From IMG/VR virus record IMGVR_UViG_3300033143_003083, positions 1 to 64,000 of that record: DNA of 64,000 nt; one strand, written 5' to 3'. The position numbers were made by a program, and so were the translations under genes. The notes beneath the pieces are model-generated. The model saw nothing but the letters and a program-made list of their open reading frames with translations, had not been told where the DNA came from and ran no database searches. The stretch comes from a virus. Below are positions 1 through 64,000 of this stretch, one piece after another (within the stretch, counting starts at the first letter, position 1; each line of letters opens with the position of its first letter).

Positions 1-1
1 C

Positions 2-1702
2 TTTTGCAGATGCTGTACCACTCGGCAACGTTATCCCATATATGTTTGAAATGTCTGGTTTGTAATCAACATGGTGGATAAGGATATCAACTGATGCACC
101 CCCACCATGAGAATACGTTACCTGATATTTTCCATTACCATCAGATGTGGATGCATTCTCTACTGTATACAACACAGTAGACGTGTCAGCAGTGACATAA
201 GTGACTTCTGTATTAAGTTCTAGTCCTGTTACGGTATGAGGAAAAGATGCGACAACATTCACGGTTGCCCCTGCACTACGAATAGAAGGAGTTGTGCCAC
301 CAGTAACAACATTAATAGTTAATGTTCCTGTGCCAACGTTTACATAAATTGATTCATTCCCTGTACTTGTGGGGGTAACAGGAGAACCAACAGTCCCTGC
401 ATCATAACTCGAAGTATTATTACCCCAATCCATTGAACCACCACCAATAGAAGTTAATTCTACTGCATGGTTAGACCCATCGGATGTAAATGAACAACCC
501 GACACATCTGTTAATGATGCAGCGATACATGAAGCAGTCGCAGAACTGTTTATTATTAATGAATCGGTTAGCTTACCTGAAGCGTTTAAATCAATTAAAC
601 CTGATGTAACAAACCCTACGTTCTTAACTTCAGAACTGTTTGCTATAGATACACCGGAGCAACCAGAAAAATTATTACCGTTAAAGTCATGAACACCATC
701 TAAACTTAATACACCTGTTAGATTTTCAAATGAACACCCATATAGATCGGCAGATTCAACAGCACCGTCATCACGGTCAAATCCAATATCATAAGTGGGA
801 TTACCAACAATAGAAATACCATTACGTCCACGTATCGTTCCTACTGGTTGACCTAATACAACATCGGTAGCACCTGTACCATTACCAACAACATTCACCG
901 ACATAAAAGTTAATGGACATGATGCTTGTAAAGTTGTTTCGTAGTATTGCGGTTCAGCAGCAAAAAGTTTTGCGTCTTCATCTGTGATATTTGCAGCGTT
1001 AGTGCCTACATCATCACCTAATGTTATTTTTCCTAATAGTTCTGCTGCTGTACCAGAATCATTTAATGGAGTAACAATTCCATGACGATTAGATATTTCG
1101 TCTGCAATTAATTCTTCAGTTAACCCTAATGTGGATGTGCCTGTAACAATTAAACCCTTACCATGAGCGCATTGATCAACAACGAAGTTATCATATTTAG
1201 CTGCGGCAACATTGTTATGAGCAAATGCCCCAAAATAACGAACTGATGTAGGATCAAAAGTGTCGTTATCTATGCTGGGAGTTTTGTTTGGATCAAGAGC
1301 TAATCGAATCCAACCACCTGTGTAAGTGTCCCTGCCATGAAAATACCACAAGGCATAGTTAGATGCTGACGGTGTATTGGTACTCATAAAGACACCCAGA
1401 CCACCATCAGCTTGTAATGCTAATAAAGGTGAGGGTAAGAAGTTTACCCAGATATAAAACATGTCACCATCGGCGTTACCACCACCAGTGAAATCTAATT
1501 CATTACCTGCACCAATGTCGGTGTACATATATACGCGCTTGTTATCAGAACGACATGTTACGTTATTAGTACCTTCATATGCAGCATCAGCAGCAATTGC
1601 TGTAGGTGCTTGACCACCAGAAGTTATCTTAATAGCTGTCCAATTACCTGCTGTATCCGCAGTATCAATTACTGTTCCATCAAATGCTACACTGACTGTC
1701 AT
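2..1702 (-). CDS. Virion structural/fibre-like protein, runs off the window edge (not in ORF track)
   Basis: Read by hand from ATG 1702 (AGGA SD upstream): MTVSVAFDGTVIDTADTAGNWTAIK...; G/T/S/N-rich; TAAATA at 1737-1742. Confidence 0.7.
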   Translation of the reverse strand, partial: MTVSVAFDGTVIDTADTAGNWTAIKITSGGQAPTAIAADAAYEGTNNVTCRSDNKRVYMYTDIGAGNELDFTGGGNADGDMFYIWVNFLPSPLLALQADGGLGVFMSTNTPSASNYALWYFHGRDTYTGGWIRLALDPNKTPSIDNDTFDPTSVRYFGAFAHNNVAAAKYDNFVVDQCAHGKGLIVTGTSTLGLTEELIADEISNRHGIVTPLNDSGTAAELLGKITLGDDVGTNAANITDEDAKLFAAEPQYYETTLQASCPLTFMSVNVVGNGTGATDVVLGQPVGTIRGRNGISIVGNPTYDIGFDRDDGAVESADLYGCSFENLTGVLSLDGVHDFNGNNFSGCSGVSIANSSEVKNVGFVTSGLIDLNASGKLTDSLIINSSATASCIAASLTDVSGCSFTSDGSNHAVELTSIGGGSMDWGNNTSSYDAGTVGSPVTPTSTGNESIYVNVGTGTLTINVVTGGTTPSIRSAGATVNVVASFPHTVTGLELNTEVTYVTADTSTVLYTVENASTSDGNGKYQVTYSHGGGASVDILIHHVDYKPDISNIYGITLPSGTASAK

Positions 1703-1735
1703 TTATATTCCTGATAATGTATTATTGCCATAACA

Positions 1736-2218
1736 CTATTTATGGGTATAACGATTGCTGAAATACTTAAGCATTTCACAAGGTGAAGGTGGATGTTCGT
1801 CTTTATGCCAAGGGGATGTCCACTTAGAATCTATCATGTCGTTGTTTACTTGCTCTGAGCATATCAGTCCATGAGGGTTAAAAAGTTTCATGGTGGGGAA
1901 TATTCGTTTCAGTGGTTTGATCAGATACAAAACATAATCTAAGAAACCATAATGTACGTTATAATTGTCTATTTGGTCTATGAGGAAGTATTCAATTATA
2001 TCAACTGGTGCATCAAAAATTACATGTTGATCATGTTTGTAATGAATAGGTTCATATTTTTTAACACGTCTGCCTGTGAATGGACTCACATCATAAAATT
2101 TATCATCTATGAGAATCCCCACATGATAACAATAACAACCTGTGAAAAGTCTGGTTAGTTTCCCGTTGAATATCCGTCTGTTGATGACGAATACAATTTT
2201 TGCATTAGTTTTAATCAT
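1736..2218 (-). CDS. Permuted papain-like (NlpC/P60, YiiX/YebB-like) hydrolase
   Basis: N-terminal YHVGI and C-terminal ICSE..SP motifs in permuted order. Confidence 0.6.
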   Translation of the reverse strand: MIKTNAKIVFVINRRIFNGKLTRLFTGCYCYHVGILIDDKFYDVSPFTGRRVKKYEPIHYKHDQHVIFDAPVDIIEYFLIDQIDNYNVHYGFLDYVLYLIKPLKRIFPTMKLFNPHGLICSEQVNNDMIDSKWTSPWHKDEHPPSPCEMLKYFSNRYTHK

Positions 2219-2226
2219 GCTGCTAT

Positions 2227-5200
2227 TTATACAGCATCAAGTTTAGGGAACTCATAACATAATTTGTTGTATGTTATTGTCACAGAGATTGTACTGATGG
2301 TTGAATCCAAGTAAGTACTTTCAGTCTGAGTAATCGCTTGTATATGGCAATCATTCAGTGTGAATTTTTCAGCAACATTGCTATTGTATGTAAATATTTT
2401 TGTGCTGATTGAGAATTTGAAATTATCACTGTCTAATTCGTATGACTGTTTTCTTAATTGTTCAGTCAGTGCATTATTAACTAATGACTTGTCATCATCA
2501 AAGAATATAATAGTCAATGGTTGGTATTCGATACGAGCACCATTAGTCCAACGTTTACCTTTGTTATGGATTGAAAATTCATTGAAGGTTAAGTTCGGAC
2601 GTTCCAGACTCATAACTTCTCTGCCTAAAATATTAGATATGTTTTCTGACATGTCAAAGAAAGACACATAGAATTTTTCTACAGTTTTTGCTAATAGTGG
2701 ACGTGTTATTTCACATGTGCTTTTTTCATTCGTTGGCAGATTGATAACATTACCGACACCATTAGGACGCATGACATCATCTTGTTCAGTAATATTTGCC
2801 CCACCAATTGCATCAGTGAAACCAAATGTGATTGTGGTATCATTATCATCAGTGGTGTCAAGAGTACCAACAACAACACCAACAATAATACCTGCACTCT
2901 CTGATGTATCATCTTCATCAGTTGTATTGAGTGTACCCGCTATAGGTAAATTACCGACACCTGCAAGCGCATCGTCTGTATCAGTTACATTTAAAGTACC
3001 AGCATTAATATCTGCGGAATTACCCACACCTGCTAATGTGTCATCTATATCAGTTTCGTTTAACGTACCGGCTATAGTTAGCTCACCAGCAGATGAAGTT
3101 GTATCGTCTGTGTCTGTTTCAGCTAATGCACCAACAATAGTTTCTGTGCCATTTGCTGCAATGGTGTCATCAACATCAGTTTCATTAAGAGTGCCGAAAA
3201 TTACATCACCAATAGCACCAACACCAGCTAACGTATCATCAACATCAGAAGTATTAAGAGTACCAGTAAAAATTTCAGTACCTGCTGAAGCAGTTGTATC
3301 ATCAACATCAGTAATATCAATTGTGCCGATGGGGAAATTAACTACGTTGCCAGCAGTACTTGATGTGTCATCAACATCAGCAGTGTTTAATGTGCCACCT
3401 ACAGCATCTGAACCATCTGAACCTACAGCAGCAAGCGTATCATTTTCGTCTGTTATATTTAAAGTACCAGCTATAGATAACTCACCATTTGCCGCAATAG
3501 TATCATCGGCATCAGTAGTATTAGACGTTCCAACAAAAGTTTGAGTACCAGCAGAGGAAGTTGTATCGTCTACATCGGTTTCGTTTAAAGTACCAACGAA
3601 AGTTTGTTGACCGGAAGTACTTGATGTATCATCTACATCAATAGTGTTAGATGTACCAACAAAAGTTTGTTCACCTAAACCGGCAATTATGTCATCTGTG
3701 TCCGTTACATTTATAGTACCGATGGTGTTTAGCTCACCACTTGCAGACATTACATCATCAACATCGGTTTCAACTAGTGTACCTTCATAAGTTGATTTGC
3801 CGGTTGCTGCAATGGTATCATCTGTGTCAGAAGTATTAAGAGTACCAGTAAAAATTTCAGTACCTGCTGAAGCAGTTGTATCATCAACATCGGTTTCGTT
3901 TAAAGTACCAATATAAATTTGTGTACCAGCAGAGGAAGTTGTATCGTCTACATCGGTTACATCAATTGTTCCTGTTGCATTTTCAAATGATGTACCATTT
4001 GCTGCAATGGTGTCATTAATATCAGTTTCATTTAACGTACCAACAAAAATTTGTGTACCGGCAGATGAAGTTGTATCATCAACATCAGTAGTATCAATTG
4101 TACCAGTAGTCGCACCTGCTACAACCTCATATACACCTACTGATGGGGTAGTCTCCCAATCAATACCATCTAAATCTGTACTTAACCAGTTAGAATCACC
4201 ACTTATATCTGTGCCGCCACCATTCAGGTTTGATCCTGTTTTGATATGTAAATCTTCTGATCCTGCTGTAACGTTTTCGAAATTAACTGTGCTGAATGCT
4301 ACACTGTCTAATGCTCCACTTGAACCTGTTGTATCACTTGCGGCACAAGTAATATAATTTGTTTGTACGTTTGATCCATAACTTCCGTTAGTTGCACCAT
4401 TATCATGAGCATAACAATTTTTTGCTGTTAAATAGGCAGCAGCAAATGTACCAATTGCTTCGGTTGTTCCAGAGTTAATAACTGTTGCATGACGTAATAC
4501 TGTTCCAGTTGGATCAGATGAATTATAAGTTGAGAAGAAACCATAAACACCATCACAATCTTCAATCAGAACATTACTGTATATACCGACACCACCAGCA
4601 TGTATAATACCTTCTCTGGCAGCACCTAATATGTGGGTGTTTGTGAATCGTACATCTGAACTTGCGCCGCCATCAGGATCAACATAAAGTACTGAGTCAT
4701 TATTAGAAGTATTTCCAGTTGTAGATAAATGTTCACCAATGAAACCATCTTCACGATAGTAGTTAATATTAACCTGATACATTTTGGCAAAGTTTCGTGC
4801 TGCTCTTAATTGGTATCCAATAACATTAGTAACAGACACATAATAGTTTGCACTAGTATTCCATGATGCTGATGTGGTGAAACCTACAGTATCATCACCA
4901 CCTGTGCCATCACATTCTAAATAATGAATTTCTCCTGCGGCAACAAGATCTTTTGCTTCGTTTGTATTCCATTCATCACGACTTGCATATGCTCTATTTG
5001 CGCCTGTAGTTGCATTGGTAGTACCATCACCACCAGCAGTAGAATTTGTATTAACATAACTGAAAACATTAATAACACCACCAATACCAGCAGCAGCTAA
5101 TGTATCATCTACATCGGTAGTATCAATTGTTCCTGTGGCATTAGGTGAACTATGGGTGATTGTTAATTTTGGTGGATTTGTGCCGCCATCATAACTAACA

Positions 5201-5685
5201 TCTGCTCTGTTTATGTTTGCGTCCTGTTCCGTATCAGTCTGTAATGCAATAATAAATATTGTGCCAGCATCCCTTGCCACCTCAACATCACTATTTGCAC
5301 CCGACCCCAATGCAGTTATACTTTTTATTCCGGTTGTTTGAAATGCACTACTCGACACATAATGATCTGCTGCTACATCTAAATTTGCGTATGCGGTTAC
5401 AGCAGTATCACCCGTTAAATCACCTTGACCATCACCACCATATCCACCGATATACATAAGTGAACTGGTAAAAGCTATTAAAGCAGTGACCTCAATCTCA
5501 AAGTCAACTTGAGAAACAGTATCGGTTGCAGGTAAAGTTGAGATAGTAAATTCAGCACCAGTACGATATGTACACGAACCGCCATCATCACCAACCCAAT
5601 GATCCGCACCAGTATATTTATTATGTGAACTGCCGCATTCTTCAATATCTGCTGAAAAATCTGCATTATCTGAAAAACTAGCCAA
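2227..5685 (-). CDS. Large virion protein: N-terminal beta domains, ~21 tandem ~21-aa repeats, C-terminal tail-tube-fold domain
   Basis: Likely TTG start at 5685 with GGTGAGG SD; GTLNxTDxDDT repeats; last ~165 aa paralogous to 6897..7394. Confidence 0.75.
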   Translation of the reverse strand: MASFSDNADFSADIEECGSSHNKYTGADHWVGDDGGSCTYRTGAEFTISTLPATDTVSQVDFEIEVTALIAFTSSLMYIGGYGGDGQGDLTGDTAVTAYANLDVAADHYVSSSAFQTTGIKSITALGSGANSDVEVARDAGTIFIIALQTDTEQDANINRADVSYDGGTNPPKLTITHSSPNATGTIDTTDVDDTLAAAGIGGVINVFSYVNTNSTAGGDGTTNATTGANRAYASRDEWNTNEAKDLVAAGEIHYLECDGTGGDDTVGFTTSASWNTSANYYVSVTNVIGYQLRAARNFAKMYQVNINYYREDGFIGEHLSTTGNTSNNDSVLYVDPDGGASSDVRFTNTHILGAAREGIIHAGGVGIYSNVLIEDCDGVYGFFSTYNSSDPTGTVLRHATVINSGTTEAIGTFAAAYLTAKNCYAHDNGATNGSYGSNVQTNYITCAASDTTGSSGALDSVAFSTVNFENVTAGSEDLHIKTGSNLNGGGTDISGDSNWLSTDLDGIDWETTPSVGVYEVVAGATTGTIDTTDVDDTTSSAGTQIFVGTLNETDINDTIAANGTSFENATGTIDVTDVDDTTSSAGTQIYIGTLNETDVDDTTASAGTEIFTGTLNTSDTDDTIAATGKSTYEGTLVETDVDDVMSASGELNTIGTINVTDTDDIIAGLGEQTFVGTSNTIDVDDTSSTSGQQTFVGTLNETDVDDTTSSAGTQTFVGTSNTTDADDTIAANGELSIAGTLNITDENDTLAAVGSDGSDAVGGTLNTADVDDTSSTAGNVVNFPIGTIDITDVDDTTASAGTEIFTGTLNTSDVDDTLAGVGAIGDVIFGTLNETDVDDTIAANGTETIVGALAETDTDDTTSSAGELTIAGTLNETDIDDTLAGVGNSADINAGTLNVTDTDDALAGVGNLPIAGTLNTTDEDDTSESAGIIVGVVVGTLDTTDDNDTTITFGFTDAIGGANITEQDDVMRPNGVGNVINLPTNEKSTCEITRPLLAKTVEKFYVSFFDMSENISNILGREVMSLERPNLTFNEFSIHNKGKRWTNGARIEYQPLTIIFFDDDKSLVNNALTEQLRKQSYELDSDNFKFSISTKIFTYNSNVAEKFTLNDCHIQAITQTESTYLDSTISTISVTITYNKLCYEFPKLDAV
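2770..4110 (-). repeat. Intragenic tandem repeat, ~63-72 nt unit (GTLNETDVDDTxxxxG)
   Basis: ~21 units in the translation; near-exact ~65-nt DNA duplication at ~3245-3309 and ~3827-3891. Confidence 0.9.
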
Positions 5686-6379
5686 TGGTAAATCCCTCAC
5701 CAGCTAATAATGTGAAATCTGAAGAATATAAAAATAGAGTGTTGCCGATTAAACTTGTATCGACTTCGTTTATCTGCCCACGCATATTTGGCACGTTGAA
5801 GGATAAAATTTGTCCGGTATCTAGTAACCAATCCGCACCATATACAGCACCTTGCTTATCATACTTTAATTGACTTGAAACTATATTTCCAATAACAGGA
5901 GTTATCTGTAAAAATAAATTGTATGTATCAGAGAGTGGTGCGGTAAATTGAAATTGGAAATCGCCATTATTTAAAATAGTCTTAAATACAGAAGGGTAAG
6001 TTGTCGCACCTTCTTTATGAGAATACGACCATTCGATATTGATGGTGTCAGCATCAGGATTAGTTATAACACTACCTTCACTGACAAGTGAATAATTATT
6101 GGTTGTTTCCATCATAACATCCATGTTAAAACGGGTATCTAAACCATTACCTATTAAGTATCGTGCCTGAGTTCTCTTACTCTCAATCCAATGACCACTT
6201 GGTAAATCAATACGGGTATCTTCACCAGCTAAATCATTACGTTTGTGTGTGACAAAACTCCCACCATCATTCAGCCACTTATTTCTGACAAAAAATGTTG
6301 AACGTTTTAAAGTTGGGTTAACAGAGTCAACTTCTTGCTCTGAATTTTCTGATACTCGTTGTTTGGGCAACCAAGCCAT
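5678..6379 (-). CDS. Hypothetical virion-associated protein
   Basis: 233-aa ORF with GGGAG SD inside structural cluster. Confidence 0.6.
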   Translation of the reverse strand: MAWLPKQRVSENSEQEVDSVNPTLKRSTFFVRNKWLNDGGSFVTHKRNDLAGEDTRIDLPSGHWIESKRTQARYLIGNGLDTRFNMDVMMETTNNYSLVSEGSVITNPDADTINIEWSYSHKEGATTYPSVFKTILNNGDFQFQFTAPLSDTYNLFLQITPVIGNIVSSQLKYDKQGAVYGADWLLDTGQILSFNVPNMRGQINEVDTSLIGNTLFLYSSDFTLLAGEGFTIG

Positions 6380-6434
6380 TTTAACTCCCCATATTCATAA
6401 ATTATAGGGTTATGTTTATACCCTAGTTATTTTA

Positions 6435-6851
6435 TTAAGCATTCCCAACAGAAATATCAAACTGTGTGATTGAAATTGTTGCGCCTGAAACGATAGACAC
6501 TGTATTCAAGTTAAGGTCAGAACCAGAAGTACCTACGTCACCATCCATAAGGTGAGTTCCTGCTGATTGAGTCAGTACTCTGAACCATGTTGCAGTTCCA
6601 GTTGCGTCTGCTGAAGTATCATCAGTAATTGTATTACCAACGATAGTCCCAGTTGCTGCTGCTGCAAATGATGTTGCAGACATAGTTAATGTTGCAAGTA
6701 AAACTTGAGTTGTTACTGCACCACCCGTAGCAGGTCTGCCTGTACCAGTACTGTCGTAAATTTCGATTATTGCTGCTGTGCCGCCATCAACTTCAGTAGT
6801 GATTGCGTCTGCTTTAGCGTTTCGTATTGCTGTGCTGTATCCTAATGCCAT
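6435..6851 (-). CDS. Phage virion structural protein (A/T/G-rich)
   Basis: ADATGTATWFR and GDVGTSGSDLNL motifs typical of small phage tail proteins; AGGAG SD; TATAAATA upstream. Confidence 0.6.
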   Translation of the reverse strand: MALGYSTAIRNAKADAITTEVDGGTAAIIEIYDSTGTGRPATGGAVTTQVLLATLTMSATSFAAAATGTIVGNTITDDTSADATGTATWFRVLTQSAGTHLMDGDVGTSGSDLNLNTVSIVSGATISITQFDISVGNA

Positions 6852-6896
6852 TTTTTATCTCCTAATAAGACTTTGTTATACATCTATTTATAGATA

Positions 6897-7394
6897 TTAA
6901 AGATTAGGGAAAGCATAATCGACTTCGTTAAAGGCAATGGATACTGTTGTGATGTTGTTTGTGCTGTCTGCATAAATTTGTTCTGAGTGATTAATCGTCT
7001 GAATTCTGCAATATCTGATTGTTATTATTTCGGTCAGTACTGAGTCAGCAGAAAATACTTTGATGGTCATTTCAAATAGTGAATCATTGAATGCCTGTGG
7101 TGATACCTTAGTCTGTCTTTTTATCTGTTCATACAATGCATAATTCACTAATGAATTGGTATCATCAAGAAACGTCAGATCAATAGGTTGGTATTCGATA
7201 ACACTCGAACCTGTGACCTTCACCCCCTTATTATAGATTGAGTATTCATTGAATGAATATATTGGTCTGCTTGCAGCCTGTACATCCCTACCCAGAATAT
7301 TAGATATGTTTTCCGGTAACTTATAAAAACTCACATAGAATTTTTCGGAAGACTTAGGATGTAACGCCCGATTGATTCGTGATTTGGTAGTCAT
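6897..7394 (-). CDS. Tail-tube-fold protein (T4 gp19/gp3/gp54-like)
   Basis: RPxxSF, YQPIDLTFLDD and C-terminal TVSIAFN pattern; adjacent to gp15-like gene. Confidence 0.65.
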   Translation of the reverse strand: MTTKSRINRALHPKSSEKFYVSFYKLPENISNILGRDVQAASRPIYSFNEYSIYNKGVKVTGSSVIEYQPIDLTFLDDTNSLVNYALYEQIKRQTKVSPQAFNDSLFEMTIKVFSADSVLTEIITIRYCRIQTINHSEQIYADSTNNITTVSIAFNEVDYAFPNL

Positions 7395-8104
7395 TAGGTA
7401 TTCTGATCAACAACAAACGTGTCAAGATCGATACCAGCATTATCAAAGGTATTATCCTTTATGGTTGTGATGATTTGCTCAATGACACCTGCACTTTCTT
7501 TCATTGGGTAATCTAACCATACATCCATCAGGAACGATAACGTCCACATGACCATACGTTCATCTACTGCTGCCGGTATATTTGTTTCTTGTGTTACTGC
7601 AACCAGTTCTATCTCAGTCAGATACGACCAATCAATGATGTTATCTGATTTCTGAATTGTTAATTTTGGATTGAACATCATCATGATCTGTTCAAGTAAC
7701 TGAAACATCTGTGTTGTGTTAGATGCATATATAGACAGATCCATAGAAAATCTATAGGGGACACCTATGACTTTTTGGTTGACCACCCGTTCACCATCAG
7801 AACCTCTTACTCTGGTAACATTTTCTTCATGGTAATTGGTACGTCTGTTTTCTGGATTTAACTCAATGGCAGTAAGAACAGTAGACATAAGAGGGAGTGA
7901 CGTGTTATATGACACACCTTCTTTGTGTAATACATTCGCAACTATCCTATCAGGTGAACCATAATATACTGGTGCAGTCTTCTGATCATTGTTGTTGTCA
8001 CCGTCACGATCAACACCATACTCAACTGAGAATCCTGAGAAGACTCTCATGAATTGTGTGATGTAATCTTTAAATGCGCCCTGATAATAAAAGTTATATG
8101 CCAT
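7394..8104 (-). CDS. Tail terminator/sheath stabilizer, T4 gp15-like
   Basis: FYY..FK.YI.QF.RVFS, VYYG, LPLMS, VPY, QLLEQI..FNP motifs. Confidence 0.8.
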   Translation of the reverse strand: MAYNFYYQGAFKDYITQFMRVFSGFSVEYGVDRDGDNNNDQKTAPVYYGSPDRIVANVLHKEGVSYNTSLPLMSTVLTAIELNPENRRTNYHEENVTRVRGSDGERVVNQKVIGVPYRFSMDLSIYASNTTQMFQLLEQIMMMFNPKLTIQKSDNIIDWSYLTEIELVAVTQETNIPAAVDERMVMWTLSFLMDVWLDYPMKESAGVIEQIITTIKDNTFDNAGIDLDTFVVDQNT

Positions 8105-8121
8105 AGTGATTATTTACTTCT

Positions 8122-8892
8122 TTAAAATATTGTTGCGTTTGGATCATCAAGAAAATCTTCGTTTGGTCGTGGACTGTAATCTTCCCTGACTGTTTCATCT
8201 GTGTAATCAGCAACAACAGGTGTTGCATCCCAGAATTCATCTTCGACAAAATCACGTTCAGCAAACAACGAAGGTTCACTTTGTAATCCACTTTCAGTGA
8301 ATGTTGCATCATATGCTTCATCAAGTGATGCTTGTAATTCATCGAGTGCATCAGAATTAGTTGGTAATCCTTCTATTTCTTCCATTTCTTGTGAATCTTT
8401 AACACGTGTTGTGGTAATGGTCACATAGAAATTTTCGAATGAAGGTTTCTCGTCTGTATCAGTAACTTCATAGAACATATTGTTACCATTACGGTCAGAG
8501 AAGAACGGTACTTCGATTACATCACCGACTGTTATGTATCTGCCGAGTCCATCAGCTTCAAAACTGTTTATGTGTACTCTGAAGATTTGTGTGTCACCCA
8601 GTGGACTGATAATTCCAAATGCACTTAAGTCATATGGTTGATCATCTACTTGTTCCACATGTGCATTTATGATAATTCCATTAGGATCATAACGTCTATC
8701 CCTATTTTCCATGAATATGTTATCTTGAATATCCGTGATGGAACTACCTGCACCCAGAGTACTATCCCCAAGATATTTATATATAGTAATTGGATGCCAT
8801 GACAATGACACCTTCTCAAATGATAATGTTTTTTGTAACAGACGATCCTTATCACCGTATACGCCAATCTTAGGTTGTTTAAATACACTCAT
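8122..8892 (-). CDS. Neck protein, T4 gp14-like
   Basis: IFMENRDRRYD, DLSAFG, GDVIEVP motifs; likely start MSVFKQ at 8892, 5 nt after TAAATA. Confidence 0.7.
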   Translation of the reverse strand: MSVFKQPKIGVYGDKDRLLQKTLSFEKVSLSWHPITIYKYLGDSTLGAGSSITDIQDNIFMENRDRRYDPNGIIINAHVEQVDDQPYDLSAFGIISPLGDTQIFRVHINSFEADGLGRYITVGDVIEVPFFSDRNGNNMFYEVTDTDEKPSFENFYVTITTTRVKDSQEMEEIEGLPTNSDALDELQASLDEAYDATFTESGLQSEPSLFAERDFVEDEFWDATPVVADYTDETVREDYSPRPNEDFLDDPNATIF

Positions 8893-8897
8893 AATCT

Positions 8898-8912
8898 TAT
8901 TTATCCTAAATA
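8898..8912. promoter_or_regulatory. Back-to-back T4-type late promoters (TAAATA on both strands)
   Basis: TATTTA 8898-8903 (minus) and TAAATA 8907-8912 (plus) between divergent genes. Confidence 0.65.
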
Positions 8913-8939
8913 CTCTATATACAAAATCGGAGTATTCAG

Positions 8940-10730
8940 TTGAAATTAATAGAAGTTTTTGCAGCAAAAGATGAAACCCTCACAGAAGGACTCAAATTTG
9001 GCAGAAAAGAAATTGCACTTGTTAACAGGGAAGCAAAAAATGTGAATGTGGGTATCGAATGGGAATACCATGTAAATTCTGAACTTCTTGAAAAAGACAA
9101 AGAAGATTTTGATGAACATGACATTAACGTTCTTGCTGATGAAAAAATGCATAGAGATATGGCACGTCAGAAAGTTGAATGGACTGACAATTTCATTAAT
9201 GATTACATGGAAGCATATCAGGTGGAGAGTAACACCACTGGTCTTAATTACATAAAACGTGTCAGCAGTGAATTTTCAAAACACGTTGATACTATTGTGA
9301 CATATGAAGACGATTTCGAAAGAATAATGGGTACTTATGAATCTGGTGATGATTTAGACGAAGAAGACAAAACTGTTATCAGAGAATACCTATATAGTGC
9401 TGTGACAGTAGGTGACAAGTTCAATACTATACAAGTAACCATGAATAACATTAACAGGGACAAAGAAGAAGAATTATCACAATGGATTCATCTTATCTCT
9501 GGTGGTAGCAGGAACATAGTCACTGAGTTAGATGAAGCTACTGACAACATGAATGAATTTCTGCAATGGGTAAAACGTTTAACAACTCTTGAAAAAACAC
9601 GTAGTGGTTTCACTAACTATGACGGACTAATTCAAAAATATGATCAAAAAGGTAAAGGATTCTTTGTTGAATTTTATACATCACAACAATGGTTAGAACA
9701 AGTACAAGTATTGGTAGGTGATGATGACACATGGACATTCAAAGTTCGCGCCCATTACACTATGGATGCAGTCGAAGCATGGGATGATCAATTAGCAACT
9801 AACCCAGAATTGTTATTAGGTTATGATCCAAAAAATCTTGATGAAACTCCTTTCTGGTCACAAGCAGAACAAGAACTCTCTGGCGAAGGTGATCCAATTC
9901 ACTCACAAGATTATGTTGATTACATTACCGAGATATTACAGAAACGTAATCCTTGGAATATTGATTTTAATGATATTGAACGTGTATTAATTGAAGCTGG
10001 TGTGACTGACGGTGTAGAAACTGTCTCTAAGCCTCTGAAGCTGAATGACTCATTAGCATTAAACGAACAGATGCTGACGCATATACGGGATGTTGGTTGG
10101 ACAGACGAAGGTACAGGACTTCATGTTAACGTTTCGTTAAGGGGTATGAACTTCAAACGAGATAACTTTAATCCTGCTAAATTAATATTACTGCTTAACC
10201 CTAAAATGTTACAGGAATTCTTCCAATTACGTGGGTATGTCGGTGATCAATTCGATGGACTCACTGATATGAAATTAAGTGATATGGCATGGGGTGTTGC
10301 CAAGTATGGTAGGGGGTCACTCATAGAACATTTCGAGAAGTCAGCATTTGACCACGACAAACACAGACAAGTTAATTTTAATAATTTCCATACTAAATCT
10401 TTTGATATGGATCTCAGTCTTGACAGAATTGAATTTCGTTATATTGGTGGTAAGGACTACGAACATCGTCAAAAAACGATTGAATGGCATATTTACCGCA
10501 TGGTTTACCTTACTATGGTCGCTTTTAACGAAGGATTTGCCGAAAAAGAGTATCTTAAGGAAATGCAAAAGGTATTAGACCGCGAATCTAAAGAGAAATT
10601 TGCTGGTATGTCGTTTTTTGAACTGGTTGAATGGTGGAAACGTAATCCTGATGGATCTTATAATGATTTGAACGTACATGCAACGATGGGTAAACGTAAT
10701 ACACTACATAAGAAGATAAGTGGAAGATGA
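8940..10730 (+). CDS. Putative amidoligase (COOH-NH2 ligase type) with acidic insert
   Basis: GIEWEY, ETVSKP, TGLHVNVS, IEFRYIGG motifs; GGAG SD, TTG start. Confidence 0.7.
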   Translation: MKLIEVFAAKDETLTEGLKFGRKEIALVNREAKNVNVGIEWEYHVNSELLEKDKEDFDEHDINVLADEKMHRDMARQKVEWTDNFINDYMEAYQVESNTTGLNYIKRVSSEFSKHVDTIVTYEDDFERIMGTYESGDDLDEEDKTVIREYLYSAVTVGDKFNTIQVTMNNINRDKEEELSQWIHLISGGSRNIVTELDEATDNMNEFLQWVKRLTTLEKTRSGFTNYDGLIQKYDQKGKGFFVEFYTSQQWLEQVQVLVGDDDTWTFKVRAHYTMDAVEAWDDQLATNPELLLGYDPKNLDETPFWSQAEQELSGEGDPIHSQDYVDYITEILQKRNPWNIDFNDIERVLIEAGVTDGVETVSKPLKLNDSLALNEQMLTHIRDVGWTDEGTGLHVNVSLRGMNFKRDNFNPAKLILLLNPKMLQEFFQLRGYVGDQFDGLTDMKLSDMAWGVAKYGRGSLIEHFEKSAFDHDKHRQVNFNNFHTKSFDMDLSLDRIEFRYIGGKDYEHRQKTIEWHIYRMVYLTMVAFNEGFAEKEYLKEMQKVLDRESKEKFAGMSFFELVEWWKRNPDGSYNDLNVHATMGKRNTLHKKISGR

Positions 10731-12244
10731 AGTTAACTAAATTATTTGAGTATTACGAACAAATTTTGCTTGAAGGTAAGATTGAACTGATTGCCAAGAA
10801 ACAAGGTAAGAAGATTAAGAAAGCATTATATAAAGACAAACCCAGAATGAATACATTAGGGCATTTTCATCATGCAGGTGGTAAATGGGATGGCAAGAGT
10901 AACATCAAAGACATATCTGACCAAGATGTTATTGGGGTACTCACATTATTTCAATCTAAAATTCATAAGAAGTATGTTCAATGGTTAGCTAATCGTTATG
11001 CCAACTATGAATTTAAACTTGAAGATTGGTCACAGGTACGAAGCGAATTAAAAGAATTTGATAAAGTTAAATCCAGATTAGCTATTAAAGATATCAATCA
11101 ATACAAGTCATTAACATCATTGTATTCAGCATTAGATGAATTCAAAGACAAAGATGTTAGGTCTAATACACAAAAAAGCAAAGATGAACGTAAGGCATTG
11201 TTTGATGATGGTGAAGCAGAATTGTTCTATAAAGATTCCCTTATAACCATTACAGTTCCTAAAACAGCGAACGCCGCATGTGAATTAGGTAAGGGTACTC
11301 GCTGGTGTACATCTGCCAGAACTCATAACGCATTTCATCAATACAGCAGACAAGGTGATCTGTATATTGTTGATACCAAGAAAGAAAAATTTCAATTGCA
11401 TTTTGAATCAGGTCAATTTATGGATGAAGAAGATGTTGAACTTGATTTCCCTGAATTATTTGAAAAATATCCGACAATGTATAAGTCATTAAAAAAAGCA
11501 TTTGGTAAAGATAAAGTTAAACAATTTTTGACACCTAAACAGGTATTAGAAGAAGATGGTTATAAGGGTTTAGTTGATGTACTCAAAAAACAAGAATTAA
11601 AGTTTGATGGTGACAACAATCTTATTATAACTGAACACCCAAATGTAGAAGATTTGATTGATGATTATGGTGATGATAGTGCCAAATGGGTAATAAAGGT
11701 ATTACAGGGAGAGGAAGAAGCATTTGGTAGTGATTATGTTCCTACTAGCAGTGATTTTGATTACCTCCTGTCTGCCGAACAAGAAAAAATATTAAACAAG
11801 TATGCTGCTGAAAAATATCCAGATGAATGGGAAGATGATGAAGATTGGTACGATGTATTAGAATCTAGTGGTGATGAAACACTGGACGAACTACGACAAC
11901 TTTACTGGCAAGCATCAGAAAGTGGTGCTCAATCTGAAATGTCTAAATTATTAGAGTCATCCCTAGAAGATTTTCATGAAGAATTTGAACTTGATCCTGA
12001 TGGACTTGAGTGGGACAAAAAATATAATGTTATCCTTCCTAAAGCTACCCTGATAGATTATGTTGAGAATCCCAAAAAATACGATTTACATATACCCACA
12101 ATAGATGCTTTGGTTGAGGCACATGGGGACACATTCTATTTTGATATAAGCATATCTTTGGTACATCCTCGTTATGGATATACTGATATGGATGATGAAT
12201 ATTTCAAATCTGAAGCAGACGCATTACTTAAGGATATCAAATGA
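10727..12244 (+). CDS. PcfJ-like domain protein, MKLxxLFE N-terminus
   Basis: PKTANAACELGKGTRWCTSA; acidic C-terminus; paralog of 20360. Confidence 0.55.
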   Translation: MKLTKLFEYYEQILLEGKIELIAKKQGKKIKKALYKDKPRMNTLGHFHHAGGKWDGKSNIKDISDQDVIGVLTLFQSKIHKKYVQWLANRYANYEFKLEDWSQVRSELKEFDKVKSRLAIKDINQYKSLTSLYSALDEFKDKDVRSNTQKSKDERKALFDDGEAELFYKDSLITITVPKTANAACELGKGTRWCTSARTHNAFHQYSRQGDLYIVDTKKEKFQLHFESGQFMDEEDVELDFPELFEKYPTMYKSLKKAFGKDKVKQFLTPKQVLEEDGYKGLVDVLKKQELKFDGDNNLIITEHPNVEDLIDDYGDDSAKWVIKVLQGEEEAFGSDYVPTSSDFDYLLSAEQEKILNKYAAEKYPDEWEDDEDWYDVLESSGDETLDELRQLYWQASESGAQSEMSKLLESSLEDFHEEFELDPDGLEWDKKYNVILPKATLIDYVENPKKYDLHIPTIDALVEAHGDTFYFDISISLVHPRYGYTDMDDEYFKSEADALLKDIK

Positions 12245-12831
12245 AACTTGACATACTATTCGAACGGACTATCTCTGATATCCGGTTAAAGAAAATTATC
12301 ACCAAGGGATTCATTGATAACCTTGATAATTACACAAATCATTTTCTTGATTATTTCAAAGTTTATAATAATGAATATGCAGATATGGATGATGGTGACA
12401 TCAAAGAATTACCTGCATATAAAGAATACTTACAGGATGAATTACGTAATAAGTTTGATGATGCATTCGAAGAAATTTTTAATAACATTCATCAGGGTAA
12501 GATCACATTGTATCGTGACATGACAGTGCGTAAGGATTGGGTGGAGCATCTTGCAAAACATCCTAACTCACGCATAGGTAAGTACTGGTCATGGGACGAA
12601 GCAGCAGCAGACGCTCACTGGGGTACGTTTGGTGACAAGGTGGCATCCATTGTCATTGAGATACCAGAAAAGTTTATTGATTGGGAAGAAACGTTTCAGG
12701 CGAATCTTCAGATTCAGGAAGAAAAAGAAATTACACTATTCAAGAATACTCCGATTAAGATTAAGGCAATCCTGAACAAAGGTAAACCTGAAGATATATC
12801 TTCAATTGAAAATAACAGGTACAAAGCATAA
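12241..12831 (+). CDS. Putative ADP-ribosyltransferase-fold protein
   Basis: LYR...YWSWD...EKEI (R-S-E pattern). Confidence 0.5.
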   Translation: MKLDILFERTISDIRLKKIITKGFIDNLDNYTNHFLDYFKVYNNEYADMDDGDIKELPAYKEYLQDELRNKFDDAFEEIFNNIHQGKITLYRDMTVRKDWVEHLAKHPNSRIGKYWSWDEAAADAHWGTFGDKVASIVIEIPEKFIDWEETFQANLQIQEEKEITLFKNTPIKIKAILNKGKPEDISSIENNRYKA

Positions 12832-13235
12832 TGAAACTCAATACATTATTTGAGAGCGAACTGAATGATAATAAGGATTATGTCCGTAAAATTTATGCAG
12901 CAGGACACCCGAACCCAATAGGTCGTGGTGTAATATTCGTCAAAGGAACTCAAGAAGAAAATGGGTATATCGTTGTTGAATTGAAACCGATGGTTAACTT
13001 TGTACACATAACCGAAATACGTGTTCTTGAGGGTAAGTACAAAGAAGGTTATGGTGATACTGTAATGAAGATACTTACTAAAGAAGCAGACAAGATGAAT
13101 GTCACCTTGCATTTAGCAGCAGTTCCATTGAAGGGCGAAGGTAAGACAATACCAAAAGGTAAGTTGAAATCATTCTATAAGAAGCATGGGTTCGTGTCTG
13201 AAGGTGGTGATGTTATGCGTAGAGAACCTAAATGA
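12831..13235 (+). CDS. GNAT-family acetyltransferase
   Basis: KEGYGDTVMKIL...AD...LKSFYKKHGF. Confidence 0.7.
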   Translation: MKLNTLFESELNDNKDYVRKIYAAGHPNPIGRGVIFVKGTQEENGYIVVELKPMVNFVHITEIRVLEGKYKEGYGDTVMKILTKEADKMNVTLHLAAVPLKGEGKTIPKGKLKSFYKKHGFVSEGGDVMRREPK

Positions 13236-13597
13236 AACTCAATCTATTATTTGAGAATGTTGAATACCAAGCATTCAGTAAGTACATCACAAAGAAGTAC
13301 AATGTAAGAACATTCTTCATCAATCAATCAGGGAATGACATTGAACTCAACAGCATAATCATAGCAAAAGAAAATCAGAAAGAAGGTATCGGGTCTGATG
13401 TGATGAAAGAACTCATTAAGTTTGCTGATAGTAAGGGTAAGAGAATCATATTGGGTGTTGGTGTAAAGGATAGCATTCATGGTACTACGTCCAGATCGCG
13501 TCTGGTTAAGTTCTATAAGCGGTTCGGATTCAAAGAGAACAAAGGGCGTAAGAAAGATTTCAGTGTATCTGCCGGTATGATACGCAATCCAAAGTAA
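13232..13597 (+). CDS. GNAT-family acetyltransferase
   Basis: QKEGIGSDVMKEL...AD...LVKFYKRFGF. Confidence 0.75.
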   Translation: MKLNLLFENVEYQAFSKYITKKYNVRTFFINQSGNDIELNSIIIAKENQKEGIGSDVMKELIKFADSKGKRIILGVGVKDSIHGTTSRSRLVKFYKRFGFKENKGRKKDFSVSAGMIRNPK

Positions 13598-13852
13598 TTA
13601 TAATTTATTCATCAGCATAAGACTTTCACCCAGTTCAGATATCTTTATATGATTACGTTCAGAGCATAGTTGTTGGGTGATAACCTGTGTTGAATCACCT
13701 AACGTCATTCCAATATCATCAGCAGTAACATAAACGATATACCCTGACTCCAAATGACTATACCATAACAAAACATTAGTTTTATAAGAATTACCAAGGT
13801 CAAACGCTTTGTTCAGATCAACAGTACTCCAAAAATCTAAGAAGTCTTTCAT
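13598..13852 (-). CDS. Small hypothetical protein (ends MNKL)
   Basis: ATGA-coupled start. Confidence 0.6.
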   Translation of the reverse strand: MKDFLDFWSTVDLNKAFDLGNSYKTNVLLWYSHLESGYIVYVTADDIGMTLGDSTQVITQQLCSERNHIKISELGESLMLMNKL

Positions 13853-14085
13853 AACATCCACCACTCATGCAAGTGTTCATTCTCAACAATGTAATTCCAT
13901 GCGTCTTCATACGTAGTATAACTTCTGCGGCCTGATGGTGGTATCTTATGTTCCCTTATGAATTCAACTAAAATAGCTGCCCCACCATGATAATTTAGTT
14001 TACTAAAAACATTAGGGAACAGGTGCTCATTAAGTTTGGGGTATTGCCTCTCCACTTTTTCATGAAAATCTATACTCTTATTCAC
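13849..14085 (-). CDS. YPEL/WWML family protein
   Basis: YPKL..HLF...W.YI..NEHLHEWWML. Confidence 0.75.
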   Translation of the reverse strand: MNKSIDFHEKVERQYPKLNEHLFPNVFSKLNYHGGAAILVEFIREHKIPPSGRRSYTTYEDAWNYIVENEHLHEWWML

Positions 14086-14318
14086 AACATCCACCAGATA
14101 TGTTTGTCTTCGTTGTCACAGATGTATTTCCATATAATTTCATACGTTAAATTATCTTTGGTTGGACAATTGCATTGGTGATTCACAAAATCAAGTACTA
14201 ACGACAAGTTTTCAAAGGTATCATCTAATACATAAGAGTACCCTGCAAAAATGTGGTCATGCAATTCAGGGTAATAATCATACACTAATGATTTAAAATG
14301 GTCTAAATCTTTAATCAA
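14082..14318 (-). CDS. YPEL/WWML family protein
   Basis: YYPELHDHIF...IWKYICDNEDKHIWWML. Confidence 0.75.
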   Translation of the reverse strand: MIKDLDHFKSLVYDYYPELHDHIFAGYSYVLDDTFENLSLVLDFVNHQCNCPTKDNLTYEIIWKYICDNEDKHIWWML

Positions 14319-14319
14319 C

Positions 14320-14484
14320 TTACTTACCTGTTATTTTCTCATACTGGTCAACAACATCAAAGAATAAATCATATGCGGCATCACCGGACGTGTCAGCAGC
14401 TTCACGTGCTTCTTTCGAACTCCCCCATTGATCTACCCATTCCATAGTTTTATCAAACCATTCAATTTTTTCTTCGTCTGTCAT
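14320..14484 (-). CDS. Small hypothetical protein, 54 aa (not in ORF track)
   Basis: MTDEEKIEWFDK...EKITGK; GGTGA SD. Confidence 0.55.
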   Translation of the reverse strand: MTDEEKIEWFDKTMEWVDQWGSSKEAREAADTSGDAAYDLFFDVVDQYEKITGK

Positions 14485-14491
14485 ATATCAC

Positions 14492-14722
14492 CTATAATTC
14501 ATCAAATAATTGTATACTGAGTTCAGCTTCAACCCTGTCATGAATTTCTTGTGCAGTACCTGCAATCGTCTTAAAGATCATTGTATTTTTTGCATATGAG
14601 TACACAGTACCCCCAACCCCACGAGTAAATTCAATGATGTTATAATTGCTGCCACCCACACTGTCAGTAATAATATACTTTTTGTGCTGGTCATCTATAA
14701 TTATTGGTTTGCCCAGACTCAT
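14492..14722 (-). CDS. Small hypothetical protein (paralog of 14722..14982; ends FDEL)
   Basis: Shared TDS..G..Y.I.E and AQ..HD..E. Confidence 0.65.
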   Translation of the reverse strand: MSLGKPIIIDDQHKKYIITDSVGGSNYNIIEFTRGVGGTVYSYAKNTMIFKTIAGTAQEIHDRVEAELSIQLFDEL

Positions 14723-14982
14723 TATAATTTTCTCATTAGACGTTTAGCATAAGTTTTTTCTATTTCATCATGTAGGAATTGTGCTGAATCATTACATTGT
14801 CTCATATAATTACCTTTGAGATCATATGCAACCCAATAATTATAAGGTAATATTAAAGGTGTTATCTTAAAATTACCTTTATACTCACGTTCGACAATTT
14901 CATAATCATGACCGGCAAAACTATCTGTTACCTTATGATAGATTTTGCCCTTACGATGTTTAATTCGTCTGCCTAACATCAT
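14722..14982 (-). CDS. Small hypothetical protein (ends MRKL)
   Basis: Paralog of neighbour; ATGA-coupled start. Confidence 0.65.
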   Translation of the reverse strand: MMLGRRIKHRKGKIYHKVTDSFAGHDYEIVEREYKGNFKITPLILPYNYWVAYDLKGNYMRQCNDSAQFLHDEIEKTYAKRLMRKL

Positions 14983-15209
14983 AACTCCAATGTGATAAAA
15001 ACTGATGTGGGGGCAAATATTACCTTGCCACAATTTGACCATGTTGCTAATTCTCTTACGACTGATACCGGACGGTCTTCAGCAACATTCTTCCTGAAAT
15101 GATTACAGTATGATAACCATATGTCCCACACACAAAATGTAGCAGACATACTGGAATCACTGACTATACCACACATACCCAGACCATTAACTGAGATTGA
15201 ATTTCTCAT
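14979..15209 (-). CDS. Small hypothetical protein (ends TLEL)
   Basis: GGAAGGA SD; coupled to next gene. Confidence 0.55.
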   Translation of the reverse strand: MRNSISVNGLGMCGIVSDSSMSATFCVWDIWLSYCNHFRKNVAEDRPVSVVRELATWSNCGKVIFAPTSVFITLEL

Positions 15210-15342
15210 TATCCTTCCTCTCAATTTCGTCTAAACGGTCAGCAATACACTTCATCAGTACCGATTTGGTCACAGGGTTCTGAGTATAGTGGTAATCGCG
15301 GAATAAGTCACCTAATGTTGCTGGATTTGCGTCCTTACTCAT
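15187..15342 (-). CDS. Small hypothetical protein, 51 aa (not in ORF track)
   Basis: MSKDANPATLG...; ATGA overlap with upstream stop. Confidence 0.5.
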   Translation of the reverse strand: MSKDANPATLGDLFRDYHYTQNPVTKSVLMKCIADRLDEIERKDNEKFNLS

Positions 15343-15683
15343 AACTCACCCCATTCTTCATAAGCATCATAAAAAGCATATGCAAGTTCTGTAAATTTGA
15401 ATTCAACAAAATAAACGGTTCTTTTAGGTTTAAGTTTTCTCCCACCGACACACTCAAATCTACCCTTAGTAGTTCTTTCATAGACATGAACATCAGACAA
15501 ACACGAACCTGTACTAATATGAATAATTTCATCTGTGTGATTCATTTTAACGTTGTTTTCAAAACCATTTGCATTAGTTTTCGTCATATAGATTCTGAAC
15601 TTATTAGGTTCAATGACTGTGACACTCTTAGATGCATCACGGTCATGCATGAATTCACATAATTTACCAAGATAATTACTCAT
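15339..15683 (-). CDS. Hypothetical protein (ends WGEL)
   Basis: ATGA-coupled start. Confidence 0.6.
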   Translation of the reverse strand: MSNYLGKLCEFMHDRDASKSVTVIEPNKFRIYMTKTNANGFENNVKMNHTDEIIHISTGSCLSDVHVYERTTKGRFECVGGRKLKPKRTVYFVEFKFTELAYAFYDAYEEWGEL

Positions 15684-15904
15684 AACATCCACCATTCATG
15701 TAGATCTTCATTGTCATTAATATACTGCCAGATAGTTTCGGGTGTGGTAAGATGCATCATATTGTTTTTCTTCAAAAATATTCTGAGTGCTGTGAATTCT
15801 AATACATTATTATCAAATATATGATTATAAAGTTCAGGATAATAGCGGCGCATATTAATCATTATATCACCGACACCAATAACATGTTTACCCTTATATC
15901 TCAT
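15680..15904 (-). CDS. YPEL/WWML family protein
   Basis: YYPELYNHIF...NEDLHEWWML. Confidence 0.8.
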   Translation of the reverse strand: MRYKGKHVIGVGDIMINMRRYYPELYNHIFDNNVLEFTALRIFLKKNNMMHLTTPETIWQYINDNEDLHEWWML

Positions 15905-16143
15905 AACATCCACCATGCATGTAAGTCTTCGTTATCTCTAATATATTGCCATATCTCAACATACTCGTTACCTGAATGTAGTGAGATACCTGATTTTAAT
16001 CTTGTCTTCTTCATAAAGATTGTAAGTGATGTATATGGGGTACGACCTTCACCATATACATATATATAAAGTTCTGGATAATAATGTTTCATATTATTCA
16101 GTAAAGAAGTCATGGTAAGAACGGAGCCATCATCAAATGTCAT
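15901..16143 (-). CDS. YPEL/WWML family protein
   Basis: YYPELY...NEDLHAWWML. Confidence 0.8.
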   Translation of the reverse strand: MTFDDGSVLTMTSLLNNMKHYYPELYIYVYGEGRTPYTSLTIFMKKTRLKSGISLHSGNEYVEIWQYIRDNEDLHAWWML

Positions 16144-16361
16144 AACATCCACCAATCGTGTAATTCTCTGTTGCACCTGATATGATCCCATATAGCTTCA
16201 ACTGAGGTAAGATGTATTATATTGTTTTTCTTCAAAAAAATTCTGAGTGCAGTATGAGGCAGATCATCATTATCGAATATATGAGTATAAAGTTCAGGAT
16301 AAAATGATTTTATACTATCCATTAACCCTCTTAGATGTATCACATGTTCGCCATTACTCAT
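16140..16361 (-). CDS. YPEL/WWML family protein
   Basis: FYPELYTHIF...ELHDWWML. Confidence 0.8.
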   Translation of the reverse strand: MSNGEHVIHLRGLMDSIKSFYPELYTHIFDNDDLPHTALRIFLKKNNIIHLTSVEAIWDHIRCNRELHDWWML

Positions 16362-16591
16362 AACATCCACCAATCATGCTTATCTTTATTCACAACAATG
16401 AAATCCCAGATTTCTTGGTAATCCCATACCGACACCTTACCATCACCATGACTACTGATAAAGATGATAAGCGAGTCGTAAGGGTCATTACGACCACCAA
16501 ATATGTATTTGTAAAGTTCTGGGTAATAATATTTCATACTATGTTTCAGTTCATCCATAATACGGACTGAAGATGATGGTATTCTACTCAT
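16358..16591 (-). CDS. YPEL/WWML family protein
   Basis: YYPELYKYIF...DKHDWWML. Confidence 0.8.
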   Translation of the reverse strand: MSRIPSSSVRIMDELKHSMKYYYPELYKYIFGGRNDPYDSLIIFISSHGDGKVSVWDYQEIWDFIVVNKDKHDWWML

Positions 16592-16821
16592 AACATCCAC
16601 CAATCATGCATATCTTCCTTTGCAACAATGTACGCCCATATTTCATTATAAGACAACCTATTAATATCATATGATATCTTATTCATAAAGATATCAAGTG
16701 CTTCATATGAGGCAGCATACCCAAAGAACACATGAGCATGAAGGTCAGGATAATAACGTGCCATATTATGCTTCAGGGCATTCACTGAGAAAATAGGCGC
16801 AGGATGCTTCGTATCATTCAT
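16588..16821 (-). CDS. YPEL/WWML family protein
   Basis: YYPDLHAHVF...DMHDWWML. Confidence 0.8.
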   Translation of the reverse strand: MNDTKHPAPIFSVNALKHNMARYYPDLHAHVFFGYAASYEALDIFMNKISYDINRLSYNEIWAYIVAKEDMHDWWML

Positions 16822-17193
16822 TTAATCGACTGCTTCCAGTACTTCTATGTTCCAGAAGCGACACCCATGTAAGTCCCTGTCAAGCATCACAGCACCCTCA
16901 CCATAATCTTTTATGTATGACACTATATGTGCAGTACGATGGTTGTCACGACCTTCAGGACAGCTATGGTTTAATTTAGACGGTGGTTGATTTAACTTAA
17001 CCTTTGTTCCCACTGGGGTACGTTTAGCTCTTTCTGCCAGTTCCGCAATTTCAATTGCATAATTCAAAGCCCATCGTAACTTTTTAGCTTCCTTAATGGA
17101 AACTCTAGTCTGAGAATTACCCCTGCTGAGAAGAATAGGTTTGTCAGGTCTGCTTTCTCGTGGTTTATGCTTTGCTGTGAATTCTTCTGGCAT
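16822..17193 (-). CDS. Hypothetical protein
   Basis: 123-aa ORF, AGGAG SD. Confidence 0.6.
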   Translation of the reverse strand: MPEEFTAKHKPRESRPDKPILLSRGNSQTRVSIKEAKKLRWALNYAIEIAELAERAKRTPVGTKVKLNQPPSKLNHSCPEGRDNHRTAHIVSYIKDYGEGAVMLDRDLHGCRFWNIEVLEAVD

Positions 17194-17209
17194 CAGATTA
17201 CTCCTAAGT

Positions 17210-17284
17210 TGGAAGGTGTGGGGGGATTCGAACCCCCATGCAACGGATTTGCAATCCGCGACCTAGCCGTTCGGTCACACACCT
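17210..17284 (-). tRNA. tRNA-Cys(GCA)
   Basis: Cloverleaf AGGTGTG/CACACCT, GCGGA-TTGCAAA-TCCGT, GGGGG-TTCGAAT-CCCCC, U73, encoded CCA. Confidence 0.95.
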
Positions 17285-17486
17285 ATAATTTTATAATAAT
17301 TAGTAACATAATAAAAAATGACATTCCGAATATTAATGATCCAATCATTGCTAATGTTGTCATACTATTATCATTTTTGATTAGTTTGTATACTACCGCA
17401 AGTCCAATTCCATAGACAGTACCACTGAATAATCCAGCTAATACCATTGATTGAAATATTATTAATAAAATCATACTATTCTCCAA
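17283..17486 (-). CDS. Small membrane protein (2 TM)
   Basis: Two hydrophobic stretches. Confidence 0.5.
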   Translation of the reverse strand: MENSMILLIIFQSMVLAGLFSGTVYGIGLAVVYKLIKNDNSMTTLAMIGSLIFGMSFFIMLLIIIKL

Positions 17487-17489
17487 TAA

Positions 17490-17840
17490 TTATAATAATT
17501 TAGCAATACTGTCAGAGAACACTTTCATTGCTTTCAATACAACATCACGTTCTTCTTCGTCTGGCATTGCTGCTGTTGGGTCTTCCATGAATTCACGCAC
17601 ACCCTGTGCAATTGTAGTCAGTGGTGAATCGAATAATGATTTTGTCTCAGCAGCACTTATTGCTTCATTGAAGCATTTAACGCGGGTAGCTGCCACACTT
17701 AATTTATGATGCACTTCAGGTAAATTATCAGTCCAATTACCCGTTACGTGTGATGCTGCATCTTGTACTTTAATAACAAGAGCATCACGTTCAGCAGCAG
17801 CCTCATTACGCATTTTTGTAAGCAAAGTTAAAGTTGTCAT
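17490..17840 (-). CDS. Hypothetical early protein
   Basis: First gene after sigma70 promoter; GGAG SD. Confidence 0.65.
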   Translation of the reverse strand: MTTLTLLTKMRNEAAAERDALVIKVQDAASHVTGNWTDNLPEVHHKLSVAATRVKCFNEAISAAETKSLFDSPLTTIAQGVREFMEDPTAAMPDEEERDVVLKAMKVFSDSIAKLL

Positions 17841-17866
17841 ATTTGTTCTCCCAGTTGATGAAGGGA

Positions 17867-17895
17867 ATTATAGATTGAAAACTTCCCTGTGTCAA
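17867..17895 (-). promoter_or_regulatory. Early sigma70-type promoter
   Basis: TTGACA-17nt-TATAAT, spacer ends AAGTTTTCAATC. Confidence 0.9.
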
Positions 17896-17918
17896 ATCTT
17901 ATTTCAATTGATATTAAC

Positions 17919-17924
17919 TAAATA
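17919..17924 (+). promoter_or_regulatory. T4-type late promoter
   Basis: TAAATA 5 nt before ATG 17930. Confidence 0.7.
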
Positions 17925-17929
17925 CCACT

Positions 17930-18640
17930 ATGAATTTACTACAATTATTCGAAAATGTCCAAAATGTCAATCTGGATCAGCTATACCGGAAATTTAACCA
18001 GAAATACTTCAATGGTCAGTTACCAGTGGTCAAAACAAAATGGTCTAATAAGCGTAGGTCAATGGGGGCAGTAGTTGCCAACAGAGTCAAAGCAACTGGG
18101 GTAATATCAATCAAACATCTGGAAATTTCCAAGCATCTTGATATTGACGAAGAAAAATTGAGTGCATTAATGTTACATGAAATGATTCATGTGTATGTGT
18201 TATTCGTATTACAACTGAGTGAACGTAGTGGGGGTCACGGTACAGAGTTCCATAAGAAACGGGGAGAACTTAATCGTAAGACTCCATTTGTGATTCCTGC
18301 ATCTGAAGATTATAATGAGTTTGAGGTATCACCCCATATAAAAATTAAACCTACTGTGATCATTCTCAGAACAGGTAGTGGTGGTACATGGGTACATGCC
18401 ATATCAGAAAAAGGATTCCAGAAAGATTTCGAAAAGATTATTGGACGATTTGTTCAAGAACATGAATATGAAGTTTTTGTGTCTGCTGCAAGTAATATTA
18501 CTAAGATACCTGTTGCACGTGTGCTCACAAAAAAAGGTATGCCGTATTATAGAATGAATGATAAAGAAATACAGTTAATCAGGGACGGTATGACCAAGAT
18601 GATTGTTAAAATAGACAAGAACGGAAATATATCATCATGA
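17930..18640 (+). CDS. SprT-like zinc metalloprotease
   Basis: FNQKYFNG.LP, HEMIH, HG.EF. Confidence 0.8.
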   Translation: MNLLQLFENVQNVNLDQLYRKFNQKYFNGQLPVVKTKWSNKRRSMGAVVANRVKATGVISIKHLEISKHLDIDEEKLSALMLHEMIHVYVLFVLQLSERSGGHGTEFHKKRGELNRKTPFVIPASEDYNEFEVSPHIKIKPTVIILRTGSGGTWVHAISEKGFQKDFEKIIGRFVQEHEYEVFVSAASNITKIPVARVLTKKGMPYYRMNDKEIQLIRDGMTKMIVKIDKNGNISS

Positions 18641-19032
18641 AACTTAGTCATATAAAACAACCGGATCTGTTCGGTATTCAGACAAAACCTATGTCAATAG
18701 TAGGGGTATATGACCGGATGATCCTGAGAGTCATCGAACCAACGAATAAGAGCGCATTTAAGCAAGATTGCACATGTCATAAGCTGAGTATCAACTATAT
18801 CGTTAAACACGCCAAACCTTCTGACAGACTCGTTATGGTGGGGGTAGGTAATACTGTTACTCATAGCTTCGTGGTAAATATAAGTGGGAAGATAATTGCT
18901 GATACTAATATAAGTAATGATCCGACTTATGATGGAAAGACTTATACAGTGGGTAAGGATAAGTTTAAGCACATGTGGAATAAAACAGCACGTGATATCG
19001 CCAGAGATATTAAAGAGATATTAGTTAAATGA
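18637..19032 (+). CDS. Hypothetical, possible Cys-His-Asp papain/transglutaminase-like fold
   Basis: CH...HSFV...D pattern like neighbour 19029. Confidence 0.35.
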   Translation: MKLSHIKQPDLFGIQTKPMSIVGVYDRMILRVIEPTNKSAFKQDCTCHKLSINYIVKHAKPSDRLVMVGVGNTVTHSFVVNISGKIIADTNISNDPTYDGKTYTVGKDKFKHMWNKTARDIARDIKEILVK

Positions 19033-19448
19033 AGTTAGAACAATTATTAGAAAGTGCAAGTAAAAATATGATTAAGGCTGCGGCAAACGTCACTGAAAAA
19101 TTATTAAAGATTGGTGGTGAGCGTGTTGTCAGGCCAGAAGAAGATGAAGACATCGTATTAATGTCCCAGAAAGGAAAGTTGTGGAAGCATAAGGCAACTA
19201 AATTGGATGGTGTACCATATAACGACTGCCACCGTGTTACCGCAAATGTATGTCAGGTAAATAAAAGATTTAGCGCAATAACGGGTTTTGCATTATCAAA
19301 GGATGGGTTATGGAGGCCACATTCTTTTATGTTTGATACTGTTGATAAATCAATACTAGAACCTACTCCAATCATACGTGTTAAATATTGGGGGGTCTTA
19401 ATGAGTGGTAAAGATGCTGAACGATTTATAAAGAGTAACGCCAGATGA
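19029..19448 (+). CDS. Possible papain/transglutaminase-like protein
   Basis: NDCH...GFAL...W.PHSF...ILEPT. Confidence 0.45.
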   Translation: MKLEQLLESASKNMIKAAANVTEKLLKIGGERVVRPEEDEDIVLMSQKGKLWKHKATKLDGVPYNDCHRVTANVCQVNKRFSAITGFALSKDGLWRPHSFMFDTVDKSILEPTPIIRVKYWGVLMSGKDAERFIKSNAR

Positions 19449-19765
19449 AGTTAGAACAATTATTTGAATCCCGCCAGAAACAATACGGCAGACCATTACC
19501 GGAAACTGGATATCAATATAAGAAGGTAGAAATTTTCAGAGCACTTGATGCTAATGAAGATTACTTCCTGCCAGAAGATTATGTGACCCGTCTGAAGAAG
19601 TTTGCAGTGGGTCATGCTGATCATAACGTTGTTGTACTGGAAACCCCTCAGAAAGTTATCAGGGCAATTGTGAATGCGTCTGATGTATATGAAGCAACGA
19701 ATGCAGGTGAATACTTTTATGATGGTAAGAAAGTAAAGGGACGAGTAATTTATGAAACTGATTAA
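19445..19765 (+). CDS. Possible ADP-ribosyltransferase-fold protein
   Basis: IFRA...DYVT...FA..HA...V.ASDV...EYFY. Confidence 0.45.
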   Translation: MKLEQLFESRQKQYGRPLPETGYQYKKVEIFRALDANEDYFLPEDYVTRLKKFAVGHADHNVVVLETPQKVIRAIVNASDVYEATNAGEYFYDGKKVKGRVIYETD

Positions 19766-20363
19766 CCTATTCGAAAGTGCAAGTAAAAATCGTGACATGA
19801 TTGTAATTGATGTACAACCATTCTATCACAACCATCACAAACATATCGTCCCAAGATTAATCGAACATGTGAATCAGATGACAGGTGATGTCTTATGGTT
19901 TCATAATGGTTGTAATGTGGGGATTGAAGATACGGTACATGAACAAAAAATGTACCTGCTTGAAAATGGAATGGACGAAGATAGATTAGACGAAATAACA
20001 TTTGTAGAAAAAGATTATGCATTTTTCAGAGGTTGGATGGATAATGGTATTGATGAAGATATTATTATTGCTGCTGGTAAATACATGTACAAGAATCGTA
20101 TTAATGACAGTCGTGATTTGGAAGTAGAAGATTTTGTGAAATTCTTACCCAGACCCGAACGTGATACATTCACAGACGAAGATGAATTATATAAAAATGA
20201 AGATGCATTACATTGGCCTGACATTGATATTAATAAATTGAAAAGATACAACAACGCTTACTTAGTAGGTGGTGGCAGGGATGAATGTCTTGAAGAAATG
20301 AGATTACTTCTGGAAATGGTTGGGATGAAGTACAAATTATTAAATGAGTTTATATACGGATGA
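19752..20363 (+). CDS. Cysteine-hydrolase/isochorismatase-like protein
   Basis: VIDVQP...EK...GGGRDECL. Confidence 0.55.
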   Translation: MKLINLFESASKNRDMIVIDVQPFYHNHHKHIVPRLIEHVNQMTGDVLWFHNGCNVGIEDTVHEQKMYLLENGMDEDRLDEITFVEKDYAFFRGWMDNGIDEDIIIAAGKYMYKNRINDSRDLEVEDFVKFLPRPERDTFTDEDELYKNEDALHWPDIDINKLKRYNNAYLVGGGRDECLEEMRLLLEMVGMKYKLLNEFIYG

Positions 20364-21964
20364 AGTTAATACAATTATTAGAGCAACTTGAATGGTTATT
20401 TGAAAATCGTAAGATTGAACTGATTGCCAAGAAGCAAGGCCAGAAGATTATGAAAGCGCATGGACGTGATCGTACTCATGATCAGCGACTTATTGATTCT
20501 ATCTTTGGTATGACTCCCATTGTACATCGTGGTGGGGCGAAAGGTGGTGATGAATTAGTACAAGACAGTGCCAAGAAAATTATTGAATTCTTCCAAACTA
20601 AAATTCATAAGAAGTATGTCCAATGGATTGCCAACCGTTACATGAACCGAGAATTCCAATTGGAAGATTGGAAAACTATTAAGGACAACCTGAAAGATTT
20701 CGACCGTATTAAAAATAAATTATCTGTTAAAGATATCAATCAATACGACTCTATGGTTGCCTTGGATAACGCCATTGATTCCCTGAAAGATAAAGATGTC
20801 AGATCCAACAAACAAAAAGATAAAGAAGAACGTGCTCAATTATTCAAAGATAAAGAAGCTATCCTTTTCTATAAAGATTCTGATATTAAGATTGAGATAC
20901 CCAAGACTGAAGAAGCTGCATGTGTTCTGGGTAAGGGTACTCGCTGGTGTACATCAGCACGTAATCATAATCAGTTCGCCAATTATAACAGAGAGGGTGA
21001 TCTATATATCATCACCACCAAAGACGGCAAGAAGTTCCAATTCCATTTACATACTAAGCAGTTCATGGATGAAGCAGACCACGAAATTAAGATGACTGAA
21101 GTACTTGAAGAATATCCTTCAATCCTTAAAGCAATACCAAAACTTGTTGACAGTTTGTCTATGTTCGACAGGGCAAATATAAATGATATGAGTCAGAATG
21201 AAGTTGAAGGTATGATTAAGGAATGGATTGATGACGGATTACACCAGATTGATATGCATGATGATACCACTGTAGTCATTGAATCATACCAAGACTTAGA
21301 TAAATTCTTTCGCCAATATGATTTCATGGAATTGTCCAGTATGCTTTATTACATAGATGACCCAAGTACGTTAGAAGAAGAAATGGATACTGACAAAGCT
21401 AGAATGGACATTTCGAAATATCTTAATCAATCTATTATTGATTTGATACATGACCGATTATTAGATCAACCTCAACATGAATTATTTGATATTAACACCA
21501 ATGACAAGGTATTCAATGCATTAAACAATTATACAACACTATCAAGACAGATCCTGAATGAAATTGTTGAAAATATGACTGAGGAATCAGCAGAAGCAAT
21601 GGAAAAATATCTTAAGGATGGTATGGAAGGTGAAGGATTCGATCATGGTGTCATGGGATTCTTATTTGATACTGAACGTTCCCACTCAAGCGGATATTTA
21701 CTTGTAACTGACGAGGCCAGAAATTTTTACGACAGTACTTATTCGATGTCAATGGAGTTATACGAACTTGCAACTAACTTAACTGAAACTGGATGGGATG
21801 ATATATCAGATGATGAATTTGAACATGAAATGAGAAGATTCTTCGGTGAAGAATTTGACCATAACCCAGATTTAAAATCCCCAAGTGATTTCTATCATAC
21901 TCAGAACATGGATAATCTTGAAAATAGAATAGAAAGGGTTATGAAAGAGTGGAAAGGGTTATGA
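20360..21964 (+). CDS. PcfJ-like domain protein, paralog of 10727
   Basis: PKTEEAACVLGKGTRWCTSA. Confidence 0.55.
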   Translation: MKLIQLLEQLEWLFENRKIELIAKKQGQKIMKAHGRDRTHDQRLIDSIFGMTPIVHRGGAKGGDELVQDSAKKIIEFFQTKIHKKYVQWIANRYMNREFQLEDWKTIKDNLKDFDRIKNKLSVKDINQYDSMVALDNAIDSLKDKDVRSNKQKDKEERAQLFKDKEAILFYKDSDIKIEIPKTEEAACVLGKGTRWCTSARNHNQFANYNREGDLYIITTKDGKKFQFHLHTKQFMDEADHEIKMTEVLEEYPSILKAIPKLVDSLSMFDRANINDMSQNEVEGMIKEWIDDGLHQIDMHDDTTVVIESYQDLDKFFRQYDFMELSSMLYYIDDPSTLEEEMDTDKARMDISKYLNQSIIDLIHDRLLDQPQHELFDINTNDKVFNALNNYTTLSRQILNEIVENMTEESAEAMEKYLKDGMEGEGFDHGVMGFLFDTERSHSSGYLLVTDEARNFYDSTYSMSMELYELATNLTETGWDDISDDEFEHEMRRFFGEEFDHNPDLKSPSDFYHTQNMDNLENRIERVMKEWKGL

Positions 21965-22437
21965 AATTATCCCAATTCTTACAAGAAGCTATAAGAAATC
22001 GTACCCTAATCAAAGGACAGCCCCTCTCAGGCGATTACTCCCATTACATACGTAGTATTACCGAGTTAAAAGACCTTCTTAAAGAGCATTACGGCAATTC
22101 TAAGATGACTTTAGACAATATTATCAAACTTTATGCTGAACATGACATGAAACTCACTGATAATTTGCTTGAATTTGAGTTTACCGTTAAGGAACTTGAT
22201 AAGTACAAGGAATGGAAGCGTACCAGAAACGATTCTAACCTTTCCACTGACGAATGGGATGAAATGAAAGCGGATATTAAGAAAAACGGTATACGGGATT
22301 ACGGTGTGCTTGGTATGTATCAGAAAAGGAACGGTGATGTCCTTACTTATATCGGTGAAGGTAATCACAGGTTGGCAATCGCAAAAGAACTTGGCATTAA
22401 GAAGATGAAAATGCGTCTTTTTTACGGGAAAGCCTAA
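21961..22437 (+). CDS. ParB/Srx-like domain protein
   Basis: DIKKNGI...GEGNHRLAIAKELG; start MKLSQFLQE. Confidence 0.7.
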   Translation: MKLSQFLQEAIRNRTLIKGQPLSGDYSHYIRSITELKDLLKEHYGNSKMTLDNIIKLYAEHDMKLTDNLLEFEFTVKELDKYKEWKRTRNDSNLSTDEWDEMKADIKKNGIRDYGVLGMYQKRNGDVLTYIGEGNHRLAIAKELGIKKMKMRLFYGKA

Positions 22438-22788
22438 ATGAAACTTGATGAACTGTTTGCATGTCATGAAGAAGTCTTACTGGAAGGTAAGATTGAACGA
22501 ATAATTGAAAAACATCAGGTGGCAATCCTTAAAGCGTTCAGTAAAGAGTCACCGGATGTCGTTGGCAATGTAAATCATATAATGAATGAATTTAAAGAGA
22601 CACATCCAAAATATATCCAATGGATCACCAATCGTTACATCAAAGGTGAGTTCATAATGGAAAATTTACCTGAACTTAAGATGAAATTAGAAGAATTTGA
22701 TAAAATTAAAGACAAACTTCAGTCTAATGAGAAGGATATCAACCGTCACAAAACATTAGAGTCGTTTTATAAGGTTATCACAGGGTAA
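22438..22788 (+). CDS. Short paralog of the N-terminal domain of 10727/20360
   Basis: LLEGKIE, KYIQWI.NRY, EFDKIK.KL, KDIN. Confidence 0.7.
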   Translation: MKLDELFACHEEVLLEGKIERIIEKHQVAILKAFSKESPDVVGNVNHIMNEFKETHPKYIQWITNRYIKGEFIMENLPELKMKLEEFDKIKDKLQSNEKDINRHKTLESFYKVITG

Positions 22789-23029
22789 TCAATACCGTCT
22801 TATGGTTATCTGGTAATTTATCATCAATAAAGGGTAAGTATTCACCACTCAATCTATATTTCCCTCCCCTCCACAGAATTTTACCAGTTTCATTATTCCT
22901 TTTGGTTAATATTACGTCTGTGCCAAACACAATTTCACCGTCAAACTCAACTGCAACATATCGTACACCAGTAAGATCAACATCCATTAAGTAAAACCAT
23001 ATCATTTCTATGAATTCATCGTCAGTCAT
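22778..23029 (-). CDS. AVDxDG family protein
   Basis: MTDDEF...YVAVEFDGE...W...VLITL. Confidence 0.75.
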   Translation of the reverse strand: MTDDEFIEMIWFYLMDVDLTGVRYVAVEFDGEIVFGTDVILTKRNNETGKILWRGGKYRLSGEYLPFIDDKLPDNHKTVLITL

Positions 23030-23307
23030 AATTTTATCATCACATTCTTATAATTTGGGGGGGTGTCATCTGGTGATCTGGTGAGATACGTACCAGTAAG
23101 AACCGATTCTGCATCATTTGAACGCCAAATGAAATGATGAGTGTTCTTATTATAACTGTTTGTCGTATTATGAATACCTCTTACTAATCTGTCACCATGT
23201 GATACTACAATCTCACCATCAAAATCTACTGCAAGATACTTTGCACCAGTTAAGTTGTAGTCAATTAGTTTGAATAATATTAATTGTTCGAAATCATCAT
23301 CAGTCAT
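23026..23307 (-). CDS. AVDxDG family protein
   Basis: YLAVDFDGE...VMIKL. Confidence 0.75.
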   Translation of the reverse strand: MTDDDFEQLILFKLIDYNLTGAKYLAVDFDGEIVVSHGDRLVRGIHNTTNSYNKNTHHFIWRSNDAESVLTGTYLTRSPDDTPPNYKNVMIKL

Positions 23308-23579
23308 AATTTTATTAGCGTATCTTTCCAGTTAAGTGGTCTGGTCATTGTTGTTATCAATTGAAAGTTTGCTGCTGATGTCAACGCATCAGCTACTTCT
23401 TCTGCTGGCGTCCATTGACTTCTGAATGAGTTATTTTTTAGTTTTTGATTAATAGGTTCTAATCCGTACACATACAAATTACCATCACTATCAACCGCAG
23501 CATAATTAAACCTGTCGATGTTATAATCACATAACAACAGATGAAATTTCATTAACTCTTTGTATTCAATGGTTGTCAT
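23304..23579 (-). CDS. AVDxDG family protein
   Basis: YKELMKFHLL...AAVDSDG...NWKDTLIKL. Confidence 0.75.
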   Translation of the reverse strand: MTTIEYKELMKFHLLLCDYNIDRFNYAAVDSDGNLYVYGLEPINQKLKNNSFRSQWTPAEEVADALTSAANFQLITTMTRPLNWKDTLIKL

Positions 23580-23839
23580 AATTTAAAAAGCATTTCAGCG
23601 TAATTATCCATAACCGGATTCAAATATACATCAGTACAAAAAGGAATCATATGATCCGGTGGTGGTTTCCCACCCCAAACCTTCTGACCGTTAGGGGGAA
23701 TTGTGTTATCTTCAATTGTCATCAGATAACTACTTGTCACAATCTCACCATCATAATCAATACCAATGTATTTCACATTAGTTAAATCATAATCTATTAA
23801 CTTATACATGATAAGTTCAAACCAATCATCCTTAGTCAT
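23576..23839 (-). CDS. AVDxDG family protein
   Basis: YIGIDYDGE...MLFKL. Confidence 0.75.
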   Translation of the reverse strand: MTKDDWFELIMYKLIDYDLTNVKYIGIDYDGEIVTSSYLMTIEDNTIPPNGQKVWGGKPPPDHMIPFCTDVYLNPVMDNYAEMLFKL

Positions 23840-23840
23840 T

Positions 23841-24098
23841 CTATAATTTCCTGAACTTCAGCATTTCTATACCTGCCTCGGTTATATAAATTTCAGCGTA
23901 TTTCTGTGTGACTACATTAGGTACTAATTCCTTGCCACCAAACACATGATCAAGAATTATCCATCCTAATTCATCCCATTCTTCCATGTACTCAGTATAA
24001 GTAAGAACAATCTTAGTGGTATGTGCAGGAGCATGGTAATAATGAATGACATGACGTGTCCTCAGATAAAATTCGTCTAATGAAGTAATCATTTTCAT
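23841..24098 (-). CDS. Winged-helix-like small protein
   Basis: LGWI...ITEAG...FRKL. Confidence 0.65.
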   Translation of the reverse strand: MKMITSLDEFYLRTRHVIHYYHAPAHTTKIVLTYTEYMEEWDELGWIILDHVFGGKELVPNVVTQKYAEIYITEAGIEMLKFRKL

Positions 24099-24295
24099 AA
24101 TTCCCTGAATTCCAATACTGTCATACCCAGTTCAGTAATAGAATAAGTTTTTTCTTGGTTGTCAATAAATTCGATATAACCTAAACTCATATATGCCTTA
24201 TACAATGGAGTATCAAAGTATACAAATTTTACGTAAGATGAATTGAGTGAATGCATCCTACCAAACCATTCATCTATTGGTGTTGCCCTACTCAT
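24095..24295 (-). CDS. Winged-helix-like small protein
   Basis: LGYI...YSITELG...FREL. Confidence 0.65.
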   Translation of the reverse strand: MSRATPIDEWFGRMHSLNSSYVKFVYFDTPLYKAYMSLGYIEFIDNQEKTYSITELGMTVLEFREL

Positions 24296-24519
24296 AATTC
24301 ATCGAACGCCAATACGTCCAATCCAGTTTCTGTTATCTGTATATGATAAGCATCCCTACCATATATCGTTTTAAATGGGTTCGAAGCAACAATCCATCCT
24401 AATTCAACCCATGTTGGTATATCAACCGCAGCACAATTAAACTTACATTCAATTCTGCTTTTGGCTATTCTGTTTTCTCTGAATAAGAAACAGAATGTTT
24501 GTAAGTATTTTGAATTCAT
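24292..24519 (-). CDS. Winged-helix-like small protein
   Basis: LGWI...ITETG...FDEL. Confidence 0.65.
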   Translation of the reverse strand: MNSKYLQTFCFLFRENRIAKSRIECKFNCAAVDIPTWVELGWIVASNPFKTIYGRDAYHIQITETGLDVLAFDEL

Positions 24520-24788
24520 AATTTTATTAATGTCTTAGTCCAATCTTCTGGGTCAAGCATCCATATTATAAATTTATAATTGGAAGATGACCATGCTTCT
24601 TTAGTTTCTTCTAATGGTGTCCATCCAGATGGGTGTGTCAGGGGGTCATATTGGTAAATACGTGGTTCAAACTCATAGGTATGCAAAGCACCACCTTCAT
24701 CAACCGCAGCATAATTCATACCAATTAAATTTTCATCACATAACAACAGATGGAATTTCATTAACTCTTTGTATTCATCAAGATTCAT
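24516..24788 (-). CDS. AVDxDG family protein
   Basis: YKELMKFHLL...AAVDEGG...TLIKL. Confidence 0.75.
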   Translation of the reverse strand: MNLDEYKELMKFHLLLCDENLIGMNYAAVDEGGALHTYEFEPRIYQYDPLTHPSGWTPLEETKEAWSSSNYKFIIWMLDPEDWTKTLIKL

Positions 24789-25048
24789 AATTCATCAAAT
24801 GCCAGTAAACTTTCACCATGTTCAGTTATACGAATATACAACTTACTCTCAACCATAGAATTAGTAATACGTCTTCTTAGGTTAAGGTAATCCCTGCCAA
24901 TACAAGTACCGATATCATCCACTGTTATAAATTCAATAAGACCTTTCTCAAGGTATTGTTCATATCGTTTAGAAATTTCTCTGCGCCATATACCATTGGC
25001 ATCTTCAAGGTCAAACATAAGAATGAAATATTTGTTTACATCATCCAT
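24785..25048 (-). CDS. Winged-helix-like small protein
   Basis: KGLI...ITEHG...FDEL; TAATG-coupled start. Confidence 0.65.
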   Translation of the reverse strand: MDDVNKYFILMFDLEDANGIWRREISKRYEQYLEKGLIEFITVDDIGTCIGRDYLNLRRRITNSMVESKLYIRITEHGESLLAFDEL

Positions 25049-25320
25049 TATAATTTCACCAACGATTCTTTCCAATAAGGTTGTGGTATAAGGCATGTTA
25101 CTAATTCGTACCCACAACTATGAATTTCATCATGGGCAAAATTATTATACCACATTCTAATTTTATTAATTTCGATATCAACATGTTTTATTGTAGGTTT
25201 ATCTATATAAATATACAGTTCTCCATTCTTGTCAACAGCAGCATAATTAAATAACGTTAAGTCCATGCTTGTCATCAGTAAATGGAATTTCATTAAGGTT
25301 ATGTATTCTTCTCGTGTCAT
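25048..25320 (-). CDS. AVDxDG family protein
   Basis: LMKFHLL...AAVDKNG...WKESLVKL. Confidence 0.75.
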   Translation of the reverse strand: MTREEYITLMKFHLLMTSMDLTLFNYAAVDKNGELYIYIDKPTIKHVDIEINKIRMWYNNFAHDEIHSCGYELVTCLIPQPYWKESLVKL

Positions 25321-25384
25321 AATAATACCCAAAGTGTTCATAGTCCATAAATAGTATTATAAACACTCAGAGGAAAATATCAAG

Positions 25385-26251
25385 ATGCCAGTATCATTAA
25401 CACTACCTTCAGTCAAAGGTTCATTACTTGACCATCAGGAAATGGAAGATAACTTAACCGATCTTCAGGATGCGGTTAATATAGCACGAGTCGAAACAGT
25501 CACTGAAACGTCCGTATCAATCACTGCCAGTAATAAACGTGTAATCCTTTGTGATGCTACTGCCAACAATATGACTGTCACACTGCCTCCTGCTGCGTCC
25601 TCATTAGACGAAATTTACTACATTAAGAAAGTAGACAGTACTACCAATACCATTACAATAACAGGTGACGGATCTGAAGTTATTGATGATGAACTCACTC
25701 AGGTTATCCGTGATCAATATGAAGGTCTGGCAATGATATCAGATGGTGGTGAATGGTTCGTCATCACAAAGAAATCTAATGCCCCATTAACTGTCGGTGT
25801 TAAAACATCCACAACAACTGTTGCTAATACTGCCGCAGAAACATTAATCTATTCTTATAATTTTACTGCTGATGCGTTTCTCCCCCATGAGAAAGTTATT
25901 GCTGAAGCATCTGGGTCTTATTCTAATGCAAGTCCAAATGATGATTTTCAAATTATCGTTAAGATGAATGGGGTGTTGATGCATTCACTTAGTCGTATCG
26001 GCACAGGTAAAACTGATGCAGGTTGGAAACTTAAAGTGGATGGCACAATCAGAACCATTGGTGCAGCAGGAACATACGTTGATATCTCTGGACTGTCAGA
26101 TGGTGACACCACATTCACTGAAGCACTCTCAACCGAAGTCGTAATTGATACTACCGTACCGATAACATATGAAGTATTTGTCAAATGGGATAATGCAGAT
26201 GTCGGTAATATTTTTGCATGTACCCAAGGCAGAATCACACTGATCGTTTAA
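25385..26251 (+). CDS. Virion structural/fibre-associated protein
   Basis: CDATANNMTVTLP..., IKKVDS..N.ITI module common in tail fibres; TAAATA at 25348-25353 and GAGG SD. Confidence 0.65.
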   Translation: MPVSLTLPSVKGSLLDHQEMEDNLTDLQDAVNIARVETVTETSVSITASNKRVILCDATANNMTVTLPPAASSLDEIYYIKKVDSTTNTITITGDGSEVIDDELTQVIRDQYEGLAMISDGGEWFVITKKSNAPLTVGVKTSTTTVANTAAETLIYSYNFTADAFLPHEKVIAEASGSYSNASPNDDFQIIVKMNGVLMHSLSRIGTGKTDAGWKLKVDGTIRTIGAAGTYVDISGLSDGDTTFTEALSTEVVIDTTVPITYEVFVKWDNADVGNIFACTQGRITLIV

Positions 26252-26403
26252 AGATTGTCAAAATCATTGAAGTCATTTATTATAGATTGAATTTCTTCAG
26301 GTGTTTTTCCTTCTGCTTCTAATTGGTCGAACATATGATATCGTTCAGACGAAGTACATATCATAATGTGTTCTTCTTGATAGTACCTACATAAATATTT
26401 CAT
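26248..26403 (-). CDS. GMSxEEI-tail family protein, 51 aa (not in ORF track)
   Basis: MKYLCRYY...EGKTPEEIQSIINDFNDFDNL. Confidence 0.65.
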   Translation of the reverse strand: MKYLCRYYQEEHIMICTSSERYHMFDQLEAEGKTPEEIQSIINDFNDFDNL

Positions 26404-26624
26404 AACTTACTGAATGCCTTTAATGTCTTCCCTTCTTCAGTCAACTTCATTACTGCTGATGGGGGATGATCTTTTACTTCTACTACTGTTACCCAACCAC
26501 GCTCAATCCAATTAAGTGTTATTGGGGATTGAGCAACATGAATGTCAGTCTCGTCATTATAATGGTTTACTATTCTGATGAATGTTCTCATTGCATCAAC
26601 ATCATCTTCATAAAATTTCTTCAT
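26400..26624 (-). CDS. Winged-helix-like small protein
   Basis: RGWV...LTEEG...FSKL. Confidence 0.65.
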   Translation of the reverse strand: MKKFYEDDVDAMRTFIRIVNHYNDETDIHVAQSPITLNWIERGWVTVVEVKDHPPSAVMKLTEEGKTLKAFSKL

Positions 26625-26836
26625 AATAACTCACCGTATATTGTCGCTCTCCCCAAATCAGTTAATTCCACTTGGACAAATGAATACTCTGACATTGGCA
26701 TATCTATATTAACTTTGATATAACCTTTTTGTACCCACATATCACTAAAAAAATCTTGTCTGATGACAAAAATATCTTTGTTCCACTTGATTGCAGTCTC
26801 AATGAATTTTTTTTCGATAGTTGTTGAATAAATCAT
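26621..26836 (-). CDS. Winged-helix-like small protein
   Basis: KGYI...LTDLG...YGELL. Confidence 0.65.
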   Translation of the reverse strand: MIYSTTIEKKFIETAIKWNKDIFVIRQDFFSDMWVQKGYIKVNIDMPMSEYSFVQVELTDLGRATIYGELL

Positions 26837-27060
26837 AAGTTTGCAAAGACTATTACCGATCTGCCAAGGTCAGTAATACGAAGGTTAAGATGAAATTCTA
26901 ACGATGGTTCTACAATTTCCAACCACCCAAGAGTAACAAACTCTCTGGTTGTACTTGTGTCATACAATACCATAGATTCTTTCATGTCTCTGCCCCATAA
27001 CATAGAGAAGAATGAAGATAAGGCAGTGTCGGTTATAGGGGAGTCATCATTAATCATCAT
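26833..27060 (-). CDS. Winged-helix-like small protein
   Basis: LGWL...ITDLG...FANL. Confidence 0.65.
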   Translation of the reverse strand: MMINDDSPITDTALSSFFSMLWGRDMKESMVLYDTSTTREFVTLGWLEIVEPSLEFHLNLRITDLGRSVIVFANL

Positions 27061-27440
27061 AACAATAAGTAACTTGCTACCATTTCAGGAGTCATACCTT
27101 CACCCACCAGAAGAATAATGTGTTTTTGTAAACCAGTTATTACTGGATTAAGATTAATAAATTCATCATGGTCATGAGTCATACAAAAATTGTACGAGGT
27201 AAATGTGGTATTCCGATCAGCCGTATAAAATTTAATAAGTTCATATGCATGTGTTGCATCATGAGAATACTTCTCACCTGAAGCACGAAATCCTTTCTGT
27301 GATAATTTGTAATAGATGAAACCATCACCATACTCAGTTTCTTGTTTGCCAAACACACTAAGACCGCACCCCACCTTAAACATATGGTTTGGTACATTGG
27401 TCAACATCAGTCCTGAATACTCTTTGTATAAAATTGTCAT
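27057..27440 (-). CDS. GMSxEEI-tail family protein
   Basis: EGMTPEMVASYLLL. Confidence 0.7.
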   Translation of the reverse strand: MTILYKEYSGLMLTNVPNHMFKVGCGLSVFGKQETEYGDGFIYYKLSQKGFRASGEKYSHDATHAYELIKFYTADRNTTFTSYNFCMTHDHDEFINLNPVITGLQKHIILLVGEGMTPEMVASYLLL

Positions 27441-27616
27441 AAGTTTATGTAATCTTGTATTTCTTCTTCAGACATACCTTCCAAAACCATTTTTGCAATG
27501 ACTTCCAATTTAGTATCATCCCTAAATGTAACAGACATCACATCTTCGTCCCCTATATAGAACGTGTGCTCTTTTCCACCCAATCCCCACTTCACATATG
27601 ATATTTTTTTATTCAT
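27437..27616 (-). CDS. GMSxEEI-tail family protein, 59 aa (not in ORF track)
   Basis: MNKKISYVKW...EGMSEEEIQDYINL; ATGA overlaps at both ends. Confidence 0.75.
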   Translation of the reverse strand: MNKKISYVKWGLGGKEHTFYIGDEDVMSVTFRDDTKLEVIAKMVLEGMSEEEIQDYINL

Positions 27617-27843
27617 ATTTTTATCAATGTATCTTTCCAGTTAAGTGGCACAGGTAATTTAACAATGCTGTCAGCAGCAATCCCATCATTATTATCCCAT
27701 ATTTCAATTCCGACTGTGGGTTCGTCACTGTACCCCCACATGCTCCCATCAGAATCAACAGCAAAATGTGTGAATACACTTAAATCCTTATCTGATAACA
27801 ACAGATGAAATTTCATTAACTCTTTGTAATCATCAAGTGTCAT
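27613..27843 (-). CDS. AVDxDG family protein
   Basis: YKELMKFHLL...AVDSDG...NWKDTLIKI. Confidence 0.75.
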   Translation of the reverse strand: MTLDDYKELMKFHLLLSDKDLSVFTHFAVDSDGSMWGYSDEPTVGIEIWDNNDGIAADSIVKLPVPLNWKDTLIKI

Positions 27844-28118
27844 AATTTCAGCATTGCCATGTATTCTCTGTACCCATCAAGTAACGTCACATCAATATAC
27901 GATCTGACAATACCTGTCATACGTGATTCTGTTATACCCCTTCCGACAACGGAAAAAAAGTAATTATCCTTATCCTTATTGTCGTTCATTCGATATATCA
28001 ATTTATCCTGCACAAAAACCCTGTATGAGTTTTTGTACAGATACTCAGTCGAAGGATCGTGTTCAATTTTGTTGAATATCTCACGTTGAACAGATTCGTT
28101 CGGTGGTTGCTTCCTCAT
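27840..28118 (-). CDS. Small hypothetical protein (ends MLKL)
   Basis: Coupled ORF. Confidence 0.6.
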   Translation of the reverse strand: MRKQPPNESVQREIFNKIEHDPSTEYLYKNSYRVFVQDKLIYRMNDNKDKDNYFFSVVGRGITESRMTGIVRSYIDVTLLDGYREYMAMLKL

Positions 28119-28330
28119 TAAGTACGTTCTTTCATATGTGAAGGAAATCCAGAAAACGAACCAGAAGTAGGGAAAGTATTGTCATTCTTACTGCGACAGT
28201 CACACCCTGTACGACCCTCTACCGGAACGTTAGTGTTGGTGAATTGTGACATACCACCGCAACTAGTCCAACCACCACAAATACCACAGGCAGCAACAGG
28301 AACGTTATTCATATCATTTTTATGGGTCAT
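28118..28330 (-). CDS. Small Cys-rich early protein
   Basis: CGICGG...CDC; directly after sigma70 promoter, AGGAG SD. Confidence 0.6.
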   Translation of the reverse strand: MTHKNDMNNVPVAACGICGGWTSCGGMSQFTNTNVPVEGRTGCDCRSKNDNTFPTSGSFSGFPSHMKERT

Positions 28331-28357
28331 AATCTTTCTCCTAAGTTGATGTAGGGA

Positions 28358-28386
28358 ATTATAGATTGAAAACTTTCCATTGTCAA
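28358..28386 (-). promoter_or_regulatory. Early sigma70-type promoter
   Basis: TTGACA-17nt-TATAAT with AAGTTTTCAATC spacer. Confidence 0.9.
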
Positions 28387-28392
28387 ATTTAT

Positions 28393-28623
28393 TTACAATT
28401 TGTAGTAGGCGTCAATGGCCTCAATGGACATCCCTGCATCCCACATATCACATATCTTCATATACAGGTACTCTTTGTGACCCTCCCACGAGATATCGAA
28501 TCTTAATTCACCCATTTCATCACCGTTATTATACCAGATGACCACACATGACTTTTCAGGCGTGGCACGATGTTCCACACCGTACCCACAGAATTTTTCA
28601 TGATGTAAATCAGGTTTACTCAT
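28393..28623 (-). CDS. GMSxEEI-tail family protein
   Basis: AGMSIEAIDAYYKL. Confidence 0.7.
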   Translation of the reverse strand: MSKPDLHHEKFCGYGVEHRATPEKSCVVIWYNNGDEMGELRFDISWEGHKEYLYMKICDMWDAGMSIEAIDAYYKL

Positions 28624-28889
28624 AATCTGGCGTAAGCAACTCTCATACTTATGAAATCCCTTATTCGATTTAATCCCTTACCATCTTCTGCCAGCATATT
28701 ACAATCTCTGCATATTTCACTCACTTCAACATTGTTTACAAAATGAGGAAGGTAGATTGTTTTAACTTTGTGTGTGTCGGTATATTGAAAATGATATATC
28801 TCAGGATCATACTGGTAGACTATTATGGCAGGTCTTCCATCTGGACGATCACCAACAGATCTTACTGTAAATTTGTATATGTATTTCAT
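28620..28889 (-). CDS. GMSxEEI-tail family protein (divergent)
   Basis: DGKGLNRIRDF...YARL. Confidence 0.6.
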   Translation of the reverse strand: MKYIYKFTVRSVGDRPDGRPAIIVYQYDPEIYHFQYTDTHKVKTIYLPHFVNNVEVSEICRDCNMLAEDGKGLNRIRDFISMRVAYARL

Positions 28890-29131
28890 AGTTCCATATA
28901 GTCCTTAATCATATCAAGTGGCATACCTTCATCATAAAGTTTTTTTACAGTATTAAAAATCTTTAAACCAGACATTACCCCAAGATCAAGTTGTATCGTT
29001 AGTGTGCTGTCTGCTATCCTGTAAGCACCATCCCTCATACTATAAGGGATACTGACATAATCGCATAGTACATCATCAATATAACCACGATATACATGGT
29101 ATCCAAACTTGAAAACATCACCAGAGTTCAT
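28886..29131 (-). CDS. GMSxEEI-tail family protein
   Basis: EGMPLDMIKDYMEL. Confidence 0.7.
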   Translation of the reverse strand: MNSGDVFKFGYHVYRGYIDDVLCDYVSIPYSMRDGAYRIADSTLTIQLDLGVMSGLKIFNTVKKLYDEGMPLDMIKDYMEL

Positions 29132-29367
29132 AGTAACACATACGCCGCAACATCATCTATATCCATCTCAACATTATCATCATGCATTTGTTGAACATCC
29201 CTACAAAGTTGAGCAATTTCCTCGTATTCTAAACTGCCAGACACACTGATTCTTTTGACAAATGCACCTTGTGCGCCATTCCCCCCAATCCTAATTATTA
29301 ACGATGACTTAGCACCAGCAATCGCATGATGATGACTAAACATTATGTAATACTTACTACAACTCAT
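29128..29367 (-). CDS. GMSxEEI-tail family protein (divergent)
   Basis: MDIDDVAAYVLL. Confidence 0.6.
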   Translation of the reverse strand: MSCSKYYIMFSHHHAIAGAKSSLIIRIGGNGAQGAFVKRISVSGSLEYEEIAQLCRDVQQMHDDNVEMDIDDVAAYVLL

Positions 29368-29614
29368 AATAATCCCTGAGCATTTCCCAACTCATACCAT
29401 CTTTGTGTAGTTGTTCCATCCGTTGCAAAAGCATAATACCTTCTTCACTGGGACTTCTTTTCAGGTTATCAAGAAACTTATAATTGGTCACATCAACACT
29501 CAGACTATAACCTGCCTTATGAATTACCACCTTGCCGTAATCAACTACCTTACCATAAGTGGCATGATCGGTCACTGTTGGAAACTGAAGATTATATCCG
29601 TCATACGTAATCAT
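29357..29614 (-). CDS. GMSxEEI-tail family protein
   Basis: DGMSWEMLRDYYEL. Confidence 0.7.
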   Translation of the reverse strand: MITYDGYNLQFPTVTDHATYGKVVDYGKVVIHKAGYSLSVDVTNYKFLDNLKRSPSEEGIMLLQRMEQLHKDGMSWEMLRDYYEL

Positions 29615-29838
29615 AATTCAAGATACGCCTTGATTTCTTCCCAACTCATTCCCTTGTGTACCATCCTTATCAGTAATTTTTCAAGACCATTAAGATCTTG
29701 GTAATTACCAATATTAATTGTCAATTGAATATTATCATCAACAGACACATACAACGTATAATTAGGTGGCGCACTCAAATCATTGCGGTCTTGTTCGCCA
29801 AAAACTTCAAGACTGAATTCATTAATCTTAACTGACAT
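29611..29838 (-). CDS. GMSxEEI-tail family protein
   Basis: KGMSWEEIKAYLEL; start MSVKINE. Confidence 0.7.
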   Translation of the reverse strand: MSVKINEFSLEVFGEQDRNDLSAPPNYTLYVSVDDNIQLTINIGNYQDLNGLEKLLIRMVHKGMSWEEIKAYLEL

Positions 29839-29851
29839 TCTAAATACTCCT

Positions 29852-30295
29852 ATGGGCAAATTTGCACAAGGTGATTACACCGTAATCAACAAAGAAAAAT
29901 ATATGGGTAATATTCATAAGGTTCGCTATTTGTCCTCATGGGAACTTGTCTTGTTAAAATTCTTTGACATGAATACTAGCATACTGGAATGGAATAGTGA
30001 AGATGTTATCGTCCCATACTATTCAAATGCTGATCAGAAGAAACGTAGGTACATGGTAGATTTCTATATCAAGTACAAGACGAAAGATGGAGTCATAAAA
30101 AAAGAGTTACTGGAAGTAAAACCGTATGCTCAAACATTACCCCCAACAAAAAGAGGAAGGAAGAAACAATCAACCTTCCTCAAAGAAGTTTACACATACC
30201 AAGTGAATATTGATAAATGGAAAGCGGCAACTGCATTTGCAAAAGCACGTGGTATGGAATTCAGACTTATCACTGAGCACGACATTTTTAAGTAG
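29852..30295 (+). CDS. Head completion nuclease, T4 gp4-like (TnsA-N fold)
   Basis: N.EKY.G, SSWE, W.SE..VPY, RY.VDF, EVKP, N..KW.AA, F.LITE; TAAATA at 29841-29846. Confidence 0.9.
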   Translation: MGKFAQGDYTVINKEKYMGNIHKVRYLSSWELVLLKFFDMNTSILEWNSEDVIVPYYSNADQKKRRYMVDFYIKYKTKDGVIKKELLEVKPYAQTLPPTKRGRKKQSTFLKEVYTYQVNIDKWKAATAFAKARGMEFRLITEHDIFK

Positions 30296-30782
30296 ATTGT
30301 CTGTGTTCTACTAACTCACCCCATAACATTTTCATTTGATTGTTGTACTTGCTAATCATACTTTCGTTAATTGCTCTCATTACCAACCACACCATACCAA
30401 TGATGAACATATCACCCCATAAAACGATAACAACTGATTCAGTGACATGTGTTAGGGAAGTCATACGTTCATTAAATTTGGAACGATTCATTTCACAATA
30501 GGTAGCTTTGATTGTATTATCATTATACTTACGTTTTGTTATGTAATCTTTAATCTGATTTGGGTTACACATGTACCCCAACATATTTTTTAAACCTGTG
30601 TATGCAATCAGATTAAAGACAATTAACACACCAATCAACCAATCAAGGTGGGCAATTGATAAGAATGTTACCCCAGCCAAACTTAGTAACATGCCGATCA
30701 CAGCCTTGAACGTTACTTGCTTTGACTCAGCAAACAGTTCAAACATTACCTCTAAGTTTTTGAAGTACATTTCAGATTTCAT
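30288..30782 (-). CDS. Membrane protein
   Basis: Several hydrophobic segments. Confidence 0.55.
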   Translation of the reverse strand: MKSEMYFKNLEVMFELFAESKQVTFKAVIGMLLSLAGVTFLSIAHLDWLIGVLIVFNLIAYTGLKNMLGYMCNPNQIKDYITKRKYNDNTIKATYCEMNRSKFNERMTSLTHVTESVVIVLWGDMFIIGMVWLVMRAINESMISKYNNQMKMLWGELVEHRQST

Positions 30783-31123
30783 AGATACACATTTACCATA
30801 TCTACTTGTTTTTTCATATTCTCAAGTTGTTTAATGTATGCTGGGTTATATGCAAAGCAATGTTTCTGGATGGCTATATTCATCATAATAAGACCAATAA
30901 CTACTTCATCTTTATTGTCAGTATACGCTTTGCAATGTTCATTAGTTTTAACCCAAGTTTTAGCCAGATCGTCACCAACTGCGTACAGAATGTTTGCACA
31001 ATTCTCAGCAGTCTTACCTAAACTAATTGCGTTATCAATTGGTGTACACAAAGTGGTTGCATACGCAGATCCAAAGGAAAGGGTTAATATTAATATCAAT
31101 ATGTTTTTCATGGGTTTCTCCAT
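30779..31123 (-). CDS. Secreted/periplasmic hypothetical protein
   Basis: Signal peptide ending AYA; 4 Cys. Confidence 0.55.
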   Translation of the reverse strand: MEKPMKNILILILTLSFGSAYATTLCTPIDNAISLGKTAENCANILYAVGDDLAKTWVKTNEHCKAYTDNKDEVVIGLIMMNIAIQKHCFAYNPAYIKQLENMKKQVDMVNVYL

Positions 31124-31130
31124 TAGTTAG

Positions 31131-31535
31131 TTAGAATTCAATTCCAGCAGTAAGATCACTGTCTTCAATCATTTTTGCAATCTCAACTTCAGCAAACGCT
31201 TCATCAAGTTGCCTGATAAGACGAATTGCAGGATCTTTTGATGATTCATCCCTGCCAGCAATCATTTTGGTGATTGACATGACGTTTTCAACAAGGGTTT
31301 GTTCACGGTCAAATCTGCCAGTGTATATTTCACCATTTGCCATACGCTTATCAGTAATTTCTCTGGCGGTCTTACGGCAGAAGTTATCTTCGTCTGAGCA
31401 GATAGCACAAGAGAAAGTGATAACGTTGTTATCCTGATTCACATCAATTTTCAGTGCAATTTTTTTGACGTAGTGATACTTAGGTTTGTAATATCGGTAG
31501 TCGATAAAACCTTTTTCAGTGTCTTCATATGCCAT
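31131..31535 (-). CDS. Conserved phage hypothetical protein
   Basis: AICS..DNFCRK..REI motif; AGGAG SD. Confidence 0.6.
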   Translation of the reverse strand: MAYEDTEKGFIDYRYYKPKYHYVKKIALKIDVNQDNNVITFSCAICSDEDNFCRKTAREITDKRMANGEIYTGRFDREQTLVENVMSITKMIAGRDESSKDPAIRLIRQLDEAFAEVEIAKMIEDSDLTAGIEF

Positions 31536-31572
31536 TAGAATGTCTCCTTTTAAACGTTCTAACTAAGTTAAA

Positions 31573-31800
31573 TTACTTTTTATCTTCGTCTTCAACTTCT
31601 TCGTCTTCTTCGTCTTTTTCCATATCAGACTTGTCAGATTTCTTTTTCTTTTTGTCTTTGCAATCACAGTTTTCTTTGTCTTTGCAATCACAATCAGACT
31701 CAGTTTTTTCATCAGATTCATCTTTTTCCATTTCTTTTTCAGATGCGTCCATTTCTGCCAATCTACTCATTTCTTCTTCTACTAATTGTTCAAAATTCAT
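31573..31800 (-). CDS. Highly charged late protein, probable prohead core/internal protein
   Basis: MNFEQLVEE N-terminus, D/E/K-rich; TAAATA at 31825-31830. Confidence 0.55.
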   Translation of the reverse strand: MNFEQLVEEEMSRLAEMDASEKEMEKDESDEKTESDCDCKDKENCDCKDKKKKKSDKSDMEKDEEDEEVEDEDKK

Positions 31801-31814
31801 TTCAATACCCTCGG

Positions 31815-32213
31815 TTATACAGAGTATTTATGGTATTGTATTGATTGCTTGATGTACAGGATTTCAGAATAGTCAACATACCGCAAAGATTGGTTGTATT
31901 TCGCACCAAACTCAACGTCATTAAGTGTTTCGTTGTCTGATGATTCGATTATTGTTCGGTAATTCACAATACGACCACCACCATCCAGCTTAACTTTTAA
32001 TTTTACCCCACCAAACTTGTAGACTTCTCCATTTTTGAACACAACTTCATAACTATGATATGGTTCATCAAGAATATCACTGACAGCAGGACGTTTCGCC
32101 ACCCCAGCATTGTATCCTTGGACTTCTGCTATTTTTTTGGTGGCATAGTATGTCACAATTAAGAATGCTATGAATGCACCTGTACCAATGATCATGATTG
32201 GGGTATATTCCAT
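31815..32213 (-). CDS. Membrane-anchored hypothetical protein
   Basis: N-terminal TM. Confidence 0.55.
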   Translation of the reverse strand: MEYTPIMIIGTGAFIAFLIVTYYATKKIAEVQGYNAGVAKRPAVSDILDEPYHSYEVVFKNGEVYKFGGVKLKVKLDGGGRIVNYRTIIESSDNETLNDVEFGAKYNQSLRYVDYSEILYIKQSIQYHKYSV

Positions 32214-32416
32214 TATGCCTCCAAATACTTAATAAACGCCATTGCCGCTAATACAACCATACCAACAGAACCAACAAGAATCATGGTGGTAACTATGCTG
32301 GTTTTGATGGCAACCCCAATAATAAACAGATCTAAAAAGATACTGAATGCTGCAATCTTTGGATTGGCAATCGCATACGCTTTAATTTTGCCCCACATCA
32401 TAGGTCTATCAACCAT
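32213..32416 (-). CDS. Small membrane protein
   Basis: Two TM segments. Confidence 0.55.
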   Translation of the reverse strand: MVDRPMMWGKIKAYAIANPKIAAFSIFLDLFIIGVAIKTSIVTTMILVGSVGMVVLAAMAFIKYLEA

Positions 32417-32557
32417 TTAACGAAGACCACACATAATCCAACTACACCAGTAATAATCATGGTTGATAATATGCCTATTTTAAACAGCAGACCAAAAAAA
32501 ACCATACCACCTGATACTGCTGCTACTGCTAACATTGGATTTTCACCAGCGTACTTC

Positions 32558-32755
32558 TTAATTTTTTCCCACATTTTTATTTTCCTCTATTAAATCATCA
32601 ATAATTTTTTCAACACTTAGTTTACCATTGCCACCCTGACACCAACAAGTAGTGCAGGTGAATTGGTCATCGTAAATACATCCACAATCAGGACAATCAA
32701 CAGTGACCCCATCAAAGCAATCTTCTTCTTTTAACCTGTCGATTAATGAACCCAT
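32558..32755 (-). CDS. Zn-ribbon small protein
   Basis: CPDC...CTTC. Confidence 0.55.
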   Translation of the reverse strand: MGSLIDRLKEEDCFDGVTVDCPDCGCIYDDQFTCTTCWCQGGNGKLSVEKIIDDLIEENKNVGKN

Positions 32756-33214
32756 TTACCTTTCCTCACAACTTGGATGACCATATCGACTAAAGAATCT
32801 TAATGGTCGCATAAATTTACCTTTGACAAAAAATCCCCAGTTCTGAATCTTCCGTCCACAGAACAAGAGTGTAATCGTACCATGCTTCGGGTTCCCCACA
32901 TAATGTGTATGATCTGCCTTACGGTATCTCACTGAACCAGTTGGCAGCAGTTCACAGTGTATGCCACCGTATTCGCCTATTGATGCCACATCAGTGTAAC
33001 CACCCCACAAAACGACTGTCAGGAAGTTAAACGCATGGTTGTGCATGTAACGCTTATCATCAGACCGATACCACTGATGTATTCTTATTGAGAAGAAGTA
33101 AAAGTTAAATACCCATCTTCTCATATAGGGACATTCTTTATTCCCTAACTTTTCATTCCATCTGATACCAAATGGCTTGATTCGTTTCTTGTCTGTATCA
33201 GCAGGATTAGACAT
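32756..33214 (-). CDS. Cupin-like phage protein
   Basis: YMRRW, IH...SDD...HNH.F.F..V..GGY, H. Confidence 0.55.
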   Translation of the reverse strand: MSNPADTDKKRIKPFGIRWNEKLGNKECPYMRRWVFNFYFFSIRIHQWYRSDDKRYMHNHAFNFLTVVLWGGYTDVASIGEYGGIHCELLPTGSVRYRKADHTHYVGNPKHGTITLLFCGRKIQNWGFFVKGKFMRPLRFFSRYGHPSCEER

Positions 33215-33217
33215 GAT

Positions 33218-33361
33218 TTATTTCTTACGTTTCTTAAAATACAGACCAGTAAGATAACCAGCAATGCCGATCACTATCATCAACACAACAAACAAATCTG
33301 TTGCCATACTGAAATCAATACCGAAAATTGTTTTACCTATTTCTGTTTTACTTTCCATCAT
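33218..33361 (-). CDS. Small membrane protein
   Basis: GAGG SD, single TM followed by basic tail. Confidence 0.5.
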   Translation of the reverse strand: MMESKTEIGKTIFGIDFSMATDLFVVLMIVIGIAGYLTGLYFKKRKK

Positions 33362-33378
33362 ACTTTCCTCTTTAAATT

Positions 33379-33503
33379 TGGTCGCGGGGGGTCGCATCGA
33401 ACAACCAACCTTCCTCATGTTAAACTCAGGTACACGTCTGCACTAACAGTACTAGCAACCGTCTGAGTCCTCAAGGACGCTCTGCCAATTGAGCTACCCC
33501 GCG
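33379..33503 (-). ncRNA. tRNA-like RNA (125 nt) with 56-nt structured insert replacing the anticodon loop
   Basis: CGCGGGG/CCCCGCG-A-CCA acceptor, GCTC-AATTGGCA-GAGC D arm, TCCTT/GAGGA stem, GGTTG-TTCGATG-CGACC T arm. Confidence 0.8.
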
Positions 33504-33522
33504 TTATCAATAGTGTAACACA

Positions 33523-33897
33523 TCAATCAGAATTTTGCCACATCATCATATCACGTATAACCGTAATGTTGTTTGGATTATGTCGGTAATCTTCAGGATG
33601 CATAATGAAATACAACCATGCAGGTTCATCTACATCAACCAATGAAATTTCTTTACGTTCATAGAAACTACCATTACTTTCAATCAAATCAAGTGTGGCT
33701 AATACATTATCATTAACTTCATATACTTCACCAAAGATATGTCCGGTGTCTATAGATTCAACCACAGCAGGAAAAGCACCCAATGAAAACATATGATACT
33801 TTTCTCTGGTGATAGTTTTTACAATCAGCTTACTATCATACAAATGATGATGATTAGGAAATCCCTTCATCAAAGAACCATATACAAAAATTTTCAT
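33523..33897 (-). CDS. Gamma-glutamylcyclotransferase (AIG2-like)
   Basis: IFVYGSLMKG..NH, GEVYEV, LD.IE, YER. Confidence 0.85.
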   Translation of the reverse strand: MKIFVYGSLMKGFPNHHHLYDSKLIVKTITREKYHMFSLGAFPAVVESIDTGHIFGEVYEVNDNVLATLDLIESNGSFYERKEISLVDVDEPAWLYFIMHPEDYRHNPNNITVIRDMMMWQNSD

Positions 33898-33898
33898 A

Positions 33899-34291
33899 TC
33901 ATAACTCCACGAATGCTTGGTATTCTTCACTGAAGAAGTGTTGATGGTTTCTTACAATAACAGATCCAAGACTGTACAAGTTAATCAGAAATTCAGTCAT
34001 ATCATCTTCTTTCAATCTACTCTGTGAATAACCTATTCTTTGATTAAATTCTATGCTATGACCAAAACGAGTTTTTATATAATTAGCTAAACAGAATTCT
34101 GATAACTCTTTAAACAGGGGTCTGTTATCAGCATATGTAATAGTCTGTGATATCACCACATACATTAAAGTTCTGAAACCATAATCATCACTATAACTTA
34201 AACGCTTGTGAAGTTTTTCAAACAAATCTTTGCTGCCATGCTTATCAGCCAGAACAATTATTTGTTTGATTTCTAATTCAATGAATGGCAT
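33899..34291 (-). CDS. Hypothetical protein (ends FVEL)
   Basis: TAATG-coupled ORF. Confidence 0.55.
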   Translation of the reverse strand: MPFIELEIKQIIVLADKHGSKDLFEKLHKRLSYSDDYGFRTLMYVVISQTITYADNRPLFKELSEFCLANYIKTRFGHSIEFNQRIGYSQSRLKEDDMTEFLINLYSLGSVIVRNHQHFFSEEYQAFVEL

Positions 34292-34905
34292 TAAAGAAGT
34301 ACCCAATCAAAGGTTGGGAATATACATTTACTATTCCATACAAGTACATCCCACATATGACATTGTGGTTCATATAACCCATGTGCATAATCACTGCGTG
34401 AATCAGAAGAATCATATCCACCACTCACATATATTTCGTCAATGTTATAACCTGCTTTTAAATTTGTTTCAATGATGCTGAGTAAATCAGATTTCGTTCC
34501 TTCCCAATTTGTCTCACCACAACGTTCACCCTCAAACATAAAGATCACTTCAGTTTCGCGTCTGAAAATAAAGCTGCTGATAGTTTCGAATGCACGTTCT
34601 TTTTTTATCTTATCGTTTAATTCTTTCATTGTGTTGTAGAACGGAAGGAAAGGTTTTTTGTTACCAAGTTGAACCACCTGAACATTAACAACAGCCTGTC
34701 CGGTAAATCCTTTCCAATGTGCAATAAGACGTTCGCGGGGGGTGTCAGTAGGATTACCTATCAGTTTATGAGTTGATCCAGTTTCCTGATCGGACAACAC
34801 ATATTCAACCACACGTTTGTTGTCTTCAACTACTGCAACAAGAATAGAACTTCCTTCTTGTGCTAATACTTGAGTATCAAGCACACGTGAGTTCAAAGTC
34901 TTCAT
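34291..34905 (-). CDS. Hypothetical protein (ends WVLL)
   Basis: 204-aa ORF. Confidence 0.6.
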   Translation of the reverse strand: MKTLNSRVLDTQVLAQEGSSILVAVVEDNKRVVEYVLSDQETGSTHKLIGNPTDTPRERLIAHWKGFTGQAVVNVQVVQLGNKKPFLPFYNTMKELNDKIKKERAFETISSFIFRRETEVIFMFEGERCGETNWEGTKSDLLSIIETNLKAGYNIDEIYVSGGYDSSDSRSDYAHGLYEPQCHMWDVLVWNSKCIFPTFDWVLL

Positions 34906-35282
34906 AATGCATTCCTCGCAACAATGTCATCTTTGATCATTTGAATTTGACCTGCTTTAGTGGCAGGATATCCACGTGTCTTCATTTCGCGTTTGATTAA
35001 TGCAGAAGGATGAAACCAACCTTTAGATTCCATAGCAGCTAATGGAGAAGATTCTTTTTCTAACTTGAAGTATTCTTCTTGAGTGAAATTTTTAACCATG
35101 AAGTTAACCCAAGTCTTCCAAGGTTTACTACCATACTTAAAACGTGCTATGAATTTCATATCAGTATTTGAAAGGTAACGGTATCCAGACTCAGATTCAG
35201 TGAACCCGTTTGGTTGATACATCAGATACATACCATCCCAATTGAAGTGTTCTTTTACAAAAGATGTTGCTTGGTTTTCCAT
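34902..35282 (-). CDS. Conserved T4-superfamily hypothetical early protein
   Basis: DGMYLMY...FIARFKY...KNFT.EEY; follows sigma70 promoter. Confidence 0.6.
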   Translation of the reverse strand: MENQATSFVKEHFNWDGMYLMYQPNGFTESESGYRYLSNTDMKFIARFKYGSKPWKTWVNFMVKNFTQEEYFKLEKESSPLAAMESKGWFHPSALIKREMKTRGYPATKAGQIQMIKDDIVARNAL

Positions 35283-35305
35283 GACTTTTCCCCTAAGTTT
35301 TCAGT

Positions 35306-35334
35306 ATTATAGATTGAAAACTTAGGGATGTCAA
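35306..35334 (-). promoter_or_regulatory. Early sigma70-type promoter with inverted repeat around -10
   Basis: TTGACA-17nt-TATAAT; CCCTAAGTTTTCA (35291-35303) / TGAAAACTTAGGG (35315-35327). Confidence 0.9.
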
Positions 35335-35343
35335 GTTATCAAT

Positions 35344-35586
35344 CTATTTCTTTGGATAGCAAGCCACACCACTACTTTTAGTACCTGCGACAAATACACA
35401 TGTGATGTTTTTGTTGTCTTTTGGTGTCCATTCGTAGACACGTGGACTGTTGCCACTGGTGTTCAACTTATATTCGTGTTTTGGTTCAACTGACTCTTTA
35501 CCCATTCCAGATAAAGTGTTCCAACCAAGTGCTGATGCGCTTAAGGGTAGCATCATTATTGCCCCAATTACTAATAACTTTTTCAT
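35344..35586 (-). CDS. Small secreted protein
   Basis: Signal peptide ending ASA. Confidence 0.6.
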   Translation of the reverse strand: MKKLLVIGAIMMLPLSASALGWNTLSGMGKESVEPKHEYKLNTSGNSPRVYEWTPKDNKNITCVFVAGTKSSGVACYPKK

Positions 35587-36305
35587 TACTTAAACTCCTT
35601 ATAACTATCTTTAAGAACTTTCCACGAGGTAGGCCATATCTCACTGAGCATTTCGTCAATGGCATTAGCATACACCCGTATTTCGTATTGTGCGTCCTGA
35701 GACTCCCTGAGAACCCAGAATCCGAACCAATTGCGTAATGATGCAGTTGCATACATTTCAGAGTAATTGCCCACAGGGATTACTACACGAGCCTGTTCAC
35801 GACACACTCCCAGCGATTGCAGGTCATGATATGATTTCAGTGCATGTTCATATGCAGATTTAAGACATGCATTTGCTTTCCACTTAAGATGTTCTTCTAT
35901 ATTACCGGAACTTGATTGCTTGTCTCTGGATGCCTGTTGTCTCCATTCTTCCGGTACAAAAAATTTACCTACAGGATCATCAGTGTATCGCATACTCATT
36001 TCATTGTATGCTTGTGTACGGTGTCTATGCCATTCTCTGAATACGAATAGTGGAGCAACAACCCTGAAGGTTGCCGATTGATGTTCGAATGGGGTCATGT
36101 GTCGATGGTCTGCTAAGAAACGCATCAGCTTTGTGTCAGCAGATTCCGTATCACCTGTCTTACCGGATTGTGCATGACTTACTCTGGCAGCAAGTGCTGG
36201 CATTTGATCTGCTGAAAACTTCTCACTGTGTACTTGTGTACTGGCAATTAGTTCAATTACTGAATATGGATCTTGTTCTCCATATGGTTTTAAAATTTTA
36301 CTCAC
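35586..36305 (-). CDS. thyX: Flavin-dependent thymidylate synthase
   Basis: AARVS, H.TPFE, RHR...NE.S.RY, EQAR, AQYEIR. Confidence 0.95.
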   Translation of the reverse strand: MSKILKPYGEQDPYSVIELIASTQVHSEKFSADQMPALAARVSHAQSGKTGDTESADTKLMRFLADHRHMTPFEHQSATFRVVAPLFVFREWHRHRTQAYNEMSMRYTDDPVGKFFVPEEWRQQASRDKQSSSGNIEEHLKWKANACLKSAYEHALKSYHDLQSLGVCREQARVVIPVGNYSEMYATASLRNWFGFWVLRESQDAQYEIRVYANAIDEMLSEIWPTSWKVLKDSYKEFK

Positions 36306-36382
36306 TTAGTATATCTCCTTAAAAAATCGTTCTACCACCATAAAAAGCATGATAGAACTATTCATTAACCGTCAGCTTTATT

Positions 36383-36640
36383 CTAGTCTGACCGTTCAAT
36401 CATCCATACACGATAACCACCATCAAGTGTTCGTGTTGCTATGGTATGTTTTTTTGTTGCGGCATATGCTAATAGACCTGCACGATAAGCAGTGGTGTCT
36501 GCTCGATTGCCATTATTAACCTTAATAAAAAATGAGTCTCCATTTTTCATATCATCAATAATACCATAACGATCTTTTGCTATGGTTTTTCTTGGTGGCA
36601 TTGCCACGTTTTGCTCTAGCTGTATTTGCTCTTGGTACAT
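36383..36640 (-). CDS. Small putative DNA-binding protein
   Basis: M..GDSFF...TRT..GG.RVW. Confidence 0.5.
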   Translation of the reverse strand: MYQEQIQLEQNVAMPPRKTIAKDRYGIIDDMKNGDSFFIKVNNGNRADTTAYRAGLLAYAATKKHTIATRTLDGGYRVWMIERSD

Positions 36641-36670
36641 TTTACTACTCTCCTTTGTTAAAAATTTTAT

Positions 36671-37144
36671 TTAGTGTATCTCTTTACCCGTAGTATAAAA
36701 CACATTTTTCATTTCATCAACCATCATTGACATGGAACGAGTCATATCATCATACACCAATTCATCAACAAAATAAACATCATCTTTCGCCACTTCAAAA
36801 TATATATCATATGGTACATCAATGTATATGATTTCTTGGAAGAAATCTGGATCATGATGGAGTACATCATTCCATAATGAGAAATCATTGTGTAGTCCAT
36901 ATAACATGGGGTTAATGAATGTACCCCCCTTCCTTATCATGGTGTATTGATGTGTTGACACCCCATTGAAAAATTCTTCGTTGAGTGATTCAGGATCATT
37001 CTTTAATATCTCTGGTATAACAATATCTCCAAAAAATTCCCAACTCTTATGACCAACTTTGGCATTGATAAACTTCTTCATAATTGGTTTATCTAAATGG
37101 TGTGCAATGTGACTGTTAACATATATCAAAATTTTAGGTTTCAT
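36671..37144 (-). CDS. Hypothetical protein
   Basis: 157-aa coupled ORF. Confidence 0.55.
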   Translation of the reverse strand: MKPKILIYVNSHIAHHLDKPIMKKFINAKVGHKSWEFFGDIVIPEILKNDPESLNEEFFNGVSTHQYTMIRKGGTFINPMLYGLHNDFSLWNDVLHHDPDFFQEIIYIDVPYDIYFEVAKDDVYFVDELVYDDMTRSMSMMVDEMKNVFYTTGKEIH

Positions 37145-38454
37145 TTTTTCTTCTTTTTATCGAGTATATCTTTAAGTTTCTCACTGCTTCCACTTTTGCT
37201 AACTGGATTAGTTTTACTTAATTTCTTGTGTCCATGTAACTCACTTATCTTAAGTGTTTTACTGTCCCAATGCAACACAACAGGTTTAGTTGAAAATTCA
37301 CTGTTACGCATCTTCAATGCCTGAAGATGTATTTCGTTATTATCAATCTGTTCTTCATTACGGATGATTGCCCAGACAACATCACTTACATTAATCTTTG
37401 ATAGACCCCCTGCAATATGTGCATGACTCTTATGCTCTGTGTCAACGGAATCCCTGTTCAACTGACTTGCGCTAAACAAGAAAGCATTATAATCAACACC
37501 AATCTCTCTGAGTTCTTCGGTCTTTGCATCATCAACATCAAACGCATTACCGTTAACCTTTTCGTTAGTACCCATCCTATCAAGATAATCAACACAAATG
37601 AAATCAGGTTTGTAACCAAATTGTATTTCGTATTCTGTTAGGTATGCTCTGATGTCATTCGAATTACTTTTAACTGGCATCTTCTTAACATACAACTCAC
37701 CATATGTTGTTTCTTTGGTTGATAATATTTTAACGATGTCATCTATGGAATCATATACTTCTTTGGTGTTGACACCTGTTATGATGGAGTCCATACGTTT
37801 TGAGATCAGATCATCACCTAACTCCAATGATATAACAATACCATTTTTACCTACTTCTAACATGTTCTGTGCAACGTTCGCAAGCATAACAGACTTACCT
37901 GAACCGGATGCACCTGCAAACAACACAAGTTCACCACGTCTACATCCTTCAGTTATCATATCAATACTTGGATAACCGATGGGTGTGGTATCAACATGTA
38001 ATTGCATCTGCATCAGACGCATTGCAGGATCACCAAAATAATTGATACCCATATCCTTATCAATGGATATCATCAATGCATCACGTACCAAATTATTAAT
38101 CTTACCAAAGTCAGAACTATCTTCATTTTCACTGATGATATCTGACCCTTTGATTATTGCCATTCGCATAGCAGAAATCTGACAATGACTTTCAATTTCG
38201 TCAGTGATGTAATCCATTTCTGCACTGGTCAGTTCATGTTCGTCAATTTTAAATTCTGTTTCGGCATATACAATCTTAGCATCAGGTAAATCGTGATACT
38301 TGTGTACATAGTCCAAAGTAAATTTTATAACTGAATCAAGTGGTGTATCAAAGTACTCAGGCTTTAAAATACTACCACATTTGATGAAAAGTTCTTTACT
38401 GCATAATAGAAGTTCGACTAATAATTTTTCTTTTGCGTCTACTGTTTCTGACAA
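37141..38454 (-). CDS. Replicative helicase, T4 gp41/DnaB-like
   Basis: GASGSGKS, SLEL, VDYLD, SASQLNR, K.RN. Confidence 0.92.
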   Translation of the reverse strand: MSETVDAKEKLLVELLLCSKELFIKCGSILKPEYFDTPLDSVIKFTLDYVHKYHDLPDAKIVYAETEFKIDEHELTSAEMDYITDEIESHCQISAMRMAIIKGSDIISENEDSSDFGKINNLVRDALMISIDKDMGINYFGDPAMRLMQMQLHVDTTPIGYPSIDMITEGCRRGELVLFAGASGSGKSVMLANVAQNMLEVGKNGIVISLELGDDLISKRMDSIITGVNTKEVYDSIDDIVKILSTKETTYGELYVKKMPVKSNSNDIRAYLTEYEIQFGYKPDFICVDYLDRMGTNEKVNGNAFDVDDAKTEELREIGVDYNAFLFSASQLNRDSVDTEHKSHAHIAGGLSKINVSDVVWAIIRNEEQIDNNEIHLQALKMRNSEFSTKPVVLHWDSKTLKISELHGHKKLSKTNPVSKSGSSEKLKDILDKKKKK

Positions 38455-38464
38455 CCTTAACCCC

Positions 38465-38710
38465 TTATAATAATAATTTGAATCTTACATAATCTGTGTG
38501 TTCACTGATAGTTCGATGTGCATACATTCTCAATACATGTTTTGACAATTTACCACTGGTTGAACCATAATGTTCCAACGTATTTATATAGTAACGAGTT
38601 TTCATTTCATCTTCGAAGAACTTAACACATCTGTATTGTTCATCCCTAACGACATCAATGAACTCTGGATAGTCTCTATCTATAAAACGTTTTAATTTTT
38701 CTACTCTCAT
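38465..38710 (-). CDS. YPEL/WWML-related protein
   Basis: DYPEF...RFKLLL. Confidence 0.55.
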   Translation of the reverse strand: MRVEKLKRFIDRDYPEFIDVVRDEQYRCVKFFEDEMKTRYYINTLEHYGSTSGKLSKHVLRMYAHRTISEHTDYVRFKLLL

Positions 38711-38979
38711 AATAACCAAAACTCCAACATGATTCCACCATTCTTTTGTATGTGCTTAAGTAACTCATTTAAAAATCCAAAATATGTATCATCATTCATA
38801 GATATTATATATTGGTTTGTGATTGGCGTATCAGAACGAAACCCGACTACTGTTGATAAATCAACAAGACTAACATTATGTTCCATATACATGTTATGGC
38901 TACCACATCGTTCGGTTAATGATGGGTACTCCCTGTACAACCTATCATTAAACTCCATCTTGGATTCAATTCGTTCCAT
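38707..38979 (-). CDS. YPEL/WWML-related protein
   Basis: EYPSL...HIQKN...EFWLL. Confidence 0.6.
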   Translation of the reverse strand: MERIESKMEFNDRLYREYPSLTERCGSHNMYMEHNVSLVDLSTVVGFRSDTPITNQYIISMNDDTYFGFLNELLKHIQKNGGIMLEFWLL

Positions 38980-39251
38980 TATAATAACCAAAAATCTATC
39001 ATATCTTCGTGTTCTTCTATATATGCGATCACACTCTTAAACCACTCAGAGGTTTCTTCGTCTGTGCGGGATAATATTTCTGTTGCAGTGACAGGAGGGA
39101 AATTGATAAATTTTAAGAACGAATATGTATACAATGCTCTGTATGTTACCCCCTTGTATACTTCACTGTTAGTAAAAATTTGAGCATCATATAAACGTTT
39201 CCACCTGCGCTCTATGGTTCTATTAAATTCAAATCCATCCATTTTGCCCAT
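38979..39251 (-). CDS. YPEL/WWML-related protein
   Basis: W.RLY...YIEEHEDMIDFWLL. Confidence 0.6.
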   Translation of the reverse strand: MGKMDGFEFNRTIERRWKRLYDAQIFTNSEVYKGVTYRALYTYSFLKFINFPPVTATEILSRTDEETSEWFKSVIAYIEEHEDMIDFWLL

Positions 39252-40084
39252 CAGAAGTTAGTCAATAATACTTCCGTAACAGGGTAACGATTCTTTTTAG
39301 TTTGCCCGACACTATACCTGTGTTCTTTTGTGTGCATGTTTAAATCACCCCACAGTGTGTTAACATACTCATTAGTTTCACCATTCGCTTTATACCATGT
39401 CGATAACACCACACGTGCTTTTGTGTACTTTACAAATTCGTGGAGTTCACGTTCATCAGCGTCTGTCCAACTACCATAATAACCAGACTCACGATCAATG
39501 TATGGCGGATCAAGATATATTAGGTCTGATCCATTAACATTTTCAAACGCTTCTCTATAGTCCCCAGAACGGAATCCCCACATTTTGGTGATCTCTTTTG
39601 CGTCAACTATTTTCTTAACAAGTTGTTCACGATAAGATTCAGTTAATTTATTATCATTCTTACCATAGGGTACATTGAACTTGCCTTTCTTATTGAAACG
39701 CATCACACCATTGAAGCATGTATGATTAAGAAACAGTAATGTGTTTGGGTGGAAATTATCATTGAAATGATCTCTCATTTTATAATAGTATGCTTCACCA
39801 TATCTTTGAAGTTGTTCGTCATGACTTTTTAGTGTTGCAACAATACCTTCAACGAAATAAGAATTTTCATTCATCATTTCAAACATACGAATAACATGAG
39901 GGTTGATATCATTTACAACTGCCCACTTAGGTACAAGGTTAAGTGCAACAACACCACTACCCAAGAATGGTTCAATCCATTGTTGTACCGCAGGGTCAAA
40001 TTGTGCAACTTCCTTTATCCAAGGAATAAGTTTCAGTTTACTACCCTGATACTTTAGTGGTGATCTGATTACTTTGTCTTCCAT
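39251..40084 (-). CDS. dam: DNA adenine methyltransferase (Dam/D12 class)
   Basis: Y.GSK, EPFLGSG, NDIN, FNG..RFN..G.FNVPYG, DPPY. Confidence 0.92.
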   Translation of the reverse strand: MEDKVIRSPLKYQGSKLKLIPWIKEVAQFDPAVQQWIEPFLGSGVVALNLVPKWAVVNDINPHVIRMFEMMNENSYFVEGIVATLKSHDEQLQRYGEAYYYKMRDHFNDNFHPNTLLFLNHTCFNGVMRFNKKGKFNVPYGKNDNKLTESYREQLVKKIVDAKEITKMWGFRSGDYREAFENVNGSDLIYLDPPYIDRESGYYGSWTDADERELHEFVKYTKARVVLSTWYKANGETNEYVNTLWGDLNMHTKEHRYSVGQTKKNRYPVTEVLLTNF

Positions 40085-40998
40085 AAGTTTAACTTAACCT
40101 CTGCTTTTAACATGTTATCTTGTATGCCGTCATGAATCATCTTCATTGTAACAAATTTCCCATACGTTTGTATAGCGGCATTCGCATCTTTAACTTTCCA
40201 TTCTGGTATAGATATTCTCCATCCATACCGCTTGGCAATTTTTATAAAATCAGAATCCTTTCTGTCTGGTAGTAGTATTGGGTCATGACCTTTTAACAGG
40301 TATGCTTGCTTCTTGCTGACACTGTTACCAAGTATGGCAATGGCATCCGGTATGCTTGCCGCATCCATTATACCTTCAACAACAATAGGGTTCTTCTTGA
40401 TGTACCCATTGTGGTTATTTATGAACATAAGATCTGTGTTGTCACCACTAGTAAGATAAAATGTCTTGCCATCAAATACACTGACCCCCTGCCACCCGAT
40501 TAACTTACCATGATAGTAGAATGGAATTATCAATTTATTTTTCCATGTATCTTCTTTGCCCACATACAAATCTTGAGTGAAGGTTACATGACGGCTTTTC
40601 AGAAAATCGTCAAACCAATAATGATAATCAGGGTGATACTGAACAAAGTCGCTGGGTATTTCGATAGTGCTATACGAATGTTTTTCATAAATGTCCTCGT
40701 TTAGTTTATCAAATATTTTTGGTTTCTTATTGTATACCTTTAATTCTATTGGGACATCAACACCCAGTACATCCATAAGATGTCTGAAACGTTTAGGCAT
40801 GTATGCATCATACTTGTATTCAGTGGATGCATCACACTTACCCCTGAAACAATTGTATGCAATACGATCAGGGAAGAACGCGAATCCACCACGTACTTTT
40901 GTGTCGTTACACACAGGGCATTTCATGGTGTGAAATCCACTGGCAGTAACCTCGTGAAAGGTCACTGAAGATTTTATGATATCTTCTATTTCTGACAT
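40069..40998 (-). CDS. DNA primase, T4 gp61-like
   Basis: CPVC..CF Zn finger, IIPF, VEGIMDA (TOPRIM), PD, KDAN. Confidence 0.88.
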   Translation of the reverse strand: MSEIEDIIKSSVTFHEVTASGFHTMKCPVCNDTKVRGGFAFFPDRIAYNCFRGKCDASTEYKYDAYMPKRFRHLMDVLGVDVPIELKVYNKKPKIFDKLNEDIYEKHSYSTIEIPSDFVQYHPDYHYWFDDFLKSRHVTFTQDLYVGKEDTWKNKLIIPFYYHGKLIGWQGVSVFDGKTFYLTSGDNTDLMFINNHNGYIKKNPIVVEGIMDAASIPDAIAILGNSVSKKQAYLLKGHDPILLPDRKDSDFIKIAKRYGWRISIPEWKVKDANAAIQTYGKFVTMKMIHDGIQDNMLKAEVKLNLWKTK

Positions 40999-41005
40999 GT
41001 TAATT

Positions 41006-41311
41006 CTAAAGTTGTAGAAATTTTATATAGTTTGTTATTTTGTCTGCGGTCTTTAAGTCTCGCATCTGGTTTATAAAATTATCAGTATCGACAATTATCT
41101 CTAATACTCGGTCATCAATTTGTATGACATAATCATCATCGGTTATCCAGACAAAATCTCTGTCTGGGGACATAGCATATTCATCAAGGAAGTATAAACG
41201 ATTCCTATACGTTTTACGATCTATTTTTATCAATTTATTGGTGGAAGTATACGTCAACCTGAAACGCTGTTGTGTTGATATATCATATACATTCTCTTTG
41301 ATAATTTTCAT
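41006..41311 (-). CDS. Hypothetical protein (ends FLQL)
   Basis: Similar C-terminal part to 41308 (IQID...RDL...I). Confidence 0.6.
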   Translation of the reverse strand: MKIIKENVYDISTQQRFRLTYTSTNKLIKIDRKTYRNRLYFLDEYAMSPDRDFVWITDDDYVIQIDDRVLEIIVDTDNFINQMRDLKTADKITNYIKFLQL

Positions 41312-41628
41312 AAGTATGCAAACGCTTTGATTAACTCTATATCGTCCAGATCCCTTATCATATGATAGCTGTCACATAGGAATTTGCACAGAGGGTAATC
41401 ACTACCATCAATCTGTATTATCTTATTTGGTTTGATGATAATATAGAATGAGTGTATTCCATCTTTCCAGCATATCAATAACCTGCCATATAAATCAGTG
41501 AAGATACCACTATAGACAGTAGTTCCATTGAATGTCAAGACGAAGTGATTGGATGGGTCAGCAACGTAGTTGCATGAATCCCCTAAACTTTCTATATTTT
41601 CCACAATGGAAAAACTGGAAGTAATCAT
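41308..41628 (-). CDS. Hypothetical protein (ends FAYL); start uncertain
   Basis: IQIDG...RDLDDIELIKAFAYL. Confidence 0.55.
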   Translation of the reverse strand: MITSSFSIVENIESLGDSCNYVADPSNHFVLTFNGTTVYSGIFTDLYGRLLICWKDGIHSFYIIIKPNKIIQIDGSDYPLCKFLCDSYHMIRDLDDIELIKAFAYL

Positions 41629-41644
41629 CAATAAATAACCGTAT

Positions 41645-41971
41645 ATGTCATACAATTATTTATTAAACACAATAACACTAAAGGATGGACGAAAGTTACT
41701 GGGGATTGTAGATTTTGTTACAACAAAGCAATTATACTTCTTTGACTTCACCAATGAACACACAATAGACTATGTTACGCTGTCTATCTTATGGAAGGGG
41801 AATCATGCTGAAATGCGGTTCTCGGTATTTTGTACTGTGGAGTATCCCGATATCAGACTGCCGAAGGTGATACTGATACCACAGACTAATGTGGAAGATA
41901 TTACAGGGAAGTTACCAAATCATAAGAAACCGAAGCAAAAGAAGCGACTGATAAAAATTATAGATTTATAA
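41645..41971 (+). CDS. Late hypothetical protein
   Basis: TAAATA at 41632-41637, 7 nt before ATG. Confidence 0.6.
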   Translation: MSYNYLLNTITLKDGRKLLGIVDFVTTKQLYFFDFTNEHTIDYVTLSILWKGNHAEMRFSVFCTVEYPDIRLPKVILIPQTNVEDITGKLPNHKKPKQKKRLIKIIDL

Positions 41972-42169
41972 TTCACTAAACTCTAAATACTGTTTGCCTA
42001 ACTCAGTTACTCTGAAATATCCCTTGACATCTTTTGCTATAAAAGAAACTCGTTCACCAGATATATAACCAAGGGTTATCATCTTTTTGATTTTTCCATC
42101 AGGATCAAAATAGCTTGTATAAGTGTAGTCACTTAACAAAAGTCTGTTAAGGGCATCAGCATAATCCAT
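41966..42169 (-). CDS. Winged-helix-like small protein
   Basis: LGYI...VTELG...FSEL. Confidence 0.65.
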   Translation of the reverse strand: MDYADALNRLLLSDYTYTSYFDPDGKIKKMITLGYISGERVSFIAKDVKGYFRVTELGKQYLEFSEL

Positions 42170-42170
42170 T

Positions 42171-42377
42171 TTACAACATTGCCATCTTAACTTTTGCGTG
42201 TAGTTCTTCTACACACTCGTCACATATTGATACTTTGAGTCCACCACCCCTTTCATTTTGGAGTGTTGATACCATTTTATATGGATAGTTTAAATCTGTA
42301 CCAGTAGGGGTCATTTGACTCTTATCGCAGAAGTTACATGACCCTAATACACGTCTTAACCCTCGTTCTACTTTCAT
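42171..42377 (-). CDS. C4 zinc-finger protein resembling the ClpX N-terminal Zn domain
   Basis: SCNFCDK...VSICDECVEEL. Confidence 0.5.
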   Translation of the reverse strand: MKVERGLRRVLGSCNFCDKSQMTPTGTDLNYPYKMVSTLQNERGGGLKVSICDECVEELHAKVKMAML

Positions 42378-42378
42378 A

Positions 42379-42978
42379 TCAGTACACCAATAATCCCATT
42401 ACGTCACGCTTGTTCATCAGGCACACTATCTGATGGGCGTAAGCAATTGCATGTGCTTTTTTAAACATGTACCCACCTTTACCCTTACGGTAGAGGTTAG
42501 GTCTTACCCTGACCCTGTTGGTAATGTAGTTCTCAATAAGATGTTTCTTATCAGGACGTATCAATGCTAACACATCAGCAAGTTCCTGTATACTTTGTGG
42601 TTTTATTAATTCAACCAAGTCGAAGTGCTTCCCTACTTGTGGTAACTTCATGACGAAAGATTCATCCCTTAGTAATTTCCAATCAGGATTCTTCAGAGCA
42701 TCCAGAACCTCTTGTTTGGTCTTGAATGAGTCGTATGCAGTTGCAGTCAGTAAATCTATCTTACTGAATCCCAGTTCCTCTGAGTTCTTGTACTCGATTG
42801 CTGCCATACCTGTCTCATTATCAACTGGTATGTTTGTGTCAACATAGTAACCGGATGGGTGTGGTTTTATTCTGTGCTTGTCATCATCATAGATTATTGC
42901 TCTGACACCATATACACTTTTGTCTGTACGAGACTGTACATCAATATCAATGTCACCAATAGATTTGTTATTGGACAC
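42379..42978 (-). CDS. Miniature DNA polymerase III alpha (DnaE)-like protein
   Basis: DIDID, HPSG, KIDLL, LALIRP, FKKAHA.AYA. Confidence 0.8.
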   Translation of the reverse strand: MSNNKSIGDIDIDVQSRTDKSVYGVRAIIYDDDKHRIKPHPSGYYVDTNIPVDNETGMAAIEYKNSEELGFSKIDLLTATAYDSFKTKQEVLDALKNPDWKLLRDESFVMKLPQVGKHFDLVELIKPQSIQELADVLALIRPDKKHLIENYITNRVRVRPNLYRKGKGGYMFKKAHAIAYAHQIVCLMNKRDVMGLLVY

Positions 42979-43714
42979 TTTCTAAGAACCGTTCGAATCT
43001 GTCATATTCTAATGGTGATAACTTCCCGACAAATTCATCAAAACTAATTTCTTCAAAAAGTGATGTGTAGCTGATGTCACCTTTCTCAAGTGAACGTAAT
43101 GCAAACACCGTATCTCTGTGTAACTGTCTCAGATGCTTACTTAAGAATATTGCACTCTTATGTTCGTCTACGTACTTGCCAACGTTTCTTCTGTAACGGG
43201 CAAACATTAACTCAGTCTTACCATGATTGAGTGCTGAGTTTAATGGTTCAAATCTGAATTCATGAATTATAAATTTGAAGTAATCTGTCATATCACTTAT
43301 GTTATGATCCATGCAAAAATTATAGAATGTGACAATGCCTGAATACTGTGATGATGTTCTGAACTTCTTCATGGTGTACCCACGTGATCCACTTAATGCA
43401 GCAGATAACGTGTACCACTTATAAAATAATTCTTCTGTTGGAGTATTACCAAACACATGGTGATATTTGAAACAGTCTTGTTTATCAAAATGATCATTGA
43501 TGTTTTTTTCTTTCTTGTACTTTTTATCGCACACAGAACACACATAGTATTCTTCATCACGCAGAATACCTTTGCTGTAAATTTCTTCTATTGTATTAAA
43601 GCGTTTTAGTTTCATTCTTCGTGTCTTCTTTCTTGTATTTGTAATGAACCATTTGACCATGCAACACCAAATTGTTAGCCTTTTCATAAAAAAAAGAATC
43701 TTGTAGTGAGTCAA
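42968..43714 (-). CDS. Zn-finger-containing hypothetical protein; start uncertain
   Basis: YVCSVCDKKY...H...C. Confidence 0.55.
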   Translation of the reverse strand: MTHYKILFFMKRLTIWCCMVKWFITNTRKKTRRMKLKRFNTIEEIYSKGILRDEEYYVCSVCDKKYKKEKNINDHFDKQDCFKYHHVFGNTPTEELFYKWYTLSAALSGSRGYTMKKFRTSSQYSGIVTFYNFCMDHNISDMTDYFKFIIHEFRFEPLNSALNHGKTELMFARYRRNVGKYVDEHKSAIFLSKHLRQLHRDTVFALRSLEKGDISYTSLFEEISFDEFVGKLSPLEYDRFERFLESVQ

Positions 43715-43728
43715 TCATTTTAATTAGG

Positions 43729-44196
43729 TTAAATCGTTTTAGTTTCATTCTTCAACTTCTTCATGTCTTCTTTTTCGTAACCGAGTTCTTCACCGATGGT
43801 CAGGATAGCTTCTGCTGTCAGTAATGGAATTATATCAGATGCGTGTCGTTCATCATACTCATAATATTTCATTAAAGTTTTCAATGTAAAATTATTGGTA
43901 CTCGTTTTAGTTTTCTTCTGGTAATAGAATCTGGTGTCTCGACCAAACCCATTCGAATAACATAACAATCTATAAAGTAGTTTTGGGTGATCACCTAATG
44001 AAAACATATAAGGATTGGCAAACTCATTAGTCAGCACCAATCTGTTCTCAAGATTATTGTCTGCACCCTTAACCCACATCTGTAAGACGTAAGGGGATAC
44101 CGACTTAAGTTCTACTTCTGACAGGTTATCTAATGCATCCATCTTATTAGATGCCATGTCACTCAACAGTTTAAATATGTCTACTTTATAATTCAT
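43729..44196 (-). CDS. Clamp loader small subunit, T4 gp62-like
   Basis: SPY...W, N..N, HPKL.Y.LL, KYY...A; replication context. Confidence 0.6.
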   Translation of the reverse strand: MNYKVDIFKLLSDMASNKMDALDNLSEVELKSVSPYVLQMWVKGADNNLENRLVLTNEFANPYMFSLGDHPKLLYRLLCYSNGFGRDTRFYYQKKTKTSTNNFTLKTLMKYYEYDERHASDIIPLLTAEAILTIGEELGYEKEDMKKLKNETKTI

Positions 44197-44440
44197 ATTT
44201 GAACTTGTATGCTTCTTTCACAGTATCAGAAGGATTGATTATCATATGATAAATATCTTTGTCTTTTAGTATTTCCCTGATAATTTCTTCATCGGTGATG
44301 TCACCCATATTCAGTTTGATGGCTAACAATATCCTACGATCTATTTCCAGACGCATTTGGGTAGACAGTTCGTTTTCTAATGTATTCCCAACAGGTTTGA
44401 TAGTAGTCGTGTATGTACCCGCGTTGTTGATGATTGCCAT
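44186..44440 (-). CDS. Small protein with capsid-like helix (ends KYEL)
   Basis: ELSTQMRLEIDRRIL; IINPS. Confidence 0.5.
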   Translation of the reverse strand: MAIINNAGTYTTTIKPVGNTLENELSTQMRLEIDRRILLAIKLNMGDITDEEIIREILKDKDIYHMIINPSDTVKEAYKFKYEL

Positions 44441-44443
44441 AAT

Positions 44444-44659
44444 TTATTCTGCTAATTTAGTAAGTCTTATATCCCCAACGTGTAAAGCGTTAGTGGGGAA
44501 AATTATATCACCGTCAATCGTATTCTTCAACGTGTACTTTGCTGTGGCATTCACTTCATCTGCAATGATGTTCTGAACTTCAGATAAACTAGCTGCTTCT
44601 TCGTAACCGATATATGCAACACTCATGAATGTTATATGCACTTTGATCAAAAATCCCAA
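44444..44659 (-). CDS. Small hypothetical protein
   Basis: ORF filling gap downstream of nrdB. Confidence 0.4.
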   Translation of the reverse strand: MGFLIKVHITFMSVAYIGYEEAASLSEVQNIIADEVNATAKYTLKNTIDGDIIFPTNALHVGDIRLTKLAE

Positions 44660-45651
44660 CCTTCAATTGATTCACTTCTGTCATATGATGTAACAGTTGT
44701 CTCAAAAAAGTTTTCACGCTTAACCTGTTCCAGATGTTTGTATGGGTTTTTTACTACTTCTGGATATAACGGGTCAATACCGATACGACCCAATCTGTCA
44801 TTCGCCAGAAACTTAACATATTGTTCTGATGATTTTTGATTGATGCCAAGGATCTTGTCACCGTATACATGATTAGCCCATTCAATTTCTTGTTGGACTG
44901 CAACATCAAACATATACCGGATCATATCATGATCTTCCTCAGTGAATAACTCTTTGATGATGTTGGTGAAGATACCAATATGAGTCATTTCATCTGTGCG
45001 AATGTAATCAATAATCTTTGATGATTGTACTAACTTATTACGTGATGCCAGTTGATCAAAGAACATAAACCCCTGATAAAAATAGATAGACTCCAATAAT
45101 AGATTCATAATAATGATCTTCTTGAAGTTGTCTAACGTTGGTTCATCTTTAAACTCCTGACCGATATCAGCAACATACTTAATGCGCTTCAGTAACTCAG
45201 GATTTTCACGCCATTTGTTATAGATACTTTCTCTGGTCATCAATGGATAGAGCGCATCTAACATATACTGATAACTTTGTGAGTGTATAACTTCCTGATA
45301 CTGCTGGATGATAATTAAGTTAGCGACATTAGGTGCAGTGATATACTCGTGGATGTTACCAAGATTGTTACACTGAAAACTATCCAAAAAAATAAGGAAC
45401 GATAATGTATTTTTTGTTGCTTCATCTTCTGCATCCGTAAGTTCGTTAATGGTTGTTTTATCATCTGCCATAGATACCTTTTCTGGAATCCAAAAGTTTG
45501 AGGTCATGATACGATAGAGTGAATTACTCCATTTGTATTTGTTCTCATTCAGATTACTGATGCCAGTAGGTGATCCATTAATCAGTTGTTGTTGTTCTGG
45601 TGAGTCATCACCACGTTCGTCAAAAAGTGTTATTGTTTTTAAGTCTGTCAT
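44647..45651 (-). CDS. nrdB: Ribonucleotide reductase class I beta subunit
   Basis: FW.PE, LDS.Q, E..HS.SY, E..YFY.GF, DE..H, NFFE. Confidence 0.95.
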   Translation of the reverse strand: MTDLKTITLFDERGDDSPEQQQLINGSPTGISNLNENKYKWSNSLYRIMTSNFWIPEKVSMADDKTTINELTDAEDEATKNTLSFLIFLDSFQCNNLGNIHEYITAPNVANLIIIQQYQEVIHSQSYQYMLDALYPLMTRESIYNKWRENPELLKRIKYVADIGQEFKDEPTLDNFKKIIIMNLLLESIYFYQGFMFFDQLASRNKLVQSSKIIDYIRTDEMTHIGIFTNIIKELFTEEDHDMIRYMFDVAVQQEIEWANHVYGDKILGINQKSSEQYVKFLANDRLGRIGIDPLYPEVVKNPYKHLEQVKRENFFETTVTSYDRSESIEGWDF

Positions 45652-45663
45652 TATTATTTTCTC

Positions 45664-47856
45664 CTATCCACTACATCCAGCACATACTGCTTCACCACCA
45701 GTAATCACATCAATGTTCTCGCCTTTCTTAATTGACCTGATGTAATACACCGCTTTTGTTTTTTCTTTCCATGCTGTCACAATCAAATCAAACAGATCCT
45801 TTGCTTCAAATCCTTCTTGATTCAAATCAAAAAGATACTCGGCACTGATACCAGTGTCAACAAATTTTTGTAGACCGCCTACCATCTTGGCAAGTATCTT
45901 CTGATCTATTCTTGATTGAGTTCTTTCATATGCCATCGGAAATTCTTTCAGGTACATTCCATACACCGAGAATTTACCTGTCTTGTTATCTTCATTAAAG
46001 AATGCACTGTACACTGGCATGACACCAGCAGCAGCATCCATAAAAATAGAAGTACTTGTGTTGGGTGCAGGTGATGTCAATTGAGAATTACGGATACCAT
46101 TTTTGTTCATATCCTTTTGTAATGCATCCCAGTTAAGATTTGATTTTGAATTCTTCTTGAACATATCAATCATTTCACCAGTGTCCCATTTAGAACCTTC
46201 AAACGCTGGATACTTGCCACGTATTTTTGCAAGTTCAATTGATTTTCTGACTGCACCATACTCAATGAGTTCAGCAACATGAGCAATTGCAGTGGTGTCT
46301 TCCCATTGGATACCATACTTTGCAAGGTAATCATGCAGACCCTGAATACCTACTCCAACCGTTCTATAACGTTCATTATGTGCTTTGCTTTCTTTGATTG
46401 GGGGATTAGTCAATGCAATACCATTATCAAGTATATGAGTTGCTAATTCAGCAAGGGATATCATTTCTTCGTCTGACTCCACACGCCCTGCAACGATGCT
46501 TAAGAGGTTACAGGTGTGAGCATACAAGTCTGCTATCAAGTTACTGAACGACTCTGTACAGAGGTTAGCACACGGTATGCTACCATCATGTGCATTAGGG
46601 TTCGTTGCATTGATATGGTCAATAAAAGTTAAGTATGGAAGACCAGTTTCAAATTGAGTCTTCATACTAATCTTAATTAAATCTCTGGCGTTATACGTCC
46701 CCACATTAGTAAGTGTACCTGCCTTAAATGCATTGACACATGTTTTGTAAGCGGCGTTAAATTCTTTGTTGTACTTACCATGAAGTTCAACATTCAACAC
46801 AGACTTAACTTCGTGTGGGCAGAATGTGTACCATGTCCCACCATCGTCTTTAAGTGCTTCTTTCATGAATAGATCATGCAGACTTATCTGTGGGAAGATA
46901 TCAAATGCTTTCTTGCGGAAGTCACCATTCTCACTTTGTATTTCAAGGAAGTCTTCAATGTCTCTGTGCCAGATAGGAAGATGTACTGTGAATGCCCCTG
47001 CACGTTTCCCACCTTGATCAACTGCAACTGCAATATCATTAAACACTTTAGTCCATGATGGTGTGCCTTTAGATGCATTTCGTACACCATTAACTGCTGC
47101 ACCTTTGGCGCGAATCTTTGACATATCAATACCAAGACCCCCACCAAACTTAGAAATCATTGCAGCATTTTTCCAGTTATCTGCAATAGATTCCATAGAG
47201 TCGTTGACACCGATAATGAAACAACTAGAAATGTTTTTATTCGCACGAAGGTTTGATAACCAAGGCGTAGCAAGTGATAACTTGCGTAATGACAAAGCAT
47301 CATATATTGATTTAGCGAACTCAAGTCGTTCTCCTTTGGGATCAACAGATGCAATAATCATGGCGTTAACCATGTGCATTTGTTGTATACACTCACCATC
47401 AGAAAGATATTTTTTGGTTGCGGTAAGTACTGAACCATATGAGTGATCCAGATCACGGTTCTGAACAATATGTTCACCCAGATCGATTAGTTCACGCTTA
47501 GTCCATTTCTTAATGGCAGTATGTTTATACGTGCCTTTGCTTAATTGTTCTTGTATGTAGTACTGGAAAGTTTTTTCAAAGATTTGAGTGTTCTTCCATC
47601 GAAGCATAGTCTCAAGTCTTCCTGCAACGATAGACCATTCAGGTTCTTCTGGGACACATAATATTCTGGCATGGTATATCAGATTCTTTTGAATGTCATT
47701 CGTTGAGATATCTTCTTTTATGAATTCATCGAACTTTGATTCGAGTACTAATGGGTTTACGTCTAACCCTTCTGTGCCCCAACCAATCACATTCTTAATT
47801 TTTTCTACATCGAAATTTTCTTTTCTGCCGTCACGTTTCTCTACAAAACCTGTCAT
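45664..47856 (-). CDS. nrdA: Ribonucleotide reductase class I alpha subunit with ATP cone
   Basis: VEKRDGR, SSCF, GG.R.GA, NLCTE, APNTS, YY.RS, C-terminal CAGC. Confidence 0.97.
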   Translation of the reverse strand: MTGFVEKRDGRKENFDVEKIKNVIGWGTEGLDVNPLVLESKFDEFIKEDISTNDIQKNLIYHARILCVPEEPEWSIVAGRLETMLRWKNTQIFEKTFQYYIQEQLSKGTYKHTAIKKWTKRELIDLGEHIVQNRDLDHSYGSVLTATKKYLSDGECIQQMHMVNAMIIASVDPKGERLEFAKSIYDALSLRKLSLATPWLSNLRANKNISSCFIIGVNDSMESIADNWKNAAMISKFGGGLGIDMSKIRAKGAAVNGVRNASKGTPSWTKVFNDIAVAVDQGGKRAGAFTVHLPIWHRDIEDFLEIQSENGDFRKKAFDIFPQISLHDLFMKEALKDDGGTWYTFCPHEVKSVLNVELHGKYNKEFNAAYKTCVNAFKAGTLTNVGTYNARDLIKISMKTQFETGLPYLTFIDHINATNPNAHDGSIPCANLCTESFSNLIADLYAHTCNLLSIVAGRVESDEEMISLAELATHILDNGIALTNPPIKESKAHNERYRTVGVGIQGLHDYLAKYGIQWEDTTAIAHVAELIEYGAVRKSIELAKIRGKYPAFEGSKWDTGEMIDMFKKNSKSNLNWDALQKDMNKNGIRNSQLTSPAPNTSTSIFMDAAAGVMPVYSAFFNEDNKTGKFSVYGMYLKEFPMAYERTQSRIDQKILAKMVGGLQKFVDTGISAEYLFDLNQEGFEAKDLFDLIVTAWKEKTKAVYYIRSIKKGENIDVITGGEAVCAGCSG

Positions 47857-47901
47857 TGTCGTTCCTTATTATTATTATTATTTTTGTACTGGTCAACATA
47901 T

Positions 47902-48150
47902 TTATAACTTGTCGAATTCCAGCATTTGTTCACCAAGTTCTGTCAAGGTAAAATCTATCCTTGTTCCATCCACTCTTTCTGTTATATCTGTTATTTTTAT
48001 CCAACCACTAGTATCAAACATTTGCATCCATATTGCAATATATGATCCGAGATATAATGAATATGGGTTCCCTTCTGGTTTTATTTTATGCAGATCGCAT
48101 ATTCTGGCGAATGTTTTTACTTCGCTGAAGCTGACATTTTTTTGTCTCAT
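47902..48150 (-). CDS. Winged-helix-like small protein
   Basis: SGWI...LTELG...FDKL. Confidence 0.65.
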   Translation of the reverse strand: MRQKNVSFSEVKTFARICDLHKIKPEGNPYSLYLGSYIAIWMQMFDTSGWIKITDITERVDGTRIDFTLTELGEQMLEFDKL

Positions 48151-49397
48151 TAGTCAATCTTCATGAACTCAGGGATATTATCAATTGAAACTTTGCCAAG
48201 TCCGATGTCGTGTTCTACAATCCATCGTGTGCCATCTTTATTAGGGTGGAACGTGATATCATCACTGTTGTATTCATGCCCTACATGCACGTGTACGTCC
48301 TCCTGAACGTGCTTAAAGATGTCAGTTAACTTATCAGGATGATCCATACTTTCATAGATAACCCCATTCAGGTCACGCTTAGACATCTTCTGTCCGGTGG
48401 CAACGCCTGATGTGACCCCAGCATGAACAAAATAGTGCAGACCATTAGATTTTTCAACCATCAGGTAAGGATGTGAAGTTTCATAATAGTTGACGAATCT
48501 CAAACAGTAATGATCCATATCATCAGGATTCAATGAATAGAATTCAGCAATCGTTTTGTCTAAACCATGTGCAACACTCATTCCATATTTGGCATCATGA
48601 CCTTCCGTCCAATAAAATGTATTATACTTATAGTCTGCTTCATCAGCATTCCACTTTTTCAACCAGCGATAGAACTTATTGTCGTGGTTACTGATGACGT
48701 TATCCATCTTGCCATCGGCAATCAAATCAAAAACTAGATTGAAAGTTTTGTATGATGATTCACCCCTGTCAACGATGTCACCCAGACTAATGAATTTTAC
48801 ATTGTCATCATCTTTATACATTTCAACATATCGTTCAAGCACACGATACTCCCCATGCAGATCTGGAATCACCACATAAGAATATTGTGAGTCGAGCGTA
48901 TGTGCATCAGAATATTTTTCGTAATTGATATAAACACCGTCATCAGCGTTTAAATTGTACACAGTGTATTCATCAGGAATCGTTTGGTTACTGATACGCT
49001 CAACCTGTCGTTTGTAAATGTTCTTGTACTTCCAACGATGTGCCAGACGTTCTTCTGTGAACTCAGATGAAAGTAATTCAGGGAACACAATGGCAACCAA
49101 CGGTCTGTTATATTTCTTGGCAATAACCCTTGTCTGATCCAGAACATTCTGATTACCAGTAGAATCCAATACAGTAAGGATACCGGCCTTTGCCCTTGCT
49201 TCAATTGTTGCATAGAAAATTTCAAATGTGGCAGAGTTGTAATCTTGATTTTCAAAATCACCAGACAACTGTTCACGAATGAAATCACTTTCAACAACAT
49301 GGTGTTTTGCAAAATGGTGTTTTGCAAACGTAGACTTACCTGTTGCCATTGCCCCAATGAATACAATCAATGCATCTTGTTCAATTTTAATTTTCAT
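48150..49397 (-). CDS. Polynucleotide kinase / metallophosphoesterase fusion
   Basis: GAMATGKST, D.IR; DLHG, GDIVDRG, NHD, VHAG, GH. Confidence 0.85.
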   Translation of the reverse strand: MKIKIEQDALIVFIGAMATGKSTFAKHHFAKHHVVESDFIREQLSGDFENQDYNSATFEIFYATIEARAKAGILTVLDSTGNQNVLDQTRVIAKKYNRPLVAIVFPELLSSEFTEERLAHRWKYKNIYKRQVERISNQTIPDEYTVYNLNADDGVYINYEKYSDAHTLDSQYSYVVIPDLHGEYRVLERYVEMYKDDDNVKFISLGDIVDRGESSYKTFNLVFDLIADGKMDNVISNHDNKFYRWLKKWNADEADYKYNTFYWTEGHDAKYGMSVAHGLDKTIAEFYSLNPDDMDHYCLRFVNYYETSHPYLMVEKSNGLHYFVHAGVTSGVATGQKMSKRDLNGVIYESMDHPDKLTDIFKHVQEDVHVHVGHEYNSDDITFHPNKDGTRWIVEHDIGLGKVSIDNIPEFMKID

Positions 49398-49815
49398 TCA
49401 ATTCACCTAAATATTTTAACCGTTTAGCTTCTAACTTATCACTGTCAACTTCTGAACATGCACTGTCATAAGTTATGTCGATGTCTGTTTTATCAAAGAA
49501 CACCATAGGTTTATCAAAATCATATGTCACGATACACTGGAATTTTTTATGTTCTGTTGTTGTCCTGACACCGTTCTCTGTTACCTTTGATATTTCCTCA
49601 TGCCAACCTTTTTCTCTGGCATAAACCGAAACATCATATTTACCGAAGTATTCAATACATAAGTACATTGACAAAAATGCAATGGCGGCAGCAATCATTG
49701 TACCAATTGGAATTATCTCACCCAGTATACCAGATGATGTGTTACTGGCATCAGCAAATAACACCGCAGCAATGATCAAGAAAACTATAAACAAAAATAT
49801 CAGTATTATGTCCAC
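49387..49815 (-). CDS. Membrane protein
   Basis: Two N-terminal TM segments. Confidence 0.55.
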   Translation of the reverse strand: MDIILIFLFIVFLIIAAVLFADASNTSSGILGEIIPIGTMIAAAIAFLSMYLCIEYFGKYDVSVYAREKGWHEEISKVTENGVRTTTEHKKFQCIVTYDFDKPMVFFDKTDIDITYDSACSEVDSDKLEAKRLKYLGELNEN

Positions 49816-49823
49816 ATCAGTAC

Positions 49824-50264
49824 CTATAATTTATGAATGAAATCATGTAACGCTTTTGCTTCTTCGCTTATGTCATGAATATATATATGAGCATCAACAA
49901 ATCGTCTTACTAAATTTAGCTCTTGTTCTTTTGGTACAACAATATCAGAGTAAGAATAATGGGTAAGCATCGCCATACCAGATCTATCAGAACTTATCAC
50001 CGCATCACATACCGCATCATTCCAACATCTTAGAATATCCGTAATCTTGAACAATGAAATAAAATCATCATGGTATTCCTGTAATAGTACATCAATTGCG
50101 TCATCATGTAAAAATCTTGTTATGTATTTCACTGAACTAATATTATACTTTACAATACGAACATCATATTTGGTTGGTATGGAATTCATGTATTCACACA
50201 TGTATTCACGTGAGACAAACACCGCAACCATTGGCGAAAAAGAAATCTTTAAGTAGCTAATCAT
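49824..50264 (-). CDS. Hypothetical protein (ends IHKL)
   Basis: 146-aa coupled ORF. Confidence 0.55.
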   Translation of the reverse strand: MISYLKISFSPMVAVFVSREYMCEYMNSIPTKYDVRIVKYNISSVKYITRFLHDDAIDVLLQEYHDDFISLFKITDILRCWNDAVCDAVISSDRSGMAMLTHYSYSDIVVPKEQELNLVRRFVDAHIYIHDISEEAKALHDFIHKL

Positions 50265-50407
50265 AGTTCAATGTTACGCTCACATAACATATGCATCAAC
50301 ACGAAATAATTAGACCATGCACCACGCTGTGCTAATTTCCCTAATTCCTTTTCAACACTTCGTAAGAAATTCTTTTTATCTATTTCATTGGCATCACTAG
50401 TATTCAT
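50261..50407 (-). CDS. Small hypothetical protein, 48 aa (not in ORF track; ends NIEL)
   Basis: MNTSDANE...; ATGA overlaps at both ends. Confidence 0.55.
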   Translation of the reverse strand: MNTSDANEIDKKNFLRSVEKELGKLAQRGAWSNYFVLMHMLCERNIEL

Positions 50408-51510
50408 TCATCTTGCTCCCCTATAAACATTTCAAAATGTTTTTTGGCAAATGCTTTGTAGTCATTTACTTTACCAGTATACATGTTCATGTACAACCCC
50501 ATAAGACCATCATCCAAGTCTCTTGCCTTAATCGCATAATCTTTGCGGGTAAGATGCTTATTGGTTTCATGATACAACTCAACCGTTGCAATCATATGGT
50601 TGAATATAGGATTTACCAGTGCAATCATATCATTGATGATCTTGACTGCAACCTTATCTTCTTCGAACATTACAATGATGTCATCAATTTCTTCACCGAT
50701 AATTGCCCTGAACAATCTCTTGGGGGAATTGATTGAGTCCTTTGCTCTGTGTCGTGCCAAATACCAATCAGTCTTAATCTTAATCATCTGATCATCATCA
50801 AGTCGCAGGACATAACCTTCTATACCATTTATCTGAGGAATCTGATCAACATATCGTCCAATGTCTACTATGCCACTGATACAATCCACCACAGCATACT
50901 TTTGTATCACCGATGGATAAAGATCATGAGGCATGTACTCCCCAGTGAAGTTGTTCCTGACGTTCAGCACAACAAGACCATCATCTTCATATCCTAATAC
51001 AATACGATTGTTCGGTGATGTCCATTCAAAATTAACTGTCCAACCCTGCAACCCTAATATATAAGACTCACCACGTAACCTCTTATGATCTTCTTCTGCT
51101 AACCATTTCATAGCAGCAACTGCCTGATCAGAATCCAGACTACCTTTGGTCTTGAGTCTTACATCATTCATATGTAAATAAGTTGAGATTAAGCTACCAT
51201 CTTCCTTAACCATACAATGAGTTATTTTTGAAAAATCCACATTCTCGGTGAATGGGTTTTCTTTGTAATTGAAAAACTTAGTCATTGGTCGTGACGCAAT
51301 ATCAACGACATACCCATCACCATGAACTTCAAACATGATACCCCTACATTCAAGCGCAGAAGGTAACAAGAAATCTGAATAAGAACATAGTCGATAATTG
51401 AAGATACGAAAAATCGTACCCATCAGTACGACATCTTTAAAGAAAAATGATTCTGAACTTTCAACCAGTGCCATTAAGTCTGCGTAAATTTCAGTAAAAT
51501 GTTTACTCAT
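50404..51510 (-). CDS. RNA ligase 1 (T4 RnlA-like)
   Basis: ECRGIMF, KFFN..E, KEDGSL, EGYV, KIKT.WY...H. Confidence 0.92.
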   Translation of the reverse strand: MSKHFTEIYADLMALVESSESFFFKDVVLMGTIFRIFNYRLCSYSDFLLPSALECRGIMFEVHGDGYVVDIASRPMTKFFNYKENPFTENVDFSKITHCMVKEDGSLISTYLHMNDVRLKTKGSLDSDQAVAAMKWLAEEDHKRLRGESYILGLQGWTVNFEWTSPNNRIVLGYEDDGLVVLNVRNNFTGEYMPHDLYPSVIQKYAVVDCISGIVDIGRYVDQIPQINGIEGYVLRLDDDQMIKIKTDWYLARHRAKDSINSPKRLFRAIIGEEIDDIIVMFEEDKVAVKIINDMIALVNPIFNHMIATVELYHETNKHLTRKDYAIKARDLDDGLMGLYMNMYTGKVNDYKAFAKKHFEMFIGEQDE

Positions 51511-51781
51511 TGATATCTCTCCAAAAAAGTATCAAACCTAAGTCTGGTACTTTTTTTATTGTCCATAACGGATTGCCACCAGCAGATTTTTCAACATCAT
51601 AATTTTTTTCAACATAACGCCATAGTGCTTGTTGGGTATATTTTTTATGCTGGTCTAATCGCTTATACCCTTTAGACTTAAATAATTGACACCATGTACC
51701 GTCCAACTTATGAGCAGCAAAAAATCTACGAGTATACTTGTCCAGTATCTTATCGTTCTTCAATCTTATACATTTCATCAC
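51503..51781 (-). CDS. Hypothetical basic protein
   Basis: 92-aa coupled ORF. Confidence 0.55.
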   Translation of the reverse strand: MMKCIRLKNDKILDKYTRRFFAAHKLDGTWCQLFKSKGYKRLDQHKKYTQQALWRYVEKNYDVEKSAGGNPLWTIKKVPDLGLILFWRDINE

Positions 51782-52005
51782 TTGTGCCCTTCTGTGTTTT
51801 TGATGCGGGTATGTTTACAAAACAATTTTTGTGTAAGTGCAGCACATGTTTGTGCTGTAGAATTACTATTCTTTAAACAACCTTCAAATGATTCTTTTAT
51901 CAATTGCTTATTAGCGGCATCACCACAATCAATATTTGTGTGATAATTAGCTGCGTCACATGCAGTCAAGAGTAGTAATGATAATGCCAGTAGTATAGTT
52001 TTCAT
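51778..52005 (-). CDS. Putative lipoprotein
   Basis: MKTILLALSLLLLTAC lipobox. Confidence 0.65.
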   Translation of the reverse strand: MKTILLALSLLLLTACDAANYHTNIDCGDAANKQLIKESFEGCLKNSNSTAQTCAALTQKLFCKHTRIKNTEGHK

Positions 52006-52006
52006 T

Positions 52007-52369
52007 TTATAACATCCAGAATTCATGTAAGTGTTCGTTATCAATAATGTGATTCTTTAAATCGGCTTGCCATTTTTTAAAATTATCATGGGCAAGTTCA
52101 TTCCCACCAAACCCAAAAAAGAAATCATCAGCTTTGTATTTTTCTTTACCTGCTAAAACAGAAGCAATGTAAGGATAGTATCTTTGACGATTTTCTTCTT
52201 GGGTTTCAGTAACAATATTTTTTATACCATTGTATAGATATGGATAGGATTTTATCACACCAAACAAAGACATGACTCGCCTTAGACCATTATGAATATT
52301 ATCATCTTTCATGATAGCTTCATAAGTTTCGATGGTGATTTCTTGTGGGGGATTTTGTATAATACCCAT
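52007..52369 (-). CDS. YPEL/WWML family protein
   Basis: SYPYLY...HIIDNEHLHEFWML. Confidence 0.7.
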   Translation of the reverse strand: MGIIQNPPQEITIETYEAIMKDDNIHNGLRRVMSLFGVIKSYPYLYNGIKNIVTETQEENRQRYYPYIASVLAGKEKYKADDFFFGFGGNELAHDNFKKWQADLKNHIIDNEHLHEFWML

Positions 52370-52611
52370 TACAGTATCCACCATGCTAACATATGTTCAT
52401 TTTTTTGAATGTGTTTGATGATACCATCAAAGGTATTAACACCATCATACCCAATAGTTTTTTTCAAAAAGGTACGTATTGATCTAGACCCTTTAGGTCT
52501 TGATTTATCGTTAATAATATACACGTACAATGTAGGCCAACGTAATTCTATATGGTCAAAGATGTGCCAAATGTAATCGGCATCATCCATAATTTTATCT
52601 GCTTCACTCAC
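52369..52611 (-). CDS. YPEL/WWML family protein
   Basis: WPTLY...HIQKNEHMLAWWIL. Confidence 0.7.
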   Translation of the reverse strand: MSEADKIMDDADYIWHIFDHIELRWPTLYVYIINDKSRPKGSRSIRTFLKKTIGYDGVNTFDGIIKHIQKNEHMLAWWIL

Positions 52612-52627
52612 GGCACACCCCCAAGTT

Positions 52628-52650
52628 AAAAAATGGAACGTCCTTGTTCC
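52628..52650 (-). terminator. Possible rho-independent terminator
   Basis: GGAAC-loop-GTTCC followed by T run. Confidence 0.45.
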
Positions 52651-52665
52651 CCTTAACGTACTCTT

Positions 52666-53952
52666 TTATGCAGCTTCTTTCTCAGTCATGAATAACACTT
52701 CACCGTTATCCAACTTAAGATCCTGATTACCAGAAGATGTCACGATGACAATACATTGAACGTCCTCTACTTCATCATCAAGTGCTGCTTCTGGGATATA
52801 CCCATCAGTAATGATAATGCATACAGCAGGTTCTTCTTCCTTCTCGTTAGCATATTCAAGCATCGGTGACATTTCAGTACCACCACCACCAACCAAGTCA
52901 GTATTAATAGAACCAAATTCATCACCTTCTTCTGAACTGTACTCACCAATCAGGTGAGCATTAGTATCACATGAGATAAGATCAACGTTCCAGTTATCAA
53001 ATTCTTCACAGATGCTGTGTAACTCAGTTAACGCTTCTGCTAAGTCTGTGTTAGACATTGAACCTGATGTGTCCACACCAAATACCAATTCAATGTTATC
53101 GCCTGTCATAGTAGGGAAGATGATACGTGAATGGTAAGACTTACGCGAAGGACGGTTATATGTATAACGGTTCTTTGAAGTCTGTGTGATGAATTCACGT
53201 AACACAGTCTGCCAAGGAATCTTACTGTCAAGCAAGTCTTCGAACTGGCGAATCAAATCAGCATAACCTTCGCCCATGTTCTTCATTTTTTCCATGTCGT
53301 TCTGACCCATAGCAGATGCAATCTTCTGACGATTCTCAGTACGTTGAGCATCAGTCATTGATTCGCGGCTTAATGCATCATAAGGACATTGACCATCTTT
53401 GTTTGGTTCACCGGCACTACCAAATTTACTTGCTGCCTTTTTAGCATCATTATCATTTTCTTTAAGTAAGATATGATAGATTTGATCGGCACTCATTTTT
53501 TTGTACTTTTCCTCATACAAACCAATCTTGGGCATAGCAATACGTGATTCTTTTAACTCTGTTAAATATGAGTTAATACAGAAGTCAGTACAAACATTCC
53601 ACAACTCATGGTTGTAATTATGGTCTGTCTGTCTGCCGATATGTTCAAGGAAGATATGAAGCATTTCATGTGCAATAACAAACGCACGTTCTTTACGATT
53701 CATACCATTAAGGAATTCTTCATTCACATAAATTTTGTTTCCACCAACAGTAGTTGCTGCCATTGTCGGAAGATCTTTTGTGAAGTAATATTCAGTTGAC
53801 ATAATTAAGAAACTGAAGAATGGGAAGATTCTTACTAAGTCAATTTTAGAAGTGGTAAGGTTAGATTTACTTTTGGCAGAAAAGTTTTTAACTGTACTCG
53901 GCAATCTGCCGCGTAACTGTTCTGACATTTCATTTTTCGTTTCTTCTGACAT
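52666..53952 (-). CDS. Zincin metallopeptidase-like + vWA domain protein (DUF2201-type)
   Basis: HEMLH..EH, DTSGSM, GGGT, ITDG. Confidence 0.85.
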   Translation of the reverse strand: MSEETKNEMSEQLRGRLPSTVKNFSAKSKSNLTTSKIDLVRIFPFFSFLIMSTEYYFTKDLPTMAATTVGGNKIYVNEEFLNGMNRKERAFVIAHEMLHIFLEHIGRQTDHNYNHELWNVCTDFCINSYLTELKESRIAMPKIGLYEEKYKKMSADQIYHILLKENDNDAKKAASKFGSAGEPNKDGQCPYDALSRESMTDAQRTENRQKIASAMGQNDMEKMKNMGEGYADLIRQFEDLLDSKIPWQTVLREFITQTSKNRYTYNRPSRKSYHSRIIFPTMTGDNIELVFGVDTSGSMSNTDLAEALTELHSICEEFDNWNVDLISCDTNAHLIGEYSSEEGDEFGSINTDLVGGGGTEMSPMLEYANEKEEEPAVCIIITDGYIPEAALDDEVEDVQCIVIVTSSGNQDLKLDNGEVLFMTEKEAA

Positions 53953-53984
53953 GTTATTCTCCTAAGTTTTCAATTGAGAATTAT

Positions 53985-54018
53985 ACACTATCCACCAGAG
54001 TTGTCCAGTGGATAGTGT
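53985..54018. repeat. Inverted repeat between AAA and vWA genes
   Basis: ACACTATCCAC / GTGGATAGTGT, adjacent to a TATAAT at 53980-53985. Confidence 0.7.
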
Positions 54019-54024
54019 AATTAA

Positions 54025-55149
54025 TTACGCCTCAACGTCACCTTGTTTGATGTAATCAGAAACTTTCTTGAAAGTAGTCATAGTATTCATAAGGATACTA
54101 GTGATTGCCTTATCAGACTGTTCATTCTTACGACCATCAAAAAGAGTCTTAACAGTTTTGTAAGTCATGATTAAGAAATCATCTTCAAGTTGAACCATGA
54201 TTTTTTCAAGGTTCTTAACTTTCTTAACATCAGTTGCATTCTCAACAAGGTTAACAATCAAACTTGAAACCAATGCGAATACTACACCGTTGTCATGTTG
54301 TGGAACTTTATAGTCTAGTTCACCTGACATGATTTTCTGGAAGTCTGGTAATACACCATAGAACTTACGGAAAGACATGAATGAAGATGCAACTTTATCA
54401 CCGACACAACCACCAATAACATGTGCTAATTCTTCGTCATTGTAACCAACCTCAAGAAGATTACCGACTTGTTCCCATGAACGTGGTGTAGCAAAAGATA
54501 CATCATTACGTTTAGGGTCGAAGTTATAAAGCATTGATGCATCAAAGTTTAAGAAACCAATAACTTGTTTATTCAAACCAGTGTCAAATGCATAGACAGT
54601 GAAATCAGTTAAGTTAGATTTGATTTCAAGATGCATTGCATAACGATTAGCCAATGCAGGTGCAACACCTTTAGCACCTGTTTTATCTGATTTCATGTTA
54701 CCAGCAGATACGATTGCCCAACCTTCAGCAAGTTCAACACCACGATGGATTTCACGATCAAGTACTATACGGTATGCTGAATGTTGTACTGGAACTGGTG
54801 CGTTACTCATTTCGTCCATAAACAAGATACCCTGTTCAGGGAACAGACCTGCTTTAACACGTTCTTTTGAAGGAAACCATTCTGGCACAGAAACTTTCAT
54901 CGTTTCATGTTCATCATTTTCAGAACGTCCCACGTATGGAATACCAGCAACATCTGCTTGTTCCATTTGTGCCAGACGAACATCTTCAAAACCAATATTA
55001 AGTTCCTTGGTTACTTGTCTGATGATTGCTGATTTGCCGATACCCGGCGAACTATGCATATAGATAGGCATATGAACGCCATGTTCGAGTTCGTGTAGAA
55101 CTGCTTTGATTACATACTGCTTTGCTGCACTAATTGTAGTAGTAGGCAT
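54025..55149 (-). CDS. MoxR-like AAA+ ATPase
   Basis: SPGIGKS, DVRL, LFMDE, AGN, ALANR, TPRSW. Confidence 0.88.
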   Translation of the reverse strand: MPTTTISAAKQYVIKAVLHELEHGVHMPIYMHSSPGIGKSAIIRQVTKELNIGFEDVRLAQMEQADVAGIPYVGRSENDEHETMKVSVPEWFPSKERVKAGLFPEQGILFMDEMSNAPVPVQHSAYRIVLDREIHRGVELAEGWAIVSAGNMKSDKTGAKGVAPALANRYAMHLEIKSNLTDFTVYAFDTGLNKQVIGFLNFDASMLYNFDPKRNDVSFATPRSWEQVGNLLEVGYNDEELAHVIGGCVGDKVASSFMSFRKFYGVLPDFQKIMSGELDYKVPQHDNGVVFALVSSLIVNLVENATDVKKVKNLEKIMVQLEDDFLIMTYKTVKTLFDGRKNEQSDKAITSILMNTMTTFKKVSDYIKQGDVEA

Positions 55150-55288
55150 TTTTGGTACTCCCAAAATTGTTAGAGTTAAGGTTAAGGATCATTCCCAATC
55201 CATAGGCATATAGTATTATAGATTGAGTATTCTGTCAACTCTATAAGTCATTGATTTCATTGGATTATGGAAATTGGTTAAAAAAGCA

Positions 55289-55498
55289 TCAGAAGATTTC
55301 ACGCTTTTGCATATAATCTTCTAATATTTCTAGGACATCTGTTATTGATTTGGTTACAGCAGGTGATCCTGTTGTAAGATTGATCTTGGTTACTAATGTA
55401 TCTTGAAGCGCAATAAGTTCTTTGTCAGTCAGTGACTTCCAAATGTTAATGTAATCTGTTTGTAATAAATAATTCATAGTTAAAAAAGGAGGGATCAT
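55289..55498 (-). CDS. Small hypothetical protein
   Basis: ORF; start uncertain. Confidence 0.4.
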   Translation of the reverse strand: MIPPFLTMNYLLQTDYINIWKSLTDKELIALQDTLVTKINLTTGSPAVTKSITDVLEILEDYMQKREIF

Positions 55499-55513
55499 TT
55501 CTGATCCCTATCC
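55482..55513 (-). terminator. Rho-independent terminator after SSB gene
   Basis: AGGGATCA-GAAA-TGATCCCT followed by T run. Confidence 0.75.
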
Positions 55514-55529
55514 CCCCTATCAAATCGTC

Positions 55530-56414
55530 TTACTCTTTGTTTTTATCTTTATTTTTCAAACGATTCAACAACGAACTTGCTGACGATTTTTTCTTTTCTG
55601 GCGAACCATCAGCTTCGTTACTGCTATCACCATCACTGCTATCATCTGCATCACCACTTGATGAATCATCAGAACGACTCGTAGAACGTCTTGACGCTTT
55701 GGTATCAACTTCAATTGCTTTGTCTAACCATTTGTCCATATCTTCAGTCGTAGTTACGTCTGGTGATTCTGCAAACAAATCAAACAACACAAGTTCACCA
55801 CTGTCGAATGCTTCAAAAATTTCATCACTCAATGGTTCTTCTTTTCTTGCAAAGTAAGATTTATCATATGCTGGATAACCATTACTACCAATGGTACGTT
55901 TGATAATGAAATCAGTATCCATTATTTCATCGACTTGTTGTTCAATGACAGCTTCTTTTAAAATTTCATAAACAGCATACGGAAGGTTAATCAATTTGAT
56001 TGGATTACCATCATCTGTTTCGTTAACTTCAATTGGTGAATCCATCACAATGCACTGGGCAAGATGTTTTGAATTACTTCTCCAACGTTTTGCTTCTTCT
56101 TTGTTGCCATCATTGTGATAACCCCAAGAATGTTGGCACACCGGACAATCTTCACCGCTAGAACTATAAGAACAATTGATGTTATCAAGCCCACGTAGTT
56201 TCAGACCACCACCATGAATTTCGTACTCTGACCAGTACTCACCTGTATCACCAGCATCAGGTAATAAACGAATAGTCATTTTGCCATTTTCTTTAAGGTC
56301 AAAGTAATTTAGGAAACGTTTGTCCCCACCACCTTTCTTGCTTTTCTTTTCTTCATCGTCCTTCAGTAATTTCTCACGAAGTTTTGCCGAACTTGCTCTA
56401 TCTTTAAGACTCAT
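55530..56414 (-). CDS. Single-stranded DNA-binding protein, T4 gp32-like
   Basis: IRLLP, H...C...CPVC Zn site, YDKS.F, acidic/Ser tail. Confidence 0.85.
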   Translation of the reverse strand: MSLKDRASSAKLREKLLKDDEEKKSKKGGGDKRFLNYFDLKENGKMTIRLLPDAGDTGEYWSEYEIHGGGLKLRGLDNINCSYSSSGEDCPVCQHSWGYHNDGNKEEAKRWRSNSKHLAQCIVMDSPIEVNETDDGNPIKLINLPYAVYEILKEAVIEQQVDEIMDTDFIIKRTIGSNGYPAYDKSYFARKEEPLSDEIFEAFDSGELVLFDLFAESPDVTTTEDMDKWLDKAIEVDTKASRRSTSRSDDSSSGDADDSSDGDSSNEADGSPEKKKSSASSLLNRLKNKDKNKE

Positions 56415-56488
56415 AATATTTTTTCTCCTGTAATTATCTGTTATCTTATTTTTTTATTGTAGTCTTTTTATTAAGAAGACTTAAAAAC

Positions 56489-57190
56489 TTATTGTACTTG
56501 AGGCATTACCATGAATATGAGTTCATTTACTTCGATGTAAAGGATACCCATATCACCAACTCCAAGTTCAACCGAGTCATTGTTTTTGATAGCATGACGA
56601 AGTAATCTCATTACGCTATCTGTTCGCCAATCGTAAGACCATTCACCACTACATTGATCAGCGATCACATCGGTAAATGAATCAGAACCATCATCAAACA
56701 TTTCAATGACTGTTTCGTTATTTATGCCTGTTATAGAAAGTATGTTTGAGTTCATTGCCTGATTAGCTTTGATTAAGTTTGTGATGTATTCTTTTGTTAA
56801 TGTTATAACATTATTAACAGCATCATCAATAGTACCAGACGGAACATTTATAGTTTGTGGATTGGCAAAGGTGAATGAAACTTTCTTTCTGCTTTCTTTG
56901 AATGTCACAGACTTGACATAATCTTCTACTTCAACCTGTGACACTTTTGTTTTACTCAAATCAAATAGATTCATTCTGCCGAGCATCACTGGTACACGTG
57001 TGATACCCATAGTGGTGTCAACTATGTTACTGTCAACTTCTGATACTAAAACGATGGACGGTCTTTCTTCATCACTGGTACTGTCAGCACCACGAATCAC
57101 TACCCCGTCTTCTTTCTTTTCAATAATAATTTCTTTGATGCCAGCAACATTAATAGTTTCTAACACGCTATGTAAACGTTCGATGTTCAT
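56489..57190 (-). CDS. Sliding clamp, T4 gp45-like
   Basis: 233 aa, replication context, C-terminal F.VMP pattern. Confidence 0.6.
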   Translation of the reverse strand: MNIERLHSVLETINVAGIKEIIIEKKEDGVVIRGADSTSDEERPSIVLVSEVDSNIVDTTMGITRVPVMLGRMNLFDLSKTKVSQVEVEDYVKSVTFKESRKKVSFTFANPQTINVPSGTIDDAVNNVITLTKEYITNLIKANQAMNSNILSITGINNETVIEMFDDGSDSFTDVIADQCSGEWSYDWRTDSVMRLLRHAIKNNDSVELGVGDMGILYIEVNELIFMVMPQVQ

Positions 57191-57204
57191 TGTGGTTTCC
57201 TCTT

Positions 57205-57660
57205 TTATAACTTCTTAAATTCTTCGTGTGCTTCTAACAGTTGAAGAATGTTATTATAACTTTTTCTATTACATGCATCAACATTATTGGTTTCATCTGT
57301 AGAATATATTAACTGCCTAAGACAACGTAAATCTTTTTTTACAATAGTTGAGTCTTGGTTGTTATATCTGTCCAACCAATCTTGTGCCTCATTGTATACA
57401 TTTATAATAGTTGATGCATTTTCATCATTGAACTTACATCCTTCTATATATTCTGCTATGTCTCTCCATGAACTACCTGAATTCAATCTATCACATATGA
57501 TGCAATCTTTTAAAACTTCATCATCAAGAAATTTACTAAAATCGTTTACGTATTCAATCACCATTTTATAATGAAAAAACTTATCGACATGAGAATCATA
57601 TGGCATACTTATATACCACGATCCATCACGTCTGTGCCGTACACTAAAGTTATAACTCAC
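57205..57660 (-). CDS. Hypothetical protein (ends FKKL)
   Basis: 151-aa ORF. Confidence 0.55.
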   Translation of the reverse strand: MSYNFSVRHRRDGSWYISMPYDSHVDKFFHYKMVIEYVNDFSKFLDDEVLKDCIICDRLNSGSSWRDIAEYIEGCKFNDENASTIINVYNEAQDWLDRYNNQDSTIVKKDLRCLRQLIYSTDETNNVDACNRKSYNNILQLLEAHEEFKKL

Positions 57661-58198
57661 CAGTAGTTAACTCATAAAACTTTTCCAGAAATTTCATTTC
57701 TGCGTCTTGGGGTGTCATACATTCAAGTTCGATGTCAGGTAACGGTGTTGTTATTATTTTGTTTATTGCCCAACCCTCACCTTTAGAATGCATCAACCGT
57801 TTTATCTCAATTCGTAATGCATTCATATCAGCAAGATGAACTTCTTCTGGGAAGGGTTCGGTTAACTCATATTTGGTGTAGATGGCATTCATCACTTTAC
57901 ATTCCATCATTTTATAATTTTGAAGGAATGGTTTGATTGGGCTTGCCACATCAGTCAGATATGCTTCACTTGCATCATGTAGTAACCCATACAACTTAAA
58001 TTCATCTGGGCATAACTCAGTGACTAACAAGCAATGTTCTGCTATAGAATAAAACTCAGAACAATGTCCTGTATAACGGCATTGCATTGATAACGAATGT
58101 GCAATGTCAGTTATGTTAATTTGTTCAGAAATTGGGTTCAAAAAATCAAACTTGATGCCACTGTATGTTTCAATGTAATTATCTATTTTGTTGTCCAT
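57650..58198 (-). CDS. HD-domain phosphohydrolase (YfbR/YfdR-like)
   Basis: DIAHSLS..CRY.GH, YS.AEH, LLHDASEAY..D. Confidence 0.85.
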   Translation of the reverse strand: MDNKIDNYIETYSGIKFDFLNPISEQINITDIAHSLSMQCRYTGHCSEFYSIAEHCLLVTELCPDEFKLYGLLHDASEAYLTDVASPIKPFLQNYKMMECKVMNAIYTKYELTEPFPEEVHLADMNALRIEIKRLMHSKGEGWAINKIITTPLPDIELECMTPQDAEMKFLEKFYELTTGEL

Positions 58199-58205
58199 AA
58201 TATAC

Positions 58206-59087
58206 CTAATATTTTAGTAAAGATGAAGTTAATGCATTCTGTCTGGACTTCCGGTCATAACCGATAGGAGTCAAAAATATATTAACTTTCTTCAACACGG
58301 TGTTCCATTGTGATTTCCAATCAACTTCAAGTTGGTCTATGAAGTCGGGTAACACTTCTGCATCAACAGGAACAGCAATATACTTAAACGTTGGATGGTT
58401 AAGGTACACAATACGCACCTTGTCACCAGACATAATTTTAGTATCACTTGAACCACACAAAGAGTTATAATTCATAGACGCTCTTACGTGGTAGGGGAAT
58501 CCTTTCATATTCTTGGCACTTTCGTACTTCACTTCATACTTCTTCAAACTCTTAACTGCTTTTGGATTTCCAATATCAAGGAAAGACATATCATGATATT
58601 CTTCTTCAAAGGTGTCAACAAATATTTTCACTTCTTCGTAACTTTTTTTATCCATTAACAATTCAACAAGATCCGTCAACATACTTTGTATAATTTTAGG
58701 TGTGTCTGATTTCTTAATGGCAACACCCATGATCTTCAGCTTATCAACTTCAACACCTTCCATGTCAACCAGATGCATCACATACATCTTCTTACCAAGG
58801 AAGTATGCTTTGTCTGCTACTGCTTCTCTGTCTGTTTGTATCACACGTGAACGATTCCAATCAGAGTTAAACACGTCCTTCATGAATTGGGGGAATGCAT
58901 CATTTGCTTCCTTACCAATCATATCAGCAAACTCAATAACTTCTTTCTTGTCTGCATCTTTATCAAACTTACACGATAGATCTATGTAAGCTGAATCGGT
59001 ATCACCTGCTATGATGTGTTTAGGGTGGTATTTGATATACTCATTGATAACCCCCGTAAACACAAATGTATTAAAATTCTTACTCAT
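58206..59087 (-). CDS. Family B DNA polymerase, C-terminal subunit (motif C, thumb)
   Basis: GDTDS, KK.Y, K.MG..KKSDTP, HVRA. Confidence 0.9.
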   Translation of the reverse strand: MSKNFNTFVFTGVINEYIKYHPKHIIAGDTDSAYIDLSCKFDKDADKKEVIEFADMIGKEANDAFPQFMKDVFNSDWNRSRVIQTDREAVADKAYFLGKKMYVMHLVDMEGVEVDKLKIMGVAIKKSDTPKIIQSMLTDLVELLMDKKSYEEVKIFVDTFEEEYHDMSFLDIGNPKAVKSLKKYEVKYESAKNMKGFPYHVRASMNYNSLCGSSDTKIMSGDKVRIVYLNHPTFKYIAVPVDAEVLPDFIDQLEVDWKSQWNTVLKKVNIFLTPIGYDRKSRQNALTSSLLKY

Positions 59088-59271
59088 TCTTATCCACTAT
59101 TAATTGTATTTCTTCTGCTAACGTATCAGCATGATTCACTAAGTCTATCATATCAGAATTACTTTCAGTCAGATCAAGATTTCGATGCATCTTAATAAAC
59201 ACTCTGCGTAAATTTTTGATATGAGCACTTATCGTAATTTTACTCAATCTATAATTCCTTATAACTATCAA
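59080..59271 (-). CDS. Small hypothetical protein between polymerase halves
   Basis: 63-aa ORF; start uncertain. Confidence 0.4.
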   Translation of the reverse strand: MIVIRNYRLSKITISAHIKNLRRVFIKMHRNLDLTESNSDMIDLVNHADTLAEEIQLIVDKNE

Positions 59272-59473
59272 TCATAGTTATTATGTCATGACCTGCTTCG
59301 GTCAACTCATACAGTCCATCATTGAATACCACTAACCCATCTTCCATCAGTACCATCATGTATTCCAGATCAGATGATGCCAACATAAAATCACCAAAAT
59401 ATAATTTAGAATGTGGTTGTGTCATTGCTTTATGACATTTGTACAACCACACATGTGAGTTGTTAAAAATCAT
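59249..59473 (-). CDS. Winged-helix-like small protein between polymerase halves
   Basis: DGLV...YELTEAG...YKEL; ATGA-coupled to polymerase stop. Confidence 0.65.
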   Translation of the reverse strand: MIFNNSHVWLYKCHKAMTQPHSKLYFGDFMLASSDLEYMMVLMEDGLVVFNDGLYELTEAGHDIITMIDSYKEL

Positions 59474-61185
59474 GCTGCTTCCACTATCTGATCTGCTTTC
59501 CACATCTGGAACTTTTCAATCTGTTGTCCTGTGTGAGTTACACTTGATGCTAATGATATTGAATAGAACCTACTGTATTGATTACTGATTGCTCCGTACA
59601 GACTGTTCAGGTAAAGTTTCCTGATGTTCTGCATCATATCATAGTAATCACCTTCAGCTTTGTTACCTGCCTTATAGAACTTTTTAGATTTAGCTTTAAG
59701 TGCTTTACGTTCATCAAACCATAATCCGAGTACTTCAGGTATGATACCCAGTTCTTGATTGAAAATACTTCCGTATGCAGATATTGTATAATTCATATCT
59801 CGTAACATTTCGAATACTTCAAATCCTTTCATGGTGATCACTTCACCAGTTGATACGAATACCAAATCTATATCATCAGTACTTTGTTCAACCACCTTAA
59901 CAAAATCATGTTCATTACCATCACACTGAAACATATGTGTCTCTGGTGAAATGTTAATTGCTCTGATGACTGATGGGTACAATGCAGTTAAATCAATGCT
60001 GCTACACCACCCGTATGCTGATGCTGTTGTATCAAGTACATAACCACCTTCAAATTCTTCTTTGGTGTTGTCACCCTTATCAGGCATTATCAATTTATCT
60101 TCTCTGTCGAAATGACAGTAGTTGATAATGGTGTGTTCCAGATTCTTAATTGAACCAAACACATCAGTAAATTTGGTTGTTGCACGTGCCGTTACAGTCA
60201 CACACAATTCCATAAAATGCAACTTGTCATCTAACATCTTAAGCAGACGTGAATCATGCAAACTGTATTCAAAGAATGTCTTAGGATCTGAACGATAGAG
60301 ATCACCTAAGTCACCTCTGTATGCAAGTTTCTTAGATTTCAATTCATATTCTGCTATGGCATCCAATGCATACGATTCTCTTTCACCAAATGTAAACTTC
60401 TTATAGAGTTGCATGTAATCAACATGGGAACGTCCCACAAGAGTGTAGTGTACATATTTGTTACCGAAGTCATCCAGCTTCTCATAAAATCTGACAGAGT
60501 GACCATTACGACACATCTTTCTCAGACCTTCTGTCTCACCATAAATTTTGATACACCTTTCATAGATGTAACCAACATCGTACTTGTCACCGTTCCATGC
60601 TGAAAGTATATCTATGTCCTTTATCAACTTCAGGAATGTGTCTATGACCTGACGTTCGGTTACACAGTGATGTACGGTTAAGTTCTCACCTTCTTCACAA
60701 TCAATTTCAACTGAGTCATGAAGTACAACCATATGAAATTCATCTTTGTATCTGTCGTAAAGTGATACTGAATTGATTTCACCATAAGGATTCTCAGGTG
60801 TTGGATATCCGATACCATCAGATAAATCATAATCAACTTCAATATCGTACAACCCAACGTTAACAGTAAGGTCATCGTCCTGATAGAAATTGTTAGATAG
60901 GTATTTGTAAACGGGACTGATATCAGATTCAAATATATTCTTATGTGACTTTGTGTAGTTATTAAATTTCAACCTGTTGTCAAATTCTTGTTTGGATAAA
61001 CTGTCACCAAATAGTGACGTATGTGTACAGTTGTTCTCATTACGTCTGTAGCAATAATACGGTGCATTTTCTTCGATGTAATGTAACTCATTACTACCGT
61101 CACGATACCAACACCGGATCATGTTATTACGTTCTATTGCATCTATATAAATCTTAATTCTCCTTTTGATTATAATTATAGGCAT
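59470..61185 (-). CDS. Family B DNA polymerase, N-terminal subunit (exonuclease, motifs A and B); start may be ATT 61152
   Basis: YDIE, WNG..YD, Y.LD, DLTALYPS, K..LNSLYG. Confidence 0.92.
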   Translation of the reverse strand: MPIIIIKRRIKIYIDAIERNNMIRCWYRDGSNELHYIEENAPYYCYRRNENNCTHTSLFGDSLSKQEFDNRLKFNNYTKSHKNIFESDISPVYKYLSNNFYQDDDLTVNVGLYDIEVDYDLSDGIGYPTPENPYGEINSVSLYDRYKDEFHMVVLHDSVEIDCEEGENLTVHHCVTERQVIDTFLKLIKDIDILSAWNGDKYDVGYIYERCIKIYGETEGLRKMCRNGHSVRFYEKLDDFGNKYVHYTLVGRSHVDYMQLYKKFTFGERESYALDAIAEYELKSKKLAYRGDLGDLYRSDPKTFFEYSLHDSRLLKMLDDKLHFMELCVTVTARATTKFTDVFGSIKNLEHTIINYCHFDREDKLIMPDKGDNTKEEFEGGYVLDTTASAYGWCSSIDLTALYPSVIRAINISPETHMFQCDGNEHDFVKVVEQSTDDIDLVFVSTGEVITMKGFEVFEMLRDMNYTISAYGSIFNQELGIIPEVLGLWFDERKALKAKSKKFYKAGNKAEGDYYDMMQNIRKLYLNSLYGAISNQYSRFYSISLASSVTHTGQQIEKFQMWKADQIVEAA

Positions 61186-61265
61186 ACCATAGTGATATGC
61201 CTATAATCTTGGTCATTGACTCATATATGAGTCATAACACGGCGTTATGCACCGTATATGAGTCA
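61175..61265. promoter_or_regulatory. Hairpin/palindrome cluster upstream of polymerase
   Basis: 12-bp IR 61175-61186/61196-61207; 18-bp palindrome 61217-61234; extra half-site 61255-61265. Confidence 0.7.
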
Positions 61266-61274
61266 GTTCTTAAA

Positions 61275-61553
61275 CTATGCTTCTGGGTTGTGTGAGTATA
61301 TCCCAAGTTCTTCTGCAAGATCCAGTAACTCAGTAACATCAGCATTAACTTTATCAGCATTGTTCTTGTATGCCAGTTTAGATAACTTCTTAAAAGTTAC
61401 AGGCATCATTTCAAGTTGTGCTTTTACGTTTTCGCAAATGGTTTTTTGAAGGTCGTGTTCTGCTTGCACACGGTAATGGGAGTTAACCATTTCCTGTACG
61501 TTTTCTTTTAACTTTTGTGTTTTCTCCGTTGGAGACATTGTTTCGCTTGACAT
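61275..61553 (-). CDS. dsDNA-binding protein, T4 DsbA/GapR-like
   Basis: Helical 92 aa; K.I...K......FKKL.KL.YK pattern. Confidence 0.55.
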   Translation of the reverse strand: MSSETMSPTEKTQKLKENVQEMVNSHYRVQAEHDLQKTICENVKAQLEMMPVTFKKLSKLAYKNNADKVNADVTELLDLAEELGIYSHNPEA

Positions 61554-61577
61554 GGTACTATTTCCTTTTTGTTGTTG

Positions 61578-61940
61578 TTATTTTGTTAACATTTTAGATG
61601 CATACATGTTGTTGATTGAATTCGTCATTCCTGCCCAATGCCATTCATCATTAACATACTGATCATATTCACCAGAATTCAATTCAATTTCAGTTTCAGT
61701 AGCAAGTTCAAGCATACCGATAATTCTGTCATAATCTTTGATGTTGTGTTGTGGCACTGACATATCAAGATTGGTAATGTACTTTTCACCACATGATGCT
61801 TTACGTAATGCATCTTCAAGTTTTTCACGCACTTCTGCATGATAACCAAGGATTGCTTCGTTATAAAGTTCTTCGTGTTTAGTTTTGTTTTCTTTTAATA
61901 TTTTGATAAGTTCATTCTTATCCACATTGATACTATGCAT
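61578..61940 (-). CDS. Conserved phage hypothetical protein
   Basis: L..N..KH...Y.EA..GY, P.....YD..I.ML, YV.D.W.W. Confidence 0.65.
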   Translation of the reverse strand: MHSINVDKNELIKILKENKTKHEELYNEAILGYHAEVREKLEDALRKASCGEKYITNLDMSVPQHNIKDYDRIIGMLELATETEIELNSGEYDQYVNDEWHWAGMTNSINNMYASKMLTK

Positions 61941-61959
61941 TTCGTTTCCCCTTTGTGTT

Positions 61960-62036
61960 TGGTTGCAGGGGGTGGATTTGAACCACCGACCTTCGGGTTA
62001 TGAACCCGACAAGCTACCTGACTGCTCCACCCTGCT
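61960..62036 (-). tRNA. Initiator tRNA-fMet(CAT)
   Basis: TCGGG-TTCATAA-CCCGA with three G-C pairs, 1:72 mismatch, TTCAAAT T loop, CCA. Confidence 0.95.
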
Positions 62037-62041
62037 ATTGT

Positions 62042-62338
62042 TTACCTACGCTTAACACGTTTCAACTTACGTCTTTGGCGTAACCTTGTTGAACGTTTGA
62101 AGTTCCTGCGTCTTGCTGATTTGCCTTTTCTGGCAGCTTTGCGACCTGCACGTTTTCTTCGTATCCGTTCTTTAGAACCTTGTTTCTTACATCTTGTTCC
62201 AGACAATGTGTAACCATGAGGGCATTTCCGCTTACGTACTACCTTACCCTTACGTACTCGCCTGACTCGTCTTGCTGTAACTTCAACGATAAGGTCAAGT
62301 TCTACCTGCTCTGATTCCAATATGTCTGTGAAACTCAT
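62042..62338 (-). CDS. Basic prohead core protein, T4 gp68-like
   Basis: MSFTDILE acidic N-terminus then very R/K-rich; TAAATA at 62363-62368, GGAG SD. Confidence 0.65.
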   Translation of the reverse strand: MSFTDILESEQVELDLIVEVTARRVRRVRKGKVVRKRKCPHGYTLSGTRCKKQGSKERIRRKRAGRKAARKGKSARRRNFKRSTRLRQRRKLKRVKRR

Positions 62339-62365
62339 GTAATAAATTCTCCGTGTTAGAAGTAT

Positions 62366-62623
62366 TTATCGCATTTGTCTTGCTAATGCTTCGAGTTCGA
62401 TCATCTTGTCATTCAGATAATGTGCTGCGAAGAATTTGAATCCATAATCTTCTATATTCTTGATTAAATGGATACCATCAGTCTCCAATTTCTTATCATT
62501 GTCAGATTGATGGTTGTGATTGTATCGGTGTTTTCTCAGTATTGAGTATTTAAGTCTGTTGAATTTTACTTCAATCCAATGGAGTTCAGTTGGATCGTAC
62601 TTCTTCTTATGCTGAAAAGACAT
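62366..62623 (-). CDS. Hypothetical protein
   Basis: 85-aa ORF. Confidence 0.55.
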   Translation of the reverse strand: MSFQHKKKYDPTELHWIEVKFNRLKYSILRKHRYNHNHQSDNDKKLETDGIHLIKNIEDYGFKFFAAHYLNDKMIELEALARQMR

Positions 62624-62655
62624 ATCGACTTTCCCCTTTTTTTATTATTATTATT

Positions 62656-62685
62656 AAAAAACCCCTCCCTCTATGGGGAGGGGGT
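62656..62685 (-). terminator. Rho-independent terminator
   Basis: CCCCTCCC-loop-GGGAGGGG followed by T6. Confidence 0.8.
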
Positions 62686-62713
62686 ACGCCTATACTACTT
62701 CGGTGTTACTTTA

Positions 62714-63955
62714 CTACTTTGTACCCATCTTCATATCTAACGACAAATCTTTTGCAGCTTTGATACTTAAAAGGTCAATCATATCTTGAGCACCATTCTG
62801 ACCTGATGATCCTTTAGCACCACCCATTTGGATTCGTGATACCCAATCGCCTTTGTAATCAGCTATAGCATCTGCGTACTTCGCATTAACTTGAACATAT
62901 GCTGCAAGTTTTTGCTTTAACGCGCCATCAGCTTGGAAGATTAAACGTTTCTTTTCAGCAAGACCCTGACCACGTGCAATATCACGTTTCTTGATTTCAA
63001 ACGCTGCAAGTTTCTTTTCTACTGCTTCAAGTTTAACTTGTTTGGCAACACTAACCTTTTGCTTTGCAGCAATGACTGCCACTTCCGCTTTACGTTGAGC
63101 AATAACCACTTGTTTAATCTTGACAACTTCTTCTTTGTACTGGGCTTTCTTCACATCAGCCTTACCTTGTTCTTCTGCGGTAATAGCATCTTGTTTAGCA
63201 CGTAATGCGTTTGCTTTAGATGTGATAACTGCCATCGTTGCTTCACGCTTCAATGAAATCTGCTTCAATGTTTTCTTTTCAAATGTCCAGTTAGTAATCT
63301 GTGCAGTTGAAATAGCCACACCGTAATCATCAAGTGGGTTCTTAGCATGAAGTGGCATACCCTTAACCACTTTGATTTTAGGCACATTCTTAGTCACTTT
63401 CTTACCAGTAGCAATGTCGATATCAGTTACTTTTTCCAGTACCGTTATGAAACGACCATTAGAAATTTGCGACTGAACCCATTCAATATACGTTGAACGT
63501 TTTTCTGCATATGCTGCTTCAGAAGTCATAAGACCAGCAGTAAGATTATGAGACTGTTTTACTAAAGGACGAATCAGACGATTTGCAAATCCAGCATTAG
63601 AACGGAATTCACGATGTAACGCCAGTTGTTGTTTAGGATCTAACGGTAAACGGAAACGATCTTTACCGAATACAGTACCAGTACCACCATCTTGATAACG
63701 AACTTTAACACCATTATCTGCGATTGTACCTTCTGCTTCACCACCGTCATAATCATATGTGATTACATCGTTGTACGTGGTAGTTTTGCCAAACCATTTC
63801 ATATACCAACCCGCATCAAACTTAACACGCATTGTACCATTTGGATATTGGATAACGGTACGATAACCTGCATCATTAATACCAAAACCACCCATGATAA
63901 CAATAACCACACCAATAATTAATGCACCTAATGTACCTGTTGTTTTATTTAACAT
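62714..63955 (-). CDS. SPFH/band-7 domain membrane protein
   Basis: N-terminal TM, G.R.V.Q, V.Y.DGG, A/K/E-rich coiled coil. Confidence 0.8.
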   Translation of the reverse strand: MLNKTTGTLGALIIGVVIVIMGGFGINDAGYRTVIQYPNGTMRVKFDAGWYMKWFGKTTTYNDVITYDYDGGEAEGTIADNGVKVRYQDGGTGTVFGKDRFRLPLDPKQQLALHREFRSNAGFANRLIRPLVKQSHNLTAGLMTSEAAYAEKRSTYIEWVQSQISNGRFITVLEKVTDIDIATGKKVTKNVPKIKVVKGMPLHAKNPLDDYGVAISTAQITNWTFEKKTLKQISLKREATMAVITSKANALRAKQDAITAEEQGKADVKKAQYKEEVVKIKQVVIAQRKAEVAVIAAKQKVSVAKQVKLEAVEKKLAAFEIKKRDIARGQGLAEKKRLIFQADGALKQKLAAYVQVNAKYADAIADYKGDWVSRIQMGGAKGSSGQNGAQDMIDLLSIKAAKDLSLDMKMGTK

Positions 63956-64000
63956 CTTTTACTTTCTCCTGTTTAGATTTAAGTTCTTTCTTACGTTCTT

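Follow-up and report, generated by a model that had tools for sequence, protein, structure and literature searches.

An eight-residue N-terminal leader shared by unrelated genes of two phage operons resembles a T4-type capsid-targeting propeptide

In phage T4, a 10-residue N-terminal capsid-targeting sequence (CTS) is sufficient for packaging, and the diverse internal proteins of T-even phages share only this CTS (PMC9026906, PMC3012670). The initial annotation of the DNA described here had given the T4 sequence as MKTYQEFIAE, which we found in the T4 record: ipII and ipIII start with MKTYQEFIAE|A, gp22 with MLKEQLIAE|A, gp24 with MAKINELLRE|S, gp67 with MEGLIE|A and gp21 with MNEPQLLIE|T. T4 also packages an enzyme by means of its tag, the Alt ADP-ribosyltransferase. 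In the phiKZ-like giants SPN3US and 201phi2-1, many head-internal proteins are likewise cut after Glu by a T4-related protease within a jumbo capsid, but the motif is A/S/G-x-Glu, the propeptides are often >100 residues long and there is no common short tag (PMC5694885). Phage polyvalent proteins, whose genes lie beside virion genes and for which delivery with the DNA is predicted, carry 2-15 domains per chain (Iyer et al., 2017; PMC5512222). Finally, phage P1 loads anti-defence proteins of the Dar system (DarA, DarB, Hdf, and others) into the capsid and delivers them with its DNA (PMC9024508, PMC12810830). A similar delivery is proposed below. The loading of Dar proteins is hierarchical and depends on partner proteins, and these proteins are not known to share a cleavable 8-residue tag such as the one proposed here.

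We analyzed a window of 64,000 nucleotides (positions 1 to 64,000 of the IMG/VR virus record IMGVR_UViG_3300033143_003083). The 77-kb contig is 24% complete by CheckV, and the phage, an uncultured giant, is only distantly T4-like (gp15 identity 30%). Two plus-strand operons (8940-13597 and 17930-22788) contain 13 genes, and each of the 13 encoded proteins begins with MKLxxLFE or a near variant, exactly as the initial annotation had listed them. By analogy, the principle is most likely the known T4-type CTS, and the variant would be an 8-residue tag clustered on ten unrelated families. The genes are as follows.

8940..10730, plus strand: cargo 1, 596 aa, MKLIEVFAAKDETLTE|G (leader MKLIEVFA); divergent amidoligase, glutamine-synthetase-like
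10727..12244, plus strand: cargo 2, 505 aa, MKLTKLFE; GxGTRWCT-motif family
12241..12831, plus strand: cargo 3, 196 aa, MKLDILFE; predicted ADP-ribosyltransferase-like (ART-like) fold
12831..13235, plus strand: cargo 4, 134 aa, MKLNTLFE; weak GNAT, paralogue of cargo 5
13232..13597, plus strand: cargo 5, 121 aa, MKLNLLFE; GNAT acetyltransferase
17930..18640, plus strand: cargo 6, 236 aa, MNLLQLFE; SprT-like zinc metallopeptidase (HEMIH)
18637..19032, plus strand: cargo 7, 131 aa, MKLSHIKQ, a divergent tag
19029..19448, plus strand: cargo 8, 139 aa, MKLEQLLE
19445..19765, plus strand: cargo 9, 106 aa, MKLEQLFE; matches the C-terminal tail of a ParB-type PHROG
19752..20363, plus strand: cargo 10, 203 aa, MKLINLFE; predicted Rossmann-like enzyme
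20360..21964, plus strand: cargo 11, 534 aa, MKLIQLLE; paralogue of cargo 2
21961..22437, plus strand: cargo 12, 158 aa, MKLSQFLQE; weak ParB-like
22438..22788, plus strand: cargo 13, 116 aa, MKLDELFACHEEVLLE|G (leader MKLDELFA); N-terminal fragment paralogue of cargo 2 and 11

Among the 13 leaders, M1 and L3 are invariant (13/13 each), K2 is found in 12/13, L6 in 10/13, F7 in 9/13 (Leu in 3/13) and E8 in 9/13. One further gene has Glu at residue 9, and L-x-E occupies residues 14-16 in genes 1 and 13. Scanning the called genes and internal Met positions of the 77-kb contig with the pattern ^M[KNS][LF]..[LIFV][FLVI] revealed that the motif is specific to the operons: it matched 12/13 operon genes compared to 1/132 called genes elsewhere (Fisher p=1.5e-15); among internal Met positions there were 2/575 matches. 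The leader is absent from the contig's tail and neck genes, which were also checked.

Such uniform gene starts could in principle have no addressing function and result from translational coupling and 5' codon preferences, or from a common 5' cassette spread by recombination. An ATGA stop/start overlap with the preceding gene is present at 9/11 internal operon genes and partly forces K2, since the second codon must begin with A (K or N); moreover, an AAA second codon favors initiation. However, minus-strand genes with the same ATGA overlaps lack the motif. The conserved positions use varying synonymous codons (L3 TTA/CTT/CTC/CTG, L6 TTA/CTA/CTG, F7 TTT/TTC, E8 GAA/GAG), which shows selection at the peptide level. 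No common DNA was found upstream or downstream of the 13 leaders, and orthologues of cargo 10 and cargo 3 differ at x4 and x5 but retain L, L, F and E. We regard an origin of this kind as very unlikely.

The proteins behind the leaders are diverse. Without their first 10 residues, they fall into 10 unrelated BLAST families, with the paralogue groups {2, 11, 13} and {4, 5}; cargo 11 is 53% identical to cargo 2 over 248 aa. Several of the initially proposed functions were borne out. Cargo 1, which uses a TTG start codon that is kept in a 95% relative, is linked to the amidoligases by transitive homology: 7/33 of its homologues match Pfam Amidoligase_2 (best E 1.2e-18), and E40xE42, H395 and E498xR500 are invariant in the family. 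Cargo 6 matches Pfam SprT-like (E 1e-12, residues 16-117). Of two proposed GNATs, cargo 5 is solid, with Pfam Acetyltransf_7 and Acetyltransf_1 both above cut-off, while cargo 4 is a weak match (Pfam E 0.018; phrog_10691 E 5.4e-5; cargo 5 by BLAST E 4.7e-5). One of two proposed ART-like folds is moderately supported: the AF2 model of cargo 3 (pLDDT 83.6) retrieved IcmQ as best Foldseek match (prob 0.99), followed by PARP, Tpt1 and Rhs ART toxins, and R92, S117 and E161xE163 are invariant in its family. Cargo 10, annotated as a cysteine hydrolase, is possibly isochorismatase-like, as suggested by its AF2 model (pLDDT 89), weak Foldseek matches to 2b34 and 3hb7 and the family-invariant residues D20, K87 and C179. 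The ParB-like call for cargo 12 is similarly weak (phrog_26377 E 0.041; phrog_3147 E 6e-4); the true start of this gene is ATG 21961, the first start in the ORF being GTG 21949. Cargo 9 matches phrog_2579 with residues 26-101 (E 4.1e-8). Cargo 7 gave no family match in Pfam and PHROG searches, and a PcfJ-like assignment for cargo 2 was not upheld, with no PcfJ match in Pfam for 20 family members searched.

The tag is separable from the cargo domains. The GNAT of cargo 5 matches a polyvalent-protein profile from residue 9, directly after the tag, the SprT domain of cargo 6 begins at residue 16, and in the AF2 models of cargo 10 and cargo 3 the tag is a detached low-confidence segment, modelled in cargo 10 as a separate helix. 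Comparison of homologues indicates that it is a portable add-on, which goes with the genome rather than with the cargo. In other phages, five of the cargo families have homologues with different local tags (commonly MRAxEFIxE) or with none. Cargo 10 homologues, for example, start with MKLINLFE, MKLQQLFE, MKLIEA, MRANEFVTE, MKPSELVE or directly at the domain, and the tag also varies among homologues of cargo 3, the amidoligase, cargo 2 and the ParB-like and GNAT proteins; the cargo 12 homologue in one locus (L046) begins MKIREILAE. Hydrophobic-x-Glu stands nearly always immediately before the conserved cargo domain. A tag-like N-terminus is widely conserved in homologues of the amidoligase (MKLxxLxE|GLRFG) and GxGTRWCT families (about 30 and 18 N-termini read), and in these two families the tag could be partly intrinsic.

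Tagged genes, 3-8 per locus, were found in 16/79 IMG/VR loci, and in each of the six loci whose tagged proteins were clustered, these fall into 4-7 unrelated families. This turnover of cargo behind a conserved tag is also seen in the variable internal-protein loci of T-even phages (PMC3012670, PMC9026906), and an arms-race reading fits both. The T-even internal proteins are small and likely inhibitors, whereas the cargo here comprises catalytic domains of polyvalent-protein kinds; unlike in T-even loci, the same cargo families recur in many uncultured jumbo phages with lineage-specific tags. The relation to polyvalent proteins, already noted in the initial annotation, is supported: the repertoires overlap (GNAT, ART, zincin-like peptidase, ParB-like; PMC5512222), phrog_10691, a polyvalent-protein family of 3925 positions, aligns through its positions 2684-2797 with residues 9-121 of cargo 5 (E 7.8e-30), and in a relative (G001) a single 1434-aa protein joins the C-terminal domain of the amidoligase and the domain of the GxGTRWCT family, corresponding to cargo 1 and cargo 2. 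Here each gene has one domain and its own tag.

From these comparisons, we propose that MKLxxLFE is probably a short N-terminal T4-type capsid-targeting propeptide, cut after Leu-x-Glu. Like the T4 CTS, it is a short tag on otherwise unrelated proteins, with hydrophobic residues spaced i, i+3, i+4 ahead of hydrophobic-x-Glu, the motif of T4 gp21 substrates (PMC9026906). Judged by sequence, T4-type head proteins have similar N-termini. The major capsid protein of related jumbo phages starts with MS(Q/K)xLLE(S/G), generally MSxxL[LF]E; a portal-adjacent protein of ~75 aa starts with MKLFEMF[DE] in at least 15/37 modules, and a PA5oct head protein starts with MKINDIITE. Pfam Peptidase_S77, the T4 gp21-type prohead protease, was present in 5/5 large records with tagged loci tested, which come from related jumbo phages with the same cargo family. 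On the 77-kb contig itself, no head genes or prohead protease were found. The capsid-targeting claim is partly supported, solely by comparison with other phages (portability, hydrophobic-x-Glu, S77 and head-protein starts). Several features count against it: the tag falls two residues short of the T4 CTS in length and has Phe at P2 instead of P4, Glu8 is absent from 4/13 genes, and gene 7 lacks an early hydrophobic-x-Glu. T4 has three small basic internal proteins and Alt, encoded at scattered sites, while here an 8-residue consensus is found on 13 clustered genes in two operons, with putative cargo that is mostly enzyme-sized (up to 596 aa) and often acidic.

According to this proposal, both operons would be transcribed late, and the tag, as an added amphipathic turn presenting L3, L6 and F7 on the same side, would anchor its protein to the scaffolding core while the prohead assembles. 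The gp21-type (S77) protease would then cut after Leu-Phe-Glu8, or after Leu-x-Glu16 in genes 1 and 13, and the mature enzymes would remain in the head and reach the host together with the DNA. The predicted cargo includes an amidoligase, two GNATs, an ART-like protein, a SprT-type metallopeptidase, a possible cysteine hydrolase, two GxGTRWCT family members and one N-terminal fragment paralogue, among others. If true, the tagged operons would be the unbundled counterpart of phage polyvalent proteins.

A hydrophobic-x-Glu before nearly every cargo domain would also suit zymogen control, in which a phage protease removes a pro-peptide to activate or time toxic enzymes in the infected cell, with no packaging. 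The ART-like, SprT and GNAT cargoes could indeed harm the producing cell. Yet eight residues detached from the fold would hardly inhibit ten different folds, and in T4-type phages the sole known protease of such specificity works inside the prohead (PMC9026906); we hold zymogen control to be quite improbable. A RiPP-like recognition sequence for a modifying enzyme seems very improbable: the tag offers no Cys, Ser or Thr core for modification, the contig gave no radical-SAM match, and a CxxxCxxC-type gene lies near only 1/16 tagged arrays of other loci.

Location within the virion cannot be told from sequence alone, and the tag might address another destination or partner than the prohead core, such as the lumen of the tail, the baseplate, a dedicated chaperone or a phage compartment inside the cell. 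Operon 1 adjoins neck and tail genes, not head genes, and in PA5oct the cargo 2 homologue (MKLFEVFTLYED) is encoded immediately downstream of the genes for tail sheath and tube. This homologue was detected by MS in CsCl-purified virions; its 'structural' label is weak, since the virion list also has ribonucleotide reductase and thymidylate synthase. Against such a destination, the contig's own tail and neck proteins lack the tag, which ends in a head-protease cleavage motif and is similar to the way in which capsid, scaffold and portal-adjacent proteins begin. Furthermore, the T4 alt gene is located amid baseplate genes although its product, Alt, belongs to the head (PMC5512222). We consider another destination unlikely and favor capsid targeting.

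Two further tagged genes are isolated, and the following promoter-like elements accompany the tagged units.

31573..31800, minus strand: isolated tagged gene, 75 aa, MNFEQLVEE, very acidic; CATAAATACT ~30 nt upstream
62042..62338, minus strand: isolated tagged gene, 98 aa, MSFTDILE, very basic (Arg/Lys-rich); GATAAATACT at -30
8906..8913, plus strand: late-promoter-like CTAAATAC, 33 nt upstream of operon 1, in a divergent gap shared with a neck gene
17918..17925, plus strand: late-promoter-like CTAAATAC, 11 nt upstream of the operon 2 start codon
17867..17895, minus strand: perfect sigma-70 promoter, TTGACA-17-TATAAT, driving a minus-strand small-gene array away from operon 2

Both isolated leader variants are real. 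The likeness of the second protein to T4 gp68 that had been suggested was not reflected in BLAST similarity; the protein matches phrog_3503 'head scaffolding protein' weakly (E 8.9e-4) and is a candidate internal or core head protein. The minus-strand small-gene array is probably early. The suggested TAAATA late promoter is partly confirmed: TAAATAC is not over-represented in the window (14 found versus 15.9 expected), and the operon 2 site lies only 5 nt from the ATG, which counts against the CTS reading. What stands out is solely its placement, 11-33 nt upstream of 4/4 tagged transcription units. (C/G)ATAAATACT is found ~30 nt upstream of both isolated tagged genes, and an extended match, TAAATACTCT(A/G)TATA, is common to the 8906 site and the site upstream of 31800.

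Thirteen consecutive plus-strand genes of the window, arranged in two operons, encode proteins starting with MKLxxLFE or a near variant, here referred to as the tag. The initial annotation had listed these starts, and its list was exact apart from two details. Gene 12 starts at ATG 21961, and gene 1 has a TTG start that is kept in a 95% relative; in a 75% relative gene 1 has an ATG start and a better tag, MKINNLFE. Tag variants had also been proposed on two isolated genes, which was borne out. The four tagged units are as follows.

8940-13597 (+), operon 1, cargo genes 1 to 5
17930-22788 (+), operon 2, cargo genes 6 to 13
31573-31800 (-), isolated gene for a very acidic protein of 75 aa
62042-62338 (-), isolated gene for a very basic protein of 98 aa that weakly resembles a head-scaffold PHROG (E 8.9e-4)

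The label of the last gene as gp68-like had to be dropped, since BLAST found no similarity of its product (P0066) to T4 gp68. A motif scan of the whole contig revealed a concentration in the operons, with the motif on 12 of the 13 operon genes versus 1 of 132 others (Fisher p=1.5e-15); at internal Met positions it occurred in 2 of 575 cases. When the first ten residues were removed, the 13 proteins fell into ten BLAST families. At the conserved tag positions the codons differ synonymously and the flanking DNA shows no identity. Consequently, it is the peptide that has been conserved, and the similarity does not stem from a DNA repeat. ATGA stop/start overlaps force a second codon starting with A and thereby partly explain Lys2, and they give no explanation for L3, L6, F7 and E8. 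That the shared start reflects a recombination cassette or a pure translation effect is contradicted both by the synonymous codons and by untagged, probably early genes with the same overlaps, and we regard this reading as very improbable; a DNA repeat or recombination cassette as such is rejected on the strength of the codons. Nor does the tag qualify as a Sec/Tat signal, being eight residues long, including a Glu and having no hydrophobic core. A radical-SAM (RiPP-like) recognition tag was likewise rejected, as PF04055 had no match on the contig and a CxxxCxxC gene lay near only 1 of 16 tagged arrays.

The tagged proteins of the operons could be assigned to the following groups.

Cargo genes (plus strand) and identities of their products
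Cargo 1, divergent amidoligase; Amidoligase_2 matched by 7 of 33 homologues (best E 1.2e-18); the ExE, H and ExR motifs are invariant
Cargo 2, 11 and 13, GxGTRWCT family, without assigned function
Cargo 3, ART-like fold; Foldseek places IcmQ first (prob 0.99), with PARPs, Tpt1 and Rhs ART toxins next; R, S and ExE are invariant
Cargo 4, weak GNAT
Cargo 5, solid GNAT
Cargo 6, SprT-like metallopeptidase with HEMIH
Cargo 7, 8 and 9, unassigned
Cargo 10, possibly an isochorismatase-like hydrolase; modelled with confidence, Asp, Lys and Cys invariant, weak fold matches only
Cargo 12, weak ParB-like

Cargo 2, 11 and 13 had been described as PcfJ-like, a label that found no support, as PF14284 matched neither the window proteins nor 20 family members in Pfam searches. 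PDB sequence searches with cargo 1, 10 and 12 gave no match, and for 8 of 10 cargo proteins nothing above noise emerged from Pfam at relaxed E-values. The cargo resembles polyvalent proteins in that a repertoire of conflict enzymes (GNAT, SprT, ART-like, amidoligase) is encoded beside virion genes; the cargo operon adjoins neck and gp15-like genes. While polyvalent proteins combine at least two effector domains per chain (Iyer et al. 2017), each gene here encodes one domain. In G001, a 250-kb relative, a 1434-aa protein fuses the GxGTRWCT domain (residues ~358-597) to an amidoligase C-terminal domain (~1117-1307), which are encoded by separate neighbouring genes in the window. This fusion gene (locus L025 8786-13090, corresponding to G001:C1:222281-226585) is followed by tagged single-domain genes. 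The fusion and the tagged genes behind it support the view that the cargo represents unbundled polyvalent-protein domains.

The tag is separable from the domains that it precedes. The GNAT encoded at 13232-13597 aligns to a 3925-position polyvalent-protein PHROG (phrog_10691) from residue 9, right behind the tag, and the SprT domain begins at residue 16. AlphaFold models of cargo 3 and 10 show the tag as a detached segment of low confidence, followed by a confident fold. Homologues of cargo 10 in close relatives start with MKLINLFE, MKLDQLLE or MKLQQLFE, those in more distant phages with MKLIEA, MRANEFVTE, MKPSELVE or MLSFKELLAE, and some are untagged and begin at the conserved VVDVQP strand. 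The sequence ahead of the domain is also varied in cargo 3 homologues, almost all of which have a hydrophobic-x-Glu immediately before the domain. Members of the amidoligase family begin with MKLEQLNE/GLRFG, MKLNNLFE....LTE/GLRFG and similar sequences (here and below, the slash follows the Glu), members of the GxGTRWCT family with MKLxQLLE, MNIxxLLE or MRAxEFLTE (MKLFEVFTLYE in phage PA5oct), and homologues of the ParB-like and GNAT cargo with MKIREILAE and MLSFKQFTEE. Judging from these N-termini, the tag travels with the genome rather than with the cargo.

Tagged arrays were recovered well beyond the close relatives. The GxGTRWCT family occurs at more than 547 loci in IMG/VR, and 16 of 79 fetched loci contain 3-8 tagged genes, commonly with MRA[RK]EF[IL]xE. 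Six loci that were clustered (e.g. L090 and L074) contain 4-7 unrelated tagged families each, and the general motif occurs 24 times as often at the start of a gene as at an internal Met. Unlike these diverse-cargo arrays, one array in a 311-kb record (L031 10762-13843) consists of paralogues, namely six tandem genes starting with MNLYNLHxKPESLDHH directly after a short GxGTRWCT gene.

The window, with a GC content of ~36%, makes up the first 64 kb of an IMG/VR virus record of 77,172 bp with a CheckV completeness of 24%. We infer a source genome of roughly 300 kb, that is, a jumbo phage. The contig carries the following T4-type modules.

gp15-like tail sheath stabiliser and neck protein
RNA ligase / tail-fibre attachment protein
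Family-B DNA polymerase, in two genes, 58206-59087 and 59470-61185 (-), with two small ORFs between them
SSB, clamp, DnaB-type helicase and ribonucleotide reductase

The gp15-like protein is ~30% identical to counterparts in PA5oct-type and other jumbo phages, none of the cultured phages being close. A DNA-level near-identity search of the phage collection gave no match, close relatives appear in IMG/VR only as short contigs bearing cargo gene 1, and a search with a protein from the contig end found no relatives. Closer homologues are present on long ENA/Logan contigs, for instance P0006 on a contig of 133,743 bp. Head genes and a prohead protease are absent from the 77-kb, 24%-complete fragment. 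A major capsid protein profile of the jumbo clade matched more than 600 contigs; none of the best 80 came from samples of the known close relatives, which left this lineage without a recovered head module. Among the ~600 matching IMG/VR contigs, the best 80 (L142-L221) share 80-89% identity in the ~396-aa major capsid protein of the G001-G003 type, which marks a clade of uncultured jumbo phages that is both very large and uniform.

Head modules were available in the large records that bear loci of the same cargo family. All five of them encode a Pfam Peptidase_S77, the family of the T4 prohead protease gp21. Their major capsid protein starts with MS(Q/K)xLLE(S/G), with a second ..ALLE/G some 12 residues on. 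A ~75-aa gene right after the portal gene starts with MKLFEMF[DE] in at least 15 of 37 modules, and in other modules MILNELYQ is found at the portal-adjacent position. PA5oct has MKINDIITE/G and MSNRLFES..ALTE/GLKG, comparable to ..ETLTE/GLKFG in cargo 1 of the window. The gp21 cleavage motif, hydrophobic-x-Glu, likewise ends the tag, as L-[FL]-E8 in 9 of the 13 proteins, at E9 in one and as L-x-E16 in two; gene 7 has no early hydrophobic-x-Glu. In the T4 record, ipII and ipIII start with MKTYQEFIAE/A, ipI with MKTFKEF..ITE/A, gp22 with MLKEQLIAE/A, gp24 with MAKINELLRE/S, gp67 with MEGLIE/A and gp21 with MNEPQLLIE/T. The first ten residues of IPIII are sufficient for packaging; within the T4 capsid-targeting sequence (CTS), residues 4 and 7 are needed for targeting and residues 8 and 10 for processing, and the internal proteins of T-even phages are diverse and have the CTS alone in common (PMC9026906, PMC3012670). 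The tag shares with the CTS hydrophobic residues at i, i+3 and i+4 (L3, L6, F7 here; Y4, F7, I8 in T4) followed by an acidic P1. Both are separable N-terminal extensions within a range of about 7-20 aa, here found on ten unrelated families for which untagged homologues exist. By contrast, phiKZ-type propeptides have a small P3 residue (A/S/G-x-Glu) and are often long (PMC5694885), whereas P3 is Leu here.

The best available reading of these sequence comparisons is that the tag is a T4-type capsid-targeting propeptide, which we consider probable. For the PA5oct homologue of cargo 2, the annotation records detection by ESI-MS/MS in CsCl-purified virions, in a list that also includes clearly non-structural enzymes. 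Direction of the tagged proteins to another part of the virion is an unlikely explanation, and protease-controlled activation without packaging, for which the hydrophobic-x-Glu ending might serve as well, an even less likely one. On the reading as a capsid-targeting propeptide we propose, more tentatively, that a lineage-specific tag marks the whole capsid-loaded, injected set in a large clade of uncultured T4-related jumbo phages, and that the same domains interconvert between fused (polyvalent) and separately tagged forms. The mechanism is known from T4, and the idea extends known biology rather than introducing a new principle. The literature searched contains no description of a distant jumbo phage whose clustered enzyme cargo bears this tag consensus, nor of lineage-specific tag variants across many uncultured phages. 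Proteins injected beside the DNA are known for only a handful of cultured phage models. If the tag is a capsid address, the proteins that this phage injects could be read off from an N-terminal motif, and would comprise an amidoligase, acetyltransferases, an ART-like enzyme, a metallopeptidase and several unknown families; lineage variants such as MRAxEFIxE would allow this in many uncultured jumbo phages as well. Such a tag would provide a sequence-only 'injectome' predictor across hundreds of ungrowable phages and a list of candidate effectors for first-minute host takeover and anti-defence. It would also provide an evolutionary link between single-domain cargo and polyvalent proteins, and new short tags for packaging foreign proteins into large capsids.

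Late expression of the tagged operons is plausible from their upstream sequences. The initial annotation had assigned a TAAATA late promoter to both operons. This was partly borne out, with TAAATAC(T/C) lying 11-33 nt upstream of all four tagged units. Neither TATAAATA nor TAAATAC is enriched as a bare word, and only placement before genes is informative. TAAATAC has 14 sites in the window, four of which fall in the four short upstream stretches versus ~0.02 expected by a rough post-hoc estimate. Operon 1 and the 31800 gene have TAAATACTCT(A/G)TATA in common, and tail genes carry ATAAATAG ~39 nt upstream of their starts. The best sigma-70-like match upstream of operon 1 (10/12) lies inside the neck gene, and among the matches listed none is close upstream of operon 2. 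Back to back with operon 2, a perfect sigma-70 promoter at 17867-17895 (-) (TTGACA-17-TATAAT, 12/12) heads a minus-strand array of small genes. In the genes at 1736-2218 (-), 7394-8104 (-) and 17930 (+), TAAATA ends ~5-6 nt before the ATG, leaving no room for a Shine-Dalgarno sequence; their late mRNAs could be leaderless or have very short leaders.

Small minus-strand paralogues are a further feature of this region. At 13849-16821 (-) lies a tandem array of ~8 genes (77-96 aa) whose products end in ...WWML, with two more copies near 52 kb (52007-52611 (-)); many of them start with MVDVM through overlap with the preceding gene. Another family, ending in ...LIKL or ...FDEL, occupies 22778-25117 and 27613-27843 (-). 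The small minus-strand genes mostly end in Leu where the stop codon overlaps the next ATG.

The neighbourhood of the cargo genes also varies among relatives. In those ~75% identical (L002 1-1995, L003 1012-3185), GIY-YIG homing-endonuclease genes occupy two gaps in which the window has none, one from the gp15-like to the neck gene and one from the neck gene to cargo gene 1. At L003 1-971 (-), the cargo 1 orthologue is broken into an 88-aa ORF and a longer, open ORF that overlap, through either a frameshift or an error in the assembly. NCBI labels a cargo 3 homologue of 62% identity (P0087) 'Candidatus Babeliales bacterium'; it lies on a 1.8-kb contig and probably represents phage DNA that was binned into a MAG.

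Follow-up and report, generated by a model that had tools for sequence, protein, structure and literature searches.

Why do so many small proteins encoded on the minus strand of this phage end in the same residue? The window is a stretch of 64,000 nucleotides from a 77,172-bp viral record (IMG/VR IMGVR_UViG_3300033143_003083), for which codon-usage scoring, together with seven hand-added open reading frames, gave 144 genes. Leu was the last residue in 63 of them. On the minus strand between positions 13,598 and 59,503, 57 of 96 genes were Leu-ended, with a marked difference by size: 55 of 78 genes of up to 170 amino acids (~70%) vs. 2 of 18 larger genes. Outside this set, Leu ended 1 of 15 plus-strand genes and 5 of the 33 remaining minus-strand genes. 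Overall, Leu accounts for 7.9% of residues, and a Leu codon precedes 10.7% of non-gene stop codons. The 2,084 small ORFs of 157 other viral loci were Leu-ended in 9.2% of cases and ended in aromatic-x-x-Leu in 1.1%, while terminal Leu was found in 113 of 1,599 genes (7.1%; 4-12% per record) in 14 other phage records.

The initial annotation had described about 50 short minus-strand ORFs ending in hydrophobic-x-x-Leu, about 36 of them with F, Y, or W at position -4. Our recount agrees with this, as position -4 was hydrophobic in 87% of the 55 small Leu-enders and aromatic in 35 of them. Hydrophobic positions recur at -1, -4, and -7, as along one face of a helix. The commonest endings were -KL and -EL (FSKL, FRKL, FDEL four times), and the residues preceding the terminal Leu differed by family (WWM, LIK, FxE/K, YxE). 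The internal controls proposed in the same annotation also held: the helicase, Dam, nrdA, nrdB, thyX, RNA ligase, and SSB genes do not end in Leu, and the terminal residues of plus-strand genes with ATGA coupling are R, K, K, S, K, R, G, and L.

Four tandem families supply 39 of the 57 Leu-enders, and most cases belong to tandem families specific to the lineage (all features given here and below lie on the minus strand). Family A (YPEL...WWML), delineated by HMM iteration, forms an array at 13849-16821 in which all members end in WWML (13849-14094, 14082-14318, 15680-15916, 15901-16191, 16140-16373, 16358-16603, and 16588-16821). Divergent members were recovered at 38465-38719 (KLLL), 38707-38991, and 38979-39251 (both FWLL) with HMM E values of 1e-19 to 1e-23, and the HMM placed two more next to the peptidase-vWA gene, at 52007-52384 (FWML, TTA TAA) and 52369-52611 (WWIL, CTG TAA). 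In alignment A1 of this family, the terminal Leu and I84 were the only invariant residues. Family B (AVDxDG...LIKL) comprises 22778-23029, 23026-23307, 23304-23579, 23576-23839, 24516-24788, and 25048-25341, the first of which closes its minus-strand block yet retains a terminal Leu (CTG TGA). The seventh member, 27613-27843, ends in LIKI (ATA TGA) and is the sole exception among the 39 window members of families A-D; Leu is retained in six of seven members of family B and in 38 of the 39 overall.

Interleaved among family B are members of family C (..TELGxxxLxFxxL) at 23841-24098, 24095-24295, 24292-24519, and 24785-25117. The HMM assigned to the same family 26400-26624 (FSKL), 26621-26836 (GELL), 26833-27060 (FANL), 41966-42169 (FSEL, TTA TAA), the block-terminal 13598-13864, which is convergent with a plus-strand gene (MNKL, TTA TAA), and 47902-48150, which sits alone between nrdA and a Pnkp-like gene (FDKL, TTA TAA). 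Within this family the terminal Leu never varies, nor do two Gly, and the 27 sequences of alignment A5, which have a mean identity of 21%, are invariant only at M1, G57, and the terminal Leu. A family C-like ORF at 59249-59503 (YKEL, TTA TAG) lies between the split DNA polymerase halves; its counterpart in the relative L082 is an in-frame C-terminal fusion to the polymerase N-half, with the ending VYREL. Family D combines dissimilar bodies with one conserved 15-residue end (xGMSxEEIxxYxxL) and comprises 26248-26403, 27057-27440, 27437-27616, 28393-28623, 28620-28889, 28886-29131, 29128-29367, 29357-29614, and 29611-29859. Its first ORF is block-terminal and Leu-ended (CTT TAA), its terminal Leu codons include CTT, TTA, TTG, and CTA, and in alignment A3 only M1 and the terminal Leu were invariant. 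Two register-shifted family members (YGELL, YAELL) nonetheless end in Leu, and no extension beyond the terminal Leu was found in any family member. The earlier view that at least four families lack evident similarity was upheld by hhalign on tail-less sequences, which gave <1% probability for any pair among families A-D.

The remaining Leu-enders are pairs and singletons, and with tails removed none of them matched families A-D at more than 2.3% hhalign probability. Pair E, grouped by eye (14492-14722, FDEL, TTA TAG; 14722-15042, MRKL, TTA TAA), likewise showed no relation to families A-D in hhalign; pair F lies at 41006-41311 (FLQL, CTT TAG) and 41308-41655 (FAYL, TTA TGA). Singletons include 15339-15695 (WGEL), 17283-17486 (IIKL; hydrophobic and probably a membrane protein), 17490-17840 (AKLL), 27840-28118 (MLKL; within the family D stretch), 30779-31123 (NVYL, CTA TGA; N-terminus signal-peptide-like by eye), 33899-34306 (FVEL), 34291-34905 (204 aa; WVLL, CTT TAA), 34902-35282 (RNAL), 44186-44440 (KYEL), 49824-50264 (IHKL, TTA TAG), and 50261-50407 (NIEL, CTA TGA). 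A small protein with hydrophobic, membrane-like sequence at 32398-32574 ends in LIDL, and its paralogue at 32213-32416 in YLEA. Also Leu-ended are a Cys-rich small protein at 42171-42377 (MAML, TTG TAA), an ORF at 57205-57660 (FKKL), and a dNMP phosphatase at 57650-58198 (TGEL).

A large Leu excess persists after families are collapsed. When paralogy was removed using the HMM families and our own grouping, Leu still ended 18 of 40 small units, and it ended 12 of the 33 true singletons; BLAST clusters built on tail-less proteins gave 37 Leu-ended units out of 58 (p = 4e-22 vs. 0.107).

The terminal Leu is set at the protein level, because five Leu codons (TTA 46, CTA 7, CTT 4, TTG 4, and CTG 2 among the 63 Leu-enders) and all three stop codons (TGA 35, TAA 20, TAG 8) are used, and three of four block-terminal minus-strand genes, none of which has a downstream coupling partner, are Leu-ended. 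This agrees with the initial annotation. It is very unlikely that we are instead seeing a nucleotide or translation effect, in which termination-restart between packed genes is favoured by the sequence TTATGA (or YTATRR) or by a P-site Leu codon. Such an effect would fit the frequent TGA stops and the ATGA overlaps, which occur in 31 of 55 small Leu-enders and in 28 of 56 in a gene set with 56 Leu-enders. Pooling this phage with three Leu-rich relatives (see below), Leu ends 54% of ATGA-coupled vs. 19% of other genes. In this phage itself, TTA is over-represented at terminal Leu even without overlap (60% vs. 36% at internal Leu). However, only 11% of ATGA-coupled genes in other phages are Leu-ended, coupled genes on the plus strand here terminate in K, R, S, or G, and Leu persists on block-terminal or spacer-followed genes via CTG, CTT, and TTG. 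Moreover, residues -4 and -5, which are linked to the Leu, are features of the protein. The Leu excess is not a by-product of coupling, as uncoupled genes of the four Leu-rich phages are also enriched (19% vs. 6.4% in other phages). In the relative G003 (GC 51%), 20 of 39 Leu-enders use CTG/CTC as last codon and 14 use TTA/CTA, vs. 2% TTA and 4% CTA at internal Leu; only TTA and CTA fit an ATGA overlap, which 12 of these genes have.

The expected recurrence in related phages was confirmed in three divergent relatives (G001, G003, and G004; 147-158 kb, GC 43-51%), in which 20-28% of genes are Leu-ended with their own tail versions. Together with this phage they contain 748 genes, 26.7% of which end in Leu vs. 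7.1% of 1,599 in the 14 other records. The excess is confined to the last residue, with Leu at baseline otherwise across offsets 1 to 12 from the C-terminus, and no other hydrophobic residue was enriched at the terminus of the four Leu-rich phages (I, V, and F were if anything lower). In this phage, 61% of the Leu-enders, drawn from at least five unrelated groups, have an aromatic residue at -4; in the relatives the figure is 2-5%, and the position is aliphatic instead. All four phages are enriched in Ala at -5 (31% vs. 5% for Leu-enders of other phages), and A-hydrophobic-x-x-L-COOH occurs 42 times in their 748 genes vs. twice in the other 1,599. Such endings (IYNL and MYEL) also occur in L082 on genes without a homologue in the window. 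Whether individual homologues keep the tail had a mixed answer. It is kept in all 27 sequences of alignment A5 and in the L082 orthologue of ORF 57205-57660, likewise FKKL-ended; the L001 orthologue of ORF 42171-42377 ends in LEKL and the G001 homologue of ORF 44186-44440 in IALKL. In contrast, the terminal Leu of core proteins is not kept across phages, and among the 20 best-scoring dNMP phosphatase entries (query plus 19 homologues) just four end in Leu; C-termini of this family vary freely, and close orthologues do not keep the Leu.

Taken at the level of sequence, these data establish across unrelated families and four divergent phages that the last residue must be Leu, with the chain ending exactly there. 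Because ~70% of the small proteins, at least four unrelated families, and three distant relatives share it, the Leu ending looks like an undescribed C-terminal signal. Our leading reading, to which we give about an even chance, is that (Ala)-hydrophobic-x-x-Leu-COOH is a lineage-specific C-terminal recognition signal on small accessory proteins of this group of T4-like phages.

The structural models complicate this reading. The family A model is all-alpha, with its last helix at 88-94 of 96 and a tail pLDDT of ~85; that of family C is alpha-beta-beta-alpha-beta-beta-alpha, with its last helix at 74-83 of 85. Overall, the tails in the AlphaFold2 models form, with fair confidence (pLDDT about 71-88), the final helix of a compact domain and lack a linker. 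Most known docking tags and degrons are flexible, in contrast to the tails as modelled. Because the models place the tails within the folded domain, a purely structural origin is a serious rival, albeit in our estimate a somewhat unlikely one. In this case each family would be a small domain closed by an amphipathic helix with Leu as its final residue facing the core, gene compaction and stop/start overlaps fixing the stop would have trimmed the ORFs to that Leu, and the genome-wide excess would stem from a few lineage-specific expansions and paralogy too old for detection. Consistent with this are the confident terminal helices, the -1, -4, -7 spacing, the concentration in four tandem families, the overlaps that penalise stop loss, and the unconserved Leu of the dNMP phosphatase. 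A match of family C to MarR-type winged helices was only weak (E 0.23). In addition, P0143 (196 aa), a more distant two-repeat homologue, has LNALRI after 'LTERGKEV' and continues beyond it. However, phages commonly carry small helical accessory proteins, and the 14 other records nevertheless show their low range of terminal Leu. A structural origin would further predict enrichment of I, V, F, and M and overhangs of one or two residues, neither of which was found. In families of 21-26% identity, L, I, V, and M usually replace one another at core sites, yet the terminal Leu is kept in 38 of 39 members and throughout A5. Nor would the Leu-ended true singletons, or a genome-specific -4 residue common to unrelated families, be expected.

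Shared ancestry, through one ancient superfamily or a mobile 3' end-module spread by junction recombination, could also have handed down the tail. The constant end of family D on dissimilar bodies, the junction GGTGGATGTTATGA repeated within the WWML array, the Ala at -5 common to four phages, and the similarity of the ORF 27840 tail to tails in G001 and G004 all point in this direction. We regard it as improbable, since synonymous sites in the tails differ among paralogues and are scrambled, and there has therefore been no recent exchange. The predicted folds of families A and C also differ, the tail-less proteins lack profile similarity, and inheritance alone leaves unexplained why Leu is constant amid near-total change elsewhere.

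If the ending is indeed a recognition signal, one common reader is plausible. The last helical turn may expose the side chains of residue -4 and of the Leu, along with the free carboxylate, on a common face, and a single partner could read this face through a hydrophobic groove with two pockets and a site that binds the carboxylate. The outcome might be docking of the small proteins on a common hub or their joint clearance. The sliding clamp (T4-type; 56489-57190, PHROG 223), considered as a reader, is unlikely because the tail of the polymerase differs from the Leu tail. The C-terminal half of DNA polymerase B (58206-59087) ends in SLLKY, probably a clamp-binding tail, and a 199-aa replisome-module protein (42379-42978) ends in GLLVY; these tails form a separate motif that co-varies by phage (LLKY/LLVY, LFDF/LFKF, MFGVGA/DFFS, LFQIG/IILW). 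A weak candidate is the pair formed by a zincin metallopeptidase (DUF2201_N in Pfam, HExxH conserved) fused to a vWA domain (52666-53952) and a MoxR-type AAA+ ATPase (54025-55164; PHROG 1297, Pfam AAA/bpMoxR). Alignment A4 of the former has H95, E96, H99, D294, S296, and S298 invariant, including conserved MIDAS residues. This pair, proposed earlier as a hub, occurs in each of the four Leu-rich phages but is shared with trait-free ones (35% identity of the vWA-peptidase in G005; 25-29% in G019, G023, and G025-G028), and the vWA protein of one trait-negative phage is closer to that of this phage than is the one of a Leu-rich phage. The ClpP-like protease of the relatives, which is also found in trait-negative fragments and is absent from this record, is another weak candidate, and a host factor is equally possible. 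No gene tracked the Leu trait cleanly across the compared phages.

Iyer et al. (2021, PMC7824862) described the MoxR/peptidase-vWA pair in group 2.2 jumbo phages and proposed that it acts in assembling and processing virions. The two-gene module is the same here, with catalytic and MIDAS residues intact; no published link to C-terminal tails is known. In our sample, the pair is shared with trait-free phages. Degrons of AAA+ proteases, such as ssrA (...YALAA-COOH, ClpX C-motif 1) and the non-polar tails read by FtsH, are likewise portable hydrophobic free C-termini on unrelated proteins. However, they are Ala-Ala-ended and unstructured, with ssrA added during translation, while the Leu tail is encoded, strictly Leu-ended, and helical in the models. 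PTS1 (-SKL-COOH) and KDEL/HDEL resemble it in that numerous unrelated proteins share a terminal motif of three or four residues whose last Leu is obligatory, and -KL and -EL dominate here as well. In these signals one receptor reads the free carboxylate and directs eukaryotic proteins to organelles; we know of no comparable receptor or compartment in a phage-infected bacterium. The T4 capsid-targeting sequence also puts one short terminal peptide on unrelated phage proteins for joint handling, but it is an N-terminal, cleaved packaging signal on internal proteins, whereas the Leu tail is C-terminal and on replication-arm genes. Separately, plus-strand genes of the window bear an N-terminal leader, MKLxxL[FL]E, akin to that sequence. 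Finally, the clamp-binding tails of T4 and RB69 (polymerase gp43, gp33, and gp55) are short hydrophobic extreme C-termini by which several unrelated phage proteins dock on one hub. They are flexible, aromatic-ended, and limited to a handful of clients, while the Leu tail is carried by ~55 proteins, alongside SLLKY/GLLVY as a separate motif.

Leu was the last residue of 63 of the 144 proteins encoded by the record, whose genes were called by codon-usage scoring, with seven evident ORFs lost in the greedy step restored by hand. Within 13.6-59.5 kb of the minus strand, Leu ended 57 of 96 proteins, and the excess concerned the small ones: 55 of 78 proteins of at most 170 aa stopped on Leu, compared with only 2 of 18 larger proteins. 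As baselines, Leu made up 7.9% of all residues and a Leu codon preceded 10.7% of non-gene stop codons; among 2,084 small ORFs from 157 other viral loci, 9.2% were Leu-ended and 1.1% ended in aromatic-x-x-Leu, and a PExxL tail was absent from these loci. Counted from the C-terminus (Leu as -1), position -4 of the 55 small Leu-ended proteins was hydrophobic in 87% and aromatic in 35 proteins, and position -7 was hydrophobic in 69%. This recount closely matches the initial annotation, which had reported about 50 small ORFs with a hydrophobic-x-x-Leu-COOH tail, about 36 of them aromatic at -4, and its internal controls (coupled plus-strand genes and same-strand core genes) held on recheck.

The terminal Leu was encoded by TTA in 46 genes, CTA in 7, CTT in 4, TTG in 4, and CTG in 2, i.e., ten ends used TTG, CTT, or CTG. 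It was followed by TGA (35 genes), TAA (20), or TAG (8), so that 28 of the 63 genes stopped on TAA or TAG. As all three stops are in use and neighboring genes lie in other frames, we rejected stop-codon reassignment as an explanation. Three of the four block-terminal minus-strand genes ended on Leu without a downstream gene to couple to (the ORFs starting at 13598 with TTA, 22778 [22778-23029] with CTG, and 26248 with CTT). Across this record and three further Leu-rich phages (G001, G003, and G004), 19% of uncoupled genes were Leu-ended, against a comparison value of 6.4%. The last residues at the eight plus-strand ATGA junctions were R, K, K, S, K, R, G, and L. Only TTA and CTA fit the ATGA overlap; in G003, where they account for just 2% and 4% of internal Leu codons, CTG or CTC was the last codon in 20 of 39 Leu-ended genes and TTA or CTA in 14, the overlap being present in 12. 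Some bias remained at the DNA level, as TTA formed 60% of last Leu codons at uncoupled ends versus 36% internally. Nevertheless, a by-product of ATGA stop/start coupling was rejected because the excess also appeared at uncoupled ends and ends with codons other than NNA, while coupled plus-strand genes mostly ended otherwise, and we regard a translational or DNA-level effect as very improbable. The protein, not the DNA, appears to carry the signal, as the initial annotation had proposed. Furthermore, synonymous sites at the conserved tail residues vary within each family (TTC/TTT, TAC/TAT, four Gly codons), which argues that the tails are old and kept by selection on the protein rather than by recent gene conversion. 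At one junction, the palindrome TTATAA (41966-41971) provides Leu plus stop for both the minus-strand gene 41966-42169 and the plus-strand ORF 41645-41971, which exactly fills the gap between minus-strand genes.

HMM iteration defined four families among the small minus-strand proteins at 13,598-59,503: A (YPEL...WWML, 12 members), B (AVDxDG...LIKL, 7 members), C (...TELGxxxLxFxxL, 11 members), and D (dissimilar bodies followed by GMSxEEIxxYxxL, 9 members); two further pairs were added by eye. With the last five residues removed, hhalign gave less than 1% probability between any two families, and tail-trimmed Leu-ended singletons or pairs reached at most 2.3% against the families, within a sensitivity limited by small and shallow alignments. 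AlphaFold models predicted different folds, all-alpha for family A and alpha/beta for family C. A single paralogous family was therefore discarded, and the earlier description of at least four families with no evident similarity stands. After the most conservative collapse, Leu was still last in 18 of 40 small units and 12 of 33 singletons, and BLAST clustering without tails left 37 of 58 units Leu-ended (p = 4e-22). Paralogy thus inflated the Leu excess and did not create it, and the genome-wide comparison of C-terminal residues called for earlier returned an excess that outlasted the controls for both coupling and paralogy. Shared ancestry or a mobile end-module is improbable as an account of these tails. 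Pfam and PHROG searches with representatives returned orphans, with a dNMP phosphatase as the sole exception; Foldseek found no significant PDB match for the family A and C models, and PDB sequence searches gave only chance or repeat matches plus a weak MarR-type match for family C.

Within the families, the terminal Leu was invariant in A, C, and D and present in six of seven members of B. The fully conserved columns comprised only Leu and Met1 in D, Leu and I84 in A, and Leu and two Gly in C. When 1.84 billion representative proteins were searched in full with the family C HMM, about 20 more members from related phages were recovered, and all newly found small members end in [F/Y/M]-x-x-L; a word-indexed protein search with the same family matched only the phage's own proteins. 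In the resulting alignment of 27 sequences, whose mean identity was 21%, invariant columns were limited to Met1, a single Gly, and the last Leu; no extension beyond the Leu was found, and two register-shifted members (YGELL, YAELL) stop on Leu all the same. In L001 and L082, short contigs of the nearest relatives, orthologues of 57205, 42171, 64182, 66451, and 69571 kept Leu while adjoining residues had changed; the orthologue of 55289 showed F -> L at its end and that of 67939 lacked Leu. L082 genes without a homologue in the window ended in IYNL and MYEL. In the dNMP phosphatase family, both the length and the sequence of the C-terminus are freely variable, with Leu last in 4 of the 20 best-scoring entries, query included; the phosphatase Leu is probably not part of the phenomenon. 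The expectation that homologues in relatives keep the tail was thus borne out for family C and the five orthologues, and failed for 67939 and most phosphatase homologues. The tail of ORF 27840-28118 (minus strand), EYMAMLKL, resembles the small-protein tails AYAALYKL and VAYIALKL of G001 34102-34839 and AAYAEIAL of G004 63229; such proteins could be an old family keeping its terminal Leu across the group.

The window spans positions 1-64,000 of a virus record of 77,172 bp and has a GC content of 36%. It encodes T4-type genes for replication and nucleotide metabolism: a split family-B polymerase, a gp45-like clamp, a gp32-like SSB, a DnaB-like helicase, nrdA/B, thyX, Dam, an Rnl1 with a Pnkp-like enzyme, a MoxR ATPase, and a zincin-vWA protein. 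Among accessible sequences, the closest relatives are two short IMG/VR contigs (L001, 68% polymerase identity; L002/L082, 80%). Since the farther relatives are phages of 147-158 kb, one of them with an estimated completeness of 43%, the record is probably a fragment of a larger T4-like genome. Close relatives also occur on long contigs of 79.8, 133.7, 52.0, and 40.3 kb, outside the compared set. Blastn against a phage collection found no close relative, a related-locus search with two array-flanking proteins no match, and a look-up for the array region no listed sequencing run. The remainder of the record (G000 64001-77172, L319) encodes a TET-associated glycosyltransferase, a dimeric-type dUTPase, a Dda-like helicase, an Mre11-like phosphoesterase, a 5'-3' exonuclease, and an SLT lysozyme, a gene content that hints at hypermodified DNA. 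There are two minus-strand tRNA genes, tRNA-Cys(GCA) at 17210-17284 and tRNA-Met(CAT) at 61960-62036; ARAGORN made no call at 33379-33503. The enzyme read as Pnkp-like is phosphatase-related, gave weak PHROG matches to RNA ligase and ATPase, and lies near the Rnl1-type RNA ligase (48150-49397 and 50404-51510, minus strand); T4 uses a Pnkp and Rnl1-type ligase pairing for tRNA repair. Within the small-gene arrays, the opposite strand carries a TnsA-like endonuclease gene (29783-30295, plus strand) that is 37-53% identical in the farther trait-negative phages G010 and G011 and was also matched in G012 and G009.

To place the trait in related phages, a check proposed earlier, 17 further phage records were taken whole for comparison. 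Leu ended 41% of genes in this record, 28% in G001 (147 kb, GC 43%), 22% in G003 (158 kb, GC 51%), and 20% in G004 (149 kb, GC 46%), each with p of 2e-8 or less against the pooled remainder; the other 14 records reached 4-12%. No family common to the Leu-rich phages was found, the families themselves differing between these phages. Ala at -5 was common to all four (31% of Leu-ended proteins versus 5% in other phages), and 42 of 748 genes ended in A-hydrophobic-x-x-L-COOH compared with 2 of 1,599 elsewhere. The tail also came in genome-specific versions: A-[L/M/I]-[E/D]-x-L in G003, and A-L-[Y/W]-x-L or Y-K-A-x-x-x-L in G001. Unrelated families share such a version, as position -4 was aromatic in 61% of the Leu-ended proteins of this phage, including families A, C, and D, both pairs, and several singletons, but in only 2-5% of those in G001, G003, and G004, where it was aliphatic instead. 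Such a pattern would follow from a reader that co-evolves with the tail.

A purely structural, convergent origin, with each tail simply closing a helix, is the main competing explanation. It is plausible because AF2 models predict the tails as ends of structured helices without a linker (pLDDT about 85 for A, 71-88 for C) and because a farther two-repeat homologue, P0143, has L-x-x-L at the matching place while its chain runs on past it. However, it fails to explain why the residue is strictly Leu and the stop exact, why the trait is restricted to one phage lineage, and why the flavor is genome-wide. In the four Leu-rich phages, Leu occupied 26.7% of last positions and 6-12% of each of the preceding twelve; hydrophobic-x-x-Leu occurred exactly at the terminus in 15.0% of proteins versus 2.4% in other phages and at baseline at all other offsets. 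At the terminus, I, V, and F were not enriched and M and W differed slightly. This pattern is not predicted by simple trimming of helices to the last core residue, and we consider a structural origin rather unlikely.

The Leu is fixed at the exact terminus, residue-specific, present on unrelated proteins, and kept while bodies diverge, as for a C-terminal signal, and we give an even chance to the tail being a recognition signal with a putative reader. Slightly more tentative is the broader proposal that a T4-like, partly jumbo, phage group uses an (Ala)-hydrophobic-x-x-Leu-COOH address code on a fifth to two fifths of its genes, served by one dedicated receptor. Such a receptor would read the tail and co-evolve with position -4, aromatic here and aliphatic in the relatives. 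It might be a phage machine (such as the MoxR/zincin-vWA pair or a ClpP-like protease) or a host factor, and could enable the phage to dock, localize, or clear all its accessory proteins jointly.

Among the candidate readers, the clamp (56489-57190, minus strand) was judged unlikely. The polymerase tails of five related phages read SLLKY, GLLVY, SLFDF, MFGVGA, and LFQIG. In four phages, the tails of the polymerase C-half (58206-59087, minus strand) and of a 199-aa replisome-module protein (42379-42978, minus strand) change in step (LLKY/LLVY, LFDF/LFKF, MFGVGA/DFFS, and LFQIG/IILW), and this co-varying tail is most simply, and probably, the clamp-binding motif of the lineage. Two small ORFs separate the N- and C-halves of the split polymerase (58206-61185, minus strand). 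In the relative L082 (1248-5516), the N-half is itself interrupted and ends in a fused family C-like ORF; the gap holds a 455-aa ORF without a match.

The MoxR (54025-55164) and zincin-vWA (52666-53952) genes, both on the minus strand, form a pair known from group 2.2 jumbo phages (PMC7824862), and the HExxH and MIDAS residues of the latter are intact. All four Leu-rich phages encode the module (vWA identity 31-100%). So do trait-negative G005, whose vWA protein is 35% identical to ours and closer than that of Leu-rich G004, six farther phages (G019, G023, G025-G028; 25-29%), and three trait-negative fragments. Trait and module are both absent from four phages. Relatedness confounds this distribution as a whole. 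In 79 other phages, no Leu excess was seen in the 10 kb flanking the vWA gene on each side, and a metagenome scan with the vWA alignment found no relative above 55% identity. A ClpP-like serine protease with INSPGG and AAS[MA]G motifs lies inside the replication modules of G004 (L252:6831-7790, plus strand), G003 (L266:18251-19363, minus strand), and G001 (L250:11119-11859, minus strand); we set it aside as a trait-linked reader, as it also occurs in trait-negative fragments and was not found in the 77-kb record. The head-gene cluster of G004 lies elsewhere and contains a T4-type scaffold gene, with an unannotated 205-aa ORF where the prohead protease is usually encoded. None of the clamp, the MoxR/zincin-vWA pair, and the ClpP-like protease has specific support as the reader.

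Of all parts of phage genomes, the genes for small early and accessory proteins are understood least. If a whole lineage indeed marks half of these proteins with a single terminal signal, dozens of orphans could be assigned to a common pathway; this would suggest that infected cells contain a new hub or protease specificity, and the signal would offer a portable tag for controlling proteins during infection. Even a purely structural basis would amount to an extreme, lineage-wide convergence on one terminal residue.

A second terminal peptide is found on the opposite strand, where most of 13 plus-strand genes (8940-13597 and 17930-22788) start with M-K-L-x-x-(L/F)-(F/L)-E, the leader Leu being coded by CTT, CTC, or TTA. 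The set includes an SprT-like protease (17930-18640) and, by eye, a GNAT-like protein (13232-13597). This leader resembles the T4 capsid-targeting leader with its cleavage site after Glu. For the Leu tail, literature searches found no published description, in line with the view that this is not a described system. It differs from the T4-type clamp-binding tail, in which the same motif ends the polymerase, whereas here the polymerase tail is another one. As an address read at the C-terminus, the Leu tail would be a viral counterpart of PTS1 or ssrA, yet ssrA-like degrons (ClpX C-motif 1) end in Ala-Ala or LAA, neither of which was found among the tails; the phage tails end in K-L, E-L, M-L, or L-L. 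A degron of this type would also be expected to have an unstructured, exposed tail; the AF2 models predict the phage tails to be helical (pLDDT 71-88).

Follow-up and report, generated by a model that had tools for sequence, protein, structure and literature searches.

The window analyzed here, a 64,000-nt stretch of a 77-kb virus record, carries on its minus strand a 125-nt gene that is shaped like a tRNA (33379..33503, with RNA position 1 at 33503 and position 125 at 33379). All of the parts described below lie on this strand. The 5′ strand of the acceptor stem, CGCGGGG (33497..33503), pairs with CCCCGCG (33383-33389), the first pair being C1-G72, and is followed by a D arm, GCUC-AAUUGGCA-GAGC (33479..33494), that contains A14, G18, and G19. 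The 5-bp anticodon stem is formed by UCCUU (33473..33477) and GAGGA (33412-33416), the T arm is GGUUG-UUCGAUG-CGACC (33390..33406), and the gene ends in the discriminator A73 and an encoded CCA (33379..33382). All cloverleaf arms are fully paired, and U8, A9, G26, a variable loop of AGGUU, U54U55C56, and A58 are in place as well. A first-pass annotation had listed an intact acceptor stem with A73-CCA, a D arm, a 5-bp anticodon stem, and a T arm, and all of these are present at 33503..33379; the T loop, which it had called slightly atypical, is canonical (U54 U55 C56 G57 A58).

Fifty-six nucleotides separate the two strands of the anticodon stem in place of a 7-nt loop, starting GAGG-ACUCAG and ending CUGAGU-UUAACAU, and these ends of the minus-strand reading match those given in the first pass. 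The segment UUAACAU (33417..33423) lies directly 5′ of the 3′ anticodon-stem strand and has the sequence of a canonical anticodon loop, reading U32 U33 A34 A35 C36 A37 U38. It supplies the anticodon, AAC (33419-33421), that the first-pass annotation had been unable to place. The intron-aware tRNA search that had been proposed as a check, ARAGORN with the -i option, calls the element as a 76-nt tRNA-Val(aac) with a 49-nt intron (33424..33472) between tRNA positions 31 and 32, removing RNA positions 32-80. This is the sole extra call that ARAGORN -i makes in the whole 77-kb record. Default ARAGORN and Rfam searches of the window find only a tRNA-Cys (17210-17284) and a tRNA-Met (61960-62036) and miss the element; Rfam at E ≤ 10 over the 400 nt around it returns nothing relevant and no RF00005 match. 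No Rfam family matches the element at the gathering score or at E ≤ 10, and it falls in none except, loosely, tRNA. Its fold has a z-score of −2.5. The first 26 nt fit the pattern of initiator-type tRNA-Met genes in other phages, and the acceptor is that of such genes save for the G at position 72: 26 of the 28 other IMG/VR matches to these 26 nt are CAU tRNAs with C1×A72, where the window has G72.

The element abuts its neighbors, which lie on the same strand. Directly upstream is an ORF resembling γ-glutamyl cyclotransferase (GGACT/AIG2; GGCT-like; 33523-33930), whose stop is 19 nt from the 5′ end of the tRNA-like sequence. In the direction of the minus strand the element is followed by a small ORF for a hydrophobic 47-aa protein (33218..33361), the Shine-Dalgarno sequence of which starts a few bases past the CCA, and then by a gene for a 152-aa cupin-fold protein (32756..33214). 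No promoter or terminator consensus flanks the element. The cupin protein bears the phrog_4786 label "cysteine dioxygenase" and has no Pfam match. Its predicted fold is confident (pLDDT 91) and is that of a plain cupin with a His-rich metal site; a fold search with this model returned generic cupins only, and viral hypothetical proteins only from the Atlas. As the first-pass annotation had stated, the window also encodes an RNA ligase and a Pnk, here a T4 Rnl1-type ligase at ~50.8-51.4 kb and an adjoining ORF with an AAA_33 kinase domain (Pnk-like).

Conservation and fold of the insert

A distant blastn search with 1 kb around the element had only one match among reference phages, to the T4-like Paraglaciecola Antarctic GD virus 1 (GD1), and this match was confined to the element, at 74% identity. 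The GD1 copy sits in a stretch without annotation, is called by ARAGORN -i as tRNA-Val(gac) with a 50-nt intron, and is the only extra call made by that search in the 150-kb GD1 genome. Just downstream of it lies gp194, to which the window cupin is 58% identical, and a short hydrophobic ORF can be read at the position matching the 47-aa ORF of the window. An RNA ligase gene is found two genes upstream of the GD1 element; the other twelve GD1 neighbors have no homolog in the window, except for a distant RNA ligase. The cupin gene is the conserved downstream partner of the RNA gene. A third copy of the element, on IMG/VR contig L026 (continued in L021), is called by ARAGORN -i as tRNA-Val(aac) with a 49-nt intron.

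We cut the three sequences (W, for the window element, GD1, and L026) into the same parts and compared them pair by pair. Each proposed pair is standard in all three, and compensatory changes on both sides are found in the anticodon and T stems and in three insert helices, P1, P2, and P3; covariation among phage homologs had been suggested as a check in the first pass, and it is present with all pairs canonical. The anticodon stem is UCCUU/GAGGA in W, CCUUU/GAAGG in GD1, and UCCUU/AAGGA in L026. In the window, the 5′ strand of P1, GGACUCAG (33463..33470), pairs with CUGAGUUU (33422-33429); its 6-bp core, ACUCAG/CUGAGU, is swapped for compensatory pairs in GD1 (P1, GACAUUG/CAAUGUU) and L026 (GCAUCG/CGAUGU). 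P2 is the hairpin ACGGU-UGCUAGU-ACUGU (33446..33462), the stem of which becomes UUGAGGU/ACUUCAA in GD1 and AGGG/CUCU in L026, with loops of UUCUAGU and UUUCUAGAU, respectively. The mini-hairpin P3, GCA-GACG-UGU (33432..33441), has the stem GCU/AGC in both relatives and the same GACG loop. Because the three helices are standard-paired in W, GD1, and L026, the insert is a three-way junction atop the anticodon stem, not a simple hairpin. The motifs CUAG in the 7-nt P2 loop and GACG in the P3 loop are fixed in all three copies; the former is notable because CTAG is ~7-fold depleted in the 77-kb record (G000; 38 observed versus 255 expected from base composition). These phages share only ~58% identity in the neighboring protein, yet the insert helices covary. 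Within the segment that would hold the anticodon, the wobble base varies (A, G, or U) among orthologs and A35-C36 is fixed; W and L026, two of the four closest members, have A there.

Because it is the unique ARAGORN -i call, has a z-score of −2.5, and is kept with compensatory changes in two independent phages, the window element is more than a product of chance. We conclude that this is a genuine and conserved RNA gene of phages, with the shape of a valine tRNA whose anticodon loop is opened by a folded 49-base domain.

A family of tRNA-shaped genes linked to the cupin

The window cupin has more than 130 metagenomic homologs, the closest at 75-85% identity, and we surveyed the DNA around cupin homologs at 80 metagenome loci and 78 viral loci. 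A strict T-arm motif occurs on the same strand within 1 kb upstream of the cupin in 43 of the 68 loci with enough upstream DNA, on the opposite strand in none of the 68, and in the equivalent downstream interval in three. The linkage of tRNA-shaped genes to the cupin is therefore specific for strand and side. Overall, well over a hundred phage and metagenome loci carry, upstream of the cupin and on its strand, tRNA-shaped genes with expanded anticodon loops, which range from 8 to ~200 nt, and in many relatives the tRNA-like 3′ end is 0-70 nt from the cupin start. These upstream genes are mostly abnormal as tRNAs and fall into four recurring kinds.

The Val-like kind has a 5-bp anticodon stem, a 5′ linker of 0-7 nt, a helix enclosing 20 to ~180 nt, and a 3′ linker of 5-8 nt whose last bases, abutting the 3′ stem strand, are N-A-C-(A/G/U)-N, with 3′ ends such as UUUAACAU, UUGACAA, UGAACAU, AUGUACAU, UAAUACAU, AAUACAC, and CUUACAU. 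In one member, L154, sequence reading indicates that excision leaves the canonical loop CUUACAU. The Ile-like kind keeps a canonical 5′ half-loop, CUGAU(A/G), including U33, and carries after it an insert of 76-133 nt on the classical 37/38 side; it was seen at L061, L062, L064, L065, L073, L084, L088, L092, and L127. Several Ile-like inserts hold a T-arm-like GGUUCGAAAC together with a CUAAAG motif, as if a partial second tRNA were nested inside. Short-loop members have little or no insert and loops of 8-12 nt (L146, UGAAACAU; L050, UGUAUACGA; L108, CAUAAACGA; L039, UUGGAAACAU; L140, 12 nt). Finally, arrays in other lineages include some tRNA-like genes whose anticodon arm consists of a 7-8-bp stem closed by a tetraloop, UUCG or GAAA, along with minihelices that have neither D nor anticodon arms and a normal-looking tRNA(CUA).

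Across the family, position 33 differs between members (U, A, or G), and most genes have C1 paired to G72, then A73. Counting distinct tRNA-shaped genes that are nearest upstream of the cupin and have loops other than 7 nt, we found 24 that keep N-A-C plus two bases before the stem, for which the chance expectation is ~1 in 16, and nine of the CUGAU type. Three members (L030, L033, and L095) regain U33 by no contiguous excision. We define the family as tRNA-shaped genes that lie on the same strand as, and at most ~1 kb upstream of, a homolog of the 152-aa cupin, that have C1-G72 and A73, and whose expanded anticodon loop places N-A-C two nucleotides ahead of the 3′ stem strand; the window element has all of these features. 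A search of IMG/VR found no intron-less ortholog of it, and our other DNA pattern scans gave nothing or only chance matches, such as a tRNA-like gene with a 23-nt anticodon loop starting GAAGAC on an unrelated IMG/VR contig (L006 ~684-790). Among public sequencing runs, none of RNA was listed as containing the element, and a single DNA run matched it by a small share of words.

The family extends to complete and cultured phages. Two complete phage genomes (181 and 327 kb) contain canonical tRNA-Val(GAC/UAC) in tRNA clusters and a cupin-linked Val-like gene elsewhere. The cupin is also present in the cultured Caulobacter phages CcrColossus and CcrPW, Rhizobium phage RHph_Y1_11, and Brevundimonas phage Bajun. 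In CcrColossus (NC_019406, ~241.46-242.0 kb), two tandem, unannotated tRNA-shaped genes (L223 1407-1682 and 1695-1943) lie in a 675-nt unannotated gap upstream of gp358 and gp359, which are annotated as "putative rRNA methyltransferase" and "cysteine dioxygenase," respectively. Their inserts are ~170-200 nt long, and each ends in GGAUGAAGA before the 3′ anticodon-stem strand.

Several loci contain further unusual genes. The tetraloop-capped genes include L035 611-690, L036 1474-1552, L043 1894-1972, and L041 1753-1829; they have no anticodon, their stems show covariation from locus to locus, and Rfam nevertheless gives them tRNA scores of 48-53 bits. Minihelix-like units composed of an acceptor stem and T arm only belong to the same arrays; L041 has two (~1700-1750 and 1834-1893), one ending in ACCA and the other in ACAA, and such units occur also in L052 and L035. 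Between the tRNA-like array and the cupin in L041 (1983-2492), and equivalently in L052 and L035, is a small methyltransferase-like gene that weakly matches the Eco57I family and in which an in-frame TAG is conserved following ...HFM. Because a suppressor tRNA(CUA) gene of normal appearance is located a few hundred bases upstream, local amber read-through or recoding is suggested in these phages. At L021 195-345, directly after the first interrupted gene and before the cupin, is a second interrupted tRNA-like gene with the anticodon stem GCAUU/AAUGC and UUAACAU before the 3′ strand; it has ~35 extra nt in the variable/T-stem region, and its T stem has only three clean pairs. At L037 2340-2522, L055 567-744, and L056 120-297, tRNA-like genes carry a large insert in the D loop, with the common motif GCAAGGAC...GCGACCGGCGAG and an anticodon loop of GUGAAAA or GUGAAUU.

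Comparison with known RNA classes

Measured against canonical tRNA (RF00005), the window element has the cloverleaf and the tertiary nucleotides; it lacks a contiguous 7-nt loop and a score at the gathering threshold. Rfam at the gathering score on 20 related loci returned RF00005 only, with some relatives scoring across their inserts. A single contiguous excision restores a canonical tRNA in W, GD1, and L026, as for a generic intron-containing tRNA, and fails to do so in several other family members. The first-pass annotation had set aside a group I intron and a tmRNA, and both can be rejected: the insert is 49 nt long with no group I match in Rfam at the gathering score or E ≤ 10, the ARAGORN tmRNA search was negative, and D and anticodon stems are present.

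Other routes of excision were also considered. No bulge-helix-bulge intron (3-nt bulge, 4-bp helix, 3-nt bulge) could be drawn on inspection of the structure, and no member of the PF01974 splicing endonuclease family (EndA-type) was found in W, the complete GD1 genome, or the L026/L021 records. The geometry of RNase III does not fit, as the necessary cuts would leave a 4-nt 5′ overhang on P1 and not the 2-nt 3′ overhang of that enzyme. Self-cleaving ribozymes (hammerhead, twister, pistol, hatchet, and HDV-like) gave no Rfam match, and a hammerhead reading of CUGACGAG in GD1 and L026 was rejected, as a GAAA partner is missing and W does not retain the motif (CAGACGUG). YrlA (RF02553) was rejected because there was no match to the window element at E ≤ 10 and because the RNA ends form an acceptor stem, and homology to T4 rnaC/rnaD was rejected on comparison by eye with NC_000866, where those RNAs have neither D arm nor anticodon stem. 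We rejected the CUAG loop as a working amber anticodon, given an arm roughly twice as long as normal, and CAU as a shifted Met anticodon, given the covariation of the adjoining 31-39 pair. Recoding of TAG in the phage of the window was likewise rejected, since few ORFs are gained when TAG is taken as sense and 8 of 52 long ORFs terminate with it.

Discussion

We favor the reading that the window gene derives from a valine-type tRNA and encodes a tRNA mimic that is stable, stays unspliced, and does not decode, over that of an intron-bearing pre-tRNA, a preference that we hold tentatively and that falls a little short of probable. Because no promoter or terminator consensus flanks the element, its RNA probably shares a transcript with the GGCT-like gene upstream and with the small ORF and cupin gene downstream. 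RNase P and the usual 3′-end enzymes would release it as a ~125-nt species, since every element of the tRNA L-shape is kept. The main determinants of valine identity for valyl-tRNA synthetase are A35, C36, and A73. With A73 present and A35-C36 held in its native register by the 3′ stem strand, the RNA may still be recognized or charged by that enzyme. The anticodon loop is opened on its 5′ side, where U32/U33 can be drawn into helix P1, and the three-way junction lengthens the anticodon arm by more than 13 bp, a geometry that should keep the RNA out of the ribosomal decoding site. A partner would probably bind the RNA through its inserted domain. The conserved, co-oriented cupin metalloprotein gene is the strongest candidate for a functional tie, and we propose that the RNA could be a substrate, carrier, decoy, or regulator of cupin function.

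Evidence from the family leans toward a mimic because U33 is unconserved, orthologs with little or no insert still have 8-12-nt loops, and normal tRNA-Val coexists with the Val-like gene. In the two complete genomes with ordinary tRNA-Val, the Val-like gene would therefore not be needed for decoding. The tetraloop-capped sister genes, on their 7-8-bp stems, cannot decode, which shows that these modules do hold non-decoding look-alikes. As far as is known, bacterial-type tRNAs that decode hardly ever carry A34, those for Arg excepted, and the A wobble base of W and L026 thus counts for a non-decoding mimic. The compensated helices with their fixed CUAG and GACG loops, the strand- and side-specific linkage to the cupin, and the lack of PF01974 in W, GD1, and L026/L021 also speak for it. 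Selection across the family appears to keep the A35-C36 register, A73, the acceptor end, and the L-shape, and not U33 or the size of the loop; together with the valine identity, this pattern fits an RNA that is recognized by tRNA-handling enzymes and is not required to read codons. The first-pass annotation had offered either a tRNA mimic or decoy or a protein-spliced, intron-containing tRNA, and the proposal is partly supported, with the family leaning to its first half.

Several observations count against a mimic. Removal of the insert from W, GD1, and L154 leaves a flawless cloverleaf with a 7-nt loop (Y32, U33, NAC, A37), which is what an intron model predicts, and the Ile-like class retains a canonical 5′ half-loop that includes U33. 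The Rnl1-type ligase and Pnk-like kinase of these phages could, in addition, reseal a cut tRNA. The element might accordingly be read as a genuine pre-tRNA-Val(AAC), from which a host or phage endonuclease removes the 49-nt insert before the phage Pnk and Rnl1 heal and seal the ends to yield a 76-nt decoding tRNA. We regard this as possible but unlikely, and the more specific claim that the three-way-junction insert is removed by a protein-only cut-and-rejoin pathway, with an endonuclease followed by the phage's own Pnk and Rnl1, as slightly less likely still. For splicing speak the perfect 76-nt tRNA-Val that ARAGORN -i obtains from W, the restoration of GD1 and L026 by the same search and of L154 by reading, the variable wobble base (A/G/U) beside a fixed A35-C36, a conserved insert structure that could serve as a recognition signal, the ligase and kinase genes of the window and the ligase gene two genes upstream in GD1, and the precedent of short non-group-I "enigmatic introns" in Lak megaphage tRNAs (PMC6784885). 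However, close relatives would require different splice points (31/32 in W and GD1 versus 33/34 in L026), and L030, L033, and L095 regain no U33 by any contiguous excision. Inspection yields no bulge-helix-bulge, W, GD1, and L026/L021 contain no EndA-like gene, the 4-nt 5′ overhang on P1 does not suit RNase III, and the insert is too small for self-splicing and matches no ribozyme family. The absence of an intron-less ortholog from IMG/VR, the normal tRNA-Val genes of complete relatives, the non-canonical loops (8-12 nt) of short-loop orthologs, the tetraloop-capped sister genes in the modules, and the wobble A in two of the four closest members all point the same way, and on this evidence we retain the unspliced mimic as the preferred reading.

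The close packing of the locus raises another explanation, that the element is mainly a cis-acting, tRNA-shaped punctuation mark at which cleavage by RNase P and at the 3′ end sets the 5′ end of the small-ORF/cupin mRNA or couples translation to tRNA processing, with the released RNA having no trans function of its own. The 19-nt spacing from the upstream stop and the Shine-Dalgarno sequence right after the CCA are consistent with it, as are the lack of flanking promoter or terminator consensus, the 0-70-nt distance between tRNA-like 3′ end and cupin start in many relatives, and the arrays of anticodon-less tRNA-like units and minihelices that precede methyltransferase and cupin genes elsewhere. 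A pure cleavage mark, however, would need no N-A-C register, no A73-CCA, and no conserved CUAG and GACG loops with covarying stems; these features point instead to recognition of the released RNA, and we consider the cis-acting explanation improbable. A decaying tRNA pseudogene with a random insertion would account for the failure of default tRNA finders and Rfam to detect the element. All four tRNA arms are intact, however, the insert helices covary across three phages, and the family recurs with conserved synteny at well over a hundred loci, so that decay is already contradicted by conservation and has, in our estimate, a probability close to nil.

The nearest item in print is the set of short, non-group-I "enigmatic introns" of Lak megaphage tRNAs, which are unexplained (Devoto et al. 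2019, PMC6784885). Both concern phage tRNA genes that are broken in or near the anticodon loop by short, conserved, non-group-I sequences and that are visible only to intron-aware tRNA finders. The Lak genes belong to Prevotella megaphages and ours to T4-like and jumbo phages of Proteobacteria, and the likeness drawn here is one of description. In the window, moreover, the insert lies at the 5′ edge of the loop and forms a defined three-way junction, and the family differs in having non-canonical short-loop members and a conserved cupin neighbor, which argue against simple introns. A literature search returned no description of a cupin-linked family, a three-way-junction insert, or an N-A-C register rule.

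Other comparisons are more distant. In plant RNA viruses, valylatable tRNA-like structures such as the TYMV TLS combine valine identity and tRNA shape without decoding. By analogy, the window RNA may act in a similar manner, but the TLS is found at the 3′ ends of RNA genomes, its acceptor arm is pseudoknotted, and its anticodon loop has the normal 7 nt, whereas the window RNA is encoded by a free-standing DNA gene and has a normal acceptor stem and an opened loop. T4 species 1 and 2 (rnaC and rnaD) are likewise small, stable, non-coding RNAs beside phage tRNA genes, and species 1 has a T arm and an acceptor-like end; they have neither D arm nor anticodon stem, whereas the window RNA is a complete cloverleaf with an insert. 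YrlA, a non-coding RNA that phages also have, contains a tRNA-like module on which tRNA enzymes act. Its ends form a Ro-binding stem and its tRNA-like part is internal, whereas the ends of the window RNA form an acceptor stem with CCA; in CcrColossus a sub-threshold YrlA match of 25 bits spans the two adjacent tRNA-like genes. The comparisons with T4 stable RNAs and YrlA drawn in the first pass thus hold as analogies only. The group I introns of bacterial tRNAs (tRNA-Leu(UAA), tRNA-fMet, tRNA-Arg, and tRNA-Ile) also interrupt the anticodon loop, but they are ~200 nt or more in length and have a P1-P9 core, in contrast to a 49-nt insert that matches no intron or ribozyme in Rfam.

The usual view of tRNA genes in phages is that they help with codon usage or serve as replacements when the host deploys anticodon nucleases. 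The genes described here point to a large unannotated class of phage tRNA-shaped genes with synthetase-type identity marks and expanded or capped anticodon arms, a class that travels with a cupin enzyme and often also with a methyltransferase. Standard annotation misses them, and they are unannotated in both GD1 and Caulobacter phage CcrColossus, which are cultured. If the RNAs are spliced, they would reveal a tRNA splicing route in bacteria-infecting viruses that nobody has shown; should removal proceed by protein-only cutting and rejoining, a bacterial virus would carry out enzyme-catalyzed tRNA splicing, and the long-known T4-type RNA repair enzymes would gain a housekeeping substrate. If they are mimics, they would point to an RNA-protein function in T4-like and jumbo phages in which the RNA serves as decoy, carrier, or sensor.
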